The translations under genes and the position numbers were made by a program. The notes beneath the pieces were generated by a model, which ran no database searches, was not told where the DNA came from, and saw only the letters and a list, made by a program, of their open reading frames with translations. Below are positions 1-64,000 of a stretch of 64,000 nt of DNA, piece after piece. The DNA is from a bacterium (lineage in GTDB: Bacteria; JADJOY01), in NCBI GenBank assembly GCA_046331705.1, contig JAXLQJ010000009.1, forward strand, positions 124,001 through 188,000. Reading direction: 5' to 3'. The stretch's first letter is position 1; every line of letters starts with the position of its first letter.

Positions 1-50
1 CGCCGCAGGGCGTCCAGCACCGCGCGCTCGGTCACGGCATCCGCGCTCAT
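1..50 (-). CDS. N-terminal fragment of a gene leaving the window (MSADAVTERAVLDALRR); resembles Mrp/ApbC or DUF59 N-termini
   Basis: ATG at 50 preceded by GGAG; only 17 codons visible. Confidence 0.4.
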   Translation of the reverse strand, partial: MSADAVTERAVLDALR

Positions 51-220
51 GTCTCCACTCTCCTGGAAGGAAATCGTCCCGTCGACGATCGAACGCGCAC
101 CATAACCTCCCGATCCGCGCGCGGCCTTGTTTCGCGTGTTTCACAAGCTGTAGGTTGCAGCGAGCGACGCTCCCGCGGCCCGCGCTGCAGCGCGGCACCG
201 CGGCGTCGCCGCCAGCGCCC

Positions 221-1600
221 ATGGCGACGGATCCCCAGCCCCAGCGCCGCCGGCGCGTGCTGATCGCCGGTGCGGCGGGACGCGACTTCCACGACTTCAA
301 CGTGGTGTTCCGGGACGATCCGGCCGTCGAGGTCGTCGCGTTCACGGCGGCGCAGATTCCCGGGATCGCCGGGCGCCGCTACCCCGCGAGCCTCGCCGGG
401 CCGCTCTATCCCGACGGTCTCCCCATCGAGGACGAGTCGCGGCTCGCCGAGCTCTGCCGCGAGCACGTCGTCGACGAGGTGATCTTCGCCTACAGCGACG
501 TCAGCCACGCCCACGTCATGCACGTGGCGTCGCGCGCGCTCGCTTCGGGCGCGGACTTCGGCCTGCTCGGCCCGCGCCGCACCCAGCTCGCGTCGCGGCG
601 GCCGGTCATCGCCGTGAGCGCCGTGCGCACGGGTTGCGGCAAGTCGCAGACCGCGCGCTGGCTCGGGAGGCGATTGCGCGCTCACGGGCTCGCGGTCGCG
701 GTGCTTCGCCATCCGATGCCCTACGGCGAGCTGGCGGCGGAGCGGGTGCAGCGCTTCGCCACCCCCGCCGACCTGGACGCCGCGCGTTGCACGCTGGAGG
801 AACGCGAGGAATACGAGCCCCACCTCGAGAACGGTCACGTGGTGTTCGCGGGAGTCGACTACGCGGCGATCCTGGCGGCCGCCGAGCGCGAGGCGCAGGT
901 CATCGTCTGGGACGGAGGCAACAACGATTTCCCGCTGGTCGCTCCGGATCTCCACGTGGTTCTCGCCGATGCCCTGCGGCCCGATCAGCTCACGACGCAC
1001 CACCCTGGCGAGGCGGTGGCACGGATGGCCGACGTGCTCGTGATCGCCAAGAGCGACGCCGCGGCGCCCGCCGACGTGGCACGGCTCGCGGCGGCGCTGG
1101 GCGAGCTTCGCCCCGCGGCCCCGATCGTGCGCGCCGCCTCGCCGGTGGTGCTCGCGGAATCCGAGCGCGCCCGCGGACGTCGCGTGATCGTCGTGGAGGA
1201 CGGCCCCACGCTCACCCACGGTGGCGCATCGTACGGCGCCGGCTACGTCGCGGCCCGCGCGTCCGGTGCCCTCGAGATCGTCGACCCGCGCGAGTCGGCC
1301 ACCCCGGCGGTGCGCGCGATCTTCGACCGTTACCCGCACATCGGCTGCGTGCTGCCGGCGGTCGGCTACGACGAGGCGCAGCGCGAGGCGCTGGCACGGA
1401 CCATCGCCCGCTCCCGCGCCGAGATCGTCGTCTCCGGCACGCCCATCGATCTCGCCGGCGTGATCCACGTACCGCAACCGGTGCTGCGCGCCCGTTACGA
1501 ATACGCCGACGCCGGCGAGCCCACCCTCGGCTCGTTCGTCGACGCCTTTCTGGAACGCGCGCGGGCGCGGATGGACGGCGCCGCGGAGGGATCGTGCTGA
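221..1600 (+). CDS. arcE: Arginine synthetase ArcE-like P-loop protein (cDPGS / predicted GTPase family)
   Basis: GAAGRDFHDFN, P-loop RTGCGKSQT, RHPMPYG, EEREEYE, WDGGNND, VEDGPTLTHG; directly upstream of OTC and carbamate kinase; ATG 221 chosen over ORF start 155. Confidence 0.75.
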   Translation: MATDPQPQRRRRVLIAGAAGRDFHDFNVVFRDDPAVEVVAFTAAQIPGIAGRRYPASLAGPLYPDGLPIEDESRLAELCREHVVDEVIFAYSDVSHAHVMHVASRALASGADFGLLGPRRTQLASRRPVIAVSAVRTGCGKSQTARWLGRRLRAHGLAVAVLRHPMPYGELAAERVQRFATPADLDAARCTLEEREEYEPHLENGHVVFAGVDYAAILAAAEREAQVIVWDGGNNDFPLVAPDLHVVLADALRPDQLTTHHPGEAVARMADVLVIAKSDAAAPADVARLAAALGELRPAAPIVRAASPVVLAESERARGRRVIVVEDGPTLTHGGASYGAGYVAARASGALEIVDPRESATPAVRAIFDRYPHIGCVLPAVGYDEAQREALARTIARSRAEIVVSGTPIDLAGVIHVPQPVLRARYEYADAGEPTLGSFVDAFLERARARMDGAAEGSC

Positions 1601-2535
1601 AGGATCTGTTGCGCAGCGCGGATCTCGCACCTTCGGACCTCGCGTACCTCCTCGAGCTCGCCCTCGCCTTCAAGGCCGCGCCGCGCCGGGCGGCACCGCT
1701 CGAGCGCGACACCGTGGTCCTCTACTTCAACAAGCCGTCCACCCGTACCCGCATCTCGTTCGAGACGGCGGTGGCCAGGCTCGGCGGCACGCCCATCGGA
1801 GTGGGCGCGAACGACCTCCAGCTCGGCCGCGGCGAGACCATCGAGGACACCGCGCGCGTCGTGAGCCGCTACGCCCGCGCCTTCGTGATCCGCACCTACT
1901 CCGACGACGACGTCCGTCGCTTCGCCACCGCGGCCACGATCCCGGTCGTCAACGCGCTGACCGACCTCCACCATCCGTGCCAGAGCCTCGCCGATCTGCT
2001 GACGTTGCACGAACGCTTTGGCTCGCTCCGAGGCCGGCGGCTCGCATACGTGGGCGCGGGGAACAACGTCGCGCACAGCTTGCTCGAGGCGGGCGCGTTG
2101 GCTGGGCTCGAGGTGCGTGTCGGCACGCCGGGGCGATACCCGCCGGACCCGGAGATCGTCCGCGAGGCGCGTCGCATCGCCGCGATCACCGGCGGCGCCA
2201 TCGTGGTCACCGAGGATGCCCAGGAAGCCGTCGCCAGCGCGGACGCCGTCTACACCGACGTGTGGATGTCGATGAACGATCCCGCCGCCGAACGAGCCGA
2301 GCGGCTCGCGGCGCTGGCGCCGTTCCAAGTCGACGCCGCGCTCCTCGAACGCGCCGCGCCCCACGCGATCTTCATGCATTGCCTTCCCGACCATCGCGGC
2401 GAAGAGGTCACGGCGGAGGTGGTCGACGGGCCGCGCTCGGTGGTCTTCGACCAGGCCGAGAACCGCCTCCACACCGCGATGGCGATCCTCGACGCGTTGC
2501 TCGCGGGTGCGCTCGAAGGGCGAGCGGCGCGCTGA
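1594..2535 (+). CDS. arcB: Ornithine carbamoyltransferase (probably catabolic)
   Basis: FNKPSTRT, HPCQ, DVWMSM, FMHCLP, QAENR; GTG 1594 overlaps the upstream stop. Confidence 0.93.
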   Translation: MLKDLLRSADLAPSDLAYLLELALAFKAAPRRAAPLERDTVVLYFNKPSTRTRISFETAVARLGGTPIGVGANDLQLGRGETIEDTARVVSRYARAFVIRTYSDDDVRRFATAATIPVVNALTDLHHPCQSLADLLTLHERFGSLRGRRLAYVGAGNNVAHSLLEAGALAGLEVRVGTPGRYPPDPEIVREARRIAAITGGAIVVTEDAQEAVASADAVYTDVWMSMNDPAAERAERLAALAPFQVDAALLERAAPHAIFMHCLPDHRGEEVTAEVVDGPRSVVFDQAENRLHTAMAILDALLAGALEGRAAR

Positions 2536-2544
2536 GCGGACGCG

Positions 2545-3447
2545 ATGCGACTGGTGGCGGCACTGGGCGGCAACGCGCTCGCGCGGCGCGGTGAGCCGCT
2601 CGAGGTGCCGCTGCAGCGCGCTCACGTGCGCGACGCAGCGCGCGCGTTGGCGCCGCTGGCCCGCGCCCACCAGCTGGTGGTGACCCACGGCAACGGCCCG
2701 CAAGTGGGCCTGCTCGCGCTGCAGGCGCGCGCCGCGGTGGAATCGCGGGACTGGCCGCTCGACGTGCTGAGCGCCGAGAGCGAGGGGCTGATCGGATACC
2801 TGATCGAGCAGGAGCTCGCCGCGGTGCTGCCCGATCGCGAGATCGCGACGTTGCTCACGCTGGTGGAGGTCGAGCGCGACGACCCGGCCTTCGCGCACCC
2901 CACCAAACCGATCGGGCCGGGCTACGACGAAGCGGAAGCCGCGCGGCTGGCGGAGCGTTACGGCTTCGCGCTCGCGCGCGACGGCGAGCACTTTCGGCGC
3001 GTGGTCGCCTCGCCCGAGCCGCGGCGGATCCGCGAGCTGGGGACGATCCGGCTGCTGCTCGAGGCGGGCGTCATCGTGGTGTGCACCGGTGGCGGCGGCA
3101 TCCCGGTCGCGGTGACCGCGAGCGGCGGGCTCGAGGGAGTCGAGGCGGTGATCGACAAGGACCTGTCCGCGGCGTTGCTCGCGCAGGGCCTCGACGCCGA
3201 CGCGCTGCTGCTGCTCACCGACGTCGATGCGGTCTACGACGACTGGGAGGGCGCGCGCCGCACGCCGCTCGGCTCGGTCCGCGCCGCCGAGCTGCGCGCG
3301 CGGCGCTACGCGGAGGGCTCCATGGCACCCAAGGTCGAAGCGGTGTGCCGCTTCGTCGAGCGCACCGGCCGATGGGCCGCGATCGGCGCCCTCGAGAGCG
3401 CGGAGGCGATCCTCGCCGGCCGCGCCGGCACCCGCGTCATCCCCTGA
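2545..3447 (+). CDS. arcC: Carbamate kinase
   Basis: ALGGNAL, THGNGPQVG, PTKPIG, RRVVASPEP, GGGGIPV, EAVIDKD, GSMAPKV. Confidence 0.95.
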   Translation: MRLVAALGGNALARRGEPLEVPLQRAHVRDAARALAPLARAHQLVVTHGNGPQVGLLALQARAAVESRDWPLDVLSAESEGLIGYLIEQELAAVLPDREIATLLTLVEVERDDPAFAHPTKPIGPGYDEAEAARLAERYGFALARDGEHFRRVVASPEPRRIRELGTIRLLLEAGVIVVCTGGGGIPVAVTASGGLEGVEAVIDKDLSAALLAQGLDADALLLLTDVDAVYDDWEGARRTPLGSVRAAELRARRYAEGSMAPKVEAVCRFVERTGRWAAIGALESAEAILAGRAGTRVIP

Positions 3448-4510
3448 CGGGGCGCTTCGCGAGATACGGGGACGTCATGGCGGCGAGCAAGGCCGCGTAG
3501 CTCGGGACGAACGCCAGGAAATCGCCGACCTTCACCGGCGGCGCGATCGCCGTCACGTCCACGATCAGGTAATCGCTCGACGCGCCCAGCACACGCGCCC
3601 GCGAATCGACCGGTGTGAGCCCTTCCGGGTCGACGTCCTCGCGACCGATGTCGAGGAGCGCGCGGATCCGGTCGCCGGCGTCGACGAAATGGGGCACGTG
3701 GCCGAACGCGTCTTGCGCCGGCTCGCCGATCGGCAGCGACGGCTTCTCCTTCAGCTCGATCACCTCGGCCTGGATCTCGAACGCGTCCTGCGACGTGCCC
3801 GGCCAGGCGCGGCGATGAAGCGTCTCCCTGCCGAGCAAGATCGCCTCGCCGACGCGGAGGTGGTTGATGCGCGCCGGCATCCCGCCGGCGGCGATCAGCT
3901 CGAGGGCGCTCGAGTTGCCACCCGACACGTACGTCAGCGCGAGCCCGAAGGTCCGCTCCACCTCGTCCGCGAGTGCCACGAGCCGCGCCATGTTCTCGCG
4001 GGTCGGCGCGACTCCGCCGAAGCACGTCAGGTTGGCCCCCACGCCGACGATTCGCACCCCGGCGAGCTGCAGCGCCTCTCGCGTGAACCGCGTCAGGTCG
4101 TCGGGCCAGATCCCCTCGCGCAGGTCACCGAGGTCCACCATCAGCACCACGTCGTGGCGCCGCCCCCGCCGCAGCGCCGCCGCCGACAACCCGGCGAGCA
4201 CGTCCAGCTCGGAGTCGAGGCTCACGTCGACGGCATCCACGACGTGCTCCACCGCGGAGAGCGGCGGCACGCGCAGCAGCAGGAATCGCGCGCGGACACC
4301 AGCGCGGCGCAACCGCAGCACGTTCTCGAGGCGCGACTCACCGATCTCGACCACCCCACCGCTCAGCATCGCCCGGGCCACGTCGGGATCGCCGCAGGTG
4401 CACTTGGTGACTCCCGCGACGGAGATCCCCCGGCGCGCGCAGTCCGCGACGATGGCGCGCGCGTTGGCCTCGATCTTGGCGAGATCGAAGCGCACGAAGG
4501 GCTCAGCCAT
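3437..4510 (-). CDS. orr: Ornithine racemase (alanine racemase-fold, PLP)
   Basis: GVTK (PLP Lys), DLGDLREG, SGGNSS, RVGEAILLG, GASSDY; last gene of the ord-ora operon. Confidence 0.85.
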   Translation of the reverse strand: MAEPFVRFDLAKIEANARAIVADCARRGISVAGVTKCTCGDPDVARAMLSGGVVEIGESRLENVLRLRRAGVRARFLLLRVPPLSAVEHVVDAVDVSLDSELDVLAGLSAAALRRGRRHDVVLMVDLGDLREGIWPDDLTRFTREALQLAGVRIVGVGANLTCFGGVAPTRENMARLVALADEVERTFGLALTYVSGGNSSALELIAAGGMPARINHLRVGEAILLGRETLHRRAWPGTSQDAFEIQAEVIELKEKPSLPIGEPAQDAFGHVPHFVDAGDRIRALLDIGREDVDPEGLTPVDSRARVLGASSDYLIVDVTAIAPPVKVGDFLAFVPSYAALLAAMTSPYLAKRPVRG

Positions 4511-5888
4511 CGCGCGCTCCGCTGGCGACGGCCGCGCTCACGCCCAGGCTCTCGAGCACCAGCGCGCGGGCGGCCTCCGGATGGTGGGTGGCCATCACCC
4601 CCGCGGCCGCCATCACGTAGTGGCGATCGATCGCCACGCGCACGTCCTCGGGCGGCAACCGTTTTCGGCCGCGTGGATCACGACGAAACGCCGCGAGGGT
4701 CTCGGCGCCACCGTCGAGACGCGTGAGCGCTCCGCCCGTTCCGACGAGCCACCGCGCGGAGCTCAGGTCGCGCCCCTCGATCACCTCGACGGCGCCGCGC
4801 GCACCCCACTCCGTCCGGCGCTCGCCGGCATGCCGCCAGAGCGCCTCGTCGACGGCGATTCGCGTGAGGCGCTTTGCGAGCACACGCTCGATGGGCGTCG
4901 TGGGGAGCGCCGCGAGCGCCGTCAGCTCGAAGCGCTCGGCGGGCGCCGCCGCCACCGTGCCCGCAGCGCTGACGAACACGCCCAGATCGCCTTCGACGGT
5001 GCGCTTCGCACGCGGCTCGGGCGCCGCGGCGACCACGCCCGGCGGCCGGGGCGCGTCGTCGATCACCGAGCACACGTCGGTGGTTGCGCCGCCGACGTCG
5101 ACCACGACCAGATCGCCGAGCACCGCGGCGAGGAGCTCGGTGGCCGCGAGCACCGCCGCGGGAGTCGGCACCAGATCCCCGCCGAGCCGCGCGCGCACGG
5201 CATCCATGCCCGGCGCCAGGATCACGTGACGCGCGAACAGGTCCTGGATGGCGCGGCGGGCCGGCCCCATCTCCAGCCGGTCCAGGCTCGGGTAGACGTT
5301 CTCGGTCACGATCAGGTTCACACCGGATTCCGCGAAGATCTTCTCCACCGTGCCGCGCACCGCACGGTTGCCCGCGAACACCACCGGCGCGAACGCGCCG
5401 AGCGAGGCCAGCGCCCGCGCGTTGGCGATCACCTGATCGCGCTCGCCGCCGTCCACACCGCCCGCAAGCAGGATCACGCTCGGCCGCTGGCGCGCGATCG
5501 CAGCGAGATCGTCGGCATCCAAGGCACCCGCGGTGGCGAGGACCACCCGCGCGCCCGCGCCGAGCGAGGCCTCCCGCGCGGCGCGCAAGGTCATGTCCGT
5601 GGTCAGCCCGTGGACCGTCATCCGGAGCCCACCCGCTGCCGACGCGCAGGCCAAGAGGGGCGCACCACGGACGTCGATGCCCTCGTCGTCGAAGCCCGCG
5701 ATCGCGCGGTCGAGACCCACACCCACGTCGCCCTCGGCCACCGTCGTTGCCGCCGCGGCTTGGCCGAGGAACCGCACGTTCGCGCCGCGCTCGACGCCGA
5801 AGAAGGCGCTCACCTTGGTGAGGGTGCTGCCGATGTCGGCCACCAGCAGCTCGGCGCGCGAGCGAGCATCGGGTAGCGACGTTTCCAT
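4503..5888 (-). CDS. GlmL/MutL-like ASKHA ATPase, putative reactivating factor of the B12 aminomutase
   Basis: ADIGSTLTK, SAAGGLRM, AGGVDGG, DVGGATTDV, KRTVEGDLG; lies between oraE and orr as in clostridial ornithine clusters. Confidence 0.85.
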   Translation of the reverse strand: METSLPDARSRAELLVADIGSTLTKVSAFFGVERGANVRFLGQAAAATTVAEGDVGVGLDRAIAGFDDEGIDVRGAPLLACASAAGGLRMTVHGLTTDMTLRAAREASLGAGARVVLATAGALDADDLAAIARQRPSVILLAGGVDGGERDQVIANARALASLGAFAPVVFAGNRAVRGTVEKIFAESGVNLIVTENVYPSLDRLEMGPARRAIQDLFARHVILAPGMDAVRARLGGDLVPTPAAVLAATELLAAVLGDLVVVDVGGATTDVCSVIDDAPRPPGVVAAAPEPRAKRTVEGDLGVFVSAAGTVAAAPAERFELTALAALPTTPIERVLAKRLTRIAVDEALWRHAGERRTEWGARGAVEVIEGRDLSSARWLVGTGGALTRLDGGAETLAAFRRDPRGRKRLPPEDVRVAIDRHYVMAAAGVMATHHPEAARALVLESLGVSAAVASGARDG

Positions 5889-5903
5889 CACGTTTCACCG
5901 CAA

Positions 5904-5929
5904 GCTCGATCGGTCCTGACCGATCGAGC
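5904..5929. terminator. Perfect inverted repeat between oraE and the reactivase gene
   Basis: GCTCGATCGGTC-ct-GACCGATCGAGC; only TT follows on the minus strand. Confidence 0.45.
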
Positions 5930-5965
5930 CGAGCGCCCGCGGCGAGTTGCTCCGCGGCGCGCTGC

Positions 5966-8164
5966 TCACCCCCGCGTCTCCCGCGCCCGCAACGAGCGCA
6001 CCACGAAGCTCGCCACCTCGTGCCCGCGCGTGCCGCGACCGAAACCCGCGTCCATGCCAGCCCCGCGCGCCAGCTCGTCGCTGACCTGCGTGCCGCCCGC
6101 GACCAGCAACAAGCGCGCGCGCAGCCCGCGTTCCACGGCGAGATCCGCGAGGCGCCGCATCTCGCGCCGGTGGACTTCGCCGTGGCTCAAGATCGTCGAC
6201 ACCAGCACCGCGCACGCGCGGGTCTCGACCGCCGCATCGAGCAGCTTGCCCACCGGCACCGAGGTACCGAGGTCGTGACACCGGAATCCGAAACGCTCCA
6301 GGCCGCCGTGCTTGATGTCGAGGATCTCGCGCAATCCCACCGAGTGCTCGTCCTGGCCCACCGTGCCGCCGACCACCACCAGCGAGCGCGCCCGGACGAA
6401 CGATTCGATCTCCCGCGCATCCAAGAGCATCGGCCGCTCGGGCAGGCGCAGCTCGCCGCGCTTCACTGCGAAGCGCAATCGGCCCTTGATCTCGAACACG
6501 CTCCCTTCGGCGGGATGGAGCACGCGTCTGCTGAGCACCGCGGCCCCTTCGAGCCCCATGCGCTCCACCATCGCGAGCGCGGCCGCCTCGGCCAGCTCCG
6601 GTGCTTCGGGAACGAGCACCGTCACGCATACCACCGAGTCGTTCGCGTGCTCGACCTCGGGGCGAATCTCTCCTCGCGCTCGATCCGCCCGTACCGCCGC
6701 CAAGCGCCGCGTGACGCAATCGCCATCGTCGAGCTCGTCCAGGTACTGGATGCGCTCGGGGTTGCAGAGCGTGCAGCCGCCGTAGTCGCTGCACGCACCG
6801 GCGGGGTAGACGTTGTCGCCGAAGTGGCTGCACACGGGCGCGCCGTAGCCCGGATCGCGACGCACCACCGTGCCGGCGCCGACGCCGCGCCCGGGCTCGC
6901 GCACGATGCCGTCTCCCCGGCGTTCGGGAAAGAAGCCCGAGTCCACGAACTCGCCGCGCGCCACCGCCGCCGGATAGCCGCCCGCGCGCTCGATCTCCTC
7001 GAGAAACAGCACGGCGCGCTCGATCAGCTCGCGCGCGGTGACGCCCAGCGGGCCGTCGCGGCGGATCGTCACCAGCTCGCTCAGCCCATCGAGCCCGATG
7101 AGGGTCTGACGCGTGGCGTCCACCGCCGCGACGGTGTTCAGGTGCCACGGCACGTTCCGCCCTTCGTCGGGCGTGATGGTGCTCTGCACGTCCGCGGAGG
7201 TGAGCCGCGACACGAGCGTGTCGAGGACGTGGGTGACGGTCGCTTCCGCGGTATCGGCCTCGATGTAGCGGGTGTTCTGCTGGGCGCGAAAGCGAAAGCC
7301 GTGGAAGAGCTCGCGCAGCGCCACCGCGTACGGCAGATCGAGGCGCAACTTCGGCGCCGGCGGCGCGGTCGGCGGCACCGTCGAGAGCGCGATGCGCTCG
7401 CGTGGCAAGCCCGCCGCCAGCGAGAACGCGGCATTCACGGCGTGCTGCACGAAGAGCTCGGGCGTGACCTTCCACGCCTCCTTGGCGGTGGCGTTGGCGT
7501 TGTGGGCGCCGTCGATCTGCAAGAGCCCGCCGTCGGCGAGGATGCGCTTGGATTCGGCGGCGTCCACGAACGAGCGGCGGAGATCGATGTTGCGGTAGAG
7601 CACGTTGTACTGGGGGTCTTGGTGCGCGCCCGCCACGCCCTCCTCGACGAACAGCACCGCCATCTCCGGTCCGGCGAGCCCGCTCACGTACGAGTGCAGA
7701 TTCAGGGGTCGACCCACCTCGTCCTCGATCCAGTCGAGCGCCTTGCGCGTGGCGCGAAGCTGCTTGCGCGTGATCGGCACGCCGCCCACGCCTTCCGGCG
7801 TGCCTTCGAGGAGGCCGTCGACGTGGGACTGGCCGGCGGTCCGAATCACCATGAGGTGGTCCGCGCCGTGCCACGCGGCCATGCGCATCCGGCGCAGGTC
7901 GTCCTCGAAGCGACCGGACGCGATCTCGGTGGTGAGCACCATCTCGCACTGCGGATCGACGTCGCCGAAATGGTGCGCGGCGGGCAACGGGATCGAGCGC
8001 GTGAGCGGCGCCGAGGTGTCGCGATACACGAAGGGACCGAGCCGCTGATCGGCGACTCGCACACGCCACGACCAGCCGCGGCGGCGTGGCCGATAGCTCG
8101 CCAGGTCGGCCAGCACCCGATCGAGATCGAGCTTCGCCTCGGGATCGAGCGGCGAAGCGCTCAT
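5966..8164 (-). CDS. oraE: D-ornithine 4,5-aminomutase beta subunit (AdoCbl and PLP dependent)
   Basis: EIASGRFEDD, AAWHGADH, HSYVSG, HQDPQYNVLYRN, TITPDEGRNVPW; base-off motif DEHSVG and PLP Lys in DIKHGG. Confidence 0.95.
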   Translation of the reverse strand: MSASPLDPEAKLDLDRVLADLASYRPRRRGWSWRVRVADQRLGPFVYRDTSAPLTRSIPLPAAHHFGDVDPQCEMVLTTEIASGRFEDDLRRMRMAAWHGADHLMVIRTAGQSHVDGLLEGTPEGVGGVPITRKQLRATRKALDWIEDEVGRPLNLHSYVSGLAGPEMAVLFVEEGVAGAHQDPQYNVLYRNIDLRRSFVDAAESKRILADGGLLQIDGAHNANATAKEAWKVTPELFVQHAVNAAFSLAAGLPRERIALSTVPPTAPPAPKLRLDLPYAVALRELFHGFRFRAQQNTRYIEADTAEATVTHVLDTLVSRLTSADVQSTITPDEGRNVPWHLNTVAAVDATRQTLIGLDGLSELVTIRRDGPLGVTARELIERAVLFLEEIERAGGYPAAVARGEFVDSGFFPERRGDGIVREPGRGVGAGTVVRRDPGYGAPVCSHFGDNVYPAGACSDYGGCTLCNPERIQYLDELDDGDCVTRRLAAVRADRARGEIRPEVEHANDSVVCVTVLVPEAPELAEAAALAMVERMGLEGAAVLSRRVLHPAEGSVFEIKGRLRFAVKRGELRLPERPMLLDAREIESFVRARSLVVVGGTVGQDEHSVGLREILDIKHGGLERFGFRCHDLGTSVPVGKLLDAAVETRACAVLVSTILSHGEVHRREMRRLADLAVERGLRARLLLVAGGTQVSDELARGAGMDAGFGRGTRGHEVASFVVRSLRARETRG

Positions 8165-8174
8165 GCGGCAGCGC

Positions 8175-8528
8175 TCATCGCGGCAGGTCCTCCCAGCCTT
8201 CGCCGCGGATCAGCGCGAGCCCCGCCTCGCGCACGGGGACACGCCACCGGCGCGCCGCCTCGAGCACCCAGCGACCGGCGCCGCCCGCGAGCCGCTCGCG
8301 CGCAGTCATCTGCTCGACGAGGGCCTTCGCCTCCACGCTCGAAAACCCCATGCGCAGGAGCACGGAACGCTCGACCGCGGGCGTGGTGTGGGTGCGTGCC
8401 TCGGCGATCAAGGGCTCGACCAGCCGCTCGACGAGATCCCAGAAGCGCGCGTGCAGCTCCGCGTCGCCGAGCGCGGCCAGGTGCGCACGCCGAATCGCGA
8501 AATCGTCTTCACGCACCGGCGAGCCCAT
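8175..8528 (-). CDS. oraS: D-ornithine 4,5-aminomutase alpha subunit
   Basis: REDDF..RR.HL, RFW.L, HTTPAVERSVLLRMGFSSVEAK; immediately upstream of oraE. Confidence 0.93.
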   Translation of the reverse strand: MGSPVREDDFAIRRAHLAALGDAELHARFWDLVERLVEPLIAEARTHTTPAVERSVLLRMGFSSVEAKALVEQMTARERLAGGAGRWVLEAARRWRVPVREAGLALIRGEGWEDLPR

Positions 8529-9927
8529 GGAGCACCTCCTTCACGCGCTCGGGCGAGAGCCGCGTGTCCTCGGCGAGAAACATCCAATCCGCTTCGCTGA
8601 GTCGGTCGAGCGAGCCCACCACCGACAGCAGCTTGTCGAGATAGAGCCGACGCACCTCGTCGAGATCCAGATCCACCACGGCGAGCTGTGCGGGATGCTC
8701 GGGGATGACGATCGACTCGCCGGGTTTGCTGGTGCGTGGATCGCCACGCTCGATGCGGATGCCGTGCGCGGCGGCGAAGCCAAGCTGCGCCAGCGGGTGC
8801 TTGCCAGCCCCGGTGTACTCGGTCTCCTGCACCACCACGATCGCGTCCGCCGGCAGCTCGCGCGCGATCGCGAAGGCCGCCGCGAGCGAGGTATTGCCCG
8901 CGGGGCCCCGTTCCAATCCCTCGAGCTCGGCCAGGAGCTGCGTCACGTAGAACACTTCCCCCTGCGTGACGGTCACGAAGCGATCGAGATAGCGCAGCGG
9001 ACGGGCGGCGTTGCGCGGCACGTCGGTGCGATCGGGCCAGGTGGTGAACGGCATCGAGAAGCCGGTGTGACCGGTGGTGAACGACTTGCGATTGAAGTCG
9101 CGGTCGGACGCCATGTGCAACCCGGCGAGATCGACGCTCGCGCCGACCACCTGCGTCGCATGCGCGCCAGCCCGTCGCAGCCCGCGCGCGGTGCCGGTCA
9201 CGTTGCCACCGCCCGCGTGGGTCGCGATGACAACGTCCGGGAATCGCCCCCAGCGCGCGCGGGTCTCGGTGGCGATCTCGTCGCCCAGGGTCTCGATCCC
9301 CAGGATCGAGTAGGGCGTGTAGAGCGACGCGTCGAAGAAGCCGGTCTCGTCGAGCACCCGAAGGAACACGTAGAAGAGCTCCGGTCCGACGGAAAGACGC
9401 AGCACCTCGGCGCCATAGGCCTCGCAGGCGCGGGTCTTCTCGGCGATCTCGGGCTGCGCCACGCCGCGGCTGTCGAAGGCTTCCTGCACCACGATGCACG
9501 CGAGCCCGCGCTTGGCCGCTTGCGATGCCACCGCCGCGCCGTAATTGCCGCTGGTCGCGGCCACCACGCCGGCGAAGCCGCGCTCGGCGGCGTGGTGCAC
9601 CGAGACCGACGCGCGCCGGTCCTTGAACGAACCAGATGGATTGCGCGCCTCGTCCTTCACCACGATTCGCGCGCCGTGGCCCGGCGCGGCGAGCGAACGC
9701 GCCAGCGCGCTCAGGCGCGGCAGCTCGACCAGCGGGGTACGGCCGACCGCGGTCCGCGCCTGGATCTCCCGCACCGTCGCGAGGTCGTAGCCGGTGTCGG
9801 CGAGCAGTCGCTCGTAATCGAATGCCACGACACCGGTGGCGTAGCGCGCGTAGTCGATGCCCACCGCCCGGGCGACGATCGCATCCCGGCGCGCCAGCAC
9901 CGCGGCGTACGACGCGCCGTCGCTCAC
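8509..9927 (-). CDS. ortB: 2-amino-4-ketopentanoate thiolase beta subunit (PLP fold II)
   Basis: KDEARNPSGSFKDRRA, ATSGNYG, FNRKSFTTGHTG, ERGPAGNTSL, QETEYTGAGKH. Confidence 0.93.
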   Translation of the reverse strand: MSDGASYAAVLARRDAIVARAVGIDYARYATGVVAFDYERLLADTGYDLATVREIQARTAVGRTPLVELPRLSALARSLAAPGHGARIVVKDEARNPSGSFKDRRASVSVHHAAERGFAGVVAATSGNYGAAVASQAAKRGLACIVVQEAFDSRGVAQPEIAEKTRACEAYGAEVLRLSVGPELFYVFLRVLDETGFFDASLYTPYSILGIETLGDEIATETRARWGRFPDVVIATHAGGGNVTGTARGLRRAGAHATQVVGASVDLAGLHMASDRDFNRKSFTTGHTGFSMPFTTWPDRTDVPRNAARPLRYLDRFVTVTQGEVFYVTQLLAELEGLERGPAGNTSLAAAFAIARELPADAIVVVQETEYTGAGKHPLAQLGFAAAHGIRIERGDPRTSKPGESIVIPEHPAQLAVVDLDLDEVRRLYLDKLLSVVGSLDRLSEADWMFLAEDTRLSPERVKEVLHGLAGA

Positions 9928-10247
9928 CGGCGCTCCTCGCGTGCGCTCGCGAGCAGCGCCCGCGCTTCCTCGCCGACCTCGGCGAGCGCCGGCACCGGGG
10001 CGCCGAAACCGTGGTCGTAGCCAGGCTGGATCGCCACCAGCCGACCCCGCAGCACGCGCCCGGCGCGAGTCCGAATGGCGACGCCGTCACCCCGGACCGC
10101 TGCGTCATCCACGAGGAACCCGCGCACCCGCAGCTCGAGCGGCAACGCGCGCGTGTCGGCGGGCACGTTCGGCGCGCGCTCGCCGGGCGAGAGGATCACC
10201 GCGTGAATCTCCACCCACGCGCCGCGCGCCGCCCGCTCAGGATCCAC
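9924..10247 (-). CDS. ortA: 2-amino-4-ketopentanoate thiolase alpha subunit
   Basis: WVEI..VIL.PGERAP.VP.DT..PLE, P.Y.HGFG; GTG 10247 preceded by GGAGG. Confidence 0.9.
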   Translation of the reverse strand: MDPERAARGAWVEIHAVILSPGERAPNVPADTRALPLELRVRGFLVDDAAVRGDGVAIRTRAGRVLRGRLVAIQPGYDHGFGAPVPALAEVGEEARALLASAREERR

Positions 10248-11328
10248 GCGAACCTCCCACGCCCAGCGCGCCGCGCCGCAGCCGTTCCACCGCTCGGCGC
10301 GCATCGCCCAGGAGCGCCGCGGGAACCGGCAGATCGATGGCGCTCACCAGCCCGGGCTGCGCTGCCAGGACGTGCGGGATCAGGTTGACCGCCAACGCCG
10401 TGGTCGCGATCCCACCCGGGATCTCCGGGGAGCCCGAGAGCGCGACGCGGGGCGTGCCCTCGATCACGATCTCGTCCCGGGTCGAGACCCCTTCGGCTTG
10501 CGGCACGATCTGCTGGGGATGGATCAGCTCGATCCGACCCTCGCCATCGCGCCGCACGGCGGTCGCCGAGTGCAGGCAGCCGGCCACGTCGCCGGGGCGA
10601 ATCGCCACGAACGGCGTGTGGCGAGCGACCGACGAGACGATCGGCTCACGCGTCTCGCGTACCTCGCTCATCTGCCACCCCAGCGCCGCGGCGATCATCG
10701 CGATCGACTCGGGAAACCCGACGTGCCCCACCACCTCGCCGCGCTCGACTCCCGCGCGGAACTCGGCGGGCGAGAGCCCGACTCCCTGGGATCGCAACAC
10801 CGTCGGCCCGTAGGGAGAGAGATCGTTCACCCGGGTGGCGCGGATCGACTGGATCGCGTGGCACACGCCGCTCAGCGCCACCACCAGCAGGTCGAGCACG
10901 AATCCTGGGTTGACGCCGGTGCCGAGCACGGCGACCCCGTGCTCCCGCGCCAGCGCGTCGAGCGCACGAGCGCGCCCGGGCCAGCGCGCCCACGGAAACG
11001 CCAGCTCCTCCGCGATCGAGACGACTCGCACGCGACGACGAACGAGCACCTCGATCTCCTCCCAGGCATCGGTGAGCGTCGAGCAGGTCGCCTGCAGCGC
11101 GATCGCCGGCCGCGTGCGATCGACGAGCTCGGCGAGGTCGGTGCTGATCGCGACTCCCGCCTCGCGTTCCCAGCCGAACGTCGTCCCCAGGTCGAGCCCC
11201 GCACGCGCCGCACGCCGCGCGTGCGCGCCCACCAGCGCGAGGCCGCGCTTCGCCATCACCAGCCGCGCGATCTCCTCGCCCATGGCGCCCGTGCCGAGCA
11301 GCGCGACGCGGATGGACGCCTCCGTCAC
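10237..11328 (-). CDS. ord: 2,4-diaminopentanoate dehydrogenase
   Basis: GTGAMG Rossmann motif, SIAEE, GTGVNPG, RVNDLSPYG, GHVGFPES, HPQQ, PEIPGG; GTG 11328 preceded by GGAG. Confidence 0.92.
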   Translation of the reverse strand: MTEASIRVALLGTGAMGEEIARLVMAKRGLALVGAHARRAARAGLDLGTTFGWEREAGVAISTDLAELVDRTRPAIALQATCSTLTDAWEEIEVLVRRRVRVVSIAEELAFPWARWPGRARALDALAREHGVAVLGTGVNPGFVLDLLVVALSGVCHAIQSIRATRVNDLSPYGPTVLRSQGVGLSPAEFRAGVERGEVVGHVGFPESIAMIAAALGWQMSEVRETREPIVSSVARHTPFVAIRPGDVAGCLHSATAVRRDGEGRIELIHPQQIVPQAEGVSTRDEIVIEGTPRVALSGSPEIPGGIATTALAVNLIPHVLAAQPGLVSAIDLPVPAALLGDARRAVERLRRGALGVGGSRGS

Positions 11329-11346
11329 CGCCAGGTCTCCACGAGG

Positions 11347-11429
11347 AAAACGGGCCGCGGGCAAGCTCGCCCGCGACCCGTTCCACACGACCGCGCCGCC
11401 CAGCGCACGGCTGGCGACTCCCGTGCGCT
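11347..11429 (-). terminator. Two hairpins between the peroxidase gene and ord; the ord-proximal one is terminator-like
   Basis: Minus strand AACGGGTCGCGGGC-gagctt-GCCCGCGGCCCGTT-TT (11347-11382) and AGCGCACGG..CCGTGCGCT (11402-11429). Confidence 0.55.
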
Positions 11430-11436
11430 CATCGGC

Positions 11437-12517
11437 TCATTGGGGAAACGCCGTGGGCACCACGTCCTGGTAGCCCTCGCCGTTCAGCGCTTCCATGAAC
11501 GCCACCAGCGCGTCGACCTCGCTCTTGGTGAGGTCGAGCTTCTTGATCTTGGGGCTCAGGTGCGGATTCGGGTTGCCGCCCTTGTTGTAGTGCTCGACCA
11601 CGTCGCGCAACGTCGCGAGCGAGCCGTCGTGCATGTACGGAGCGTGCTTGGCCACGTCGCGCACGGTCGGCGTCTTGAACGCGCCGGTGTCCTCCACCTT
11701 CTTGCTGATGGCCGAGCGTCCTTCGTCCTTGAGCTTCTTCGCGGCGGCGTCCCAACCGATGCCGAGGTTGTGGAACGAGCTGTCGGTGAAGTTCTGGCCG
11801 AGGTGGCATTGCATGCAGAGCGCCTTGCCGAAGAACAGGTTGCTGCCGTCCTTGACCTGCTGCGAGACCGCCTTCTCGTCACCGTCTTTCCAGCGATCCC
11901 ACGGCGAGTTGCCGCTCATGCGGGTGCGCTCGTAGTCCGCGATCGCCTTGGCCACCCGCTCCTTGGTGATGCTCTCGTCGCCGAACGCTTGCTTGAAGTA
12001 GCCGGGGTAGCTCTTGATCGATCGGAGCGTCGCGAGCATCGCATCGTGGGTGTTGCCCATCTCGATCGGGTTCGCGATCGGGCCGAGAGCTTGCTCCTCC
12101 AGCGACGCCGCGCGCCCGTCCCAGAAGAAGTTCGGGTAGATGGTCCACGCCTGGTTGACGAACGACGGCGCCTTGCGCCCGCCCTTCTGGCCGCGGATTC
12201 CCGTGGAGACGCTAGTTGGAGAACGCGTTCTCGGGCTTGTGGCACGAGGCGCACGCCACCGTGCCATCCGCCGAGAGCCGCTTGTCGAAGTAGAGCCAGC
12301 GTCCCAGCCGCACCGTCTCCGGGGTGGGCGGATTCGGTAGCGCGGCGAGCTTCTCCGTGATGCCCAGCGGTTCCGCCGGTAACGGTTTGATCGGGTTGGC
12401 GGCCTCCCAGGCGGGCACCTCCGGCGCCTCGGCGCGCGCCACGCCGCTCCATCCGAGCGCCATCCACCCCAGGGTGGCGAGCGCTGCTCGCATGCCCCAA
12501 CCCCCGCGAATCCTCAT
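11437..12517 (-). pseudogene. Diheme cytochrome c peroxidase (bCcP/MauG superfamily), interrupted at ~12212
   Basis: 5' part: signal peptide, [17 protein letters not shown], then TAG. 3' part in another frame: VSTG, FWDGRA, CMQCH, FKTPTVR, PYMHDG. Confidence 0.85.
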
Positions 12518-12603
12518 GATTCAAGCTCCTTTCCGGTGATGCGGGGCGCGCGGACCGTTCCGCGGTCTCCCGGCGAGCCGGGCCCCGCTCGGCGGAAAGA
12601 TAA

Positions 12604-12619
12604 AGCAACTCACACGCCG
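12604..12619 (-). promoter_or_regulatory. Possible sigma54 -24/-12 promoter of the first peroxidase
   Basis: Minus strand cGGCGTGTGAGTTGCT (GG-N10-GC), ~85 nt above ATG 12517. Confidence 0.35.
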
Positions 12620-12739
12620 CCAACAGCAGCGCGTGAGCAGGCCTTTCGGACTCACGATCGCGGACCGACGTGCAGTCACGTCGCCACGCCGGGCCGTGGC
12701 GAAGGCTGCGGGCTCGTCACTGCCCGCGGGGGCGCGGCG

Positions 12740-14392
12740 TCAGCGGGCGGGCCCCGTCTCCTCGACGACCACCGGCACCGGGTAGCCGTCGGCGTCGAAG
12801 CCGCTCGCGGGCTGCCCGGGATCGGGAGTGGGGTGACTGGGCGAGAACCAGGGGGCGACCAGGCTGGCGTGGGAGATCGATTCGTCGCCCCACAGGTAGC
12901 GATCGAGGAACGCACGCACGTGATGCCGCAGCAGCCGATGGTGGTCGAGCATCGAAGGCTCGATCGGCAACCCCAGCACGTCGACGCTGAAACGATCGTC
13001 GCAGAGATTGGCATCCGGAAATCCACGTGGATCGGCGAGGCAAACGTGGACGTTGCGCGACGGGATCGTGTCGTCCTGGCCGTTGTGCACGTGGTAGAGG
13101 TAGCGGTCCTTCTCCGGCGACGACGGATCGGGATCGTCCGCGGTCATGTACGCGTAGACCTTCGCGGCGGTATCGTTCGAATCCGTGAGATCCATGTCGT
13201 CGGAAAGCACCGCGACCGGCATGGTCATCTGACCACCGATGGAGGTGGGCCCGTCCTTCAGGTTCATCGCATGCGGGCTCGCCGTGGCGCCGGGCGCGAC
13301 GATGAAGGCCGCGCGAATGCGCGAGCGGAACGGAACGGTCGGGAAGACCAGATCGCCGTGCGGGAACGGCAGCGGCCCCGGGGGCGTGGCCGCGACCGCC
13401 GCCGACGTGATGCCGCCGTCGGATCCGCCCGACACGGCGATCCGGTCGAAGCGCGCCGCCAGCAAGCTCGCCAGCGCAGCTTGGTAGCGGGCCGTTCCCG
13501 GCGTCACCAGATCCTCGAAGAAACCCACGATCGCGATGACGCTCTCGACGCGCGCGATCTCCTCGCCCTCGGCGGTGGTGCCGGGCGTGCCGGCGAACGC
13601 GTCGCGCATCTGGGGAGCGATGACCAGATTGCCACGCGCGTGGTCGCCGCCTTCGCCGATCACGGCATGGCTCGCGAGAGCGACGCTCGCGTACTCGAGG
13701 CCGAGCGCGCTGTAGGCGGTGCCGCCGTGAAGCGCGAGCACCACCGGTCGGCGCGCCGACGCTTGCGGATGGAAGTAGATCTCCGCGCGCAGCACGCCGT
13801 ATTCGTCGGGCTCGGCGGGATCGTCGTTCGGGACGTCGGTGCGGGCCGTCCAATGGCAAGCCTGCGCGCCCTCGACCTCGGTCCACGCACACGCGGCCAA
13901 GAACGGCACCGCTCCCACGCCCGGAACCGTCACCGTCGGCGACGAGCTGCAGCCGCACGCGTCCTGCGTCGCCGGCAGGATGGACGCCACTTCGCTGGTG
14001 CGCGCCAGGCCGTCCTCCTCCTCGAAGGCGGCGACCACGAAGCGATAGTCGCGGCTCCGGTAGTCGGCGGGCGGCGCGCCCGCGAAGAGCGTCCGCGGAT
14101 CGACGTCGAGAGCGAGCGTCGTCGAGGGCAGCGACGCGAGCCGATCCGGCGATCCGGTGCTCGCGTCCGGATCGCGATCCACGGCGGCGAAGACGTCGAA
14201 CCTGAACGCCGAGGCGTCGTAGCCCTTCTTCCACTCGAGCCTGAGACGAGGCGTCGCGGATTCGTCCTGGGACGACGTGAGCGCCAGGATGCCCTCGAAA
14301 TCCGGCGGGGCGCCGTCCGGACACGCCACCAACATCGCCATCCACGCACACCCGAGCCAGCGCACCCCGGAGGCACGCTCAACGAGCGACAT
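12740..14392 (-). CDS. Putative lipoprotein with alpha/beta-hydrolase-like domain
   Basis: AMLVAC lipobox-like, VVLALHGG, nucleophile elbow GGSDGG, late His (HNGQDD); ATG 14392 preceded by GAAGGAG. Confidence 0.55.
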   Translation of the reverse strand: MSLVERASGVRWLGCAWMAMLVACPDGAPPDFEGILALTSSQDESATPRLRLEWKKGYDASAFRFDVFAAVDRDPDASTGSPDRLASLPSTTLALDVDPRTLFAGAPPADYRSRDYRFVVAAFEEEDGLARTSEVASILPATQDACGCSSSPTVTVPGVGAVPFLAACAWTEVEGAQACHWTARTDVPNDDPAEPDEYGVLRAEIYFHPQASARRPVVLALHGGTAYSALGLEYASVALASHAVIGEGGDHARGNLVIAPQMRDAFAGTPGTTAEGEEIARVESVIAIVGFFEDLVTPGTARYQAALASLLAARFDRIAVSGGSDGGITSAAVAATPPGPLPFPHGDLVFPTVPFRSRIRAAFIVAPGATASPHAMNLKDGPTSIGGQMTMPVAVLSDDMDLTDSNDTAAKVYAYMTADDPDPSSPEKDRYLYHVHNGQDDTIPSRNVHVCLADPRGFPDANLCDDRFSVDVLGLPIEPSMLDHHRLLRHHVRAFLDRYLWGDESISHASLVAPWFSPSHPTPDPGQPASGFDADGYPVPVVVEETGPAR

Positions 14393-14464
14393 GACGTCGA
14401 CTCCTTCTCCGGGACGCGGGTCGACTGCCCCTCGGAGCAGCGCCGAGCCCGGGAGCGAAGGCGA

Positions 14465-14480
14465 AGCAAGGCGCGAGCCC
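14465..14480 (-). promoter_or_regulatory. Possible sigma54 promoter of the hydrolase lipoprotein
   Basis: Minus strand gGGCTCGCGCCTTGCT, ~73 nt above ATG 14392. Confidence 0.35.
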
Positions 14481-14753
14481 GCGGCTTCGACGCGCTCCAT
14501 CCGTCACCCGCGTGACGCGCGCTGGGCACGGTTCGTCAATCCTCGGGCGGGCACCGAGCCCCTAACGAAAACGTGCGGATTTCAGGCGATTTTCGATCGC
14601 CATATCCGTGACGCGCGTGCGTTTCTCGGGACAGCGGCGAGCCGTGAGCGCGCGTACGGCGTCAGGCATCCGTCGCGGCGCACCGCCACCGCCACCGGCC
14701 GTTGGCACGCGCGTCTCGCCCGCGCCAACGCCAGTGGGCGTCCGAGGCTCGGT

Positions 14754-16856
14754 TCAGCGACGATCGAGCGTCTCGCGAATCTTCCGCGCCAGCGAGGTCG
14801 TGGTGTAGGGCTTCTGCAGGAAGGACACTTCCGACTGGACCACGCCGCGGCGCAAGACCGCGTCGTCGGTGTAGCCGCTGGTGAAGAGCACTCGCAGCGA
14901 AGGGTGGCCGCGGCGCGCGGCGTCGGCCAGCTCGCGCCCGTCGAGCCCTGGCATGACGACGTCGGTGACGAGCATCGCGAATTGCAGGTCGTCACGAGCG
15001 AGCAGCGCCAGCGCCTCGTCGCCGTTCCGCGCGGCCTGCACCTGGTAACCGAAGCTGCTCAGACCGCGCGCAGCGAGCAGCCGCACCGCGTCCTCGTCCT
15101 CGACCAGCAAGATCTGCTCGTGGCCGCGCAGCGCGTCGGCGACGGTGCGCGGCGCCGGCACGGCGGCCTCGGCGAGCGCTGGAAAGAACAGATGAATGCA
15201 GGTGCCGACGCCAGGCTCGGATTCGAGCTCGACGTGGCCCCCGTTCTGCCGAACGATGCCGTGCACCACCGCCAGCCCGAGGCCCGTGCCCTGCCCCCGC
15301 GGCTTGGTGGTGAAGAACGGCTCGAAGGCACGCGCGCGCACCTCCTCGCTCATGCCGGTGCCGGAATCGCCGACGTCGATCGCCACGAACCGTCCTGGCT
15401 CGACGCCCGGATGGCTCGCGGCGTAGCGCTCGTCGCGGATCACGGTCCGGGTCTCGATCGTGAGCCGGCCGCCCTTCGGCATCGCGTCGCGCGCATTCAC
15501 CGCGAGGTTCACGAGGAGCTGCGCCAGGTGCCCCGGATCCATCCGGATGTCGCCGACCTGCGGGTCCAGCCGGGTCACCAGCTCGACGTCCTCGCCGAGC
15601 AAGCGCCTGAGCAGCTTCTCGGTCTCCGCCACGGCGGCGTTCGGATCGATCGCCACCGGCTCCAGGATCTCGCGACGGCTGAACGCGAGCAGCTGGCGCG
15701 TGAGCGAGCTGGCCCGCTCGCCGGCCAGCTGGATGTCGCGCGCCAACCCGCGCGAGCGCTCGTCGGCGGGAAGCGATCGCAACAGGAGCTCGCAGTTGCC
15801 GCCGATCACCGTGAGCAGGTTGTTGAAGTCGTGCGCGATCCCGCCCGCCAGGAGCCCGATCGACTCGAGCCGCTGAGTCTGGTGGAGCTGCTCGAGGAGC
15901 ACACGGCGCTCGGTGATGTCCTCGGCGACACCGCTCCATCGCGTGAGCCCGCCGCTCGCGTCCGCGACGGGAAACGCCTGATCGCGAATCCAGCGAATCT
16001 CGCCGTCCGGCCGCACGATGCGGTACTCGACGTCGTAGCCAGCGCCGCCGCCCGTCCCGACGCCGAGCGCGACGACCCGCTCCCGGTCTTCCGGATGGAT
16101 CGCGTCGAGCCATTCGCCAGGCTCGGCGAGCAGCCGACTCGCGCTGCGGCCCCACACCGACTCGTAAGCCGGGCTCACGTACACCACGCGATCGCGGGCC
16201 GCGTCTCGCAACCAGAACACCTCGCGGATGCTCTCGACGACCTGCCGCAGACGCTCCTCGGCCTCGCGCAGCTCGCGCTCGATGCGCTCCCGCTCGGTGA
16301 CGTCGAGCGCCAGCCGCATGGCGCCCACGGTCCGCCCGTCGTCGCCGCGCAGCGGCACGAAGCGCGCCCAGATCGATCGCTCGCCCAGCTTCTCCTCGAC
16401 GCTGCGTGCCTCGCCTGCGAGCGCCGCGCGAAAGTGGTCCTCGGCGCTCGGCTCGCCACCCTCCACCAACCGATCGCGCCGAGCCAGCTCGGCGGCGAGC
16501 GGTCCCTCGGCGATCAGCGGTGCGAGGCTCGGGCTCACCACGGACACCGCGCCGCCGGGAAGATTGCGGGCGATGGCGCGATAGAGCGCCTCGCTACGCG
16601 CCAGCGCGACCTCGGCGCTGCGGCGGGCGTCGGCCTCGGCGCTGAAGCGCTCGAGGTCGGCGCGCAGCAGGACGTAGAGCAGCGCCGCCGTGCACGCGAC
16701 GAAGAGCCAACCCTTGTAGGTCTGCAGCGAGCTTCGCGCGACGGGATCGGAGAGCAGCGCCTCCACGACCCGGTCGGAGAGCAGGATCCAGAGCCCGCCC
16801 GCCGCCGCGTAGAGCAGGCTCACGCGAGCCGGGATGCGGGCGAGCGAATGACGCAT
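14754..16856 (-). CDS. Membrane PAS hybrid sensor histidine kinase/receiver (CckA-like)
   Basis: Two TM helices, PAS/PAC, H-box [25 protein letters not shown], receiver LLVEDE/TDVVMP/FLQKP. Confidence 0.92.
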   Translation of the reverse strand: MRHSLARIPARVSLLYAAAGGLWILLSDRVVEALLSDPVARSSLQTYKGWLFVACTAALLYVLLRADLERFSAEADARRSAEVALARSEALYRAIARNLPGGAVSVVSPSLAPLIAEGPLAAELARRDRLVEGGEPSAEDHFRAALAGEARSVEEKLGERSIWARFVPLRGDDGRTVGAMRLALDVTERERIERELREAEERLRQVVESIREVFWLRDAARDRVVYVSPAYESVWGRSASRLLAEPGEWLDAIHPEDRERVVALGVGTGGGAGYDVEYRIVRPDGEIRWIRDQAFPVADASGGLTRWSGVAEDITERRVLLEQLHQTQRLESIGLLAGGIAHDFNNLLTVIGGNCELLLRSLPADERSRGLARDIQLAGERASSLTRQLLAFSRREILEPVAIDPNAAVAETEKLLRRLLGEDVELVTRLDPQVGDIRMDPGHLAQLLVNLAVNARDAMPKGGRLTIETRTVIRDERYAASHPGVEPGRFVAIDVGDSGTGMSEEVRARAFEPFFTTKPRGQGTGLGLAVVHGIVRQNGGHVELESEPGVGTCIHLFFPALAEAAVPAPRTVADALRGHEQILLVEDEDAVRLLAARGLSSFGYQVQAARNGDEALALLARDDLQFAMLVTDVVMPGLDGRELADAARRGHPSLRVLFTSGYTDDAVLRRGVVQSEVSFLQKPYTTTSLARKIRETLDRR

Positions 16857-16934
16857 GGCACGACGGCGCCACGGTGCAAGGGACCGCAGCGGCGAATGTT
16901 CGACTCTAGCCGCCGATCGGCTGCGCGGAAACCC

Positions 16935-19900
16935 TTAGCGTTGGTCGAGCACCTCGCGGATCTTCTTGGCGAGCGAGAGCGGGGTGAACGGCTTCTGCAG
17001 GAACCAGACGTCGCTCTGCCGGATCCCGTGGCGAACCACCGCGTCGTCCGTGTAGCCGCTCGTGAAGAGCACCCGGATCCCTGGCCGCGACGAGCGAAGC
17101 AGGTCCGCGAGCTCACGACCGCCCCGCCCGGGCATGACCACGTCGGTGACCAAGAGATCGATGGGCCGCGCGTGCGCCGCGGCACGCTCGAGCGCCTGCC
17201 CCGCGTCGGCTGCGGTGATCACCGCGTAGCCGAAGGAACGCAGCACCCGCTCGCCCAGCCGTCGCACGCTCTCCTCGTCTTCCACCAAGAGTACCGTCTC
17301 GCTGCCGCGCACGCCTTCCACCAGCTCGGCCTCGTGGCGCGCCGCGAGCGGCGCCTCGACCGCGGGGAAGTACATCCGGAACGTGGTACCGAGGTTCGGC
17401 TGACTCTCGACCTCCAGGTGCCCGCCACTTTGCTCGACGATGCCGTGCACCACCGCGAGCCCCATCCCGGTGCCGCGACCCGGCCCCTTGGTGGTGAAGA
17501 ACGGCTCGAAGATCCGCGCCAGCACCTCGGGCGGCATCCCGCATCCCGTGTCGGAGACGCTCAGCATCACGTAGTGTCCTGGCACGGTCCGCGGATGACG
17601 AGCGGCATGCTCCTCGTCGAGCTCCACCGCCGCCGTGGCGATCGTGAGCCTGCCGCCCTTGGGCATCGCGTCTCGCGCGTTCACGGCCAGGTTCAGGATC
17701 ACCTGCACGAGATGCCCGGGATCGAGGTGCACCCGCTCCACGTTCGTGCTCAGGTTCTCCTCGAGGAAGATGTCCTCGCCGAGCAAGCGCCGCAGCATCT
17801 TCTCGGTGTCGGTGACGATCGCGTTGAGATCGAGCACCTTGGGCTCGAGCACCTGACGGCGGCTGAACGCCAGCAGCTGGCGCGTGAGCGAGGCCGCGCG
17901 CTCCCCGGCGCGCTCGATCTCGAGCGCCAGCTCGCGCGCCGTGCCTTCCGGCGGCAGGTCTCCGAGGAGCATCTCGGTGTTGCCGGCGATGACCGTGAGC
18001 AGGTTGTTGAAGTCGTGCGCGATGCCACCCGCCAAGAGCCCCACCGACTCGAGCTTCTGCGCCTGGCGGAGCTGCTCCTCGAGCTGGCGACGCGCGGTGA
18101 CGTCCTCGGCGACGCCGGCGATCCGGATCACCCGCCCCTCGGGATCGCGCACCGGGAAGGCCTGGTCCCGGATCCAGCGGATGCTGCCGTCGGGCAGCAC
18201 CACGCGGTATTCCTCGTCGTAGGTGCCGACGTATTGCTTGGCCAGCGCCTCCACGACGCGGCCGCGATCCTCGCTGTGGATCGCGTCGATCCAGCTCTGC
18301 GGTGACGAGTAGAGGTCCTCGACGCTCCGTCCCCACATCGTCTCGTAAGCCGGGCTCACGTAGATCACCGCCTGACTCTCGACGTCGGTGAGCCAGAACA
18401 CCTCGCGGATGCTCTCGGCGAGCTGCCGAAAGCGCTCGTCGCTCGCCAGCAACGCGGCTTGCGCGCGACGCCGTCCGCTGATGTCGCGCACGACGGCGGT
18501 GAGCAGCTTGCGCCCGCCGATCGCGACCTGCGAGATCGAGGTCTCGATGGGGAAGGTCTCGCCGTCGGCGCGCCGGCCGTTCACCTCGCCCACCGCCCCC
18601 ATCCGTCGCCGGGTCGTCCCGCTCGCCGCGAAGGCACGCACCAGCTGCGGGTGCGCCGCGCGAGCGACTTCCGGCACCAGCACGTCGAGGGACTGCCCGA
18701 TCAGCTCGCGCTCGCGATAGCCGAACATCGCCTCGGCCGCGGGATTCACGAGCACGATGCGTTGCTCCTCGTCGATGCTGACGATCCCGTCCATCGCCGA
18801 CTCGATGATCCCCGCCAGCCGCGCCGCGCTCTCGCGCGCGGAGTCGTCGGCACGTCGGTACGCGGTGACGTCCCGGACGTACGCGAGGATCGAGCCGTCG
18901 CCGAGCGGCGCGGCGCGCACGGCCACCCACAGCGCGCGCGCGTCGAAGGTCTCGAGCGGCAGCTGCGTGTCGACGGTCTCGCCCCGCGCGAGCCGCTCGA
19001 GATCGGCCTGCCCCCCGGCGCGGTGGGTCTCGGTTACCAGGTCGAGAACGCAAACTCCCCGCATCGTGTCCGGGGAGCCGCCAAGCATCCGGATCGCCGT
19101 CGCGTTGAAATCGAGCAACCTGCCGTCGCGATCGAGCAGACAGACCGCATCGGGAGCGTTCTCGACGTAGGAACGAAAGCGCAGCTCACTGGCCGCCAAC
19201 GCACGGGTCGCCAGCACGCGATCGGAAACGTCGTACACGATGCCGTGCCACAGCACCCCGCCGCCCGGATCCCGGTGAGGCATCGAGCTCGCCGTCACCC
19301 AGATCTGGCCCTTGACCGGGTGGATCACCCGGAAGTCCTCGTGGAAAGGCTCGAGGGTTCGCGCGGACTCGCCGATCGCCGCGGCGACCCGCGGCACGTC
19401 CTCGGGCGCGATCACCGCGAAGATCCGCGACGCGTCGCCTACCAATTCCTCCGGGCCCACCCCGAAGATCGCGCGAATGCTGGGAGTGGCGTACGGGCAG
19501 CTCTGCGTGCCGTCGGCGTCGAGGCGAAAGGAAAAGAGCGCGCCGGGCGCGCTCGCCGCCACGTCCGCGAGCTTGGTCTCGAGCGCACGCGCTTCCGCTT
19601 CGGCACGGGTGGCCGCGCGGTCACCGGTATCGTCGCGCAGCACGACCACGAGCCCGTCGGGCTGACCGTGCGCGTCGCGAAAGGGCGAGACGCGTACGGT
19701 GACCGGTACCTCGCGGCCGTCCAAGGTGCGCAAGATCCGCTCGGATTCGTGGTCCGGCGCGCCCATGGCATCGCGATCGTCCGACGACGGCGCCGAGACC
19801 AGCGCCGGCGACAGCCGCACCACCGCGTCGAGGGATCGTCCCAGAGCGTCGCGCTCCGCGCAGCCGAGCAGCCGCTCGCCACTCGCGTTGATCGATCGGA

Positions 19901-20372
19901 TGCAGCGGTTCGCGTCCGCGACGACCACCCCCTCGACGAGGCTGGCGAGGGTGGCCTCGTCGAGGGCCTGGGCGGCGTCGGCGCGCCGGGCCACGCGCTT
20001 GAGCCGTTCGCACACGTAGACCACCGCGAGGCCAGCCGTGCCGAGGGCGACCCATCGAGCGCGCGCGATCGCCGCCGGGAGATCGCCTCCCGAGTCGAGC
20101 GGCTCGACGGCGACCCACGCCGCGAGCAGCACCGTGGCCGTCGCGAGCAGACCCGGACCCGCCCCCCCGAGGTACGCGCTCACCAGCACCGGGAGAATCA
20201 GGAGCGGAAATCCGGACGCGTGCCCGTGCGCGCCCTGAAGCCTCGCCAGCACCACGACGAAGATCACGGCGCAGACGCTCGTGACGATCGCGAGCGCGTA
20301 GCCCCGTGGCCACGAGAGACGGCCCACTTCCGCTGCGCGCGCTCGCGCCAGCAGCATTCGGATCATCTTCAT
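16935..20372 (-). CDS. Membrane multi-PAS hybrid sensor histidine kinase/receiver
   Basis: N-terminal TM domain, about five PAS/PAC units, [21 protein letters not shown]-terminal receiver. Confidence 0.92.
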
Positions 20373-20600
20373 CGACTCTCCACGCTCACTGGCTGCATAC
20401 GGAAATGTCGGTATCCGTGCCGCCGTCGTGCAGGACGCCGGTCCGACGCGCGCATGTCGCTCGCCGACCCGAGCGCGGATGCACGAGGCGGTGCAGCGCC
20501 GCTCCGTCGTGCGCCGGCGGCCCGAGCGGCTCGGGCGACGTTTGCACGGAGGCTCGCGTGCGGATTGCGGTCATCGGTCGGAGAATCGAGCGGACGATCG

Positions 20601-20622
20601 TTCCGTGACGTTTCCGTGACGT
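20601..20622. promoter_or_regulatory. 11-bp tandem direct repeat, OmpR/PhoB-type box candidate
   Basis: TTCCGTGACGT x2, exact, in the divergent intergenic region. Confidence 0.4.
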
Positions 20623-20953
20623 GCGCGCCAGGCACGAGCCGAACCAAGATAGCCGCCCCACCGCCCCGGCACGCCGCCGTCACGAGTCCCGTCACGGGCG
20701 ACGCTCGGCGCGCGCGCCCACGACGGCGCTGGCGCGGCCCGCGCGTCGCTCCCGGGGACCGGCGCCGGAGGCCGCGTGGCTGCTTGCCGCGCGCCGACGC
20801 GAGACGCGAAGATCGGCCGCCGCCCTTGGCCGGCAGCCTCGATCTCCCTCTCCCACCGTGCTCCCCAGACTGCGCCAACGCGCCTCCGCCTCCGCTGACC
20901 TAGCGCGAGCCGCGGCGTCCCCACGCGCTCGCGAGCGGTGGTTCGGGCTCGCC

Positions 20954-22405
20954 GTGGTGCCGCTCGTGGCCCTCGCCGCCGCGGCGCTCGCGTCCGGATG
21001 CGGCACGTCCAACGGCGCCACGATCGCGATCTCCGACGCTCGCGTCGACACCGACCCGGACTACCCGCTGGCGGTCACGCTCGGCTTCACGAGCGCCACG
21101 GCGATCTCGCCAACGGTCACCGTCATCGGACCGGATCGCGAGTGGCCGGTGCCGTCCGCCGGCATCGCGACGTCGCCCGACGGTACCGACCACCACGCCC
21201 TCGTCGTCGGGCTGCGTCCGCGAACGGAATACCGGTTCCGGATCGCCGGAAAGAACGTGATCGCCGACGAATCGCTCGGCGTCACCACCGGGCCGGTGCC
21301 CGATGGGTTTCCCAAGATCGACGTCCAGCGCACGGTGCCCGAGCGCATGGCACCCGGGCTCACGCTCATCGGCCTGAGCGGCATCGGCGGCGGCTGGCTC
21401 ATCGCTCTCGATGCCGCGGGGAGACCGGTCTGGTACTACCGACCTGCCGAGACCTTGACGTTCGCCGGCACCCGGCAACTCCCCGACGGGCGGATCGCGT
21501 TTCTCGACACACGCTGGCGAGCGCTGTACCTCGTGGACGTGCTCACGCGCTCGGAGACGCGCATCCTCCCCGAGCAGCTCGGTGTCGACACGATCCACCA
21601 CGAGCCCAATCTCGGCCCCGACGGCCATCTGTTGCTGCTCGGCTCCGAGCTGCGCTCGATCTCCGGCTTCGACGACGGCTCGACCCTCCCGATGGTCGGC
21701 GACGTGATCACCGAAGCGACGGTCGACGGTCAGGTCGTCCAGCAATGGCACATGTTCGACGTGCTGGACCCGCACCGGGTGCTGGCGGACGCGAGCATCC
21801 CGTTCTGGCAGGGGCAGTACCCGGGAATCCCCGGCCTGCGCGACTGGACGCACCTCAACAGCGTCGTCTACGTGCCACGCGACGAATCGTTCGTGGTGAG
21901 CTCGCTCAATCAGCACCTGATCTTCAAGATGGACCGCGCGGGCACGCTGCGCTGGGTGCTGGGCGACGATCGCGACGACACCTCGGGCGACGACCGATGG
22001 CCGTTCCTGGCGCGCGTGGGAGATGCGCGCTTCCCGCTTCGCCAGCACAGCGTGCAGGTGGGGCCGCGCGACGAGCACGTCTGGCTCTACGACAACGGCT
22101 TCGACTCGCTGGTGAGCCGAGCGACGGAGCTCGCGATCGACGAGCGCGCCGGCACCGCAGCCGTCACGTGGAGCTGGGTCGACCCCGACCACCAACCGCC
22201 GATCTTCACGCCCGTGGGCGGCGACTTCGACGTGCTCGCGAACGGCAACCGCTTGGTCTACAGCGGCCTCAACTTGGAGCTCGCCGCGGCGCTGAGCGAG
22301 CTCGACGGCACCACCGACGAGAAGGTCCTCGACGTGCGCTTCCCGAAGCACGGCGGCTTCAACGCCGTGCGCATCGCGAGCCTCTACCCGCCCGACGCCG
22401 ACTGA
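20954..22405 (+). CDS. Aryl-sulfate sulfotransferase (ASST)-family beta-propeller lipoprotein
   Basis: ALASGC lipobox, HHE, DWTHLNS, RQHS, YDNG; start uncertain. Confidence 0.75.
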   Translation: MVPLVALAAAALASGCGTSNGATIAISDARVDTDPDYPLAVTLGFTSATAISPTVTVIGPDREWPVPSAGIATSPDGTDHHALVVGLRPRTEYRFRIAGKNVIADESLGVTTGPVPDGFPKIDVQRTVPERMAPGLTLIGLSGIGGGWLIALDAAGRPVWYYRPAETLTFAGTRQLPDGRIAFLDTRWRALYLVDVLTRSETRILPEQLGVDTIHHEPNLGPDGHLLLLGSELRSISGFDDGSTLPMVGDVITEATVDGQVVQQWHMFDVLDPHRVLADASIPFWQGQYPGIPGLRDWTHLNSVVYVPRDESFVVSSLNQHLIFKMDRAGTLRWVLGDDRDDTSGDDRWPFLARVGDARFPLRQHSVQVGPRDEHVWLYDNGFDSLVSRATELAIDERAGTAAVTWSWVDPDHQPPIFTPVGGDFDVLANGNRLVYSGLNLELAAALSELDGTTDEKVLDVRFPKHGGFNAVRIASLYPPDAD

Positions 22406-24600
22406 GCGGTCGCGTACGCACGAGCGGCACGCGCCAGGTTGCGCTCCAAGCGCAGCGAATAGCCGTTACGCGCGTGCGCGGGGCCGTTGTAGATCCGACT
22501 GACTCGCTCGATGGACGCGCTGCGGTCGATGCCGTTCACCGCCAGGTAGCGCGCGACGTAACGCAGATTCACCGCGGGGTCCGCCAGCTCGCCGGGCGAG
22601 CCGCGAAACCCCATCGCCCACGCGGTCTCGTAGAGCACGTGGCCGGGGCCGTAGGAGCCCGCGAGCAAGGCGCCGAAACGACCGAAGAGCGCCTCGAAGC
22701 GCTCGCGCTCGGGCCCGCGAAGCTCGGAGCGCATGCGGGCCACCGCGTCGAGGCGTCCTTCCTCGAAGCGGAAGAAGTTGTCGATGCCGGCGCGCGACTC
22801 GTTCCACACCAGCGCGTACACCAGCTCCGGATAGTCGTAGCTCTCCTCGCGGCAGGCCGCGTCCACCAGCGCCCGCAGTCGCGCCGAGCCGATGACCCGG
22901 ATCTCTTGGGGCTCGGGGATCACCAGCAACAACCCGGGCGCCAAGTGCTCGTCGCGAAAACCACTGAACGCCAGCGGATAGTCGTAGCGCCCGGGCAAGC
23001 GAGTGCGCAGCTTTCGTCGCACCGCATCGAGCCCGCCGTCGCTGCCGGCATCGTCGGGTTCGACCTCGTAGTAGACGAGTGAACCGTCGCGGTAGAACGT
23101 CAGGCCGCCCTCCTGGTAGCGCTCGAGCCGCCAGCTGGCCGCACCCGGTGCGGGCATCGCTGCGCGCGCTCCGCGCGGCAGGGTCTGCGCCGCGCCGCCC
23201 GCCCGATCGAGGCCGCTCCACAGCGCTTCGATGTCGGACTCCGTGATGCGGATCTCGAATTGCTTGCCGCCGATGCGCACGGTCTCGGCTTCCCAGCTGG
23301 TGCCGATCCCCGCCAGGTCGCGCACCGTGCGTTCGAAGAGCCGCTGCTCGTCGACCGCGCCGCCTCCCGCGGCGAGCGCCCGCGCGCGATTCATCCGGTA
23401 GACGTCGACGAAGAGCTCCTCGTTCTCGCCGCGCCACAGATCCGGCAAGAACGTGCCGAAGTTGAACGACTCGTCTTGGCGGGCGCGCTCGAGGAAGCGA
23501 CGCGGGATCGGCCCGCTGTCGTAGGCCACGCCGAGCGCGCCAGGGAAGAGGTACGTGAGCCGCACCGGGTCCTCACCCACCTCGACGCGGATCATGGGGC
23601 GGTGGAATTGCTGGCGCGTCACGGTGAGCACCGGCCCGTCGGGAAAGCGCACGGAGGCGAGGCTGGCGAGGAACTCCTCCTCGCCGGCCACGCGCAGGAT
23701 CTCGAGCAAGCGATCGACGCGCTCGGTTGGCGACTTGTCGGCGCGCACCAGCGAGATCTGCTGGTAGAGGCGTGCCAGGTCCTCGTCGGGGTTCGAGAAG
23801 AACCAGCGGTCGTCGACGGCGAAGCGCGCCAGCAGCGCCTCGAGCGCCGCTTCCTGCTCGTCGAGATCCTGAGGGGTCTGGAACGAGTACGCGGTCCACT
23901 CGGGCTGGTGGGCCGGGAAACAGCGGTAGACCCCCAGCCGCTTTCCATCGCGTCCGGGAAACGCCAGGCGCGCGAGCACGAGGTCCTGGAAATTCTCGAA
24001 CGCGGCGCCGACCTCGAGACGGACACCGCCGAAGCCGGCGACGGGTAGGTCGCGGGTCTTGAACACCGGCTCCGCGCCTCCCCCGCCCCACACCGCGGCG
24101 CGCACGCTGGACCCGCTCGGCTGCTCGATCTCGGTCAGCACGCGCACGAATCCGCGCTCGCGAGCGACGTCGAAGCTCGCGTGCAGCCGGTTGCCATCGC
24201 CCAGATCGAGGCCGGCCTCGTACCAATCGATCGAGCCATCACCCAGCACGCCGGCCCAGCGCTCGTCGGCGAGGGCGCCGCGCAGCGCGCGATCGAAGCT
24301 CGCCAGGATGGCCTCGCTGGTGAGCGGCGTGCCGGCGCGAACGGCCTCGGCGAGCAACGCGTGCGTGTCCTCGGCAAGCTTCACCTGCGCGGGGCTCGCT
24401 TCGCCCCACCCGAACGAGAGGCGCACCCGTTCGAGATCCGGCGCGCCGCGTCCGGCGATCTGGCCCGGCTGGAACACACAGCCGCTGGCGCCGAGCAGGC
24501 TCGCTGCCATCGCACCCGCCAACGCCGCCGATCGCCAACCGTCGCTGGCGTCCGGGCGCGAGCGCCGGCGCCGCCATCCGAGCGAGAGCTGCGAGCGCAT
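22384..24600 (-). CDS. Large putative lipoprotein with C-terminal lytic transglycosylase (SLT)-like domain
   Basis: LLGASGC lipobox; C-terminal ALVWNES, SYGPGHV..TA, DPAVNL..ARYL, IYNG; start may be 24510. Confidence 0.6.
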   Translation of the reverse strand: MRSQLSLGWRRRRSRPDASDGWRSAALAGAMAASLLGASGCVFQPGQIAGRGAPDLERVRLSFGWGEASPAQVKLAEDTHALLAEAVRAGTPLTSEAILASFDRALRGALADERWAGVLGDGSIDWYEAGLDLGDGNRLHASFDVARERGFVRVLTEIEQPSGSSVRAAVWGGGGAEPVFKTRDLPVAGFGGVRLEVGAAFENFQDLVLARLAFPGRDGKRLGVYRCFPAHQPEWTAYSFQTPQDLDEQEAALEALLARFAVDDRWFFSNPDEDLARLYQQISLVRADKSPTERVDRLLEILRVAGEEEFLASLASVRFPDGPVLTVTRQQFHRPMIRVEVGEDPVRLTYLFPGALGVAYDSGPIPRRFLERARQDESFNFGTFLPDLWRGENEELFVDVYRMNRARALAAGGGAVDEQRLFERTVRDLAGIGTSWEAETVRIGGKQFEIRITESDIEALWSGLDRAGGAAQTLPRGARAAMPAPGAASWRLERYQEGGLTFYRDGSLVYYEVEPDDAGSDGGLDAVRRKLRTRLPGRYDYPLAFSGFRDEHLAPGLLLVIPEPQEIRVIGSARLRALVDAACREESYDYPELVYALVWNESRAGIDNFFRFEEGRLDAVARMRSELRGPERERFEALFGRFGALLAGSYGPGHVLYETAWAMGFRGSPGELADPAVNLRYVARYLAVNGIDRSASIERVSRIYNGPAHARNGYSLRLERNLARAARAYATAQSASGG

Positions 24601-24707
24601 GCCGCTACCGTAGCGCGCCCGCGCGTCGAAGCGAGAATCTCGCCGAGGGTCCGTCCCCTCGGCGAGATTCGTTGTCACGAGAGCGCCCCTGGGGGCGGGG
24701 CGGCCGC

Positions 24708-26267
24708 TCAGCGCCGGCGGCGCATGCGCCGGAGCAGCGGGATCGGCGCGCCGACGTAGGCGAGGCCGGCGACCGACCCGCAACCGGTCGGGGGCGGCGG
24801 CGGCGTGGTGCCGTTCTCGTCGTCGGCGAGGGTCGCGCAATCGGCGTCGGCCAGATCCACGCCACCGTCGCCGTCGTTGTCGAGGCCGTCGTCGCAGCTC
24901 GCTCCGACCGCGTGCTCCGAGGTATCGCCGCCGCTCGCGCAGCCGGGATCGTCGGCGTCGGTCAGGCCGTCACCATCGTTGTCGACGCCGTCGCTGCACT
25001 GGCCGGGCGAAGCGGCGAGCGTCGGGCGATCGAACGGAAAGGTCCCCGCCGCGACGCGCGGATCGGTGAGGCCATTGCGCAGGAAGTCGACCACCGCGGG
25101 AACCTGGTTGGGGGGGATCTGGATCTGTTGGACCAGCGGGTCCTGGTTGTCCGGGAACTGCACCTGGCCATTGGCGCGCAAGTAGAAGTCGAGCACCTGC
25201 TCCAGGCTGCGCAGCTGGCCGTTGTGCATGAACTCGGTCTTGAGACCCACGTTGCGAAGCGTCGGCACCTTGAAGCGGCCACGATCGGCGGGGTTGCCGG
25301 TGACGGCTTGGCGCCCGAGATCCTCGCCCGCCGGCCGCAAGCCGATGTTGCGGAAGCTGTCGTCGGAGAAGATTCCCGGTCGATGGCAGGTGTCGCAGGT
25401 CGTGGCCTGGAAGGCGTTGAATCCTGCCTGTTGCTGCGGTGTCAGGGCGTTCCTGTCGCCGGCCGCGAAGGCGTCGAACGGCGTCTGGTTGGGGACCAGC
25501 GTGCGCTCGTAGGTCGCGATGGCGAACGCGATGCGTTGCGAGGTGATCGCCGCGTCGCCGAACGCTTGGGTGAAGAGCGATGCGTAGGTCGGGTGCGACG
25601 CCAGCGCCGTGGACACGTCGGCGGGCAGATTGCGGGCGAGCGCCAGCGGTTTCGCGTCGGCGAGCTTGCTGGTGATCTCCGCCCAATCGCGATCCTCGTG
25701 CGCCATCTCCACGTCGTTGAGCGGCGGCGCCACCGACTGCGCTTCCAGCGCGCCGCCTTGGGCGATCGCCGTGGCGCCGGTCTGCGGATCGACGAACGCC
25801 GGCCCCGCGCGGCCGTCCCAGAAGAGCTGCCGCGACCATTGGCTGCCGATGACGGAAGGCGCTTCGCGGGTACCCACCTGCGGATCGAGCCCGAAGATCG
25901 GGTCCGCGAAGTAGACGTTGCCGCTGTCCGCTCGGATCACACCCAGCGAGCCTTGGACGTCGTCCGGCGTGCCACGGACTCCATCCGCTCCCGGATGAGT
26001 CGCGAGGCGCGGATCGCTGCCGGCGAACGTCGGCTGATGGCAGGTGCCGCACGCGACCGTGTCGTCGCTCGAGAGCTGCTCGTCCCAGAACAGGATCTTG
26101 CCCAGCACGCGCTTGGCCTCGGTGATCGGGTTCTCCGCCGGCACGGGCACCGGCGGCAACCCGCCCGGCGGCGGCGGTGGCGGGGGTACTTGCGCCAGCG
26201 CGGCGCTCGCCAGGATCCAGCCCACACACGCCAGCGCTGCCACCCACGTTCCTCGAATCGTTCGCAT
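24708..26267 (-). CDS. Diheme peroxidase (MauG/MbnH-like) with acidic Cys repeats and C-terminal sorting tail
   Basis: Signal peptide, LGKILFWDEQLS, CGTCH, FWDGRA, CDTCH, FKVPTLRN, FMHNG; two C.DG.DNDGDG..D repeats; GCG-hydrophobic-RRMRRRR. Confidence 0.88.
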   Translation of the reverse strand: MRTIRGTWVAALACVGWILASAALAQVPPPPPPPGGLPPVPVPAENPITEAKRVLGKILFWDEQLSSDDTVACGTCHQPTFAGSDPRLATHPGADGVRGTPDDVQGSLGVIRADSGNVYFADPIFGLDPQVGTREAPSVIGSQWSRQLFWDGRAGPAFVDPQTGATAIAQGGALEAQSVAPPLNDVEMAHEDRDWAEITSKLADAKPLALARNLPADVSTALASHPTYASLFTQAFGDAAITSQRIAFAIATYERTLVPNQTPFDAFAAGDRNALTPQQQAGFNAFQATTCDTCHRPGIFSDDSFRNIGLRPAGEDLGRQAVTGNPADRGRFKVPTLRNVGLKTEFMHNGQLRSLEQVLDFYLRANGQVQFPDNQDPLVQQIQIPPNQVPAVVDFLRNGLTDPRVAAGTFPFDRPTLAASPGQCSDGVDNDGDGLTDADDPGCASGGDTSEHAVGASCDDGLDNDGDGGVDLADADCATLADDENGTTPPPPPTGCGSVAGLAYVGAPIPLLRRMRRRR

Positions 26268-26311
26268 CGCTTCACCCCTCCCTCGTGCTGCGGGTTCGAC
26301 GGCCGCGCCAA

Positions 26312-26328
26312 CGCAACGCGCGTGCCGG
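26312..26328 (-). promoter_or_regulatory. Sigma54 -24/-12 promoter of the second peroxidase
   Basis: Minus strand cGGCACGCGCGTTGCg versus consensus TGGCACG-N4-TTGCW, ~45 nt above ATG 26267. Confidence 0.7.
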
Positions 26329-26436
26329 CCGCCGCGTCGCTCGGCGCCAAGCACGATCACGAGGCAATTCGCGGTGATCCGAGCGCGCCGCGCGTCGACG
26401 ACGCCGCGAGTGGCGAACGGCGAGCGTGCGGCGTGC

Positions 26437-26471
26437 TGCGGATCTCGCAGCTCACCCATGCGACTTCCGCA
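26437..26471. promoter_or_regulatory. Paired palindromic enhancer (UAS) candidates, TGCG-N5-CGCA
   Basis: TGCGGATCTCGCA (26437-26449) and TGCGACTTCCGCA (26459-26471), 22 bp apart, ~110-145 bp upstream of the -24 box. Confidence 0.6.
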
Positions 26472-26658
26472 CCTCCGGCGCCCGCGCCGCGGGATCGCTG
26501 GCGCGCCCCACTCGCAGCAGCCGTCCATTTCCCTCGCCCTTTCGCGCACGATCGGTCGCGCTGCGAATGCCCGCGCCTTGGCGTGGCGGTTGCTCATGCT
26601 CACCGCAACAGGGCGTCCCGACGCATCGCACGACGCATCCACAGCGAGGAGAATGGCT

Positions 26659-27204
26659 ATGCACACCGCTCGGCTTCGATCCCGCTCGCGAACCCGCAAG
26701 CACCTGTCGATGGCATTGGCGGCGCTGGCCGCGACGACGATCCCGGCGCGTGCGGCACCCCCCTTCCCGCCGCCGCCGCTCGAGGACCGGATCGAAGCCC
26801 TCGAGCTCGACGAATCCACCCGCGGACGCGTCTACGCCGTGCTCGACGAAACCGAAGGCAAACGCCGTGCGACGCGCCGGGCGATCGAGAGCGCGCGACG
26901 CCACCTGCGGGAGCAGCTCGCCGACTCCAAGAGCACCGACGACGCGATCCGCGCAGACGCAGCGAAGCTCGACCAGCTCGAGCGCACGGCCGAGCAGCAA
27001 CGGATCGACGTCTTGCTGGCGATCCGCGCGCTGCTGCCCGAGCGGCTGCGTGGAGCCCTCGCGCCCCCGCCGCCGGAGCGCGACCGCGCCGGCCGGCCCC
27101 GCGCCGAACGATCCGCGCGTTGCGACGGCGACCCCGGCCCGCGGCGCGGCCCGGAGCCCGACCCGCGAGATTCCCGCGACGACGAGTCGGCACACGGCGA
27201 TTGA
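26659..27204 (+). CDS. Spy/CpxP/ZraP-like periplasmic helical protein
   Basis: AGGAG before ATG, signal peptide ending ARA, helical core, LLPERLR (LTPEQ-like); upstream of a sensor/activator pair. Confidence 0.65.
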   Translation: MHTARLRSRSRTRKHLSMALAALAATTIPARAAPPFPPPPLEDRIEALELDESTRGRVYAVLDETEGKRRATRRAIESARRHLREQLADSKSTDDAIRADAAKLDQLERTAEQQRIDVLLAIRALLPERLRGALAPPPPERDRAGRPRAERSARCDGDPGPRRGPEPDPRDSRDDESAHGD

Positions 27205-27444
27205 ACGCGCGCCGGCGCCCCGCGCCCAACGCCTCGCTCCGCGTCTTTCGGGGGTCTCGACGGACCCACGCCCCGGCGAAGGCGCGGCTTCTCCGGGGCC
27301 CCACCGCCGAGCCGTCTCGCGATCGCTCGCCGACGCGCCGCTGGCGCGGCCCCCTGACCACCGGCGATACACGGGAATCCGGAATGCGCTCACCGGTTTC
27401 AGGGCTAGACTCGGCCCCATCCCGTCGGCCCGAGCCGTGACCGC

Positions 27445-28764
<1,320 letters not shown>

Positions 28765-28773
28765 GGCTCGGCG

Positions 28774-30135
<1,362 letters not shown>

Positions 30136-30220
30136 CCGCGCCGCGCGTCCGGCCAACGCGAATGGGAGCGCGTTCGCGATCCCGACACGCTCGGCCGGCG
30201 CGCAGCACGTCACGCCCGGA

Positions 30221-33034
30221 TCAGAGGAGCTTCTCCAGGTAGCCGTCGGTGTTGCTGCGGATGCGTCGCGCGCGCGCACCCGGGTCCTCGACCTCGAGCT
30301 TCTCGTCGGGAACCACGCGGAAGAGCGGCTGGCCCTTTCGCACCACGACGCTGCTCTCGTGAACGAAGAGATCGACGACGCGTCCCGCGAACGGCGCGTA
30401 GACCTTGTTGAACATCTTCATCACTTCGATGATGTAGAGGGGCTGGCCCTTCTCGAAGTGCGTGCCCGGCTCGACGAAGGGCGGCAGGTGCGGCGCTTCG
30501 CGATTCCAGTAGGTACCGCCCATGGCGGCCACGATCTCGTCGGACTTCTGCTCCGGCGGCGGCGCCAGGACTTTGCGCATCGCCTCCTGGTGGACGGTGT
30601 CGAGCAAGCGCGCGGGGATCTCCACGTCCAGATCGTCGCGCAGACGCAGGTCGAAGAAGCCGACCTTGGCGCCGAGCAGCGGCATCACGCCCAGCATCTC
30701 GAGGCCGAGCTGGTGGCCGAGATGCGCCGCCTGGACGCGCGCCCACGCGTCCGGCGCGAACCCGAACGCGGGTGAATCCCCGCGCAGCGCTGTATCGAGC
30801 TTGGGCCACGACAGGTTCGCCGGCACGCGCGCGGCCAGTCGTTCGTAGAAGGCGAGCCCCACCTCGAGCATCTCCCGATCGTGGTCCCAGATCCGCTCGG
30901 CGGCGGCGGCGTCCGGATCGTCGAGGTGCACCAGGCGGATGGTGTCGGCGAGCACTTGCAGCGGGTTGCGCAACCACACCAGGTGTTGGTCGGTGACGCG
31001 GTAGTCGTGCATGTGCTGGGAAAGCCAGGCCGAGAGGACGTGGGGCTCCTCGAAGAGCCGGCGCATCGGCCGCTCCACGAGGGTCTCCTTGGAATCGAAG
31101 ACCTGGGCGGTCGCGGCGCGTGCCTCCGGGCTGGCGGCGGCGACGCGGCGCTTCTCGATCTGGTGGAACGCGTAGTCGAGATCGATGGATTCCGCTTCCC
31201 GCCCCAGCTCACCCACGGCGGTGAGATACGGCACCACGAACTTGGTGGTGGGCTTCGCCCACGGATCGCGGTGCAGGAACCACGTCATGATGCCGCGATG
31301 GAACTCGAGGTTGGTGGCGAGGTCGATGCCGCGCAGCGTGGTGCGGCGCAGCACCTCGGTGAGCTTGGCCCAGCTCTCGCGCCGATTCGCGCCCGTCGCG
31401 AGCAAGAGCGCGATGTTCGAGTCGTACGCCCCGGCGAGGCGGTAGCGCATGAAGAGGCCGGTGTCGGGGTTCTTGATCGAGATGCCCTGGTCGTCGCGGA
31501 TCTCGCACTCGATGGGATCCGACCACGACACCATGACCCCGCCGGCCGCGGGCTGCAGCGCGCGATCGGTCGCGTTGAGCCGCACCTCGAGCGCCGCGCC
31601 GTCGCGCACGACGCGGCTCGGCCGCGGCAGGCGTCCCTTGTGCCGGGCGACGAGCGCCATCGCCTCGACCAGCGAGTGGACGTCGAAGTGCTCGCGCGGA
31701 TCGTCCGGGTTCACGAAGCGCAACGCGTAGCAGAGCTCGGAAACCCGATGCTCGACCTGGATGCGCGTGTTCACCTCCATGAAGTAGTGGCGATCGCCTT
31801 CGACGATGCACTCGAACGTCGAGGCGCTGTCGAGCTTGACGGCGCGCCCGAAGCGCTCGGCCTCCGCCTCCATGCGCGCCAGCACGGCGAGATCGCGAGT
31901 GAGCACCGCGGCGTGCTCGGCGCGACCGGCTGCGCGCGCATCCTCCACCGCGGCCTCGAGCGCCTCTTGCGTGATCGAGACCTCGACGAGCTTCTGCTCG
32001 TGCATCTGCAGCGAGCAGTCGCGCCCGCCCAACGTGACGCACCAGTCGCCGTTGCCGAGCATCTGGATCTCGTTGTGGCGCGTGGACTCGACGTTGAGCT
32101 CGATGAGCATGTTCTTGTTGTCGCCGACGCCCGTCGCCTTCACCTCTTGCAGGATCTCGCGCACCAGCGACGGCACCCCACCCGCCTCGGAGAAGATGCG
32201 TTGCCCCTTGCCGCCGCCGCCGCCGATGGCCTTGAGGCGGAAACGTCGTCCCGGGTTCTCCGTCAGCAGGCGGCGCGCCTCGAGCTGGATGGTGTCGGCG
32301 AGCTCGTCGATCGAGAAGAGATCGACTCGCGCGTGATAGGACGCCTCGAGCACCTGCTCGGCCAGCGCCTCGAGCGCGACTCCCGGCTTGGCGACGAGCT
32401 CGCCCTCGAGGTGATGCTCCGCCGCGCAACGCGCCAGTGCCCGCGCGTCGGGATATTTCCGCAGCAACGTTCGCACGGTCGCGTCGTTGATGCCGGGCGT
32501 GACCGAGACGTCGTTGCCGATCGCGGTTCGCTTCGCCTCGTCCTTGGCGCCCGCCGCGCCCTGCGTGTACGAGCACGGGCCGATGAAGCCGAGCCCCGCT
32601 TCCTCGAGCGAGCGCACGAAGTGCGCGTCCTCGGCCATGAAGCCGTAACCCGCGAAGACGAACTGATAGCCATGCTCCTTGCAGATCGCGACGATCTGCG
32701 CGATCCGCTGATCGCGCTCTTCCCTGGTCGCGCCCGTGTAATCCGGGACCGCGTGGACGTGCTCGGGGGGCATCATCCGCAGCTCGGGCGCGAGCGCCCG
32801 CGGGAACACGATGCTGTCGCGCTCCGAGAGCAGCATGCCCACGCGGGCCATGCCCATCTCGCGGAACACCTCGATCGCTTCCTTGCGGATCGGGCCGCGG
32901 CAGACGATGAGCACGCTCATGTCCTCGCAGGTGAACGAGCGGACCCACTCGCTCGACGCCTGCGCGAGCCGGCGCTCGCGATGAACCAACGGATTCGCGG
33001 TGTACGGATGGGTGACAGCGGCGTCGGGGGTCAT
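30221..33034 (-). CDS. Biotin carboxylase-BCCP fusion subunit of an acyl-CoA carboxylase
   Basis: GYGFMAE, KAIGGGGGKGQR, RDCSLQ..QKL, FMEVNTRIQVEH, YDS, biotinylation motif EVMKM; ATG overlaps the upstream TGA. Confidence 0.9.
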   Translation of the reverse strand: MTPDAAVTHPYTANPLVHRERRLAQASSEWVRSFTCEDMSVLIVCRGPIRKEAIEVFREMGMARVGMLLSERDSIVFPRALAPELRMMPPEHVHAVPDYTGATREERDQRIAQIVAICKEHGYQFVFAGYGFMAEDAHFVRSLEEAGLGFIGPCSYTQGAAGAKDEAKRTAIGNDVSVTPGINDATVRTLLRKYPDARALARCAAEHHLEGELVAKPGVALEALAEQVLEASYHARVDLFSIDELADTIQLEARRLLTENPGRRFRLKAIGGGGGKGQRIFSEAGGVPSLVREILQEVKATGVGDNKNMLIELNVESTRHNEIQMLGNGDWCVTLGGRDCSLQMHEQKLVEVSITQEALEAAVEDARAAGRAEHAAVLTRDLAVLARMEAEAERFGRAVKLDSASTFECIVEGDRHYFMEVNTRIQVEHRVSELCYALRFVNPDDPREHFDVHSLVEAMALVARHKGRLPRPSRVVRDGAALEVRLNATDRALQPAAGGVMVSWSDPIECEIRDDQGISIKNPDTGLFMRYRLAGAYDSNIALLLATGANRRESWAKLTEVLRRTTLRGIDLATNLEFHRGIMTWFLHRDPWAKPTTKFVVPYLTAVGELGREAESIDLDYAFHQIEKRRVAAASPEARAATAQVFDSKETLVERPMRRLFEEPHVLSAWLSQHMHDYRVTDQHLVWLRNPLQVLADTIRLVHLDDPDAAAAERIWDHDREMLEVGLAFYERLAARVPANLSWPKLDTALRGDSPAFGFAPDAWARVQAAHLGHQLGLEMLGVMPLLGAKVGFFDLRLRDDLDVEIPARLLDTVHQEAMRKVLAPPPEQKSDEIVAAMGGTYWNREAPHLPPFVEPGTHFEKGQPLYIIEVMKMFNKVYAPFAGRVVDLFVHESSVVVRKGQPLFRVVPDEKLEVEDPGARARRIRSNTDGYLEKLL

Positions 33035-34752
33035 CAGTGGAACTCCCGCTGCGGCCCATTCATCGGGCCAGGCACGTAGGAACGAAGCAACGATTCGAGG
33101 TTGCGACCGAGCACCGAGCGCAGATCGGCCGGCATCACGATCTCCGAGATCGAGCCCAGGGAGAGCGCTTCGCGGGGGTTCATGAGCTCGCGCTCGTAGC
33201 GCAGGTTGATCTGCGCTTCCTCGCCCTTGAGCCATTCCTGGGCGATGCGCCGCCCCTCGGCGGCCGCGTCGTCGTGGCTCGCGCCGGACTTCGTGCGCGT
33301 CTCCGTCTCCTCGTGCTCGAGGGCGGCGGCGCGCGCGCGGAGGCGTCGCAGATCGTCCTTGTAGACGTATTCCTTGCCTGCAGGACCCATCACCGCCACG
33401 CGGGTCGTGGGCAGCGCGAGCACCAGATCGGCGCCGGTCGCGTAGCAGTTGAACGCCGCGTAGGCACCGCCGAAGGCGTTGCGCAGGATCAGCAGGATGC
33501 GCGGCGTGCGCACGTCGATGATCGCGTCGAGCATGGCGCGGCCGGCCTGGACGATGCCGCGGCTCTCCTGCTCCTTGCCGGGCAAGAAGCCGGTGGTGTC
33601 CTCCATGAAGACCGTGGGGATGTTGTAGATCGAGCAGAAGCGCACGAAGCGCGCGATCTTGTAGGCGCAGTCGACGTCGATCTGGCCGCTCGCCACGGCG
33701 CTGTTGTTGGCGATGAAGCCGACCACGTGGCCGCCCAAGCGGCCGAACGCGGTGATGGCGTTGCGGGCGCGGTCGGGCTGGATCTCGAAGTAGTCGCCGT
33801 GATCGCAGATCCGCTCGATCACGATCGACACGTCCATGGGCGTGTTGAAGCCGGTGGGCGAGTTGAACGCCTTGCGGAAGAGCGTGTCGATCTCGGTGGT
33901 CTTGCGGTCGATCGGATCGGTGGTCGGCTCGAAGGGCGCCATCACGCGATTCGAGCTCGGCAGGTACGAGAGCAGCCGCCGTGCGGTGCGCAACGACGCC
34001 AGCTCGTCCTGGACGCACAGGTCCACGACTCCGCTCGCGCCGTGCACCTTGGGCCCGCCCAGCTCGTCGGGGGTCACGTCCTCGCCGAGCACGCTCTTCA
34101 CGACGCCCGGGCCGGTGAGGCCGAAGAACGTGCCCTCGCACTGGATCATGAAGCTGCCCTGGCGCGGCAGATAGGCACCGCCGCCGGCATTGAAGCCGAA
34201 CATGCACATGATGCTCGGGACGACCCCGCTCACCTTGCGCAAGGCGGTGAACGCTTCGGCGTAGCCGTCCAGGCCGCCGATCCCCGCGGGAACGTATGCC
34301 CCCGCGCTGTCGTTCATGCCGACCAGGGGAATCCCGCGCTCCGCCGCCAGGTAGATCAAGTTGGCGAGCTTGCGGCCGTTGGTGGCGTCCATCGATCCGG
34401 CGCGCACGGTGAAGTCGTGGCCGTAGATCGCGACGTCGCGCCCGTCGAGCTTGGTCACGGCGGTGACGATCGAGGCGCCGTCGAGGTTCTTGCCCCAGTT
34501 CTGCCACAGCACCGTGGGGCGGGCGTCCGCGTCCTGGAGCGCCTCGATGCGCTCCCAGACCGTCATCCGCTCCTTCGCGTGCTGGCGGATGCGCGCCGCG
34601 GTTCCCGCCGCCTCGAACGGGCGGCGGCGCAGCTCCTCGCCATCGCGGAGCGCCTGATCGTAGGGCGCGAGGACCGCGTCCTTGGGAGCGGCGGCCGGGC
34701 CCTCGGCCAAGGGATCGTCGATCGTTGGTTTGAGCGGTCGAGCCTCACTCAT
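33034..34752 (-). CDS. Acyl-CoA carboxylase carboxyltransferase subunit
   Basis: [47 protein letters not shown]. Confidence 0.93.
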
Positions 34753-35191
34753 CGTCGGTCACACCTCGCGAATGTGGAAGCGGCGCAGCGGCGTAGCGAG
34801 ATCGCTGCCGCTCGGCGCTCGAACGATAGCGTTCGAGTATGGCCAGGAACGCGCCGTCTGTCGCCCGATCTCGGGGCACGATTCGGCGGGAATCCGGAAC
34901 CGCATCGGCGCCTTAGGTCGGCGGCGTCGACCCGAGGGAGCGCGCGCTGCGGCGGGGCGCGACGCACTGCGCCGTGGACCCGAGAAGCAGGCTCGCGACG
35001 CGCTCTCGAGAAGCGGTCTCGCGAGGTGGAGACACCGAGGCGAGCGTGCGGCGCTCCACGGCGTCCGCGCCGCTCGGAGGCTGTTGCGCGTCGTGCTTCA
35101 CACGGCGCCAGGCTCCTCGCGCTGGGCTCCTCGCGCTGCCCCGCCGGCAAGATGCCCACGGGGACCGGGCAGTTCGTGCTCGACACGGTGC

Positions 35192-35336
35192 AGGATTCCT
35201 GACTCCGCTCAGTCGCATTCCTGACGACGGCGGCAAAAACCTCCCGGCAAGAATGGACCAACACTTTGAATTCATTGCTGATTACACCCCGTCAGGGTCG
35301 CCGCATCTCGGGTGCTGATTTGGTACACCCGATGCA
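35192..35336 (+). promoter_or_regulatory. Sigma54 promoter architecture upstream of the CocE/NonD gene (UAS repeat, IHF-like site, -24/-12)
   Basis: ATTCCTGAC at 35195 and 35217; IHF-like ATTCAAAGTGTTG (minus, 35259-35271); TGGTACACCCGATGCA at 35321-35336. Confidence 0.55.
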
Positions 35337-35392
35337 CCTCCGGTTCGCCGTCCTCGGGCTATTCGAGTCAAAGAATCGACGGGATCCAGGTC

Positions 35393-36997
35393 ATGAGACG
35401 GCAATCGACGACGGCGCGCGGGCTGCTCGCGCTCTCCGCCCTCGTGTTGGCGGCTGTGACGAGCGGTTGCCGCCTTGCGGCGCAGCCCGTCCAGATCCCC
35501 ATGCGAGACGGGAAGTTCCTGGCAGCCGATGTCTACCTCCCCGCTTCCACCGGCCACTGGCCCACCATCTTGATCCAGACGCCCTACGATCGATCGGTGT
35601 ACCAGCTTCAGCTGCCGTTCCAGGCCGACAACTACGCGTTCGTGATCGTGGACATGCGCGGCTACTTCGGCTCCGTCGGCGCGATCAACCCCTCGGCGAA
35701 GCCCGGGCAAGACGGCTACGACTGTGTCGAGTGGATCGCCCAGCAGAGCTGGAGCGACGGCAAGGTCGGCACCTGGGGCCCATCGGCGCTGGGCGTGGTC
35801 CAGTTCCAGACGGCGCGTGAGCATCCGCCCCACCTCTTCGCCGCCGTCCCGCAAGTCGCCGGCTTCATCACCACCTACGGCAACTACTTCCCGAACGGGA
35901 CCGAGCGCAAGGAGTACGTCGACGCCCTGAGCGGAGGCGTCTCGAGCCTGGGTGCGAGCACGATCCTCCAGCACCCGACCCGCGACGGCTGGTGGAACGC
36001 GGTCGAGTCGGGGTCGGACTACGCCTCCGAGCTCGACGTGCCGATGCTCGTGGTGGGCGGCTGGTACGACCACCGCACCGACGACCTGGTCTCCTCCTAT
36101 CGCAGCCTGGTGACGAAGAGCTCGGCCGCGGTACGCAACGAGCACCGCTTGCTCGTCGGCCCGTGGCAGCACGAGCACGTCGACGAGGACACCGCTGGCG
36201 CCGTGACCTACGCCGACGCCGCGGGCATCGCCGCCGCCGACACCGTCGCCTTCTTCGACAAGCATCTGCGCGGCGTGGGCGACGGGCCGAGCGGCGAACG
36301 CGTGAAGTGGTACGACCTCGGCAATCAACGCTGGGAAGAAGCGACGGACTGGCCGCCGGCGCAAGCCTCGAACCACGTCCTCTACTTCGGCACCGGCGGC
36401 GCGCTGGTCGCGGCACCGCCGATCGAGTCGACCGCCGCCACCGGTTTCAGCTACGACCCGGCGGATCCTTCGCCGACCGTGGGCGGCGCCAACTTCCAGG
36501 AAGACGTGATGCCGAGCGGGCCCCAGGATCAGGCCACCGTCGAGGCCCGCGGCGACGCGATCACGTTCACGTCGGAGACGCTGGCGAGCGACGTCACCCT
36601 GGCCGGCAAGGCGAGCGTCCTGCTCTACGCCTCCTCGGATCGAACCGACACGGACTTCGTCGTTCGCCTCACCGACGTCGCGCCCGACGGCACCTCGATG
36701 CTCGTCACCGACGGCGCGCGCAAGGGTCGCTTCCGCAACGGCGTCAGCCAGCAGCAGCTGCTGACCCCGGGCAGCGTGTACTCGTTCCAGGTCGATCTGC
36801 CGGCCACCGCCATCACGTTCAAGGCGGGACACAAGATCCGCGTGATCGTGAGCTCGTCGAACTACCCGCGCTACTACGCCAACCGCAACGACGGCGGCAC
36901 GCTCTACGACGCCAACGCACCCTTCCTGGTGGCGCAGAACACGATCTTTCACGACGTGAGCCACCCCTCGCAGCTGGTGCTGCCGACCGCGAACTGA
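35393..36997 (+). CDS. CocE/NonD-family (S15) hydrolase, putative lipoprotein
   Basis: IPMRDG, QTPY, DMRG, DGYDCVEWIAQQSWSDGKVG, GPSALG, GGWYD, GPWQH, SSSNYPRY; AVTSGC lipobox-like. Confidence 0.9.
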   Translation: MRRQSTTARGLLALSALVLAAVTSGCRLAAQPVQIPMRDGKFLAADVYLPASTGHWPTILIQTPYDRSVYQLQLPFQADNYAFVIVDMRGYFGSVGAINPSAKPGQDGYDCVEWIAQQSWSDGKVGTWGPSALGVVQFQTAREHPPHLFAAVPQVAGFITTYGNYFPNGTERKEYVDALSGGVSSLGASTILQHPTRDGWWNAVESGSDYASELDVPMLVVGGWYDHRTDDLVSSYRSLVTKSSAAVRNEHRLLVGPWQHEHVDEDTAGAVTYADAAGIAAADTVAFFDKHLRGVGDGPSGERVKWYDLGNQRWEEATDWPPAQASNHVLYFGTGGALVAAPPIESTAATGFSYDPADPSPTVGGANFQEDVMPSGPQDQATVEARGDAITFTSETLASDVTLAGKASVLLYASSDRTDTDFVVRLTDVAPDGTSMLVTDGARKGRFRNGVSQQQLLTPGSVYSFQVDLPATAITFKAGHKIRVIVSSSNYPRYYANRNDGGTLYDANAPFLVAQNTIFHDVSHPSQLVLPTAN

Positions 36998-37076
36998 GGC
37001 GCCAGCGCACGGCGGCGCGCGCGCTTCGCGCCGCCGCTTGATCGGCGCGAAGCCTCGCCGCTACGCTCGCGTCGCG

Positions 37077-38087
37077 ATGTCGGAAGCCGCACCTCGTCTC
37101 AAGCCGATCGGCAACACGGCGCTCGCCCGCCTCAATCTCGGCAAGGCGCTGCTCCAGAAGGGCCGCCACGGCCAGGCGCTCGTCGAGTTCGACGCCGCCG
37201 TGCGGGAGAACCCGGAGCTCGCCGAGGCGCACCTCGGCAAGGGGCTCATCCTGGCGCGGCGCGCCGAGTTCACGGCCGCGCTCGCCGCGATCGAACACGC
37301 CCTCGCTCTCGACCCGGAGCTCGCCACCGCGTGGCTGGTCCGCGCCCACGTGCACATGGAGCTCGGCGCCTGGGACGAGGCGCTCGCGGCAGCCGAGCGC
37401 GCGGTGGCGATCGGCGAGAACCCGCCCCGGCGTGCAGCAGCCGAGGAAACCAAGGAGGGCGAGCCGCGCCCCTCCGACGACAAGCGTGACAAGGCCTACG
37501 TCATCCAGGGCACGGTGCTCATGCACCTCGGCCGCGAGGGCGAGGCGATCCGCTCGTTCGAGGCGGCGCTGCGCCTCAATCCCAACCTGATCCAGGCCCG
37601 CCTCAAGCTCGCCCATCTGCTCGTGAGCCAGGGGGAGGAGCAGCGCGCCATCGAGCAGGTGACGATCGCGCAACGGCTGAATCCCCTCAACTACCAGGGC
37701 CGCATCGGCGTCGGCGACGTGTTCCGCAGCCACAAGCGCTTCGACGAGGCCATGCGCGAGTACAAGGCGGCGTGCGAGATGGCGCCGCTGCAGGCCTTGC
37801 CCTGGCTCAAGCTCGGCGAGCTCTACGTGGAGATGAAGCTCCCGAGCGACGCGGCCTTCGCGTTCCGCACCGCGCTCAAGCTCGACGCGAAGCAGGCGAA
37901 GGCGCTGGTCGAGCTGGGGCGCATCCATCTCGACCAGGGCAACGTGACCGAGGCGCTCGAGGTGCTGCGCGCCGCGGTCGCGATCGACGCGCGCTATCCC
38001 GAGGCGAGCGAGCTGCTGGAACGCGTGGAGCGCACCTTCGGCGCCGAGCGGGCGCCGGCAGCGCCGCCTTCCCCGCCGTCGAGCTGA
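37077..38087 (+). CDS. Tetratricopeptide repeat protein
   Basis: About eight TPR units (LG..L...G...A...F..A...P). Confidence 0.85.
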   Translation: MSEAAPRLKPIGNTALARLNLGKALLQKGRHGQALVEFDAAVRENPELAEAHLGKGLILARRAEFTAALAAIEHALALDPELATAWLVRAHVHMELGAWDEALAAAERAVAIGENPPRRAAAEETKEGEPRPSDDKRDKAYVIQGTVLMHLGREGEAIRSFEAALRLNPNLIQARLKLAHLLVSQGEEQRAIEQVTIAQRLNPLNYQGRIGVGDVFRSHKRFDEAMREYKAACEMAPLQALPWLKLGELYVEMKLPSDAAFAFRTALKLDAKQAKALVELGRIHLDQGNVTEALEVLRAAVAIDARYPEASELLERVERTFGAERAPAAPPSPPSS

Positions 38088-38121
38088 GGCCCGCGCCGGG
38101 CCGCGCCTGACCTCGTCCGGG

Positions 38122-38973
38122 TCAGCGGTGGAACGCGGCGAGGAATTGCCAGAGCATCTCGGAGGCGTCGACGGTCGCGACCAGGCGGCCGGTGTTCAGG
38201 TGCTCGGAGATGTCGACGCCGCCCGGCCAGGTGTGACCGCCTTCGGGCAGCGTGACCACCACGACCGGCGCGCCCTCCGGGCCATCCGGCGCGAAGCGCT
38301 CGATCCGGCAATCCTTGCCGTCCACCGTCTCGACCGCCGCCGCTCGGCAGCGATTGACGCGACGCCACCACGCGATGGTATCCGGCACCGGCCGGTAGTC
38401 CACCCGCGAGAACTGATTCTCGCCGATGCCGCCCGCGAACTGCACGTTGCGGTCCGCGAGCCCGTGCACGTGGATGACGGGGGTGGGAAGGCGCGGCGCC
38501 GGCCCATCGAAGGTGAGCGTCGCGCTCACCACGCCGATCGCCGCGAATCGCTCCGGCACCTCGCACGCGAGGCGATAGCAGAACATGCCGCCGTTCGAGA
38601 ATCCCACCGCATGGGTACGCGCGGGATCGACCTCGACGCGGCTGCCGATCGCGTCGAGCAACGCCAGCGTGAAGCCCACGTCGTCCGAGCCCACGCGCAT
38701 CGCGTAGCCGCAGCAGGCACCCGCGTTCCAGGTGAGCATCCGATCGCGGAAGCGGCCGATCCCGTCCGGGTAGGCGACGACGAAGCCGTGCTTGGCGGCC
38801 ACGCGGTCGAGACCGCTCTGGCGCCGCATCAGCGCGGCGGTCCCCAGGCCGCCGTGGAAGGCCACCACCAAGGGCACGCGCGTGCCGGCGGCGAGCGTCG
38901 GCGGCACGACCACGAGCGCGCGCCGCTCGCGGCCGTCGTGCTGCAGACGGATCTCGACCGCGCTCGAGTCCAT
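38122..38973 (-). CDS. LpqC/PHB depolymerase-family esterase
   Basis: VVAFHGG, VAYPDG, WNAG.CC, GFSNGG, HG.AD, GGHTWPG; no signal peptide. Confidence 0.85.
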   Translation of the reverse strand: MDSSAVEIRLQHDGRERRALVVVPPTLAAGTRVPLVVAFHGGLGTAALMRRQSGLDRVAAKHGFVVAYPDGIGRFRDRMLTWNAGACCGYAMRVGSDDVGFTLALLDAIGSRVEVDPARTHAVGFSNGGMFCYRLACEVPERFAAIGVVSATLTFDGPAPRLPTPVIHVHGLADRNVQFAGGIGENQFSRVDYRPVPDTIAWWRRVNRCRAAAVETVDGKDCRIERFAPDGPEGAPVVVVTLPEGGHTWPGGVDISEHLNTGRLVATVDASEMLWQFLAAFHR

Positions 38974-38976
38974 GGC

Positions 38977-39735
38977 TCAGCCCGCGGCGGGTTCGGGCTT
39001 CGGCTTGCGCTTGCGCGCGCCGAGCGGCGCGATCTGGACGTTGAGCAGCGTGGTGTCCGCCGGCAGCGCCAGCAGCGCCACGATCAGCTCGCCCACCCGC
39101 TCGGGAGGCAGCGCGTCGCCGGGCTTGGGCACCGGATGATTCTGCTCCCACATCGGCGTGTCGATCGCGTGCGGGCAGATCACCTGCACGCGCACGCCGT
39201 CGCGCCGCACTTCCTCGGCGAGCACCTGACTCAGGCCCACCACGCCGAACTTGGAGGCGCAGTAGGCGCCATCGTGGGCGCGCCCCACCAAACCGGACAC
39301 GGAGGACACGTTCACGATCGAGCCCGAGTGCTGCGCGACGAGCGTGGGCAGCACCGCGCGATTGCTCAGGAAGGTCCCCTTCAGGTTGATGGCGATGACG
39401 TCGTCCCACTCCTCGACCGTGATCTGCGCCACCGGCTTGGGCGGCGTGCCGCGCTTGCGCAGGATGCCCGCCGCGGCGACCAGACCATCGAGCCGGCCGA
39501 AGCGCGTCAACGTCGCCTGGACGAGCGCCTGGTTCTCGGTCTCGCTGCGCGCGTCGTAGGCGAACGCCAGCGCGCGCTCCGCGCCGAGCTCGTCCACGAG
39601 CTCCTGGGCGCGTTCGGCGGACACGTCCGCGACGGTGACACGACCGCCTTCGGCCACGATCCCGCGGCACGTCGCGCGCCCGATCCCGCCGGTGCCCCCC
39701 GTCACGATGATCACTTGGTCGTCGAGCCTACCCAT
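38977..39735 (-). CDS. Short-chain dehydrogenase/reductase (intact motifs)
   Basis: TGGTGGIG, NVSS, YCASK. Confidence 0.92.
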   Translation of the reverse strand: MGRLDDQVIIVTGGTGGIGRATCRGIVAEGGRVTVADVSAERAQELVDELGAERALAFAYDARSETENQALVQATLTRFGRLDGLVAAAGILRKRGTPPKPVAQITVEEWDDVIAINLKGTFLSNRAVLPTLVAQHSGSIVNVSSVSGLVGRAHDGAYCASKFGVVGLSQVLAEEVRRDGVRVQVICPHAIDTPMWEQNHPVPKPGDALPPERVGELIVALLALPADTTLLNVQIAPLGARKRKPKPEPAAG

Positions 39736-39932
39736 GCCGCCACCTCTCCTCTCGTGTGCGACGCACCCGGCCCGCCGCCGCGCGTGCGCGCCGTTCGCCG
39801 CGGGCGAGCAGCGGTCGCGATTCCGCCCGACGGCTCTCGCGCAGCGCCTGCGTCACCGTGTACCCGCGCCGGCGTGACCCCGCTCGCCCGTCCCCGTCGC
39901 CGCGAGACGCGGGCGAGCTCGCGCGCGACGAT

Positions 39933-40238
39933 TCACGCCGCGCCGAATTGCTTGGCGAGGAAATCGACGACGTCACCGACGCGGATGTCCTCGACGTACT
40001 TCCCATCCTCCATGAGGATGTCCTGGAACGGCAGATCGCGACGCTGATAGTGCTCCTCGAGCGCCGTGACGAAGTGCACGACGTCGATCGACTCGAACGA
40101 CAGATCGTTCACCAAGCGCGTCTCCTCGCCGAGCCCGGCGCCGAAGTCGACGTCCCAGTCCGCGGTGAGCTCGGTGAGCACCTTGATCACGTCGGCCAAC
40201 ACCGCATCGCGGGTAGCCGGTCCCCCTTGTGCCGCCAT
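39933..40238 (-). CDS. Stand-alone acyl carrier protein
   Basis: Small acidic protein, DLSFESIDVV, AGGAG before ATG 40238. Confidence 0.8.
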   Translation of the reverse strand: MAAQGGPATRDAVLADVIKVLTELTADWDVDFGAGLGEETRLVNDLSFESIDVVHFVTALEEHYQRRDLPFQDILMEDGKYVEDIRVGDVVDFLAKQFGAA

Positions 40239-40299
40239 CTCGATTCTCCTTTCGGCGTTGTGCTTCGCCAAAACGTCCGGTCTAGCACACCCCCGCGGT

Positions 40300-41055
40300 T
40301 CAGCCGTCGGCGCTCGGCCGCGTCGCGGCCTTGCGCGCGCGCGACCGGCCGCCGCTGAAGGGCTGGACCACCAGATTCTCGCAACACGCATCGGCAGGCA
40401 GGCCGAGACAGAAGAGCACGGCGTCGGCGATGCGCTCGCCGGACGGGGAGCCGCCGGCGGGGCCGTCTCCGCCCGCGATCTCGAGCGCGGTGGGAGCGAG
40501 GACGCATTGGACGCGCACGCCGAACGCGCGCACCTCCTCGGCCAGCGACTCGCTCATGCCGATCACTCCGGCCTGGGCCGCGCTGCCGATCGAGTCGAAC
40601 GCGCGCCCCTTGCGGCCGCTGGTCGCCGCCACGTTGACGACCTCGCCGCGCCGCTGCGCGGTGAGCGCCTTGAGCGCGGCGCGATTGGCGAAGAACGCCC
40701 CGCGCAGCTCCGGACCCACGATCGCCTCGTAGCCGCCGTCGTCCACCTCGAGCAACCCACCCGCGCCGACGGTGCGCTTCGCCGCCAGGCCGGCGGCGTG
40801 CACCAAGGCGTCGAGCTTGCCGAAGCGCTCCCGCGCGGCCGCGACCATCCCCTCGCACGCCTCGGCGCTGGCGAGGTCGCACGCGTGCGTCGCGAGCGCC
40901 TCGCTCGCGAGCGTCGCCGGCAACGCGGCGAGCGCGTCCCCGTCCGCGTCCACCGCCAGCACCGACGCACCGCGCGCCAGCAACGCGCGCGCGATCGCGA
41001 GACCTGCATCGCGCGCTGCACCCGTGACGATCACCACCGCACCGCCGATCTCCAT
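40300..41055 (-). CDS. SDR-fold protein lacking catalytic YxxxK
   Basis: TGAARDAG; GSAAQ where the paralogues have YCASK; otherwise collinear with the neighbouring SDRs. Confidence 0.8.
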   Translation of the reverse strand: MEIGGAVVIVTGAARDAGLAIARALLARGASVLAVDADGDALAALPATLASEALATHACDLASAEACEGMVAAARERFGKLDALVHAAGLAAKRTVGAGGLLEVDDGGYEAIVGPELRGAFFANRAALKALTAQRRGEVVNVAATSGRKGRAFDSIGSAAQAGVIGMSESLAEEVRAFGVRVQCVLAPTALEIAGGDGPAGGSPSGERIADAVLFCLGLPADACCENLVVQPFSGGRSRARKAATRPSADG

Positions 41056-41115
41056 CTCCTCGCCCTCTTCCTTCCTCGCCCGCCGCCGCGATCCCCGCCT
41101 GCGACCGGGACTCGC

Positions 41116-41907
41116 TCAATGCCCCTTCTGCTGATAGGAGCCGGCGCTCGACGGCAGCACGACGGGCTGATCGAAGCGCACGTCCCACGGCTGCGCCAGG
41201 CAGTCCACGACGAACTCGCCGACCGTCTCGGGACGCAGCAAACCGCCCACGGTGAGCTGCGTGCCTTGCACCATCGGCGTGTCGACCATGTCGGGCAGCA
41301 TGGTGATGACGCGGATCCCGTGCGGCTCGAGCTCCTCCACCAGCGACTGCGAGAACGCGTTGAGCGCGTGCTTGGACGCGCAATAGCTCGCCGCGTACGC
41401 GTAGCCACGTCGGGCCGCGGGCGCCGACGAGACGTTGAGGATCTGACCACCGCCGCGCTCGCGCATCAGCCGTGCAGCCACCTGGCAGCACAGGAAAGCA
41501 CCGCGCAGATTGGTGTCCACCACGTCGTCCCATTCCTCGCGGCTCAGGTGCATGAGCGCCAGTGGCAGGCCCTTGCGGGAGCGCGGGCTCGCGCCGAGGC
41601 CGGCGCTGGTCACCAGCAGGTCCACGCGGCCGAAGCGCGCCAGCGTCGCGGCGAAGAGCGACTCGATCGAGCCGCGCTCGCGGACGTCGCAATCGGCGAT
41701 GCCGAGCCCCTCCGGGACGCTCGCCGCCGCGGCCGCCACTCGCGCGGCGTCGCGCCCGGCGACCACCACTCGCACGCCGCGGCGTCCCAGCTCGCGGACC
41801 ACGGCGAGCCCGATCCCGCTCGATCCGCCGGTCACCACCGCGACCTGGCCGCGGAGATCCGCGCCCGGACCGCGTGCGGGCTCACGCCGCTCGACGGCCG
41901 CGCTCAC
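41116..41907 (-). CDS. Short-chain dehydrogenase/reductase (intact motifs)
   Basis: TGGSSGIG, NVSS, YCASK; GTG 41907 overlaps the upstream stop. Confidence 0.9.
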   Translation of the reverse strand: MSAAVERREPARGPGADLRGQVAVVTGGSSGIGLAVVRELGRRGVRVVVAGRDAARVAAAAASVPEGLGIADCDVRERGSIESLFAATLARFGRVDLLVTSAGLGASPRSRKGLPLALMHLSREEWDDVVDTNLRGAFLCCQVAARLMRERGGGQILNVSSAPAARRGYAYAASYCASKHALNAFSQSLVEELEPHGIRVITMLPDMVDTPMVQGTQLTVGGLLRPETVGEFVVDCLAQPWDVRFDQPVVLPSSAGSYQQKGH

Positions 41908-44444
41908 CGCCCACCTCGTCCGCGCGGCGCCACCGGGCGACGCGCGTGCACCAGCGCGTGCGCCACCACCACGCCGCTGCCGCCCGGCAGCAGCGCGAGC
42001 ACCTCGGCGCATTGAGCGGCATCGAGCTGCTGGAGGAGCGTCTTGGTCGCGAAGAACTGGCGGCTGTGGTGGTAGAAGCGCTCCCAGCCCTCGCGGGTGA
42101 CGTCGATGAGGCGGATCTCGCTCAGCCCCGCGGCTTCCAGCTCGCGCGCGTAGCCGCCCAGCACGGCCTCGCGATCGGCGGCGGGCAACAGCGCTTCGGC
42201 TTCGAGATCGCCGCCCAATCGTCCCGACAAGAGATCGCTCGCCACCAGATCGCCACCGGGGCGCAGCACGCGCAACACCTCGCGCAACGCGCCGCCGCGA
42301 CGCGCGGCGTGCAACCCCTCGATCCACACGAGCGCGTCGAACGACTCGTCGGCCACCGGCAAGCGGCCGCTCGGCGCGGCCGCGAGCGCGGCGATGCGCG
42401 CGTCCGGTCGCTCGCGTCCGGCGATTCGCTCCAGATCTTCCGGCCCGGTCCCCACGACGAGGATGCGCGTGGGAGTCGCACCGGGCTCGGGCGCGGCGAC
42501 GCGCCGCACGAGCTCGCTCACCATCGCCTCCGCGGCCTGCGCGGGAGTGGATACGTCCTCGCGCCAGGCGCCGACGTTCCGCAGCCCAGCGCCGCCCCGT
42601 CGCCACAGCCCGGCTTGGCGCATGGCGGTGCCGACGAAGTAGGCGTCGATCTCGGCCGTCACCGCGAACGCGGGCGCGATGGGATCGGGACCGAGGCCAG
42701 CGAGGGCGATCTGGGGATCGCGGCCCCGTTCGACGGCCCCGCCCTGCTCGTCGGCGGCGCGATGCGCGACGTCGGCGATGAGTCCATCGAGGAAAGCCTC
42801 GCCGCCCACGACGTCGGTGGACTCGCCGCCGAGCGGAAGCTCGACCCCCGCCGGCAGCGTCGGCTCGCGCACGACGGCCTCGAGCTCGAACCCGCCGGCG
42901 AGCGCGATCTCCTCGGCGACCGGGTCACCCTCGCCGTGGTGATCGAAGGAGCCGTGCCAGATCTCGATGCCACCGCGAGGATTGTCCTCGTAGCGCCAGC
43001 CGTTCGGTCCCTTCACCGCGACCTCGGGGCCGAACGGATTGGCGGTGCCGACGAAGAAACCGCGTGGCGTCGAGAGCAGCGCCCGGATGCCGTAGTTGTA
43101 GACGTTGCCGAAGCCGTTGCGGGTCACCGGCGTCCAATCGTCGCCGTCGACCGTGCGCCAGAGCTCGGCGCCGCCCTTGAGCTCGAGGTAGCGCTCCAGC
43201 GTGACCGGATCGATGAGTCGCCGCACGCGCTCGTCCCAGGCGTTGCGATCCGCGTACGGCAGGAACGAGGCCACGTCGAACGTCCCGGCGTAGAGCGCGC
43301 CCTCGTGCGCCCGCAGTCGCCACAAGTAGCCCGCGAAGAAGTTGTCGAAGCCGGGCCCGAGCCCGCTGGTCGGCGACTGGAAGCCGAAACGCGTCATGCG
43401 CGGCTCGCCCATGACCAGCTCGAAACGATCGTCGGGCCACACCCGCACGATCTCGCACGCCGCGCGGCCGACGTTGTTGATGCGGTCGTGGCCGCCGTTC
43501 TGGATGCCGGTGCCCACGTAGAGCGCGCCGCGGTGCTCCGCGAAGCAAAGCACCATCTCGTCGTGCGGCCCGCGATCGAAGCCTCGATCGGCCACCAACG
43601 TCCAGCGGTGCGGCGGCGGCCCTTCCCCATCGGTCTTCCAGAGCTGCGCGCCATGTCGGACGTTGATGGTCCCGGCGTACAGAAAGCCGTTGGCGACGCC
43701 CAGGTCGAAGATGCCGCGGTTGGTGGGGTCGCCGAAGAAGGGCGGGTTCGAGACGTGCCACCGCTGGCTGAGGGGGTCGTCGGTGCACAGCACCGAGGTG
43801 TTGAACGCCTCGTTGCAGAGACCGCCGCGAGAGCCGGACGGGGTGATGAAGAGATTGCCCTTGAACGGCACGACCCCGCGATACGAGACCACGTTCGGAT
43901 CGTCGAGCCCGAGCCCGGGCTTGCTCACCTGCTCGAAATGCTCGCCGTCCTCACAGCGCAAGAGCACCGGTCCCTGCCCGTACGAGCCGCACGACGGGAT
44001 CGTGTAGAGCACCGGCTCGCGATCGCTCTTGCCCTGGAACACGCCCATGTTGCGGAAGCCATAGGCGACCGGCACCGGCTTGTCGTTGGTGCCGATCGTC
44101 ATCGGGCTCTTGTAGACACGCTTCCAGACGTCGGCGTCGACGTCGTAGCGCCAGACCTCGCCCGCGAGATCCAGATCGAACACCGATGCCGGCATGCGCA
44201 CCGGCCAGACCTCGGTGGGCACGGTGTACGGAAAGCGCGCCTTCATGAGCACCAACATGTGGCGATTGGTGCCCACGTAGAGGTGATTCTTGAACCAAGC
44301 GCAGCCCCACGCGTACGAGTTTCGGCCGTCGCCGAAGCCGCGCTTGGCCACACAGCGGAAATGGCCCGCGCTCAGCGCGAGCGGGCGCCCCGCCCCCGCT
44401 TCGGCGGGGGAAGCGGCGCTCGCCGGGAGAACGCGCGCGGTCAC
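41904..44444 (-). CDS. Beta-propeller repeat domain fused to a class I SAM methyltransferase-like domain
   Basis: About six GF(G/D)...LY(V/A)GT repeats; C-terminal LP.ADESFD, REVLRVLRPGG.LV.SD; start uncertain. Confidence 0.7.
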   Translation of the reverse strand: MTARVLPASAASPAEAGAGRPLALSAGHFRCVAKRGFGDGRNSYAWGCAWFKNHLYVGTNRHMLVLMKARFPYTVPTEVWPVRMPASVFDLDLAGEVWRYDVDADVWKRVYKSPMTIGTNDKPVPVAYGFRNMGVFQGKSDREPVLYTIPSCGSYGQGPVLLRCEDGEHFEQVSKPGLGLDDPNVVSYRGVVPFKGNLFITPSGSRGGLCNEAFNTSVLCTDDPLSQRWHVSNPPFFGDPTNRGIFDLGVANGFLYAGTINVRHGAQLWKTDGEGPPPHRWTLVADRGFDRGPHDEMVLCFAEHRGALYVGTGIQNGGHDRINNVGRAACEIVRVWPDDRFELVMGEPRMTRFGFQSPTSGLGPGFDNFFAGYLWRLRAHEGALYAGTFDVASFLPYADRNAWDERVRRLIDPVTLERYLELKGGAELWRTVDGDDWTPVTRNGFGNVYNYGIRALLSTPRGFFVGTANPFGPEVAVKGPNGWRYEDNPRGGIEIWHGSFDHHGEGDPVAEEIALAGGFELEAVVREPTLPAGVELPLGGESTDVVGGEAFLDGLIADVAHRAADEQGGAVERGRDPQIALAGLGPDPIAPAFAVTAEIDAYFVGTAMRQAGLWRRGGAGLRNVGAWREDVSTPAQAAEAMVSELVRRVAAPEPGATPTRILVVGTGPEDLERIAGRERPDARIAALAAAPSGRLPVADESFDALVWIEGLHAARRGGALREVLRVLRPGGDLVASDLLSGRLGGDLEAEALLPAADREAVLGGYARELEAAGLSEIRLIDVTREGWERFYHHSRQFFATKTLLQQLDAAQCAEVLALLPGGSGVVVAHALVHARRPVAPRGRGGR

Positions 44445-44496
44445 GGGACCACCGACTCGAGCGGAACGTGTGCGCGCGGGGCGGAGCGGACGAGCG

Positions 44497-46074
44497 TCAC
44501 TCGAGGTAGCCGAGGCCGCGCAGCCGCTCCATGATCGCCGCCTCTTCGTCCTCGTCCAGGTTGGCATCGTCGCCGGCCGCGGCGCTCGCGGTCGCGGCGA
44601 CCGCGCCGTGCGTCTTCCGCGGCGGATCGCTGGCGAGATACTCGGGCTCGTAGAAGTTGGCGGGGAACGAGCCTTCGTAGTCGCCGGGGATCTCGAGACC
44701 GAGGCTGTGCAGCAGAAGCTGCGGCACCTCGATGATGTCGCGCACCTCGAGCTCCTGGCCTTCGACGATGCCGGGACCGCGGCCGAGCAGCACTCCGTGC
44801 GGATGGTGGGTTCCCGCTGGCTCCTCGCGGGGCACGACCTGCGCCTTGCCGTTCAAGATCGAGATCAGGCCGTGGTCACGCAGCGTGAGCGTCAGATCCG
44901 GCGCACGCTCCGTGTACGGGCCCGGCCACCAATCCTCGCGCTTCTTGATCTCGGTCACCACCAAGCCACCGTCCGGCCCCTTCAGCTTGTAGAGCTTCTC
45001 GATCAGCTCGTCGCGGACCTGGTTCGCTTCTGCCGCGCTGAGATGCTGCCGGTTGATGTAGATGCCATTGCAGCTCGGCGTCATCGCGAACGCCTTGGTC
45101 TTCTTCAGATCGATGGCGCTCACCAAGTTCGGCAGCTTGTCGACGAACACCGCCTCCTTCGCGTCCTCGGCAACCTCGCCGCGCCACGTCAGGTAGCCGT
45201 GGTCGGCCAGGAACTTGTTCACGTAGACGATCTCGGTGGTGACCGTGAAGCCGTGGTCGGAAGCGATGAAGATCCGCGCCCACTTGCCGGCGCGCTTCAC
45301 CACCGCCCCCAGGAAATCGTCGATCTGCTTGAAGTAGACCTTGCAGCGCTCGATGACCTTCTTCTCCCAGTCGAGCGGATTGCCGGGAATCGTCGAGGGA
45401 TCGAGGTAGCGGTAGGCCAAGTGCTGGATCTTGTCGACGCCGTCGAAGACGATGGCCGTGAGGTCGCTCGGCTCGGTGCGCATCAGGTGATCGAGGATGC
45501 CGTACCAGGCCTTCTCGCGCCGGATGTGCAGATCGATCCACTCCACCCATTGATCCGGGTCGAGCTTCTGCAATCCCATCTTCTCGATGTTGGTGTCGAG
45601 ACCGAGCACGTTCACGTCGAAACCGTCGACGTGCTGGAGCTTGGCGAAGAGGTCCGACGGGTGGCTCGAACGCCGCAGGTGCTTGGGCGGCACGAAGCCC
45701 GGCATCACGTGGCCGTTGATCTTGGGCGGGGGCGCCGTGCCGAAGAAGTTGAGCACGGTGACGCGCTTGCCCTGGTCCGAGACGTATTGCCAGATGGTCT
45801 CGACGGCGATCGTCCGGTAGTCGTTGACGCGGAAGTAGACGCCGTCCTGGGTGGGCTCGTAGCGCAGGAAGTCGTGCATGCCGTGGTTGCCGGCGCTGCG
45901 CCCGGTGGCGAGCGTGGTCCAGGCCTGCGGCGTGATCGGCAGCGGCGTGGAACGCAGCCGGCACGACGTCGACTCCTCGCGGAACTTCTGGAAGTTGGGC
46001 ATCACGCCCTGGGCCACCATGTGATCGAGCACGGTGTACGTCGCGCCGTCGAGTCCGAAGAGAATGGTCTTCAT
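44497..46074 (-). CDS. Alkaline phosphatase superfamily (nucleotide pyrophosphatase/phosphodiesterase-like) protein
   Basis: GLDGA, PITPQAW (Thr nucleophile), DKIQH, SDHG, GTHH, C-terminal ERLRGLGYLE. Confidence 0.85.
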   Translation of the reverse strand: MKTILFGLDGATYTVLDHMVAQGVMPNFQKFREESTSCRLRSTPLPITPQAWTTLATGRSAGNHGMHDFLRYEPTQDGVYFRVNDYRTIAVETIWQYVSDQGKRVTVLNFFGTAPPPKINGHVMPGFVPPKHLRRSSHPSDLFAKLQHVDGFDVNVLGLDTNIEKMGLQKLDPDQWVEWIDLHIRREKAWYGILDHLMRTEPSDLTAIVFDGVDKIQHLAYRYLDPSTIPGNPLDWEKKVIERCKVYFKQIDDFLGAVVKRAGKWARIFIASDHGFTVTTEIVYVNKFLADHGYLTWRGEVAEDAKEAVFVDKLPNLVSAIDLKKTKAFAMTPSCNGIYINRQHLSAAEANQVRDELIEKLYKLKGPDGGLVVTEIKKREDWWPGPYTERAPDLTLTLRDHGLISILNGKAQVVPREEPAGTHHPHGVLLGRGPGIVEGQELEVRDIIEVPQLLLHSLGLEIPGDYEGSFPANFYEPEYLASDPPRKTHGAVAATASAAAGDDANLDEDEEAAIMERLRGLGYLE

Positions 46075-46159
46075 GGTCCTTTCCTCGAGCCGTGGGTCCC
46101 GGCGAAGGATCGCGCCCCCGCGCTGCGATCCCGCTTCGCCCGTTGCTCGCGCAGGCGTC

Positions 46160-49100
46160 TCAGGACGCCTCGTGAGTGAGTAAGCACAACGTGACGGAAT
46201 GCGTCTCCGTGGAAGTGATCCTGCGATACGCGTGAATCTTGCGGCGCGCCCAGGCCGGGAAGGCATCCGCCATCGTGCCCCTCAGCTCGACGGTGATGCG
46301 CCCCTGCGAGCCGTCGGCGGCGACGACCTCGATCGCGCGCGGTCCGCCCTTCACCCCGCTGCCGAGCGCCTTGCCCACCGCCTCCTTGGCACCCCATGCC
46401 GCGATGAGCCAGGCGTCCTGCGACTGGCCCGTGGCGCGCGCGGCACTCAGCAACAGCGCGCGCTCGGAGGGGTTGAACGCGTCGTTCACCAGCGCCACGT
46501 CCATGGTGCCGACGGGCTCGACGTCGATGCCGACTCCCGCGAACCGCTGCGGGTCGCCGGCGACGGCGACCGCAGCGAAGCCGCTGTGCGCCAAGCTCAG
46601 CGCCGGTAACGAGGCACCGGGCAGCACCGCGCGGGGCGCGCCCTCGCCGTCGTTCACGATCTCGACGTCCGCCATGCAGACGTCGAGCTTGCCCCACCGT
46701 CGCACCGCGTCCTTGGCGACGACACGACCGAAGAGCCAGCCCGCGAGCAGCACCGGCGGCCGCTTCAGCGCCTCGAACGTCGCGCGCTCGGCGCGGCTCA
46801 GGATCATGTGCGCGAGCGCTCGCTGCCACAGGTGCTTCACCACGATCGGGCTGCCGATGGTGCCGATCTCGCACACCAGCGCGTGCTCGATCCCGGGCAC
46901 TCCCGCGAACAGCCCGGAGAGGTCGCGGGTCATCACCGGCTTTCGCGGCGCGGAGCCGTAGTGGTAGAGCGCCGTGGGCAGCTCGACGGTCTCGTCGACG
47001 CGCCCCATCACCCGCAGCACCACGCGACCGGAAGGCTCGCGCATCTCGACGTCGGAGAGCACGCGATTGCCCTCGCGCACCACGGTCGAGACGGTGCTCA
47101 AGGGCGCGCGTGGATCGCTCAGCCGGCTCCACTCGACGCGCCGATAGCCGTTCGGGAAGATCAGCGTGATCGTCGGATCCTCGTCCCGCCACGGACCCAG
47201 GATCTCGAGGCCGGGCACGTGGCCCGCGGTGTCGATGAGCGCGGCGGGAATCGCGGGAACCCCGGGAGTTTCCGGCAGGAACAGCAGGTCCGGGTCCGGC
47301 TGCACGAGGGTGGCCGACACGCCTCGCGCGTCGCACCGTTCCGCCGACACGATGCCGGCGAACGCCGGTCCGTGGAAGAGCATCCTGCCGTACATGTCCT
47401 CGGGGCGGATGCGCGCCGGGGCCTCTGCCTGATCCGGCACCACCGGCGGCCCGAGCTCCGGTGCGCTCTCGGCGAGCTCGACGAGCGCCTCCACGATCGT
47501 GGGCGCGCTCGCGGCACCGTCGCCGCCCAGCACGCGGCCGCGTGCCTTGCGCTCGCCCTCGCACACGACCTCGACGCGAATCGTGCGCTCCGGCGGATCG
47601 AAGACGAGCCAGCCCGCGGTCTTGACCTCCGCGAGCGCGCGCACCACCAAGCCCGGGTGAAGCAACAACGCCGCTTCCGCGATCAGCTCCTCGGACATCG
47701 CCAGCGCCATGATCGGCAAGCCCCGCAACGAGGGATCGCGGACCGAGAGCTCGCGGCCGAAGAACGTGTGATCGATCAGGAAACCGAGGCGGTCCGAGTC
47801 GAGCTCGCACTCCACGAGGATCCGCTGCCCGGGCTCGTGCTCGATCACCCGCGTGACGAGCGGAGTCGCGTCGGTCCGCCGAGCGAGCGCTGGCGCATCG
47901 GACGAGCCGGGGGCGACCTGCGGCGGGGGCGCATCCGCGACCGCCCGCGGTGTGGAAGCGGCGCGCGGCGCCGGCGCGTGGCCACGCGTGAGCGCGCTTC
48001 GCATCACGCGCTCCTGGGTATCGAGGAAGAGCCGCATGGTCTCCTGATAGTCGACCAGCGCGCGGCGGCGCGCGCGGCTCGCGCCCGGGACGCGCGGCTC
48101 GCTCGTCGGCGGCGCGACGGGCGAGAGCGCGGGTCCGTGCTGCGCCGCAGCGAGCGGCGCGGCTTCCGGCCCGGGTGCCGGCGCCGGCGCTCCTCGGCGG
48201 CGGTGCCGACGCGACCGCTCCGGCGCGCATCAGCCCGCGCGCGAGCGGGCGCGCGGCAGACGAGCTCGACGCGGGGCTCGCGCGCTCGGCGCGGGCCGCG
48301 ACCGGCGCATCGGCGCGCATCGCCGGCGCGACACGACCGATGCGCTCCTGGACGCGCGCGACGGTCGCGTCGCCGAGCGTGAGCTCGGGCAGCGCGAACG
48401 GCAACGGGGGATCCTCGGGCAAGCGCCGCAGCGGCTCGCCGAGAGCGATCTCGCGCGGCCCGCGGGCGGCGGTGAGCGCGTCGAGCCTCACGTCCACGCC
48501 GTGCGCCACCAGCATCCCGAGCGCTCGGCAGAGCTGTTCGATCCCGTGCTTGCGGCGCACGTCGAGCGCCACCGCCGCATGCGGGCGGGTGCCGAGCGTG
48601 TCCGACACGAAGTTCGTGAGGTTGCCGCGTGGTCCGACCTCCAGGAAGAGCCTCACGCCGTCGGCGTGCATCGCCTCGATGGTCTCGCGGAAGCGCACCT
48701 TGGAATGCCATTGGCGCACCGCGAGCTCGCGCACGGCTCCCGGCTCGGCGGGAAACTTGGCGGCCGTCGCGCACGACCACAGCTCGACCTTCGGGGTGCC
48801 GACGCCGACGGTGGCGTAGTACTCGGCGAGGATCGGGCAGGCCGCGCGAAAGCCCTCGGTGTGATACGCGCGTCCCCACGGCAAGCGCTCGCAGAGCCCG
48901 CCCTTGCCGCGCAGGCCATCGAGCGCCTCGCGGGTGGCGTCCTCGTCGCCCGAGATCACGAGCTGGCTCGGGCAATTGTCCATCGCCACCACCAGGCGAC
49001 CGTTCGAACGCTCCAGCACCTCGTGCACCGCGACCGGATCGGCGCCGCCCACCGAGGTGAGCACGGCGGCCTTCGCGAGCCCTTGGCCGGCGATGCGGGT

Positions 49101-51233
49101 GGCGACGTCCGCGCCGTAGGCGATGGCGCGGATGCGCGCGTCCTCGTCGGCGACGCCATACGTGCCCGCGGCCTCGAGCGCCATGAACTCGCCGCTCGAA
49201 TGGCCCACGATCGCGTGCACCGGCACCGCCAAGCGCGCGAGCAAGGCCATCAGCGCGCGCTCGGCCGCGATCACGGTGCCGACGGCGCCCTCCAAGCCGA
49301 GCAGCGCTTCCTCCGCCCGCTGCTCGTCCCCCGGTAACGGGAAGATCACCGGGCTCACCGGCTTGCCGCCGCTGCGGCTCGCGAAGCCCGCGTCGGTGAC
49401 GTCGAACTCGCGACGCACCTCGGGAAAATGCCGCGCCAGATCGGCGAGCATGTTCACGTACTGGGCGCCTTCCCCGGGGAAGAGCCAGGCGACTCGACCT
49501 TCGCGGGCGAGCGGTCGCTGGTACCAGAACACGCCGCTGCGGTCCTGGATCTTCTCGCGATCCGCTTGCCCGAGGAGCTTCACCGCTTGCCTGAGCTTCT
49601 TGACCAGGTCCGCGGCGTCCTTGGCCACGATCGCCAAGCGCGACGCGCCCGCCTCGCGCTGACACGCGGCCGCGACGTCGAGGAGCTCGAGATCCGTGTT
49701 GGCGTCGAGCCAATCGGCGAGCGCGCTCGCGCGCGCCAGCAGCGCGGCGCGGTCGGGCGCGGACACCACGACCAGCTCCACGGGCCAGCGGCGCTCGAGT
49801 CGTTCCAGCGTCCGCTCGTCGCCGCCCAGGTATTCCTCGAGGATCGCGTGGGCGTTGATGCCGCCGAAGCCGAACGCGTTCACGCCGGCGCGCCGCGGCG
49901 AGCTCCGATCTCCGTGGATCCAGGGCCGCGCGCGTGTGGAGAGATAGAAAGGCGTCTCGTCCAGCTTGAGCGCGGGGTTGGGCTCGTCGGCGTGGAGCGT
50001 CGGGGGGAGCACGCGATGATGAAGCGCCAGCGCGGTCTTGATGAGCGAGGCCGCGCCCGCCGCCGGCAAGAGGTGACCGATCATCGACTTGACCGCGCCC
50101 AGTGCGATGGTCGCGCGCTCCGCCTTGCGCCTGCCGAAGCACGCCACCAAGGACTGGATCTCGGTGGCGTCCCCGCGCGCCGTGGCGGTGCCGTGGGCCT
50201 CGATCAAGCCGACCGTGCCGGGATCGATTCCCGCCGACTCGTACGCGCGGTCGAGCGCCAGCACCTGCCCCTCGAAACGCGGCGCGAGCAGTCCGAGGCC
50301 GCGGCCGTCCGAGGCCGTGCCGACTCCCCGCAGCAACGCATAGATCCGGTGGCCATCGCGTTCCGCGTCGACCCGGCGCTTGAGCACCAGGATTCCGCAT
50401 CCCTCGCCGAGCAACGTGCCGTCCGCTTCGGCGCCAAAGGGAGCGATCTGGCCCGAGTGGCTCGCTGCGTCGAGGTTGCTGAACAGCAGATGGATCGGTC
50501 CGGGCGTGGAGACCTGCACGCCACCCACCAACACGGCGTCGCAGCGCCCGGCGGCGAGCTCGCGCATGCCGTGCTCCACGGCGATCAGCGTGGACGCGCA
50601 AGCGGCGTCGATGGTGTAGGCCGGGCCCATCAGATCGAGGCGGTTGGCGATGCGGCCGCACATCACGCTGTTCACGAGGCCGGGCACGATCTCGGCGTTG
50701 AAGGGCGGCAGCGCCGCCTTCACGTCGTCCTTGATCGCCACCAGCGTCGCGGCGTCGAGCTCGGGGTGCAGCCGCGCGATCACCGCCATGACCTGGTCGA
50801 CGGCCCAGCCGTGCGCCACCCAGCTCAGCGTGCCGCGGTTCACGTAGAGCCCGCGAGCGAGGATCACGCCGGTGCGCTTGCGGTGGAGCGGCCGGTCGGG
50901 GATCCCGGCATCGGCGAGCGCCTCGAACGCGCAGCGCAGCGCCAGGAAGTGGTCCGGCTCGGCGCCGTCCACGCTCGACGGCATGACCCCGTAACGCGCG
51001 GCCTTGAAGCGGCTGAGCTCACCCAGGAAGCCGCCCTTGGTCGTGTAGACGCGATCGTTCGACTTGGCCTCGCTCGCCTCGGCGCCGCTCGCGCGGCCGT
51101 AGCGATCGGGCCACCAATCGGCGGGCGCCTCGGTGATCGCGTCCACCGCGCCGACGACGTTCTGCCAGAAGGCCCGGGTATCCCCCGCGCCCGGGAAGAG
51201 GCAGGACATGCCCACGATCGCGATGTCTTCCAT
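46160..51233 (-). CDS. Type I PKS KS-AT-DH-PPTase, frameshifted near 48190
   Basis: KS DAACAS/EAHGT/KSMIGH, AT GHSSG/AYHT; second frame DH FLIDHTFFG, LFHGPAF and Sfp-type PPTase GRVVAKDA/SLAHS/GIDVE/WGAKEA. Confidence 0.85.
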
Positions 51234-51313
51234 GGCTCAGCGTCTCGTGCGGACGATGGTTTCGACCCGGGGTCGACCGAACCGCGTCGCCCCGTCGATT
51301 TCCGCGCGGCGGA

Positions 51314-54300
51314 TCATCGATCGCCGGCGGATCCCGCGACTCGTGCGCTCGGTCGTTCTCGTTGCGCCGTTGGCCGATCCTCGAGCCAGCCGCCCGTGCC
51401 CACCACCACACGCACATCCTGGTCGGGCGCGTGCAGGAACTCGAGCCACGCAGCCTGACGCCCGACCGGCACGCTCACCAGCCCGAACTGACGCGAGGCG
51501 AGCTGCTCGGCCACCTCCGGCGTGACCATGCTGCCGGCGCCGACCCAGGGTCCCCAGTTCATCGACACGACCTTGCCGTGCCACGTGGAGTGCAAGCGGC
51601 GCGCGATGCGGTTCAGCACCTCGTTGGCGGTCGCGTAGTCCGCCTGGCCCACGTTGCCGAAGATCCCGGCGACCGAGCTGAAGAGCATCACGAGCTTGAT
51701 GCGCGCCGGATCCAAGAGGCCGGTCAGCGTGAGCATCGGATCGAGCTTGGTGCCGAGCACGCGGTCGAAGGACTCGGCCGTCTTGTCGACGATGTACTTG
51801 TCCTCGATCACGCCGGCGCCGTGCAGCACGACGTCGATGCCACCGAAGCGCTCGGTGATCTCGTGGACCAGCCCCGTGAGCTGAAGCGGATCGCGCACGT
51901 CGCAGACGCGGTACTCGACGTGCGAGGCGACCTCGCGAATGCTCGCCAGGTTCCGTCGCAGCTCGCGCGCCTGCAGAATCCGCGAGATCCGGTCCTCCAC
52001 CGCTTTCGGCGTCAGCGCGACCGTACCGCCCTCCGCGCGCAAGCGCGCCAGCAGCCGCCGCCGGATCTCGGCCCGATCGCTCACGCCCACCGAATCCGGG
52101 TCCTCGTCGTGGTCCGGCACCGGCGAGCGGCCAGCGAGCACCACCGTCGCGTGAGAGTGCCGCGCGATCTCGTGGACGATCTCCGCCGTGATGCCCCGCG
52201 CCCCTCCGGTGGCGAGGATGACGGTCTTCGCACCCAGGTCGAAGACCGGCTTGCGCTCGTGCCCGTTCGGCAGGTCGGCGCGCACCGCACGCAGCGCCAG
52301 CCGTCGCGCGCCGCGGTAGCCGACTTCCACCGGGCCGTCGGCGGCGAGCTCGCGGAGCAACGTGCTGGCGTCCGGAGCGCGGTCGTAGTCGACGACGCGG
52401 AACCGCGCCTTCGGCCACTCCTGCGCCGCGGACTTGAACAACCCCGCAAGACCACCGCGCCACGGCTGCGCCGAGTCCTCGGCGCGCGCCGGATCGAAAT
52501 CGCCACCGCCGCGGGTGAGCGCCGCCACCAGTGGCGCCGCGGCGCCGCCGCTCTTGAGCTCGGGCGCGAACGCCTGCAGCAAGAAGAGCGCGCCGCGCAG
52601 CTCGTCCGCCACGTGGCGCTGCCACTCGGCGCCCGAGATACCGGGGAACGACGGCGCCTCGCGCAGCGGCAAGAGGTGCAGCACGGCGCCGATCGGACCG
52701 ACGCTGCTGCGGATGCGCGCGAACGCGGCCTCCGCCTTGGCGCGAGTCGCCAGCTCGCCCGGCTCGAGCATCACCATCGGTACGCCGCGGGCGCGCAGCA
52801 AGCCGCCGAGGGCTTGCGCAAGCCCGTCGCCGTCCTCGGTGAGCACCCAGGTTCCGCGGGGCAGCTCGCGCGAGGCACCGGCCTCGAGCGGGATCTCCTC
52901 CACGCGCACCACCGAGCGCGGCACGTGGATCGACTCGTCGGCGAGTGCCTCGAGCGTGGTGCCGTCGAGCCCGTCGTCGACGCGCGCGGGCTCGCCCTCG
53001 AGGGGCGCTGCCGCGGTCGCCGTGTCAGTTCCCGCGCCGCCGCTCGACCGCTCGAGCTTCGCGACGCCGTCGAGGATCGCGCGCAACGTGGTCGCCGAGG
53101 ACATCGATTCCATGAACCACGCCGGAGGCTCGGCGACCGCCGGGACGACGGTGCGACGGAAGGCCGCGATGATCTCCACGCGCTTGATGGAATCGATCCC
53201 GAGATCGGCCTCGAGCCCGGCGTCGAGGTCGAGCATCTCGACCGGATAGCCCGTGCGGTCCGACACGATCGAGCGCAGGAGCGCGACCCTATCGTCGCCG
53301 CCGGATTCGACGCGCGGCGCGCTCGGCGCGGACGCCGGCGCGGAGGGCGCAGGGACGGCAATCGCTCGCGCGACCGGTCCGGCCGCCTCTGCCTCGAGCC
53401 GTGCCACACCCGCGAGGATCCGGTCCAGGGTCGTCGCCGCGCTCATCTCCTCCATGAACCACGCGGGAGGCTCGCTCACGGAGGGCACCGCGGCGCGCCG
53501 GAACGCGGCGATGATCTCGACCCGCTTGATCGAGTCGATCCCCAGATCCGATTCGAGCCCGGCGTGCAGGTCGAGCATCTCCACCGGATATCCCGTTCGG
53601 TCCGACACGATCGTCTTGAGCAGCTCCGTGCGATCGCTCGCGGAGCCCGGCGCCGATCCCGTCGACGCGGCGGCGCTGGGCGAGCTCGACGGTGCGCTCT
53701 GCGCCAGAGCGGCGCTCGCGCCGTCTCCCGCCAGTCGTTCCACGCCGTCGAGGATCGCTTGCAGCGTGGTGGCGCTGCCCATGGATTCCATGAACCACGC
53801 CGGCGGCTCGGCGACGTGGGGGACCACGGCCTTGCGGAACGCGGCGATGATCTCGACCCGCTTGATGGAATCGATCCCCAGATCGGATTCGAGCCCGGCC
53901 GTGAGATCCAGCATCTCGGGCGGGTAGCCCGTGCGATCCGTGACGATCGTGCGCAAGAGCGACACGCGATCGCTCCCGCCCGCGGCAGCCACCGGCGCCG
54001 CGGGTGTCGCCGCGGGGGGCGCCGGCCTGCTGCTGGCGACGGGGGCAGCTTCGCCGGCCCCGGCCGCGAGCTTCGCCACCCCATCGAGGATCATGCGCAG
54101 GGTCGTGGCGGTGCCCATCGCCTCCATGAACCACGCGGGTGGTTCCGCGATCGCCGGCACGGCCGCGCGCCGGAACGCGGCGATGATCTCGACCCGCTTG
54201 ATCGAGTCGATGCCGAGATCGGACTCGAGACCGGCGTCGAGCTCGAGCATCTCCGGCGGATAACCGGTGCGCTCGGTCACGATGCGCTTGAGCTCGCTGG

Positions 54301-57300
54301 TGTGATCGAGTGCCTGCGGTGCGGGCGCGGCCGCCGCGCGCGCCACGGGAGCGGGCGGCGCAGCCGCAGTGCTCGCGGACGCGAGCGACACGGAAAGCGG
54401 GCGCGGCGGTGCGGTGGGTTCCGCAGCGGCGGTCGCCACGGCGGGCAACGCTTCGACGGCCACGGCGGGCGCGATGGGACGCTGGGGCGGCTCGTAAGCC
54501 ACCGACGGGGACTCCACGGCGGCGAATGCCTCGCGGACCGGCAGCGCGCTCGTCGCGATGTCGTCGCTGGCACCGAAATAGGCCTGCATCACCGCCTGCT
54601 GCGTCTCCAGGAAGCGACGCATCGTCTCCTGAAACTCGCGCACGGGCTCGGCGTCGGCCTCGCCACTTCGTCCCGCGGCACTCGGGGGCGACGCGGGACG
54701 CGGAGTACGGGTTCGATCTTGCGGGCGATCGGAGCTGGTCATGATGGGGGACCTGGGTGAGGGAATGCGCGACTGGCGAGCCTCGGGAGCGCGGCGCGCC
54801 GGGCTATCCGGGGCGCGGAGAGCCGGCGCTGGGCCGGTCACCCGCTTCTCGGACGCCGCCCCGGGGGTGGTAGCGGCGATGGGCTCGCTCGCGGGTTTCG
54901 CTTGCGAAGGATTGCTCGGTTCGAGCACGGGCGCCGGGAAGCGCCGTGGCGGCTCGTGCGCGGGGCGCGCGTACGCCGAGTTCACCAGCCAGAAATGCCT
55001 TCCCAGCGGCTTCGCGGCGCTCGCGGCAATGCCATCGCGCTCGTCGTCCAGGTCGATCAGCGCGCGTCCGGCCCACAGCCGCTCGAGGTCGAGGCTCGCG
55101 CCTTCGACGTGCAGCCTGGCGAGAGCGGTCAGGAAATGCGCGACGCCATGCCCGCCGCGGTCCTGCGTGGCGATCGCCACGTGCGGCCGGCCCTCGAGGA
55201 TCTCGCCCACCAGCTTGCTCAGCACTCGATTCGGACCGACTTCCACGAAGACCCGCGCGCCCGCCGCGTACATGGCCTCGATCTCGTCGGCGAAGCGCAC
55301 CTCGCTCACGAGCTGCTCCGCGAGATGAGCGCGCGCGGCACCGGCGCTGGCCGCGTACGGCGCCGCGGTCCAGTTGCTGTAGACGGGGAACGAGGCCGCC
55401 GCGAAATCCACGCGTTGAAGCACCGACTCGAAGCGCTCGCGGGCGCCGCGCATGATCGGGCTGTGGAACGCGCAGGCCACCGGCACCGGCGTGTGCGCGA
55501 GCCCGGCGCGGTCGAGCTTGGCGCGTAGCTCCGCGAGCCCGGCGCGGGTGCCGCTGACGACGATCTGACGACGGCTGTTCAGGTTCGCGACCCAAGCCTC
55601 GCCCGCGTTGCCGACCAGCTCGCGAACCTGCGCCTCGGCCCCGCGAATGGCCACCATCTGCCCGAGCTCGCGGGCACCCGCCGCGGCGTCGCCGCTGGCG
55701 AGATCGGAAATGGCTTGGCCGCGGGCGTGCGAAAGCGCGAAGAGCTGCTCTTCCGAGAGGCTGCCGGCGGCGCCGAGCGCCACCAGCTCCCCGTAGCTGT
55801 GTCCACCCGCCATGTGCGGCCGCACGCCCATGCGTTCCAGGAGACGCAGCACCGCGACGTCCGCGGCGCCCAGCGCCGGCTGCGCCACGTGGGTGGCCTT
55901 GAGCGCCTCGACGGCGCGCGCGCGGCCCTCGTCCGAGAACGCGGGCGGCGGAAACACGTACGAGCTGAGCGGCTGCGGGAGTCGATCGGCGAGCACTCGA
56001 TCGGCGATCTCGAAGCGCCGCGCCACCTCCGGGAAGTGAATCGCGAGATCCCGGAGCATGTCGGGGAACTGCGAGCCCTGGCCGGGGAAGAGGAACGCGA
56101 TCTTGCCCTGCTTGGCGAGCTGGGCGTCGGATAGCCAGGCGCCAGCCGGAAGCCGCGACGGCTTGGCGTCACCGCTGGCGGCATCCCCGAGCCGCGCCGC
56201 CACCGCCTCGAGCTGGGCGCCGAGCTCGTCGAGCGATCGCGCGACGAACGCCGCGCGCAACCCGTCGCTCGCCGCGAGCCCACGGTTGTGCAGGGTGTAC
56301 GCCACGTCGGCCAGCGTCGGCGGCACCCCGCCCTTTCGCGCCGAGGCGAGCTCGTTGGCGATCGCGAGACAGCGAGCGCGCAAGAGCTCCGCGGTGGCGC
56401 CGCCCAGCAGCACCAGCTCGACCGGCAGCTCTCGCGTCGGCGCGCGCTCGTCGTGCGAGAGCGGGCACGCCTCGTACTCTTCGAGCACGGCGTGGAAGTT
56501 GGTGCCGCCGAAGCCGAACGCCGACACACCGGCGCGGCGGGGCTCGGGTCCGCGAATCCACGGCCGCAACTGCCCGGAAACGTAGATAGGGCCGTCGGTC
56601 AGCCCGGCCTTCGGATTCGGGCTCTCGACGTGCAGCGTGGGCGGCAGAACCCGGTGGTGCAGCGCCAGCGCCGCCTTGATGAGCCCGGCGACTCCCGCCG
56701 CCGACTTCGCGTGGCCGATCATCGACTTGATGCTGCCGATGCCGACGCTCTGGTTGCGCGCCCCGGCGCGCTCGAGCAGCGAGCCGAGCGCCTGGGTCTC
56801 GGTGGGATCGCCGACGCCCGTGCCGGTGCCGTGCGCCTCCACCAGCCCCAGCGACGCGGGCGACACGCGAGCCTGCGCGTAAGAGCGCTCCAACGTGATC
56901 ATCTGGCCTTCGAGGCGCGGCGCGGTGAGGCCCTTGTGGCGCCCGTCGGAGGCGCCCTGCACGCCCTTGATGACCGCGTAGATGCGATCCCCGTCTCGCT
57001 CGGCGTCGACGCGCCGCTTGAGCACCACGGTGGCGAGCCCCTCCGCGATCGCGATGCCGTCGGCGCTCGCGTCGAACGCGCGCGAGCGGCCGCGCGGCGA
57101 GAGTGCCGTGGTCTTCGAGAAGCACGTGTACGCGAAGGCCTCGTTGATGGGATCGACGCCGCCGGCGATCGCGAGATCGGCGGTGCCGTTGGTGAGCTCC
57201 TGGCTCGCGAGGTAGACGGCGGCGAGGGAGGATGCACACGCGGCGTCGACGGTGAAGTTCACGCCGCCGAAGTCGAACCGGTTGGTGATCCGCCCGGTGA

Positions 57301-59536
57301 TGACGTTGGGCAGCACCCCGGGGAAGCTGTCTTCCGTCCATTCCGGCAACGCGCTCAAGAGCTCCGCGGGCACCTTGGCGAAGAACTCGGGCAGCAGCGC
57401 GCGGAACGCGTAGTGCAGGCCGAGGCTCCCCATGCCGCCGCCGGCGCCGAGCAACACCGCCGTGCGGGCGCGGGGCGGCTCGTAGCCCTCACCGAACCCG
57501 GCGTCCCGCAGCGCGCGGTCGACGAGCTCGAGGGTCAGCAGCTGAATCGGCTCGATGCTGCGGATGGCGGCCGGCGGGATGCCGTACTTGAGCGGATCGA
57601 ACGGGATGTCGCCGATGAAGCCGCCCCATTTGCTGTAGACCTTGTCGCGCGCCGCCTTGTCGGCATCGAACCAGCGCGCAACGTCGAAGCGATCGCCCGG
57701 GACCTCGGAGATGGCGTCGACGCCGTTCAGGATGTTCCGCCAGTAGGTGGCGACGTCGTCGGCACCGGGGAGGAAGCAGGACATGCCGACGATCGCGATG
57801 TCGAGCGGCGGCGGCACCGGTGGCGGCTCCTCCACCACGACGACGGTGGTCTCGCGCAGACCCACGAGGTGACGGCTGGCGGCATCGCAGTAGCTCGCAG
57901 GCTCGTCGGCGACGTCGCGCACCACCAGCCCCACCTGGATGCCCAGCTCGACCAGCGGCTCGGCGACGACCTGCAGCGCCGCGGCGCGCGTGGGATCGGC
58001 GCTGCCGGCGTCGAGCAGCACCTGCAAGTGCGCGCGTTCCGCCGCGGGCCGCCCTGGCGCGACGAGGAACCGGACCAGATCGTCCCAGAGCCCCAAGCTC
58101 GGCGCCGCTCCCGCACCGCTCGCCGGCATCGCCGGAAAGAGCACGCGGCGCACACCTCGGCCAACGGCCTGCGCGAGCGCCGCCTCGCTGCCCACCGCCA
58201 GGAACGCGCGGGTGCCGTGATGCTCCCAGGCCGCGAGATCGTCGAGCGCGCTCTCCGGCAAGAGCGCGAGCGGCGGCCGCACGGTCTCGACGATCGCCAG
58301 CCAGCGCGAGCTCTCGAGCGCCGCCGCGCAGCCGGTCAGGTCCACGCACCAGGCACGTCCGTCGAGGGCGCGCGCGACGGCGTCCAGGCCGGCCCGCGCG
58401 GACTCTTGCGGCGGCCGCTCGAGCGGCACGACGGCGAGGGAACCGGCGTTGGCGACTCGTCCCGCGAACGCTTCCCAGCTCGCCGGATCGGCAGGGCAAC
58501 GCTGCAAGATCGGATAGCCGACCCCGAGCGCGGGCGCGATGCCGCCTCCTTGGACCAGGAAGTGCTGAACCGTGGCCCCCGTGGAAGCCTCGGCGCAGAG
58601 CTCGCGGGTCCAGGCCAGCGCGCGGGCGACGGTGGGCGCCTTGGCGCGCCACGCCACGGCCAGGCTCGCGTCTTCGGCGACGGGCCACGGATAACGCTTC
58701 TCGCCCGTCGACCAGTCGCTGAGGGTCCGCTCGAGGATCGCGAGACGCTGTTCGCGGGTGGCGGCGTTCGCGATGCCCGCCGCCGCCAAGCGCTCGCGCA
58801 GCCGATCGGCCGTGCGCGCCGTGCAGCGGAAGAACGAGCCGCCACCGAGCGCAACCAACGCGGTATCGCCGCCCTCGATCTCGATGCGATGCCGCAGCCC
58901 GCGTGGAAGCGGCGACTCGCGGGTGAGCGCCAGCTGCCAATCGAGGACCAGCCCGTGTGCCCCGGCGACCAGATAGGCGCCAGCGCTCGCGGGACCGACG
59001 CCGCCCCACACGTACACGGGCAACGTCGATGCCGTCCGCAAACGCTCGAGCAACGCCAGGCTGGTGTCGCCGCCGACCCAACCACCCGACTCGACACCCT
59101 TCGCGATGAGAAAGTCGATCGGGAGCTCGCGCACCGACTCGAGATCGTCGACTGACGTCACCACGACGCCGATCTGGCGGGCGACCTGGCGACACTTGGG
59201 CAGGATGCGGCGCAGGGATTCCCGTGACTCGGGCGTCAGCAAGATGACGTCACACGCTCCCACGCTTTCGAGGACGGTGCGCTCGAGCTCGCCGTCGCGG
59301 CCGTGCAGCACGAGCCCGTGACGCTCACGGACGAAGCGGTTGAGCCGCGCGACGGTGCCGAGCGCGCACTCGACGTTGGTCAGCAGCGTGAGGTCGAGGA
59401 CACCGATCGCGCCGGCACGTGCGGCCGCGATCGGGATGCTCGGATCCCACGTCGCGCCAGGCGAGACCGCCAGCGTGACGAAAGGATGAGGCTGTCCTTC
59501 AGGGGTGCTCGCGCCCCGGAGCAAATCCTGCCTCAT
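51314..59536 (-). CDS. PfaA-like iterative type I PKS: ER(FabK/NMO)-like, KS, AT, 4xACP, KR
   Basis: KS DAACASS/EAHGTGT/KSMIGH, AT GHSYG/AFHS, four LGIDSIKRVEI, KR TGGARGIT/YATAN; ATG 59536 preceded by GAGGAG. Confidence 0.92.
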   Translation of the reverse strand: MRQDLLRGASTPEGQPHPFVTLAVSPGATWDPSIPIAAARAGAIGVLDLTLLTNVECALGTVARLNRFVRERHGLVLHGRDGELERTVLESVGACDVILLTPESRESLRRILPKCRQVARQIGVVVTSVDDLESVRELPIDFLIAKGVESGGWVGGDTSLALLERLRTASTLPVYVWGGVGPASAGAYLVAGAHGLVLDWQLALTRESPLPRGLRHRIEIEGGDTALVALGGGSFFRCTARTADRLRERLAAAGIANAATREQRLAILERTLSDWSTGEKRYPWPVAEDASLAVAWRAKAPTVARALAWTRELCAEASTGATVQHFLVQGGGIAPALGVGYPILQRCPADPASWEAFAGRVANAGSLAVVPLERPPQESARAGLDAVARALDGRAWCVDLTGCAAALESSRWLAIVETVRPPLALLPESALDDLAAWEHHGTRAFLAVGSEAALAQAVGRGVRRVLFPAMPASGAGAAPSLGLWDDLVRFLVAPGRPAAERAHLQVLLDAGSADPTRAAALQVVAEPLVELGIQVGLVVRDVADEPASYCDAASRHLVGLRETTVVVVEEPPPVPPPLDIAIVGMSCFLPGADDVATYWRNILNGVDAISEVPGDRFDVARWFDADKAARDKVYSKWGGFIGDIPFDPLKYGIPPAAIRSIEPIQLLTLELVDRALRDAGFGEGYEPPRARTAVLLGAGGGMGSLGLHYAFRALLPEFFAKVPAELLSALPEWTEDSFPGVLPNVITGRITNRFDFGGVNFTVDAACASSLAAVYLASQELTNGTADLAIAGGVDPINEAFAYTCFSKTTALSPRGRSRAFDASADGIAIAEGLATVVLKRRVDAERDGDRIYAVIKGVQGASDGRHKGLTAPRLEGQMITLERSYAQARVSPASLGLVEAHGTGTGVGDPTETQALGSLLERAGARNQSVGIGSIKSMIGHAKSAAGVAGLIKAALALHHRVLPPTLHVESPNPKAGLTDGPIYVSGQLRPWIRGPEPRRAGVSAFGFGGTNFHAVLEEYEACPLSHDERAPTRELPVELVLLGGATAELLRARCLAIANELASARKGGVPPTLADVAYTLHNRGLAASDGLRAAFVARSLDELGAQLEAVAARLGDAASGDAKPSRLPAGAWLSDAQLAKQGKIAFLFPGQGSQFPDMLRDLAIHFPEVARRFEIADRVLADRLPQPLSSYVFPPPAFSDEGRARAVEALKATHVAQPALGAADVAVLRLLERMGVRPHMAGGHSYGELVALGAAGSLSEEQLFALSHARGQAISDLASGDAAAGARELGQMVAIRGAEAQVRELVGNAGEAWVANLNSRRQIVVSGTRAGLAELRAKLDRAGLAHTPVPVACAFHSPIMRGARERFESVLQRVDFAAASFPVYSNWTAAPYAASAGAARAHLAEQLVSEVRFADEIEAMYAAGARVFVEVGPNRVLSKLVGEILEGRPHVAIATQDRGGHGVAHFLTALARLHVEGASLDLERLWAGRALIDLDDERDGIAASAAKPLGRHFWLVNSAYARPAHEPPRRFPAPVLEPSNPSQAKPASEPIAATTPGAASEKRVTGPAPALRAPDSPARRAPEARQSRIPSPRSPIMTSSDRPQDRTRTPRPASPPSAAGRSGEADAEPVREFQETMRRFLETQQAVMQAYFGASDDIATSALPVREAFAAVESPSVAYEPPQRPIAPAVAVEALPAVATAAAEPTAPPRPLSVSLASASTAAAPPAPVARAAAAPAPQALDHTSELKRIVTERTGYPPEMLELDAGLESDLGIDSIKRVEIIAAFRRAAVPAIAEPPAWFMEAMGTATTLRMILDGVAKLAAGAGEAAPVASSRPAPPAATPAAPVAAAGGSDRVSLLRTIVTDRTGYPPEMLDLTAGLESDLGIDSIKRVEIIAAFRKAVVPHVAEPPAWFMESMGSATTLQAILDGVERLAGDGASAALAQSAPSSSPSAAASTGSAPGSASDRTELLKTIVSDRTGYPVEMLDLHAGLESDLGIDSIKRVEIIAAFRRAAVPSVSEPPAWFMEEMSAATTLDRILAGVARLEAEAAGPVARAIAVPAPSAPASAPSAPRVESGGDDRVALLRSIVSDRTGYPVEMLDLDAGLEADLGIDSIKRVEIIAAFRRTVVPAVAEPPAWFMESMSSATTLRAILDGVAKLERSSGGAGTDTATAAAPLEGEPARVDDGLDGTTLEALADESIHVPRSVVRVEEIPLEAGASRELPRGTWVLTEDGDGLAQALGGLLRARGVPMVMLEPGELATRAKAEAAFARIRSSVGPIGAVLHLLPLREAPSFPGISGAEWQRHVADELRGALFLLQAFAPELKSGGAAAPLVAALTRGGGDFDPARAEDSAQPWRGGLAGLFKSAAQEWPKARFRVVDYDRAPDASTLLRELAADGPVEVGYRGARRLALRAVRADLPNGHERKPVFDLGAKTVILATGGARGITAEIVHEIARHSHATVVLAGRSPVPDHDEDPDSVGVSDRAEIRRRLLARLRAEGGTVALTPKAVEDRISRILQARELRRNLASIREVASHVEYRVCDVRDPLQLTGLVHEITERFGGIDVVLHGAGVIEDKYIVDKTAESFDRVLGTKLDPMLTLTGLLDPARIKLVMLFSSVAGIFGNVGQADYATANEVLNRIARRLHSTWHGKVVSMNWGPWVGAGSMVTPEVAEQLASRQFGLVSVPVGRQAAWLEFLHAPDQDVRVVVGTGGWLEDRPTAQRERPSARVAGSAGDR
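53055..54300 (-). repeat. Four tandem near-identical ACP-coding repeats with Ala/Pro/Ser linkers
   Basis: RTGYP.EML.L.AGLE.DLGIDSIKRVEIIAAFR..VP...EPPAWFME repeated four times, also similar at DNA level. Confidence 0.92.
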
Positions 59537-59764
59537 CTCGCGATCTCCTCGGATATGACGCGTTGCACCAGCATACCCATCGCGCGCCGGAGTCCGCAAC
59601 CTTCGGGGCGCGTTTTCGTCAGGCCGAACATGGGATTGCGCCGCCGAGCGCGACGGCTCGCCGGATGAATCCACGGCGTCGGCGGCATCCTGGGAAGCCG
59701 CCCGGAACTGTCTTCTTTTGCAGACAAATTCGGAAGATTGTGGACGCTCACGCTCAAGCGATCA

Positions 59765-59780
59765 TGCAAACGAGGCGCCA
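59765..59780 (-). promoter_or_regulatory. Sigma54 -24/-12 promoter candidate for the PKS operon
   Basis: Minus strand TGGCGCCTCGTTTGCA, ~230 nt above ATG 59536. Confidence 0.55.
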
Positions 59781-60022
59781 GTGAACTCGGGAGGCGGGAT
59801 CGTGCGGGAAGCATCATCGACACGCAGTGCGTCATAGCGCGCGCACAGCGCGCCCGCCAAGCCTGCGACAGGCGACCGGAGTCCCGGCTCCAGCGCCGCT
59901 GGTGACTCTCCCTATTCCGGCGGCGGATCCGCTCGCGAGCGGTCACCCTTGCCACGCGATGCGGCGGCGCATGAACATGGTTCGCTCGACTTGCGCTCAT
60001 CGTCGGCACACCGCACCGTCGC

Positions 60023-62320
60023 ATGCTTCCCAAGCGTCGCCCCGACCTGGAAATCCTCCGGACCGGCCCGACCACCTTTTTGGTGGCGGACCCCAGGACG
60101 GGGACATCCTACACCTGTGGGACGGCCGAGCGCGTGCTGCTTGCGCTGGTGGACGGCAGCCGTACCCCGGAGCAAGTCGCCGCGACCTACAGCGAACGTG
60201 CCGGTCAACCGATCGCGCTGCGCACCGTGGTCGAGTTCATCGAGCAGCTTCGTAGCCTGGGCTTTCTCGACGAGCCCGGCGCGGTGCCGCTCGCCGCCGT
60301 CGCGGCGCCGACGCCGCCGCTCGCCGCGGCGCTCGCCACCTCGCCGACCCCGGTGGGCGGTGTGAACGTCTTCTTCGACGTGCTCGCCGTGTTCTTCGGC
60401 TGGCTCTTCCATCCCCTCACCCTCGTCCCGATCGTGTCGATGGCGATGCTGGGGATCGCGGTGCTGGTGCAGGAATGGGAGCGCTACGAGACCCAGTTCG
60501 GCACGCTCACGCGCACGCTGCCGATCCTCAACCTCGCGATCTTCTCCCTGGCGCAGACCGTCGTGTTCATGAATCTGCCGCGCGAGGTGGCGGTGGGAGT
60601 CGCGTGCCGGCGCTTCGGCGGCCGCGTGCGCCGCTTCCACCTCTACTGGGTCGCGGATCTCATTCCATTCGTGAACTGCGACACCGGCGACTCGATCCAC
60701 CGCATGCGCGACCGCGCTCGCTGGACCGTGCTCACCGCGGGGCTGTGGACGCAGGTCGCGATCTTCGCCATCGCGGCGCTGGGCTGGGGGATCGCCGATC
60801 CCCACTCGGACCTCAGCCGCTTCTGGCTGTTGCTGGTGCCGCCCTGCGTGGTCGGCCTGGCGCTGCACGCCGTGATCTTCCTGCGTTACGACGGCTACCG
60901 GATCCTGTGCGCGTACTTGCGCGACGGCCAGATCCGCGAGCGCGCGCTGGGTGAAACCCGCGCCTGGCTCTCGGGCCGCCCCGGCCCCGCGGCGCTCGGC
61001 GAGCGCGAGCGCTTCTGGCTGCGCGCGTACGGCATCGGCTACTACGTCTTTCTCGTCGCGGCGCAGCTCACCTTGTTGATCGGCGGCGGGTGGTGGCTCG
61101 AGTCGCGGTTCGGTCCCAGCGGACTGGGATTCGGCCTGGCGGTGTACCTTTGGGCGTTTCGAAAGGAGGTCGGTGCGATCATGACGGACAACGAAGGGTA
61201 CCGCTGGCTGGTCCGCAAGGGCGGCTCGAAGACCGTGCGCTGGGCGCTGCGGATCGGCGGCTTGATCGTCGTGATCGTGGTCTTGCTGGCACCGTACGAT
61301 CGCGAGGTTTCCGGCGAATGCCGCGTGGTGGCGGGCGCCGAGGTGGGCTTGCGCGCGCAGCTCACGGACGAGGTCGTGGCGGTTCACGTGACGCCGGGTC
61401 AAGAGATCGAGGCGAACCAGCTGGTCGCCACGCTGAGCGGCCGCGAGCTCGTGACGCAGCTACGCACGGCGGAGGCCGAGCTCAAGCACGAGCAGGCCGA
61501 TCTCGATCGGCTGCTCAACGGCGTGCGGCCCGAGGACCTGGCGATCGCCGAGCACGAGCGCGACCTCGCCCGCAGCGAGCTCGCGTTCGCCGAGGACGAG
61601 CTCAAGCGTGAGCAGGCGCTGCTCGCGGGCAAGGCGTCGACGGCGGAGAAGGTCGAGACGGCGCGACGGCGACGCGACAGCGCCCAGCAGCGCCTCTCGA
61701 TCGCCGACCAAAATCTCGCGAAGACGCGCCAGGGCGCCCGCCCCGAGGACATCCAGGCGCATCAGGCGGAGGTCGAGCGGCTGACCGAACGCGTCCGCTA
61801 CTGCACGGCGCAACAGGCCCTGCTCGAGATCCGTTCGCCGATCGCCGGGCGGGTCATGACGCAGGACATCGCCGAGCGCGTGGGCCAGGTCGCCGAGAAG
61901 GGTGACCTCATCGCCGTGATTCAGGACGACCGCCACCTGCGCGTCGAGGTCGGCGCCGAGGAGGCGGCGGTCCCCGAGGTTCGCGAGGGCATGCCCGTGC
62001 ACGTGCGGCTGCGCGGCCTGAACGGGCGCCTCGTCACCGGCAAGGTGGCGAGCATCGTCCGCACCGCGGCGCCGGAAAGCGAGCTCGACGTGGACGCCTA
62101 CCGCACCGACCGCGAGGCGCACCTTCAGCAGTCGATGAAGCAGAGCGAGGACACCTACCAGGTGCGCGTGGTGGTGACGCTGGATCCGAGCGACGAGAAG
62201 CTCTCGCCCGGGATGACCGGCTTCGCGCGCATCGTGATCGGGCCGGACGTCTTCGGGCGCGCGGTGATCCGCCCGGTGCTGCGCTACCTGCGCACCGAGG
62301 TGTGGTCGTGGCTGCCGTGA
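60023..62320 (+). CDS. PqqD-like / M50-like membrane domain (no HExxH) / HlyD membrane fusion protein
   Basis: N-terminal DP.TG..Y/L.DGSRT winged helix; TM region with LRYDGY; coiled coil, IRSPIAGRV, LSPGMTGFARI. Confidence 0.75.
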   Translation: MLPKRRPDLEILRTGPTTFLVADPRTGTSYTCGTAERVLLALVDGSRTPEQVAATYSERAGQPIALRTVVEFIEQLRSLGFLDEPGAVPLAAVAAPTPPLAAALATSPTPVGGVNVFFDVLAVFFGWLFHPLTLVPIVSMAMLGIAVLVQEWERYETQFGTLTRTLPILNLAIFSLAQTVVFMNLPREVAVGVACRRFGGRVRRFHLYWVADLIPFVNCDTGDSIHRMRDRARWTVLTAGLWTQVAIFAIAALGWGIADPHSDLSRFWLLLVPPCVVGLALHAVIFLRYDGYRILCAYLRDGQIRERALGETRAWLSGRPGPAALGERERFWLRAYGIGYYVFLVAAQLTLLIGGGWWLESRFGPSGLGFGLAVYLWAFRKEVGAIMTDNEGYRWLVRKGGSKTVRWALRIGGLIVVIVVLLAPYDREVSGECRVVAGAEVGLRAQLTDEVVAVHVTPGQEIEANQLVATLSGRELVTQLRTAEAELKHEQADLDRLLNGVRPEDLAIAEHERDLARSELAFAEDELKREQALLAGKASTAEKVETARRRRDSAQQRLSIADQNLAKTRQGARPEDIQAHQAEVERLTERVRYCTAQQALLEIRSPIAGRVMTQDIAERVGQVAEKGDLIAVIQDDRHLRVEVGAEEAAVPEVREGMPVHVRLRGLNGRLVTGKVASIVRTAAPESELDVDAYRTDREAHLQQSMKQSEDTYQVRVVVTLDPSDEKLSPGMTGFARIVIGPDVFGRAVIRPVLRYLRTEVWSWLP

Positions 62321-62381
62321 ACGGTCGCGCGGTCGCCGCCACGGGACGGCCTCGTGGGCGCGCGTCGGACGACGGTCGCGC

Positions 62382-63947
62382 TCACTTGGCGCGCAGCGCC
62401 GGCCCGCCGATGGCGCGCGCCAGATCGAACTGCGCGCGGTCGTAGCTCGCCAGCGCATTCGCGAGTGCGCTCTGCGCGCGCGTCAGCTCGAGCTCGGCGC
62501 GCAGCACCTCTTCCTGCACCGCCGCGCCCTCTCGGTAGCGGACCTTGGCCAGCTCGTAGGACTCGGCGTTGGCCCTCACCTCGCGCACGGCGGCGAGGAT
62601 CGTGCCCGCCGAGGCTTGCGAGCTGCGATAGGCCCGCACCACCTCGGATGCGACGGTACGCGTGACCTGCGTCTCGGCGACCTCGGCCTTGCGCCGCGCG
62701 GCTCGCGCCTTGTCGAGCTGCGAGAGGTTGGCGGGGTCGAGCGCCCACTCCGCTGCCGCCGTGTAAACCTCGCGGTCGTCGAGATCGCGGGGATTCGTGC
62801 CGAAGCCGCCGTATTCCGCCGTCAGCTTGAGCTGCGGGATGAGCCAGCGGTTCTCCCAATAGCCCTCGTTCTCGCGCGACGCCGCCAGCTCCCGCCCGAG
62901 CTGAGCCACCTCGGGACGATCCGCCACCGCACGCCGCACCAGCTCGTTCAAGTCGTCGAGCGCGATCAGCTCCACGGCGGCGATCGCATCCTCCGCGGGA
63001 ACGAGCTCGGTGGTGGGCGGCAATCCCAGCTGCTCGACGAGCTTCGCCGAGGCCACCGCCACCTGCCGCCGGGCCTCGAGCACGCCACGCTCCGCCTCCG
63101 CGAGCTTGGCCTGCGCGCGCAGCAGATCCACCTCGAGCCCAGCACCGCTCGACACCCGCGTGAGCTCGAGATCGACCAGCTCGCGGCCGTGACGCACCGA
63201 GCTCTCCGCGATCCACAGCTCGGCGCAGCTCTCGACCAGATCGAAGTAGCCGGTGGCCGCCGTGTGCAAGCTGTCGTGCGCCTCGACGCGAATCGCATCG
63301 AGCGCCCCGGCCAGGTGCTCCTCGGCTGCGGCGAGCGTGAAGAGCGCCGCATCCAAGTCGTAGCTGAGCGAGATCTTGGGGCCGAAAAACGAGTTCTGGT
63401 AGTTCGCCTCGAAGAAGCGGCCGGCGGTGCCTTGGGTGAAGCCGTTCAACAGACCGAACTTCGCCTGGGTCGCGACGCTCGGCAGCAGCGAGTCGCGCAC
63501 GATGCGCCGCTCGGCTTCCGCCACCGCCGCGTCCTCCTGCGCCATGCGCACGTCGAGCGCCTCGGCTCCCACCGTCGCCAGCAGCTCGGCGAGCGAGATC
63601 GGGCGCGCGCCGGCGAGCTCCGTCGCGAGCGGCATCGCCACGTCCGTGATCGACGTCGGCGTCGCGGGGACACCCGTCAGCGCCGCGCGGGCGCGCGCCT
63701 CCGTGGGCGAGGCGCCGGATTCGGACGGTCCGGAAGGTGCCGACGGTGCGGCGGGCGTGGACGGCGGGGGAGGTGCGACGCCGTCCCGTGACGCGCCTGC
63801 CGCGGCCTCGGGCAGGGCGCGCGGCGCGGGGATCCACACCGCGGGGTCGGGCGGCGTGAGGTCGACGGGATCGACGAAGAGACAACCCGCCGAGCCGAGC
63901 ATGGCGGCGGCCGCGACCACCACCGGCACGAGTGGGTGCTTGCTCAA
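62382..63947 (-). CDS. TolC-family outer membrane efflux protein (lipoprotein)
   Basis: GSAGC lipobox; two OEP repeats (YFDL, RYREG, EVLRAE, LARAIG); TTG start preceded by GGAGG. Confidence 0.88.
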   Translation of the reverse strand: MSKHPLVPVVVAAAAMLGSAGCLFVDPVDLTPPDPAVWIPAPRALPEAAAGASRDGVAPPPPSTPAAPSAPSGPSESGASPTEARARAALTGVPATPTSITDVAMPLATELAGARPISLAELLATVGAEALDVRMAQEDAAVAEAERRIVRDSLLPSVATQAKFGLLNGFTQGTAGRFFEANYQNSFFGPKISLSYDLDAALFTLAAAEEHLAGALDAIRVEAHDSLHTAATGYFDLVESCAELWIAESSVRHGRELVDLELTRVSSGAGLEVDLLRAQAKLAEAERGVLEARRQVAVASAKLVEQLGLPPTTELVPAEDAIAAVELIALDDLNELVRRAVADRPEVAQLGRELAASRENEGYWENRWLIPQLKLTAEYGGFGTNPRDLDDREVYTAAAEWALDPANLSQLDKARAARRKAEVAETQVTRTVASEVVRAYRSSQASAGTILAAVREVRANAESYELAKVRYREGAAVQEEVLRAELELTRAQSALANALASYDRAQFDLARAIGGPALRAK

Positions 63948-64000
63948 CGGGTTCCTCCACGCACCAAGACGGAACGCGGCGTCTCGATCGCGATCGATCC

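Follow-up and report, generated by a model that had tools for sequence, protein, structure and literature searches.

The gene cluster analysed here, in a 64,000-nucleotide stretch of bacterial DNA (the window), is real and widely conserved among bacteria. It would encode a two-protein iterative type I secondary-lipid synthase whose product, at roughly even odds (about 0.5), is a long, mostly saturated hydroxy or keto lipid that is O-methylated, released by hydrolysis, and exported. The synthase itself is not an undescribed design, since its architecture matches entries in Table S1 of Shulse & Allen 2011 (Types M/N/O); what we found no description of is the product and the conserved escort of non-PKS genes. 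As predicted from sequence, this escort is an NPP-type phosphodiesterase, a propeller, an α/β hydrolase, a TPR protein, a pseudo-M50–HlyD fusion, and sometimes TolC. The Type M/N/O architecture travels with a fixed non-PKS gene set across phyla, and its carriers in culture (Rubrivivax gelatinosus, R. benzoatilyticus, Pseudomonas subflava, and Ideonella oryzae) allow direct tests of the product.

Gene content and distribution of the cluster

Inspection of open reading frames, Pfam, and NCBIfam recovered all 11 genes of the sequence-only reading at positions 38122–63947 (Table 1). Nine of them are minus-strand genes, in the order PKS1, PKS2, NPP/AlkP, propeller-methyltransferase, SDR1, SDR2, ACP, SDR3, and esterase, with the HlyD fusion divergent from PKS1. 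TolC, also described as divergent, is present but converges on the HlyD gene. Codon-position GC marks the 92-aa ORF at 39728–40006 as lying in the wrong frame and places the ACP in the frame listed in Table 1.

Table 1. Predicted features of the cluster and the evidence for each
Feature	Positions	Strand	Basis
TPR protein, convergent on esterase	36960..38087	+	Pfam TPR families
α/β-hydrolase esterase, PHB-depolymerase/LpqC-like	38122..38973	-	Pfam Esterase, Esterase_PHB; NF050058 147.1 bits
SDR3, active FabG-like SDR by motifs	38977..39735	-	adh_short E 1.4e-58; YCASK
Stand-alone ACP, atypical DLxFESxD motif	39933..40238	-	codon-position GC frame choice; weak NCBIfam ACP matches
SDR2, pseudo-SDR	40300..41055	-	adh_short E 9.5e-32
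SDR1, active short-chain dehydrogenase by motifs	41116..41895	-	adh_short E 3.7e-48; TGGSSGIG, NVSS, YCASK
β-propeller (residues ~20–505) + RebM/AtmM/MitM-like O-methyltransferase (~570–840)	41904..44444	-	models, Foldseek, profile
NPP-type (AP-superfamily) phosphodiesterase-like enzyme	44497..46074	-	PF01663 E 1.2e-31
PKS2 second part, PKS-type DH + C-terminal PPTase (frame B)	46160..48109	-	translation motifs, TIGR00556
Ala/Pro-rich linker of PKS2 with frame change	48110..48233	-	codon-position GC switch
PKS2 first part, KS-AT (frame A)	48234..51233	-	Pfam ketoacyl-synt, Ketoacyl-synt_C, Acyl_transf_1
PKS1, ER(FabK/PfaD-like)-KS-AT-ACPx4-KR	51314..59536	-	Pfam, NCBIfam domains
M50 (site-2-protease)-like multi-pass domain + HlyD-type periplasmic adaptor	60023..62320	+	HlyD_3, HlyD_D23
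TolC/NodT-type outer-membrane channel	62382..63947	-	PF02321 OEP E 8.9e-30; TIGR01844, TIGR01845

Chance is excluded as the origin of this arrangement, since dozens of loci spread over many phyla have the same gene set next to their propeller gene. Among 80 propeller loci compared by tblastn (E ≤ 1e-6), KS-AT was found near the propeller gene in 61, the NPP-like (AlkP) gene in 59, DH-PPTase in 56, the ACP in 55, and the HlyD fusion in 28. For the 58 loci whose upstream sequence extends over 9 kb or more, a KS-AT synthase is present in 54, and KS-AT, DH-PPTase, AlkP, and ACP occur together in 39. Carriers span Planctomycetota, Acidobacteriota, Verrucomicrobiota, Desulfobacterota, Actinomycetota, Pseudomonadota, and a Gloeobacterales cyanobacterium; the Gloeobacterales relative at locus L052 has genes for the ACP, the NPP-like enzyme, and the propeller. 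A second species of the same genus keeps the cluster from TolC through the TPR gene, and the propeller-methyltransferase protein is present in all five other genomes of the same taxonomic family. Co-occurrence of the accessory genes with these PKSs had been set beforehand as the test of the cluster, and the propeller, the AlkP-family enzyme, the ACP, and the HlyD fusion were indeed found with them across phyla. The searches made returned no characterised product for the gene set, in agreement with the earlier statement.

The synthase proteins and the frame change in PKS2

PKS1 is one protein of 2740 aa when ATG at 59536 is assumed as its start; the open frame extends to 59674. It scores 1162.5 bits against the PfaA model TIGR02813 (cut-off 1010.1), and the PKS domain content bears out the proposal of a Pfa-like iterative synthase cluster. 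Four LGIDSIK motifs in the translation and four PP-binding stretches in Pfam mark its ACPs, and the translation shows the KS Cys/His/His, the AT GHSxG, and the KR Tyr. The KS-AT-(ACP)n-KR order with LGIDSIK motifs therefore stands as first read, but that list lacked the N-terminal FabK/NMO-like enoyl-reductase (Pfam NMO, E 1.3e-7; TIGR03151, E 6.5e-9), whose fusion to PKS1 argues for a mostly saturated chain.

In PKS2, the KS-AT part carries the motifs DAACAS, EAHGTA, GHLL, and GHSSG, so that this second KS retains its Cys, and it is 80–90% identical to its counterparts at four related loci (L001, L003, L004, and L009). The DH is marked by LIDHTFFG and LIDTAGH and the PPTase by GIDVE and WGAKEA (TIGR00556, E 4.4e-9); homologue L069 matches PS-DH and ACPS in Pfam. 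This PPTase domain is presumably the activating enzyme. By their predicted domains, PKS1 and PKS2 are shown to cover between them all the activities that a full reducing cycle requires. The pair would use malonyl units to make a long, mostly saturated chain, in which skipped reductions would leave keto or hydroxy groups, and the free ACP would carry the chain or its last extension.

PKS2 had been described as a KS-AT fused to DH and PPTase. All of these domains are present, but in this assembly they are split between two reading frames: codon-position GC shifts from mod 0 to mod 2 within the linker, and past about residue 960 frame A continues for about another 760 residues as Arg/Ala-rich junk. 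The pathway may thus be dead here, the cluster being a decaying pseudogene array that yields neither DH nor PPTase and hence no product. In keeping with such decay, an alignment with L004, L009, and L001 shows the stretch between conserved anchors to have 2 nt fewer in the window than in L004 and L009. However, the break in PKS2 is the only one seen, the other genes keeping open frames, a strong codon-position GC bias, and intact catalytic motifs, and KS-AT and DH-PPTase share one frame in the four relatives named above (a fifth, L002, has no KS part). Moreover, contigs from all four public short-read runs end at this linker, so the frame change is a putative one; as the linker is also GC-rich and of low complexity, a mistake in the assembly is no less probable than a real frame change. 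Decay of the cluster is therefore considered unlikely.

Proposed tailoring and release of the chain

The propeller-methyltransferase, called as 846 aa in the database, gave a predicted structure (pLDDT 78.7) with Foldseek and VIA matches; the propeller-fusion profile matches methyltransferases over positions 601–829 only, and the methyltransferase resembles the O-methyltransferases RebM, AtmM, and MitM. A methyltransferase occurs in 40 of the 80 loci and a sulfotransferase in 20, both together in only five. This alternation supports alternative capping of one free hydroxyl and points to a hydroxylated scaffold; the propeller-fused O-methyltransferase would cap the hydroxyl here, and a sulfotransferase would do so in other lineages. 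The product had been foreseen as hydroxylated or unsaturated, head-group modified, and exported: hydroxyl capping gains support from the alternation, whereas unsaturation is disfavoured by the fused ER.

Ser50 of the ACP is conserved without exception in the 23 homologues aligned. The start of SDR1 is uncertain, GTG at 41895 being proposed. In an alignment of the three SDRs, SDR2 shows TGAARDAG, and IGSAAQ where SDR1 and SDR3 have YCASK. Because the catalytic Tyr and Lys are absent and the Gly motif is degenerate, SDR2 is a true pseudo-SDR, which confirms the first assignment. SDR1 and SDR3 may adjust the chain, and the dead SDR2 probably serves them as a structural partner.

Release would be hydrolytic, by the PHB-depolymerase-like esterase here and by a PcaD-like hydrolase elsewhere. 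At least one of four α/β-hydrolase types is present in 56 of the 61 PKS-bearing loci, and in three of the five hydrolase-less ones the contig stops before the hydrolase position. The type varies among loci: homologues of the esterase, whose nucleophile elbow reads GFSNG, occur in 30–31 of the 80, and the common PcaD-like hydrolase is absent from the window. Since the type is inconstant, this release model rests on non-orthologous replacement.

The NPP-like enzyme suggests another route. It scores 111 bits against PF01663 (cut-off 23), and D9, T48, D214, H218, D273, H274, and H423 show no variation among 25 sequences; we place these residues in metal sites on the assumption that they follow the usual NPP pattern. 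The best Foldseek match of its model (pLDDT 88.7) is the Xanthomonas NPP 7mw8 (E 1.2e-17, TM 0.68 on target), so that both the fold and the set of two-metal ligands and Thr nucleophile are those of the NPP family. The active site is intact as judged from these residues, and no signal peptide is evident in the enzyme. Such a phosphodiesterase could cut the serine–phosphopantetheine phosphodiester of the ACP, either to release the lipid as an acyl-phosphopantetheine or to return a stalled carrier to use, while the propeller would give the carrier a docking site for its fused enzymes. In most loci the NPP-like gene directly follows the ACP gene; it (59/80 loci) and the propeller are the most constant non-PKS partners. 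The fusion partner of the propeller is a hydrolase in Pseudomonas subflava and a methyltransferase in the window. Nevertheless, the ACP and NPP-like genes are not adjacent in the window, α/β hydrolases capable of release accompany nearly all loci, and we know of no AP-superfamily ACP phosphodiesterase. Release by this enzyme is thus quite doubtful. Within the preferred hydrolytic scheme, our guess is that the phosphodiesterase and propeller act on or dock a phosphopantetheine-bearing carrier.

Comparison with known synthases and the putative export genes

Table S1 of Shulse & Allen 2011 defines Type M/N/O secondary lipid synthases by an ER-KS-MAT-ACPn-KR protein, a KS-AT-PPTase protein, and a free ACP, with hosts including Frankia, Streptomyces avermitilis, Renibacterium, Actinosynnema, Chitinophaga, Chryseobacterium, Gloeobacter, Dinoroseobacter, and Parvularcula. 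PKS1 has the first architecture and PKS2, though frame-split in this assembly, the second, and a stand-alone ACP lies in the cluster. Furthermore, the PPTases of Types M–T are characterized by P1b' hShxH and P1a x(G/D)xP (Shulse & Allen 2011), and the window PPTase carries LSLAH (P1b') and EGAP (P1a). The traits taken by the sequence-only reading as setting an undescribed system apart from Pfa, i.e., no KS-CLF, no FabA-type DH, and a KS-AT with PPTase, are therefore those of the published Type M/N/O. Yet, differences are present: the Table S1 entries have 1–3 ACPs against four in PKS1, tandem ACPs being tied to high throughput by the same authors; their second protein has no listed DH; and no NPP-like, propeller, hydrolase, or HlyD-fusion genes are listed. 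The products of Types M/N/O are uncharacterised, and the Renibacterium cluster is still so called in a 2026 paper.

Azotobacter vinelandii ArsA (Type P) likewise combines ER-KS-MAT-ACP-KR with a PPTase-bearing partner (Table S1), and the Ars synthase makes saturated C22–C26 acids that stay on the carrier. However, Ars hands its chain to the type III PKSs ArsB and ArsC, whereas the window synthase has no adjoining type III PKS: no Chal_sti_synt match was obtained among the scanned window ORFs, and the PF00195 matches of the genome lie on contigs C22, C41, and C18, not C9, only that on C22 being clear. No NPP-like, propeller, or export genes are reported for the ars operon, unlike the window. 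With PfaABCDE (Types A and B), PKS1 shares the score above the PfaA cut-off and the tandem LGIDSIK ACPs. In the Pfa systems the ER is free, whereas here it is fused to PKS1, and the PPTase is fused to the second KS-AT instead. The window holds neither a PfaC-type KS-CLF nor a paired FabA-like DH; a single PKS-type DH was found and no FabA-family match.

The DH-PPTase end of PKS2, together with an ACP-like stretch between AT and DH in homologues from Pirellulales and Acidimicrobiia, recalls the enediyne PKSE, whose order resembles KS-AT-ACP-DH-PPTase. PKS2 could accordingly be read as an enediyne- or PUFA-type module making a polyene or PUFA-like product, in line with the unsaturation allowed at first. 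This is improbable: PKS1 of the window and every Type M/N/O entry of Table S1 have a fused ER, the window lacks a FabA-type DH pair and a CLF, and the acids made by the related Ars synthase are saturated.

A further related system is the heterocyst glycolipid pathway (hglE/D/C/A/B and a glycosyltransferase, Type F), in which a PfaA-like KS-AT-ACPn-KR synthase likewise serves a long hydroxylated envelope lipid. These lipids are exported by DevBCA, with an HlyD-family adaptor, and a TolC-type channel. None of the hgl/dev KS-CLF-AT, ACP-reductase release protein, glycosyltransferase, or DevBCA ABC exporter was detected in the window with Pfam and NCBIfam. The earlier statement that the window has no glycosyltransferase holds; a GT4 gene abuts TolC just past the window end, a place where the same-genus genome G003 has none.

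From synteny, we infer that the product is exported. It would pass outward through the pseudo-protease–HlyD protein, the TPR protein, and TolC, and the presence of these genes suggests that the lipid is destined for the envelope or the surface. The best family match of the M50-like domain is NF041824, the daptide intramembrane metalloprotease (E 1.7e-22, residues 15–347). However, the window reads REVAV at the HExxH position, and HExxH is kept in only two of 23 family members; despite its M50 fold and sequence likeness, this half is therefore not classed as an active protease. HlyD–M50 fusions are otherwise annotated with peptide systems (daptide and NHLP in NCBIfam), and the HlyD part weakly matches bacteriocin-type adaptors (NCBIfam). 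Attachment of the acyl chain to a peptide or protein that is secreted, with M50–HlyD and TolC as its maturation and export unit, is nonetheless very improbable, because the 21 members without HExxH, the window included, could not cleave a leader and no condensation, GNAT, or precursor-peptide gene was found among the scanned ORFs.

We saw no energising transporter (ABC, RND, or MFS) adjoining the HlyD fusion, either inside the window or over the 13 kb just past its end, which counts against the preferred scheme. The free ACP, the cytoplasmic NPP-type phosphodiesterase, the propeller, joined in each lineage to the tailoring or release enzyme in use there, and the dead S2P–HlyD with TPR/TolC might even form a new release-and-export module. 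Cleavage of the phosphopantetheine phosphodiester would free the chain or recycle the carrier, and a tripartite conduit would have a pseudo-protease as its inner-membrane part instead of an ABC/RND/MFS pump. We regard this as a long shot; if true as guessed, the phosphodiesterase or the dead protease–HlyD fusion would each represent a new mechanism.

TolC accompanies the conserved escort only sometimes, and its start is uncertain because the open frame continues beyond the window end; the order TolC–HlyD–PKS1 is also found in G003. The TPR gene, missing from the sequence-only list, recurs in the gene family beside the HlyD fusion. TPR matches, which may be loose for such repeats, occur in 26 of the 80 loci and adjoin the HlyD fusion in L007, L035, and L049.

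Gene content and neighborhood of the cluster

The window has a G+C content of approximately 71%, and gene frames were picked by codon-position GC combined with family scans. Between 38122 and 59536, nine genes lie in the same orientation with intergenic gaps of only 3–197 nt. The sequence-only reading had listed these nine minus-strand genes together with an HlyD fusion and a TolC-type gene, and this list is correct, since all of them were found in 38122–63947. A 92-residue ORF at 39728–40006 was rejected as the ACP in favor of the frame chosen by codon-position GC; all 23 aligned sequences share the ACP Ser. In an alignment of the three SDRs, the motifs of SDR1 and SDR3 are intact, and SDR2 deserves its earlier label of pseudo-SDR, as the catalytic Tyr, the Lys and the Gly motif are all missing.

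Features of the cluster (the nine genes from PKS1 to the esterase in gene order), its surroundings and related loci of the same genome
Feature	Position	Strand	Remark
PKS1	51314–59536	minus	
PKS2	46160–51233	minus	
NPP-like enzyme	44497–46074	minus	NPP/alkaline-phosphatase superfamily
Propeller-methyltransferase	41904–44444	minus	fusion protein
SDR1		minus	
SDR2		minus	
ACP	39933–40238	minus	frame by codon-position GC
SDR3		minus	
Esterase		minus	
HlyD fusion	from 60023	plus	divergent from PKS1; M50 domain 60023–61300
TolC-type gene	62382–63947	minus	convergent on HlyD fusion
Acyl-CoA carboxylase pair	30221–34758	minus	biotin carboxylase-BCCP fusion (936 aa) and carboxyltransferase; two genes from cluster
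GT4-family glycosyltransferase	C9:188066–189064 (L089:1067–2065)	minus	past window end; abuts TolC gene start
ASST family gene	20609–22405		arylsulfotransferase; among PAS histidine kinases
MauG family gene	24708–26831		di-haem cytochrome c peroxidase/MauG; among PAS histidine kinases
Gene run typical of ornithine/lysine fermentation	2536–11436		amino-acid kinase-family, alanine-racemase-fold and MutL-family proteins, B12-dependent aminomutase, PLP enzyme, 2,4-diaminopentanoate dehydrogenase
Second Pfa-like locus (L087)	C58:25000–44999		other contig of own genome
Propeller paralogue	C58:43289–44515		after L087 synthase genes

The acyl-CoA carboxylase pair may supply malonyl-CoA, and part of it (the carboxyltransferase plus the beginning of the carboxylase) likewise adjoins the cluster in L001, a "Deltaproteobacteria bacterium" MAG and the nearest relative with a name. 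The pair was nevertheless set aside as a member because two opposite-strand genes intervene and no such pair was seen in other phyla. The GT4 gene, which adjoins a gene for a FabI-like enoyl-ACP reductase, was set aside because it is not conserved in the second species of the genus, where FabI and TolC are present at this place with no GT4. No link to the cluster was seen for the ASST and MauG family genes.

Domain architecture and class of the synthase

Family scans placed a FabK/NMO-like enoyl-reductase region at the N-terminus of PKS1, which is thus an ER-KS-AT-4xACP-KR protein. On translation, both PKSs contain the KS Cys-His-His and AT GHSxG motifs; PKS1 further has the Tyr of KR, and PKS2 has the His and Asp of DH together with the PPTase motifs GIDVE and WGAKEA, all catalytic motifs of the two proteins being accounted for. 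Judged by these motifs, PKS1 and PKS2 are shown to form a complete reducing iterative synthase with its own PPTase domain.

The alternative that the cluster is broken in the window's strain arises from the assembly, in which PKS2 is split over frames: KS-AT lies in one and DH-PPTase in another, and beyond approximately residue 960 the KS-AT frame continues as Arg/Ala-rich wrong-frame sequence. This frame change may be a genuine mutation or may stem from misassembly. KS-AT and DH-PPTase share one frame in four relatives (L001, L003, L004 and L009), L002 being without the KS part in this comparison. When L004, L009 and L001 are aligned with the window, the distance between conserved anchors is 2 nt less in the window than in L004 and L009, and the difference sits inside a GC-rich Ala/Pro linker. 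Logan contigs from four runs of four studies on 47600–48800 all end at approximately 47960–48460, with zero spanning the linker. In L001, the matches to PKS1, SDR1 and the esterase are each split across two frames; since that assembly likewise has indels, it is more believable that the window's PKS2 linker was misassembled. PKS2 homologues from Pirellulales and Acidimicrobiia (L007 and L025) have an ACP-like stretch between AT and DH, giving KS-AT-ACP-DH-PPTase.

Features of this synthase had been presented as departures from Pfa, but they match a published architecture: Table S1 of Shulse & Allen (2011) gives "ER-KS-MAT-ACPn-KR", "KS-AT-PPTase" and "ACP" for secondary lipid synthases of Types M, N and O. 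There, Type M comprises Frankia, S. avermitilis, Renibacterium and Actinosynnema, Type N comprises Chryseobacterium, with Chitinophaga near-identical, and Type O comprises Gloeobacter, Dinoroseobacter and Parvularcula; all three types are placed under "uncharacterized products", and their first protein is shared by Type P, the ArsA system of Azotobacter. The P1b' and P1a motifs assigned there to the PPTases of Types M–T are found in the window PPTase as LSLAH and EGAP, respectively. For the Renibacterium arrangement, a JACS Au paper of 2026 still uses the words "an uncharacterized secondary lipid synthase", and a 2016 review describes the products as "largely unknown". Canonical PUFA synthases are defined by a KS-CLF protein together with paired FabA-type DH domains, and the heterocyst glycolipid system by DevBCA, a KS-CLF-AT protein and a reductase for release, none of which the window cluster has. 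The Ars system requires adjoining type III PKS genes, whereas the type III PKS matches of the window's own genome sit on other contigs. The synthase is of a known, catalogued kind with an uncharacterised product, and the probability that the cluster is real and of this class is estimated at roughly 0.9.

Conservation of the accessory genes

Among 8000 database candidates scored, 1065 are relatives of the propeller-methyltransferase protein at E ≤ 0.001; a plasmid collection gave no match to it. When each species was represented by a single genome, 269 relatives were found, of which the best 80 loci were retained. By tblastn (E ≤ 1e-6) with the window proteins, the KS-AT of PKS2 and PKS1 each matched in 61 of these 80 loci, the NPP-like enzyme in 59, DH-PPTase in 56, the ACP in 55, the esterase in 31, the HlyD fusion in 28 and the SDRs in 25–26. 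Many of the misses are short contigs. Where 9 kb or more of upstream sequence was available (58 loci), KS-AT was matched in 54 (the long loci without it being L013, L034, L037 and L043), DH-PPTase in 48, the NPP-like enzyme in 46 and the ACP in 44; the figure for KS-AT in shorter loci was 7/22. With at least 9 kb downstream, the HlyD fusion was matched in 23 of 59. Co-occurrence of the accessory genes with these PKSs elsewhere, on which the idea of a dedicated cluster had been staked, was indeed found, with all four (KS-AT, DH-PPTase, NPP-like enzyme and ACP) together in 39 of the 58 long loci and in many phyla.

Carriers among the best 80 loci, as labelled in their records, include Planctomycetota, Acidobacteriota, Verrucomicrobiota, Kiritimatiellia, Lentisphaerae, Desulfobacterota, Nitrospirota, Tectomicrobia, Binatia, Actinomycetota, one Gloeobacterales cyanobacterium and many Pseudomonadota; cultured ones include Rubrivivax gelatinosus DSM 1709, R. 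benzoatilyticus JA2, Ideonella oryzae and Pseudomonas subflava. Elsewhere the genes commonly run in the order PKS1, PKS2, ACP, NPP-like enzyme, alpha/beta hydrolase and propeller, often followed by TPR, HlyD fusion and OEP channel, and in Pseudomonas subflava the hydrolase and propeller form a single protein. In the window's lineage, the methyltransferase is fused to the propeller, and the SDR trio and a PHB-depolymerase-like esterase are present instead of a PcaD-like hydrolase. The fusion gene was found in each of five other genomes from the window's taxonomic family, and the second species of the genus keeps the entire TolC-to-TPR gene order. Pirellulales loci have a second NPP-like gene downstream of the free ACP.

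Tailoring, release and export

With cut-offs of E ≤ 1e-8 and coverage of half the query or more, the best 80 loci contain a PcaD-like hydrolase in 55 cases, a methyltransferase, free or fused, in 40, a PHB-depolymerase-like esterase in 30, a sulfotransferase in 20, a BD-FAE esterase in 18 and a TauD dioxygenase in 8; methyltransferase and sulfotransferase share a locus in only 5. The methyltransferase is similar to the O-methyltransferases RebM, AtmM and MitM, with weak NCBIfam matches to phthiotriol and fatty-acid O-methyltransferases. We infer that the scaffold has a hydroxyl, capped according to lineage by methyl or sulfate. No description of this alternation, or of the constant escort of non-PKS genes, was found in a literature search outside which lay bioRxiv supplements and the gene maps in Figure 1 of the 2011 paper, which might depict some of the neighboring genes. 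Nor was any account of this gene set found under PfaA-like synthases with propeller, alkaline phosphatase and ACP, under hglE-type KS of Planctomycetes or under PUFA-synthase-like genes of uncharacterised product; for secondary lipids of Frankia, Gloeobacter and Dinoroseobacter, Shulse & Allen (2011) was the one relevant paper, and no publication pairing a PUFA synthase with a sulfotransferase was found.

In the proposed mechanism, PKS1 and PKS2 would make a long chain that is mostly saturated and retains keto or hydroxy groups; this chain would be moved to, or completed on, the free ACP, adjusted in redox state by SDR1 and SDR3, O-methylated, released hydrolytically and exported to the envelope. 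The odds of this scheme as a whole are considered even.

Release through phosphodiester cleavage is a rival to the hydrolytic step. Residues D9, T48, D214, H218, D273, H274 and H423 of the NPP-like enzyme are invariant in 25 sequences, a set that we take to fit the NPP two-metal/Thr pattern. The top structural matches of its model (pLDDT 88.7) are Xanthomonas NPP, PhnA, ENPP1/3/5/6/7 and autotaxin, with PhnA the sole, weak match in the PDB by sequence. No signal peptide is evident, and a complex prediction with the ACP scored 0.01 against a mark of 0.32, which carries no weight either way. On the side of hydrolytic release, only 5 of the 61 PKS-bearing loci among the best 80 are without any of the hydrolases, and 3 of these are contigs ending early. 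An unsaturated product is a further rival, for which the DH domain of PKS2 may be cited; against it stand the enoyl-reductase region of PKS1 and the lack of FabA-type DH pairs.

In the HlyD fusion, HExxH is gone from the M50-like half in 21 of 23 members, including the window's. As read from the alignment, this half is a conserved multi-pass membrane pseudo-protease, and a structural role in an HlyD and TolC conduit suits it better than peptide processing; peptide lipidation, the last rival, is the least favored. An NPxxxxGY-like motif is kept in many of the 22 related loci and is absent in the window, and contig C88 of the window's genome carries a paralogue with 42% identity to the entire fusion.

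Foldseek matched the propeller-methyltransferase model (pLDDT 78.7) to Kelch propellers, both designed and natural, and to GH74; VIA-align gave virginiamycin B lyase (Z 26.5) tied with YncE and many WD40 proteins (Z 23–26). ESM Atlas clusters are auto-named "exo-alpha-sialidase", and a sequence search of the PDB gave no match. Assignment of a function from structure was rejected, as the matches are generic propellers that share only the fold. The second Pfa-like locus of the genome combines an acyl-CoA dehydrogenase with a KS-AT-(second KS-like)-2xACP protein and a PPTase-like stretch; also encoded there is a very large protein that unites biotin carboxylase, BCCP, ACC-central and carboxyltransferase domains. 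The distant propeller paralogue there is 25% identical over approximately 500 residues, and propellers of this family may go with secondary lipid synthases of more than one type.
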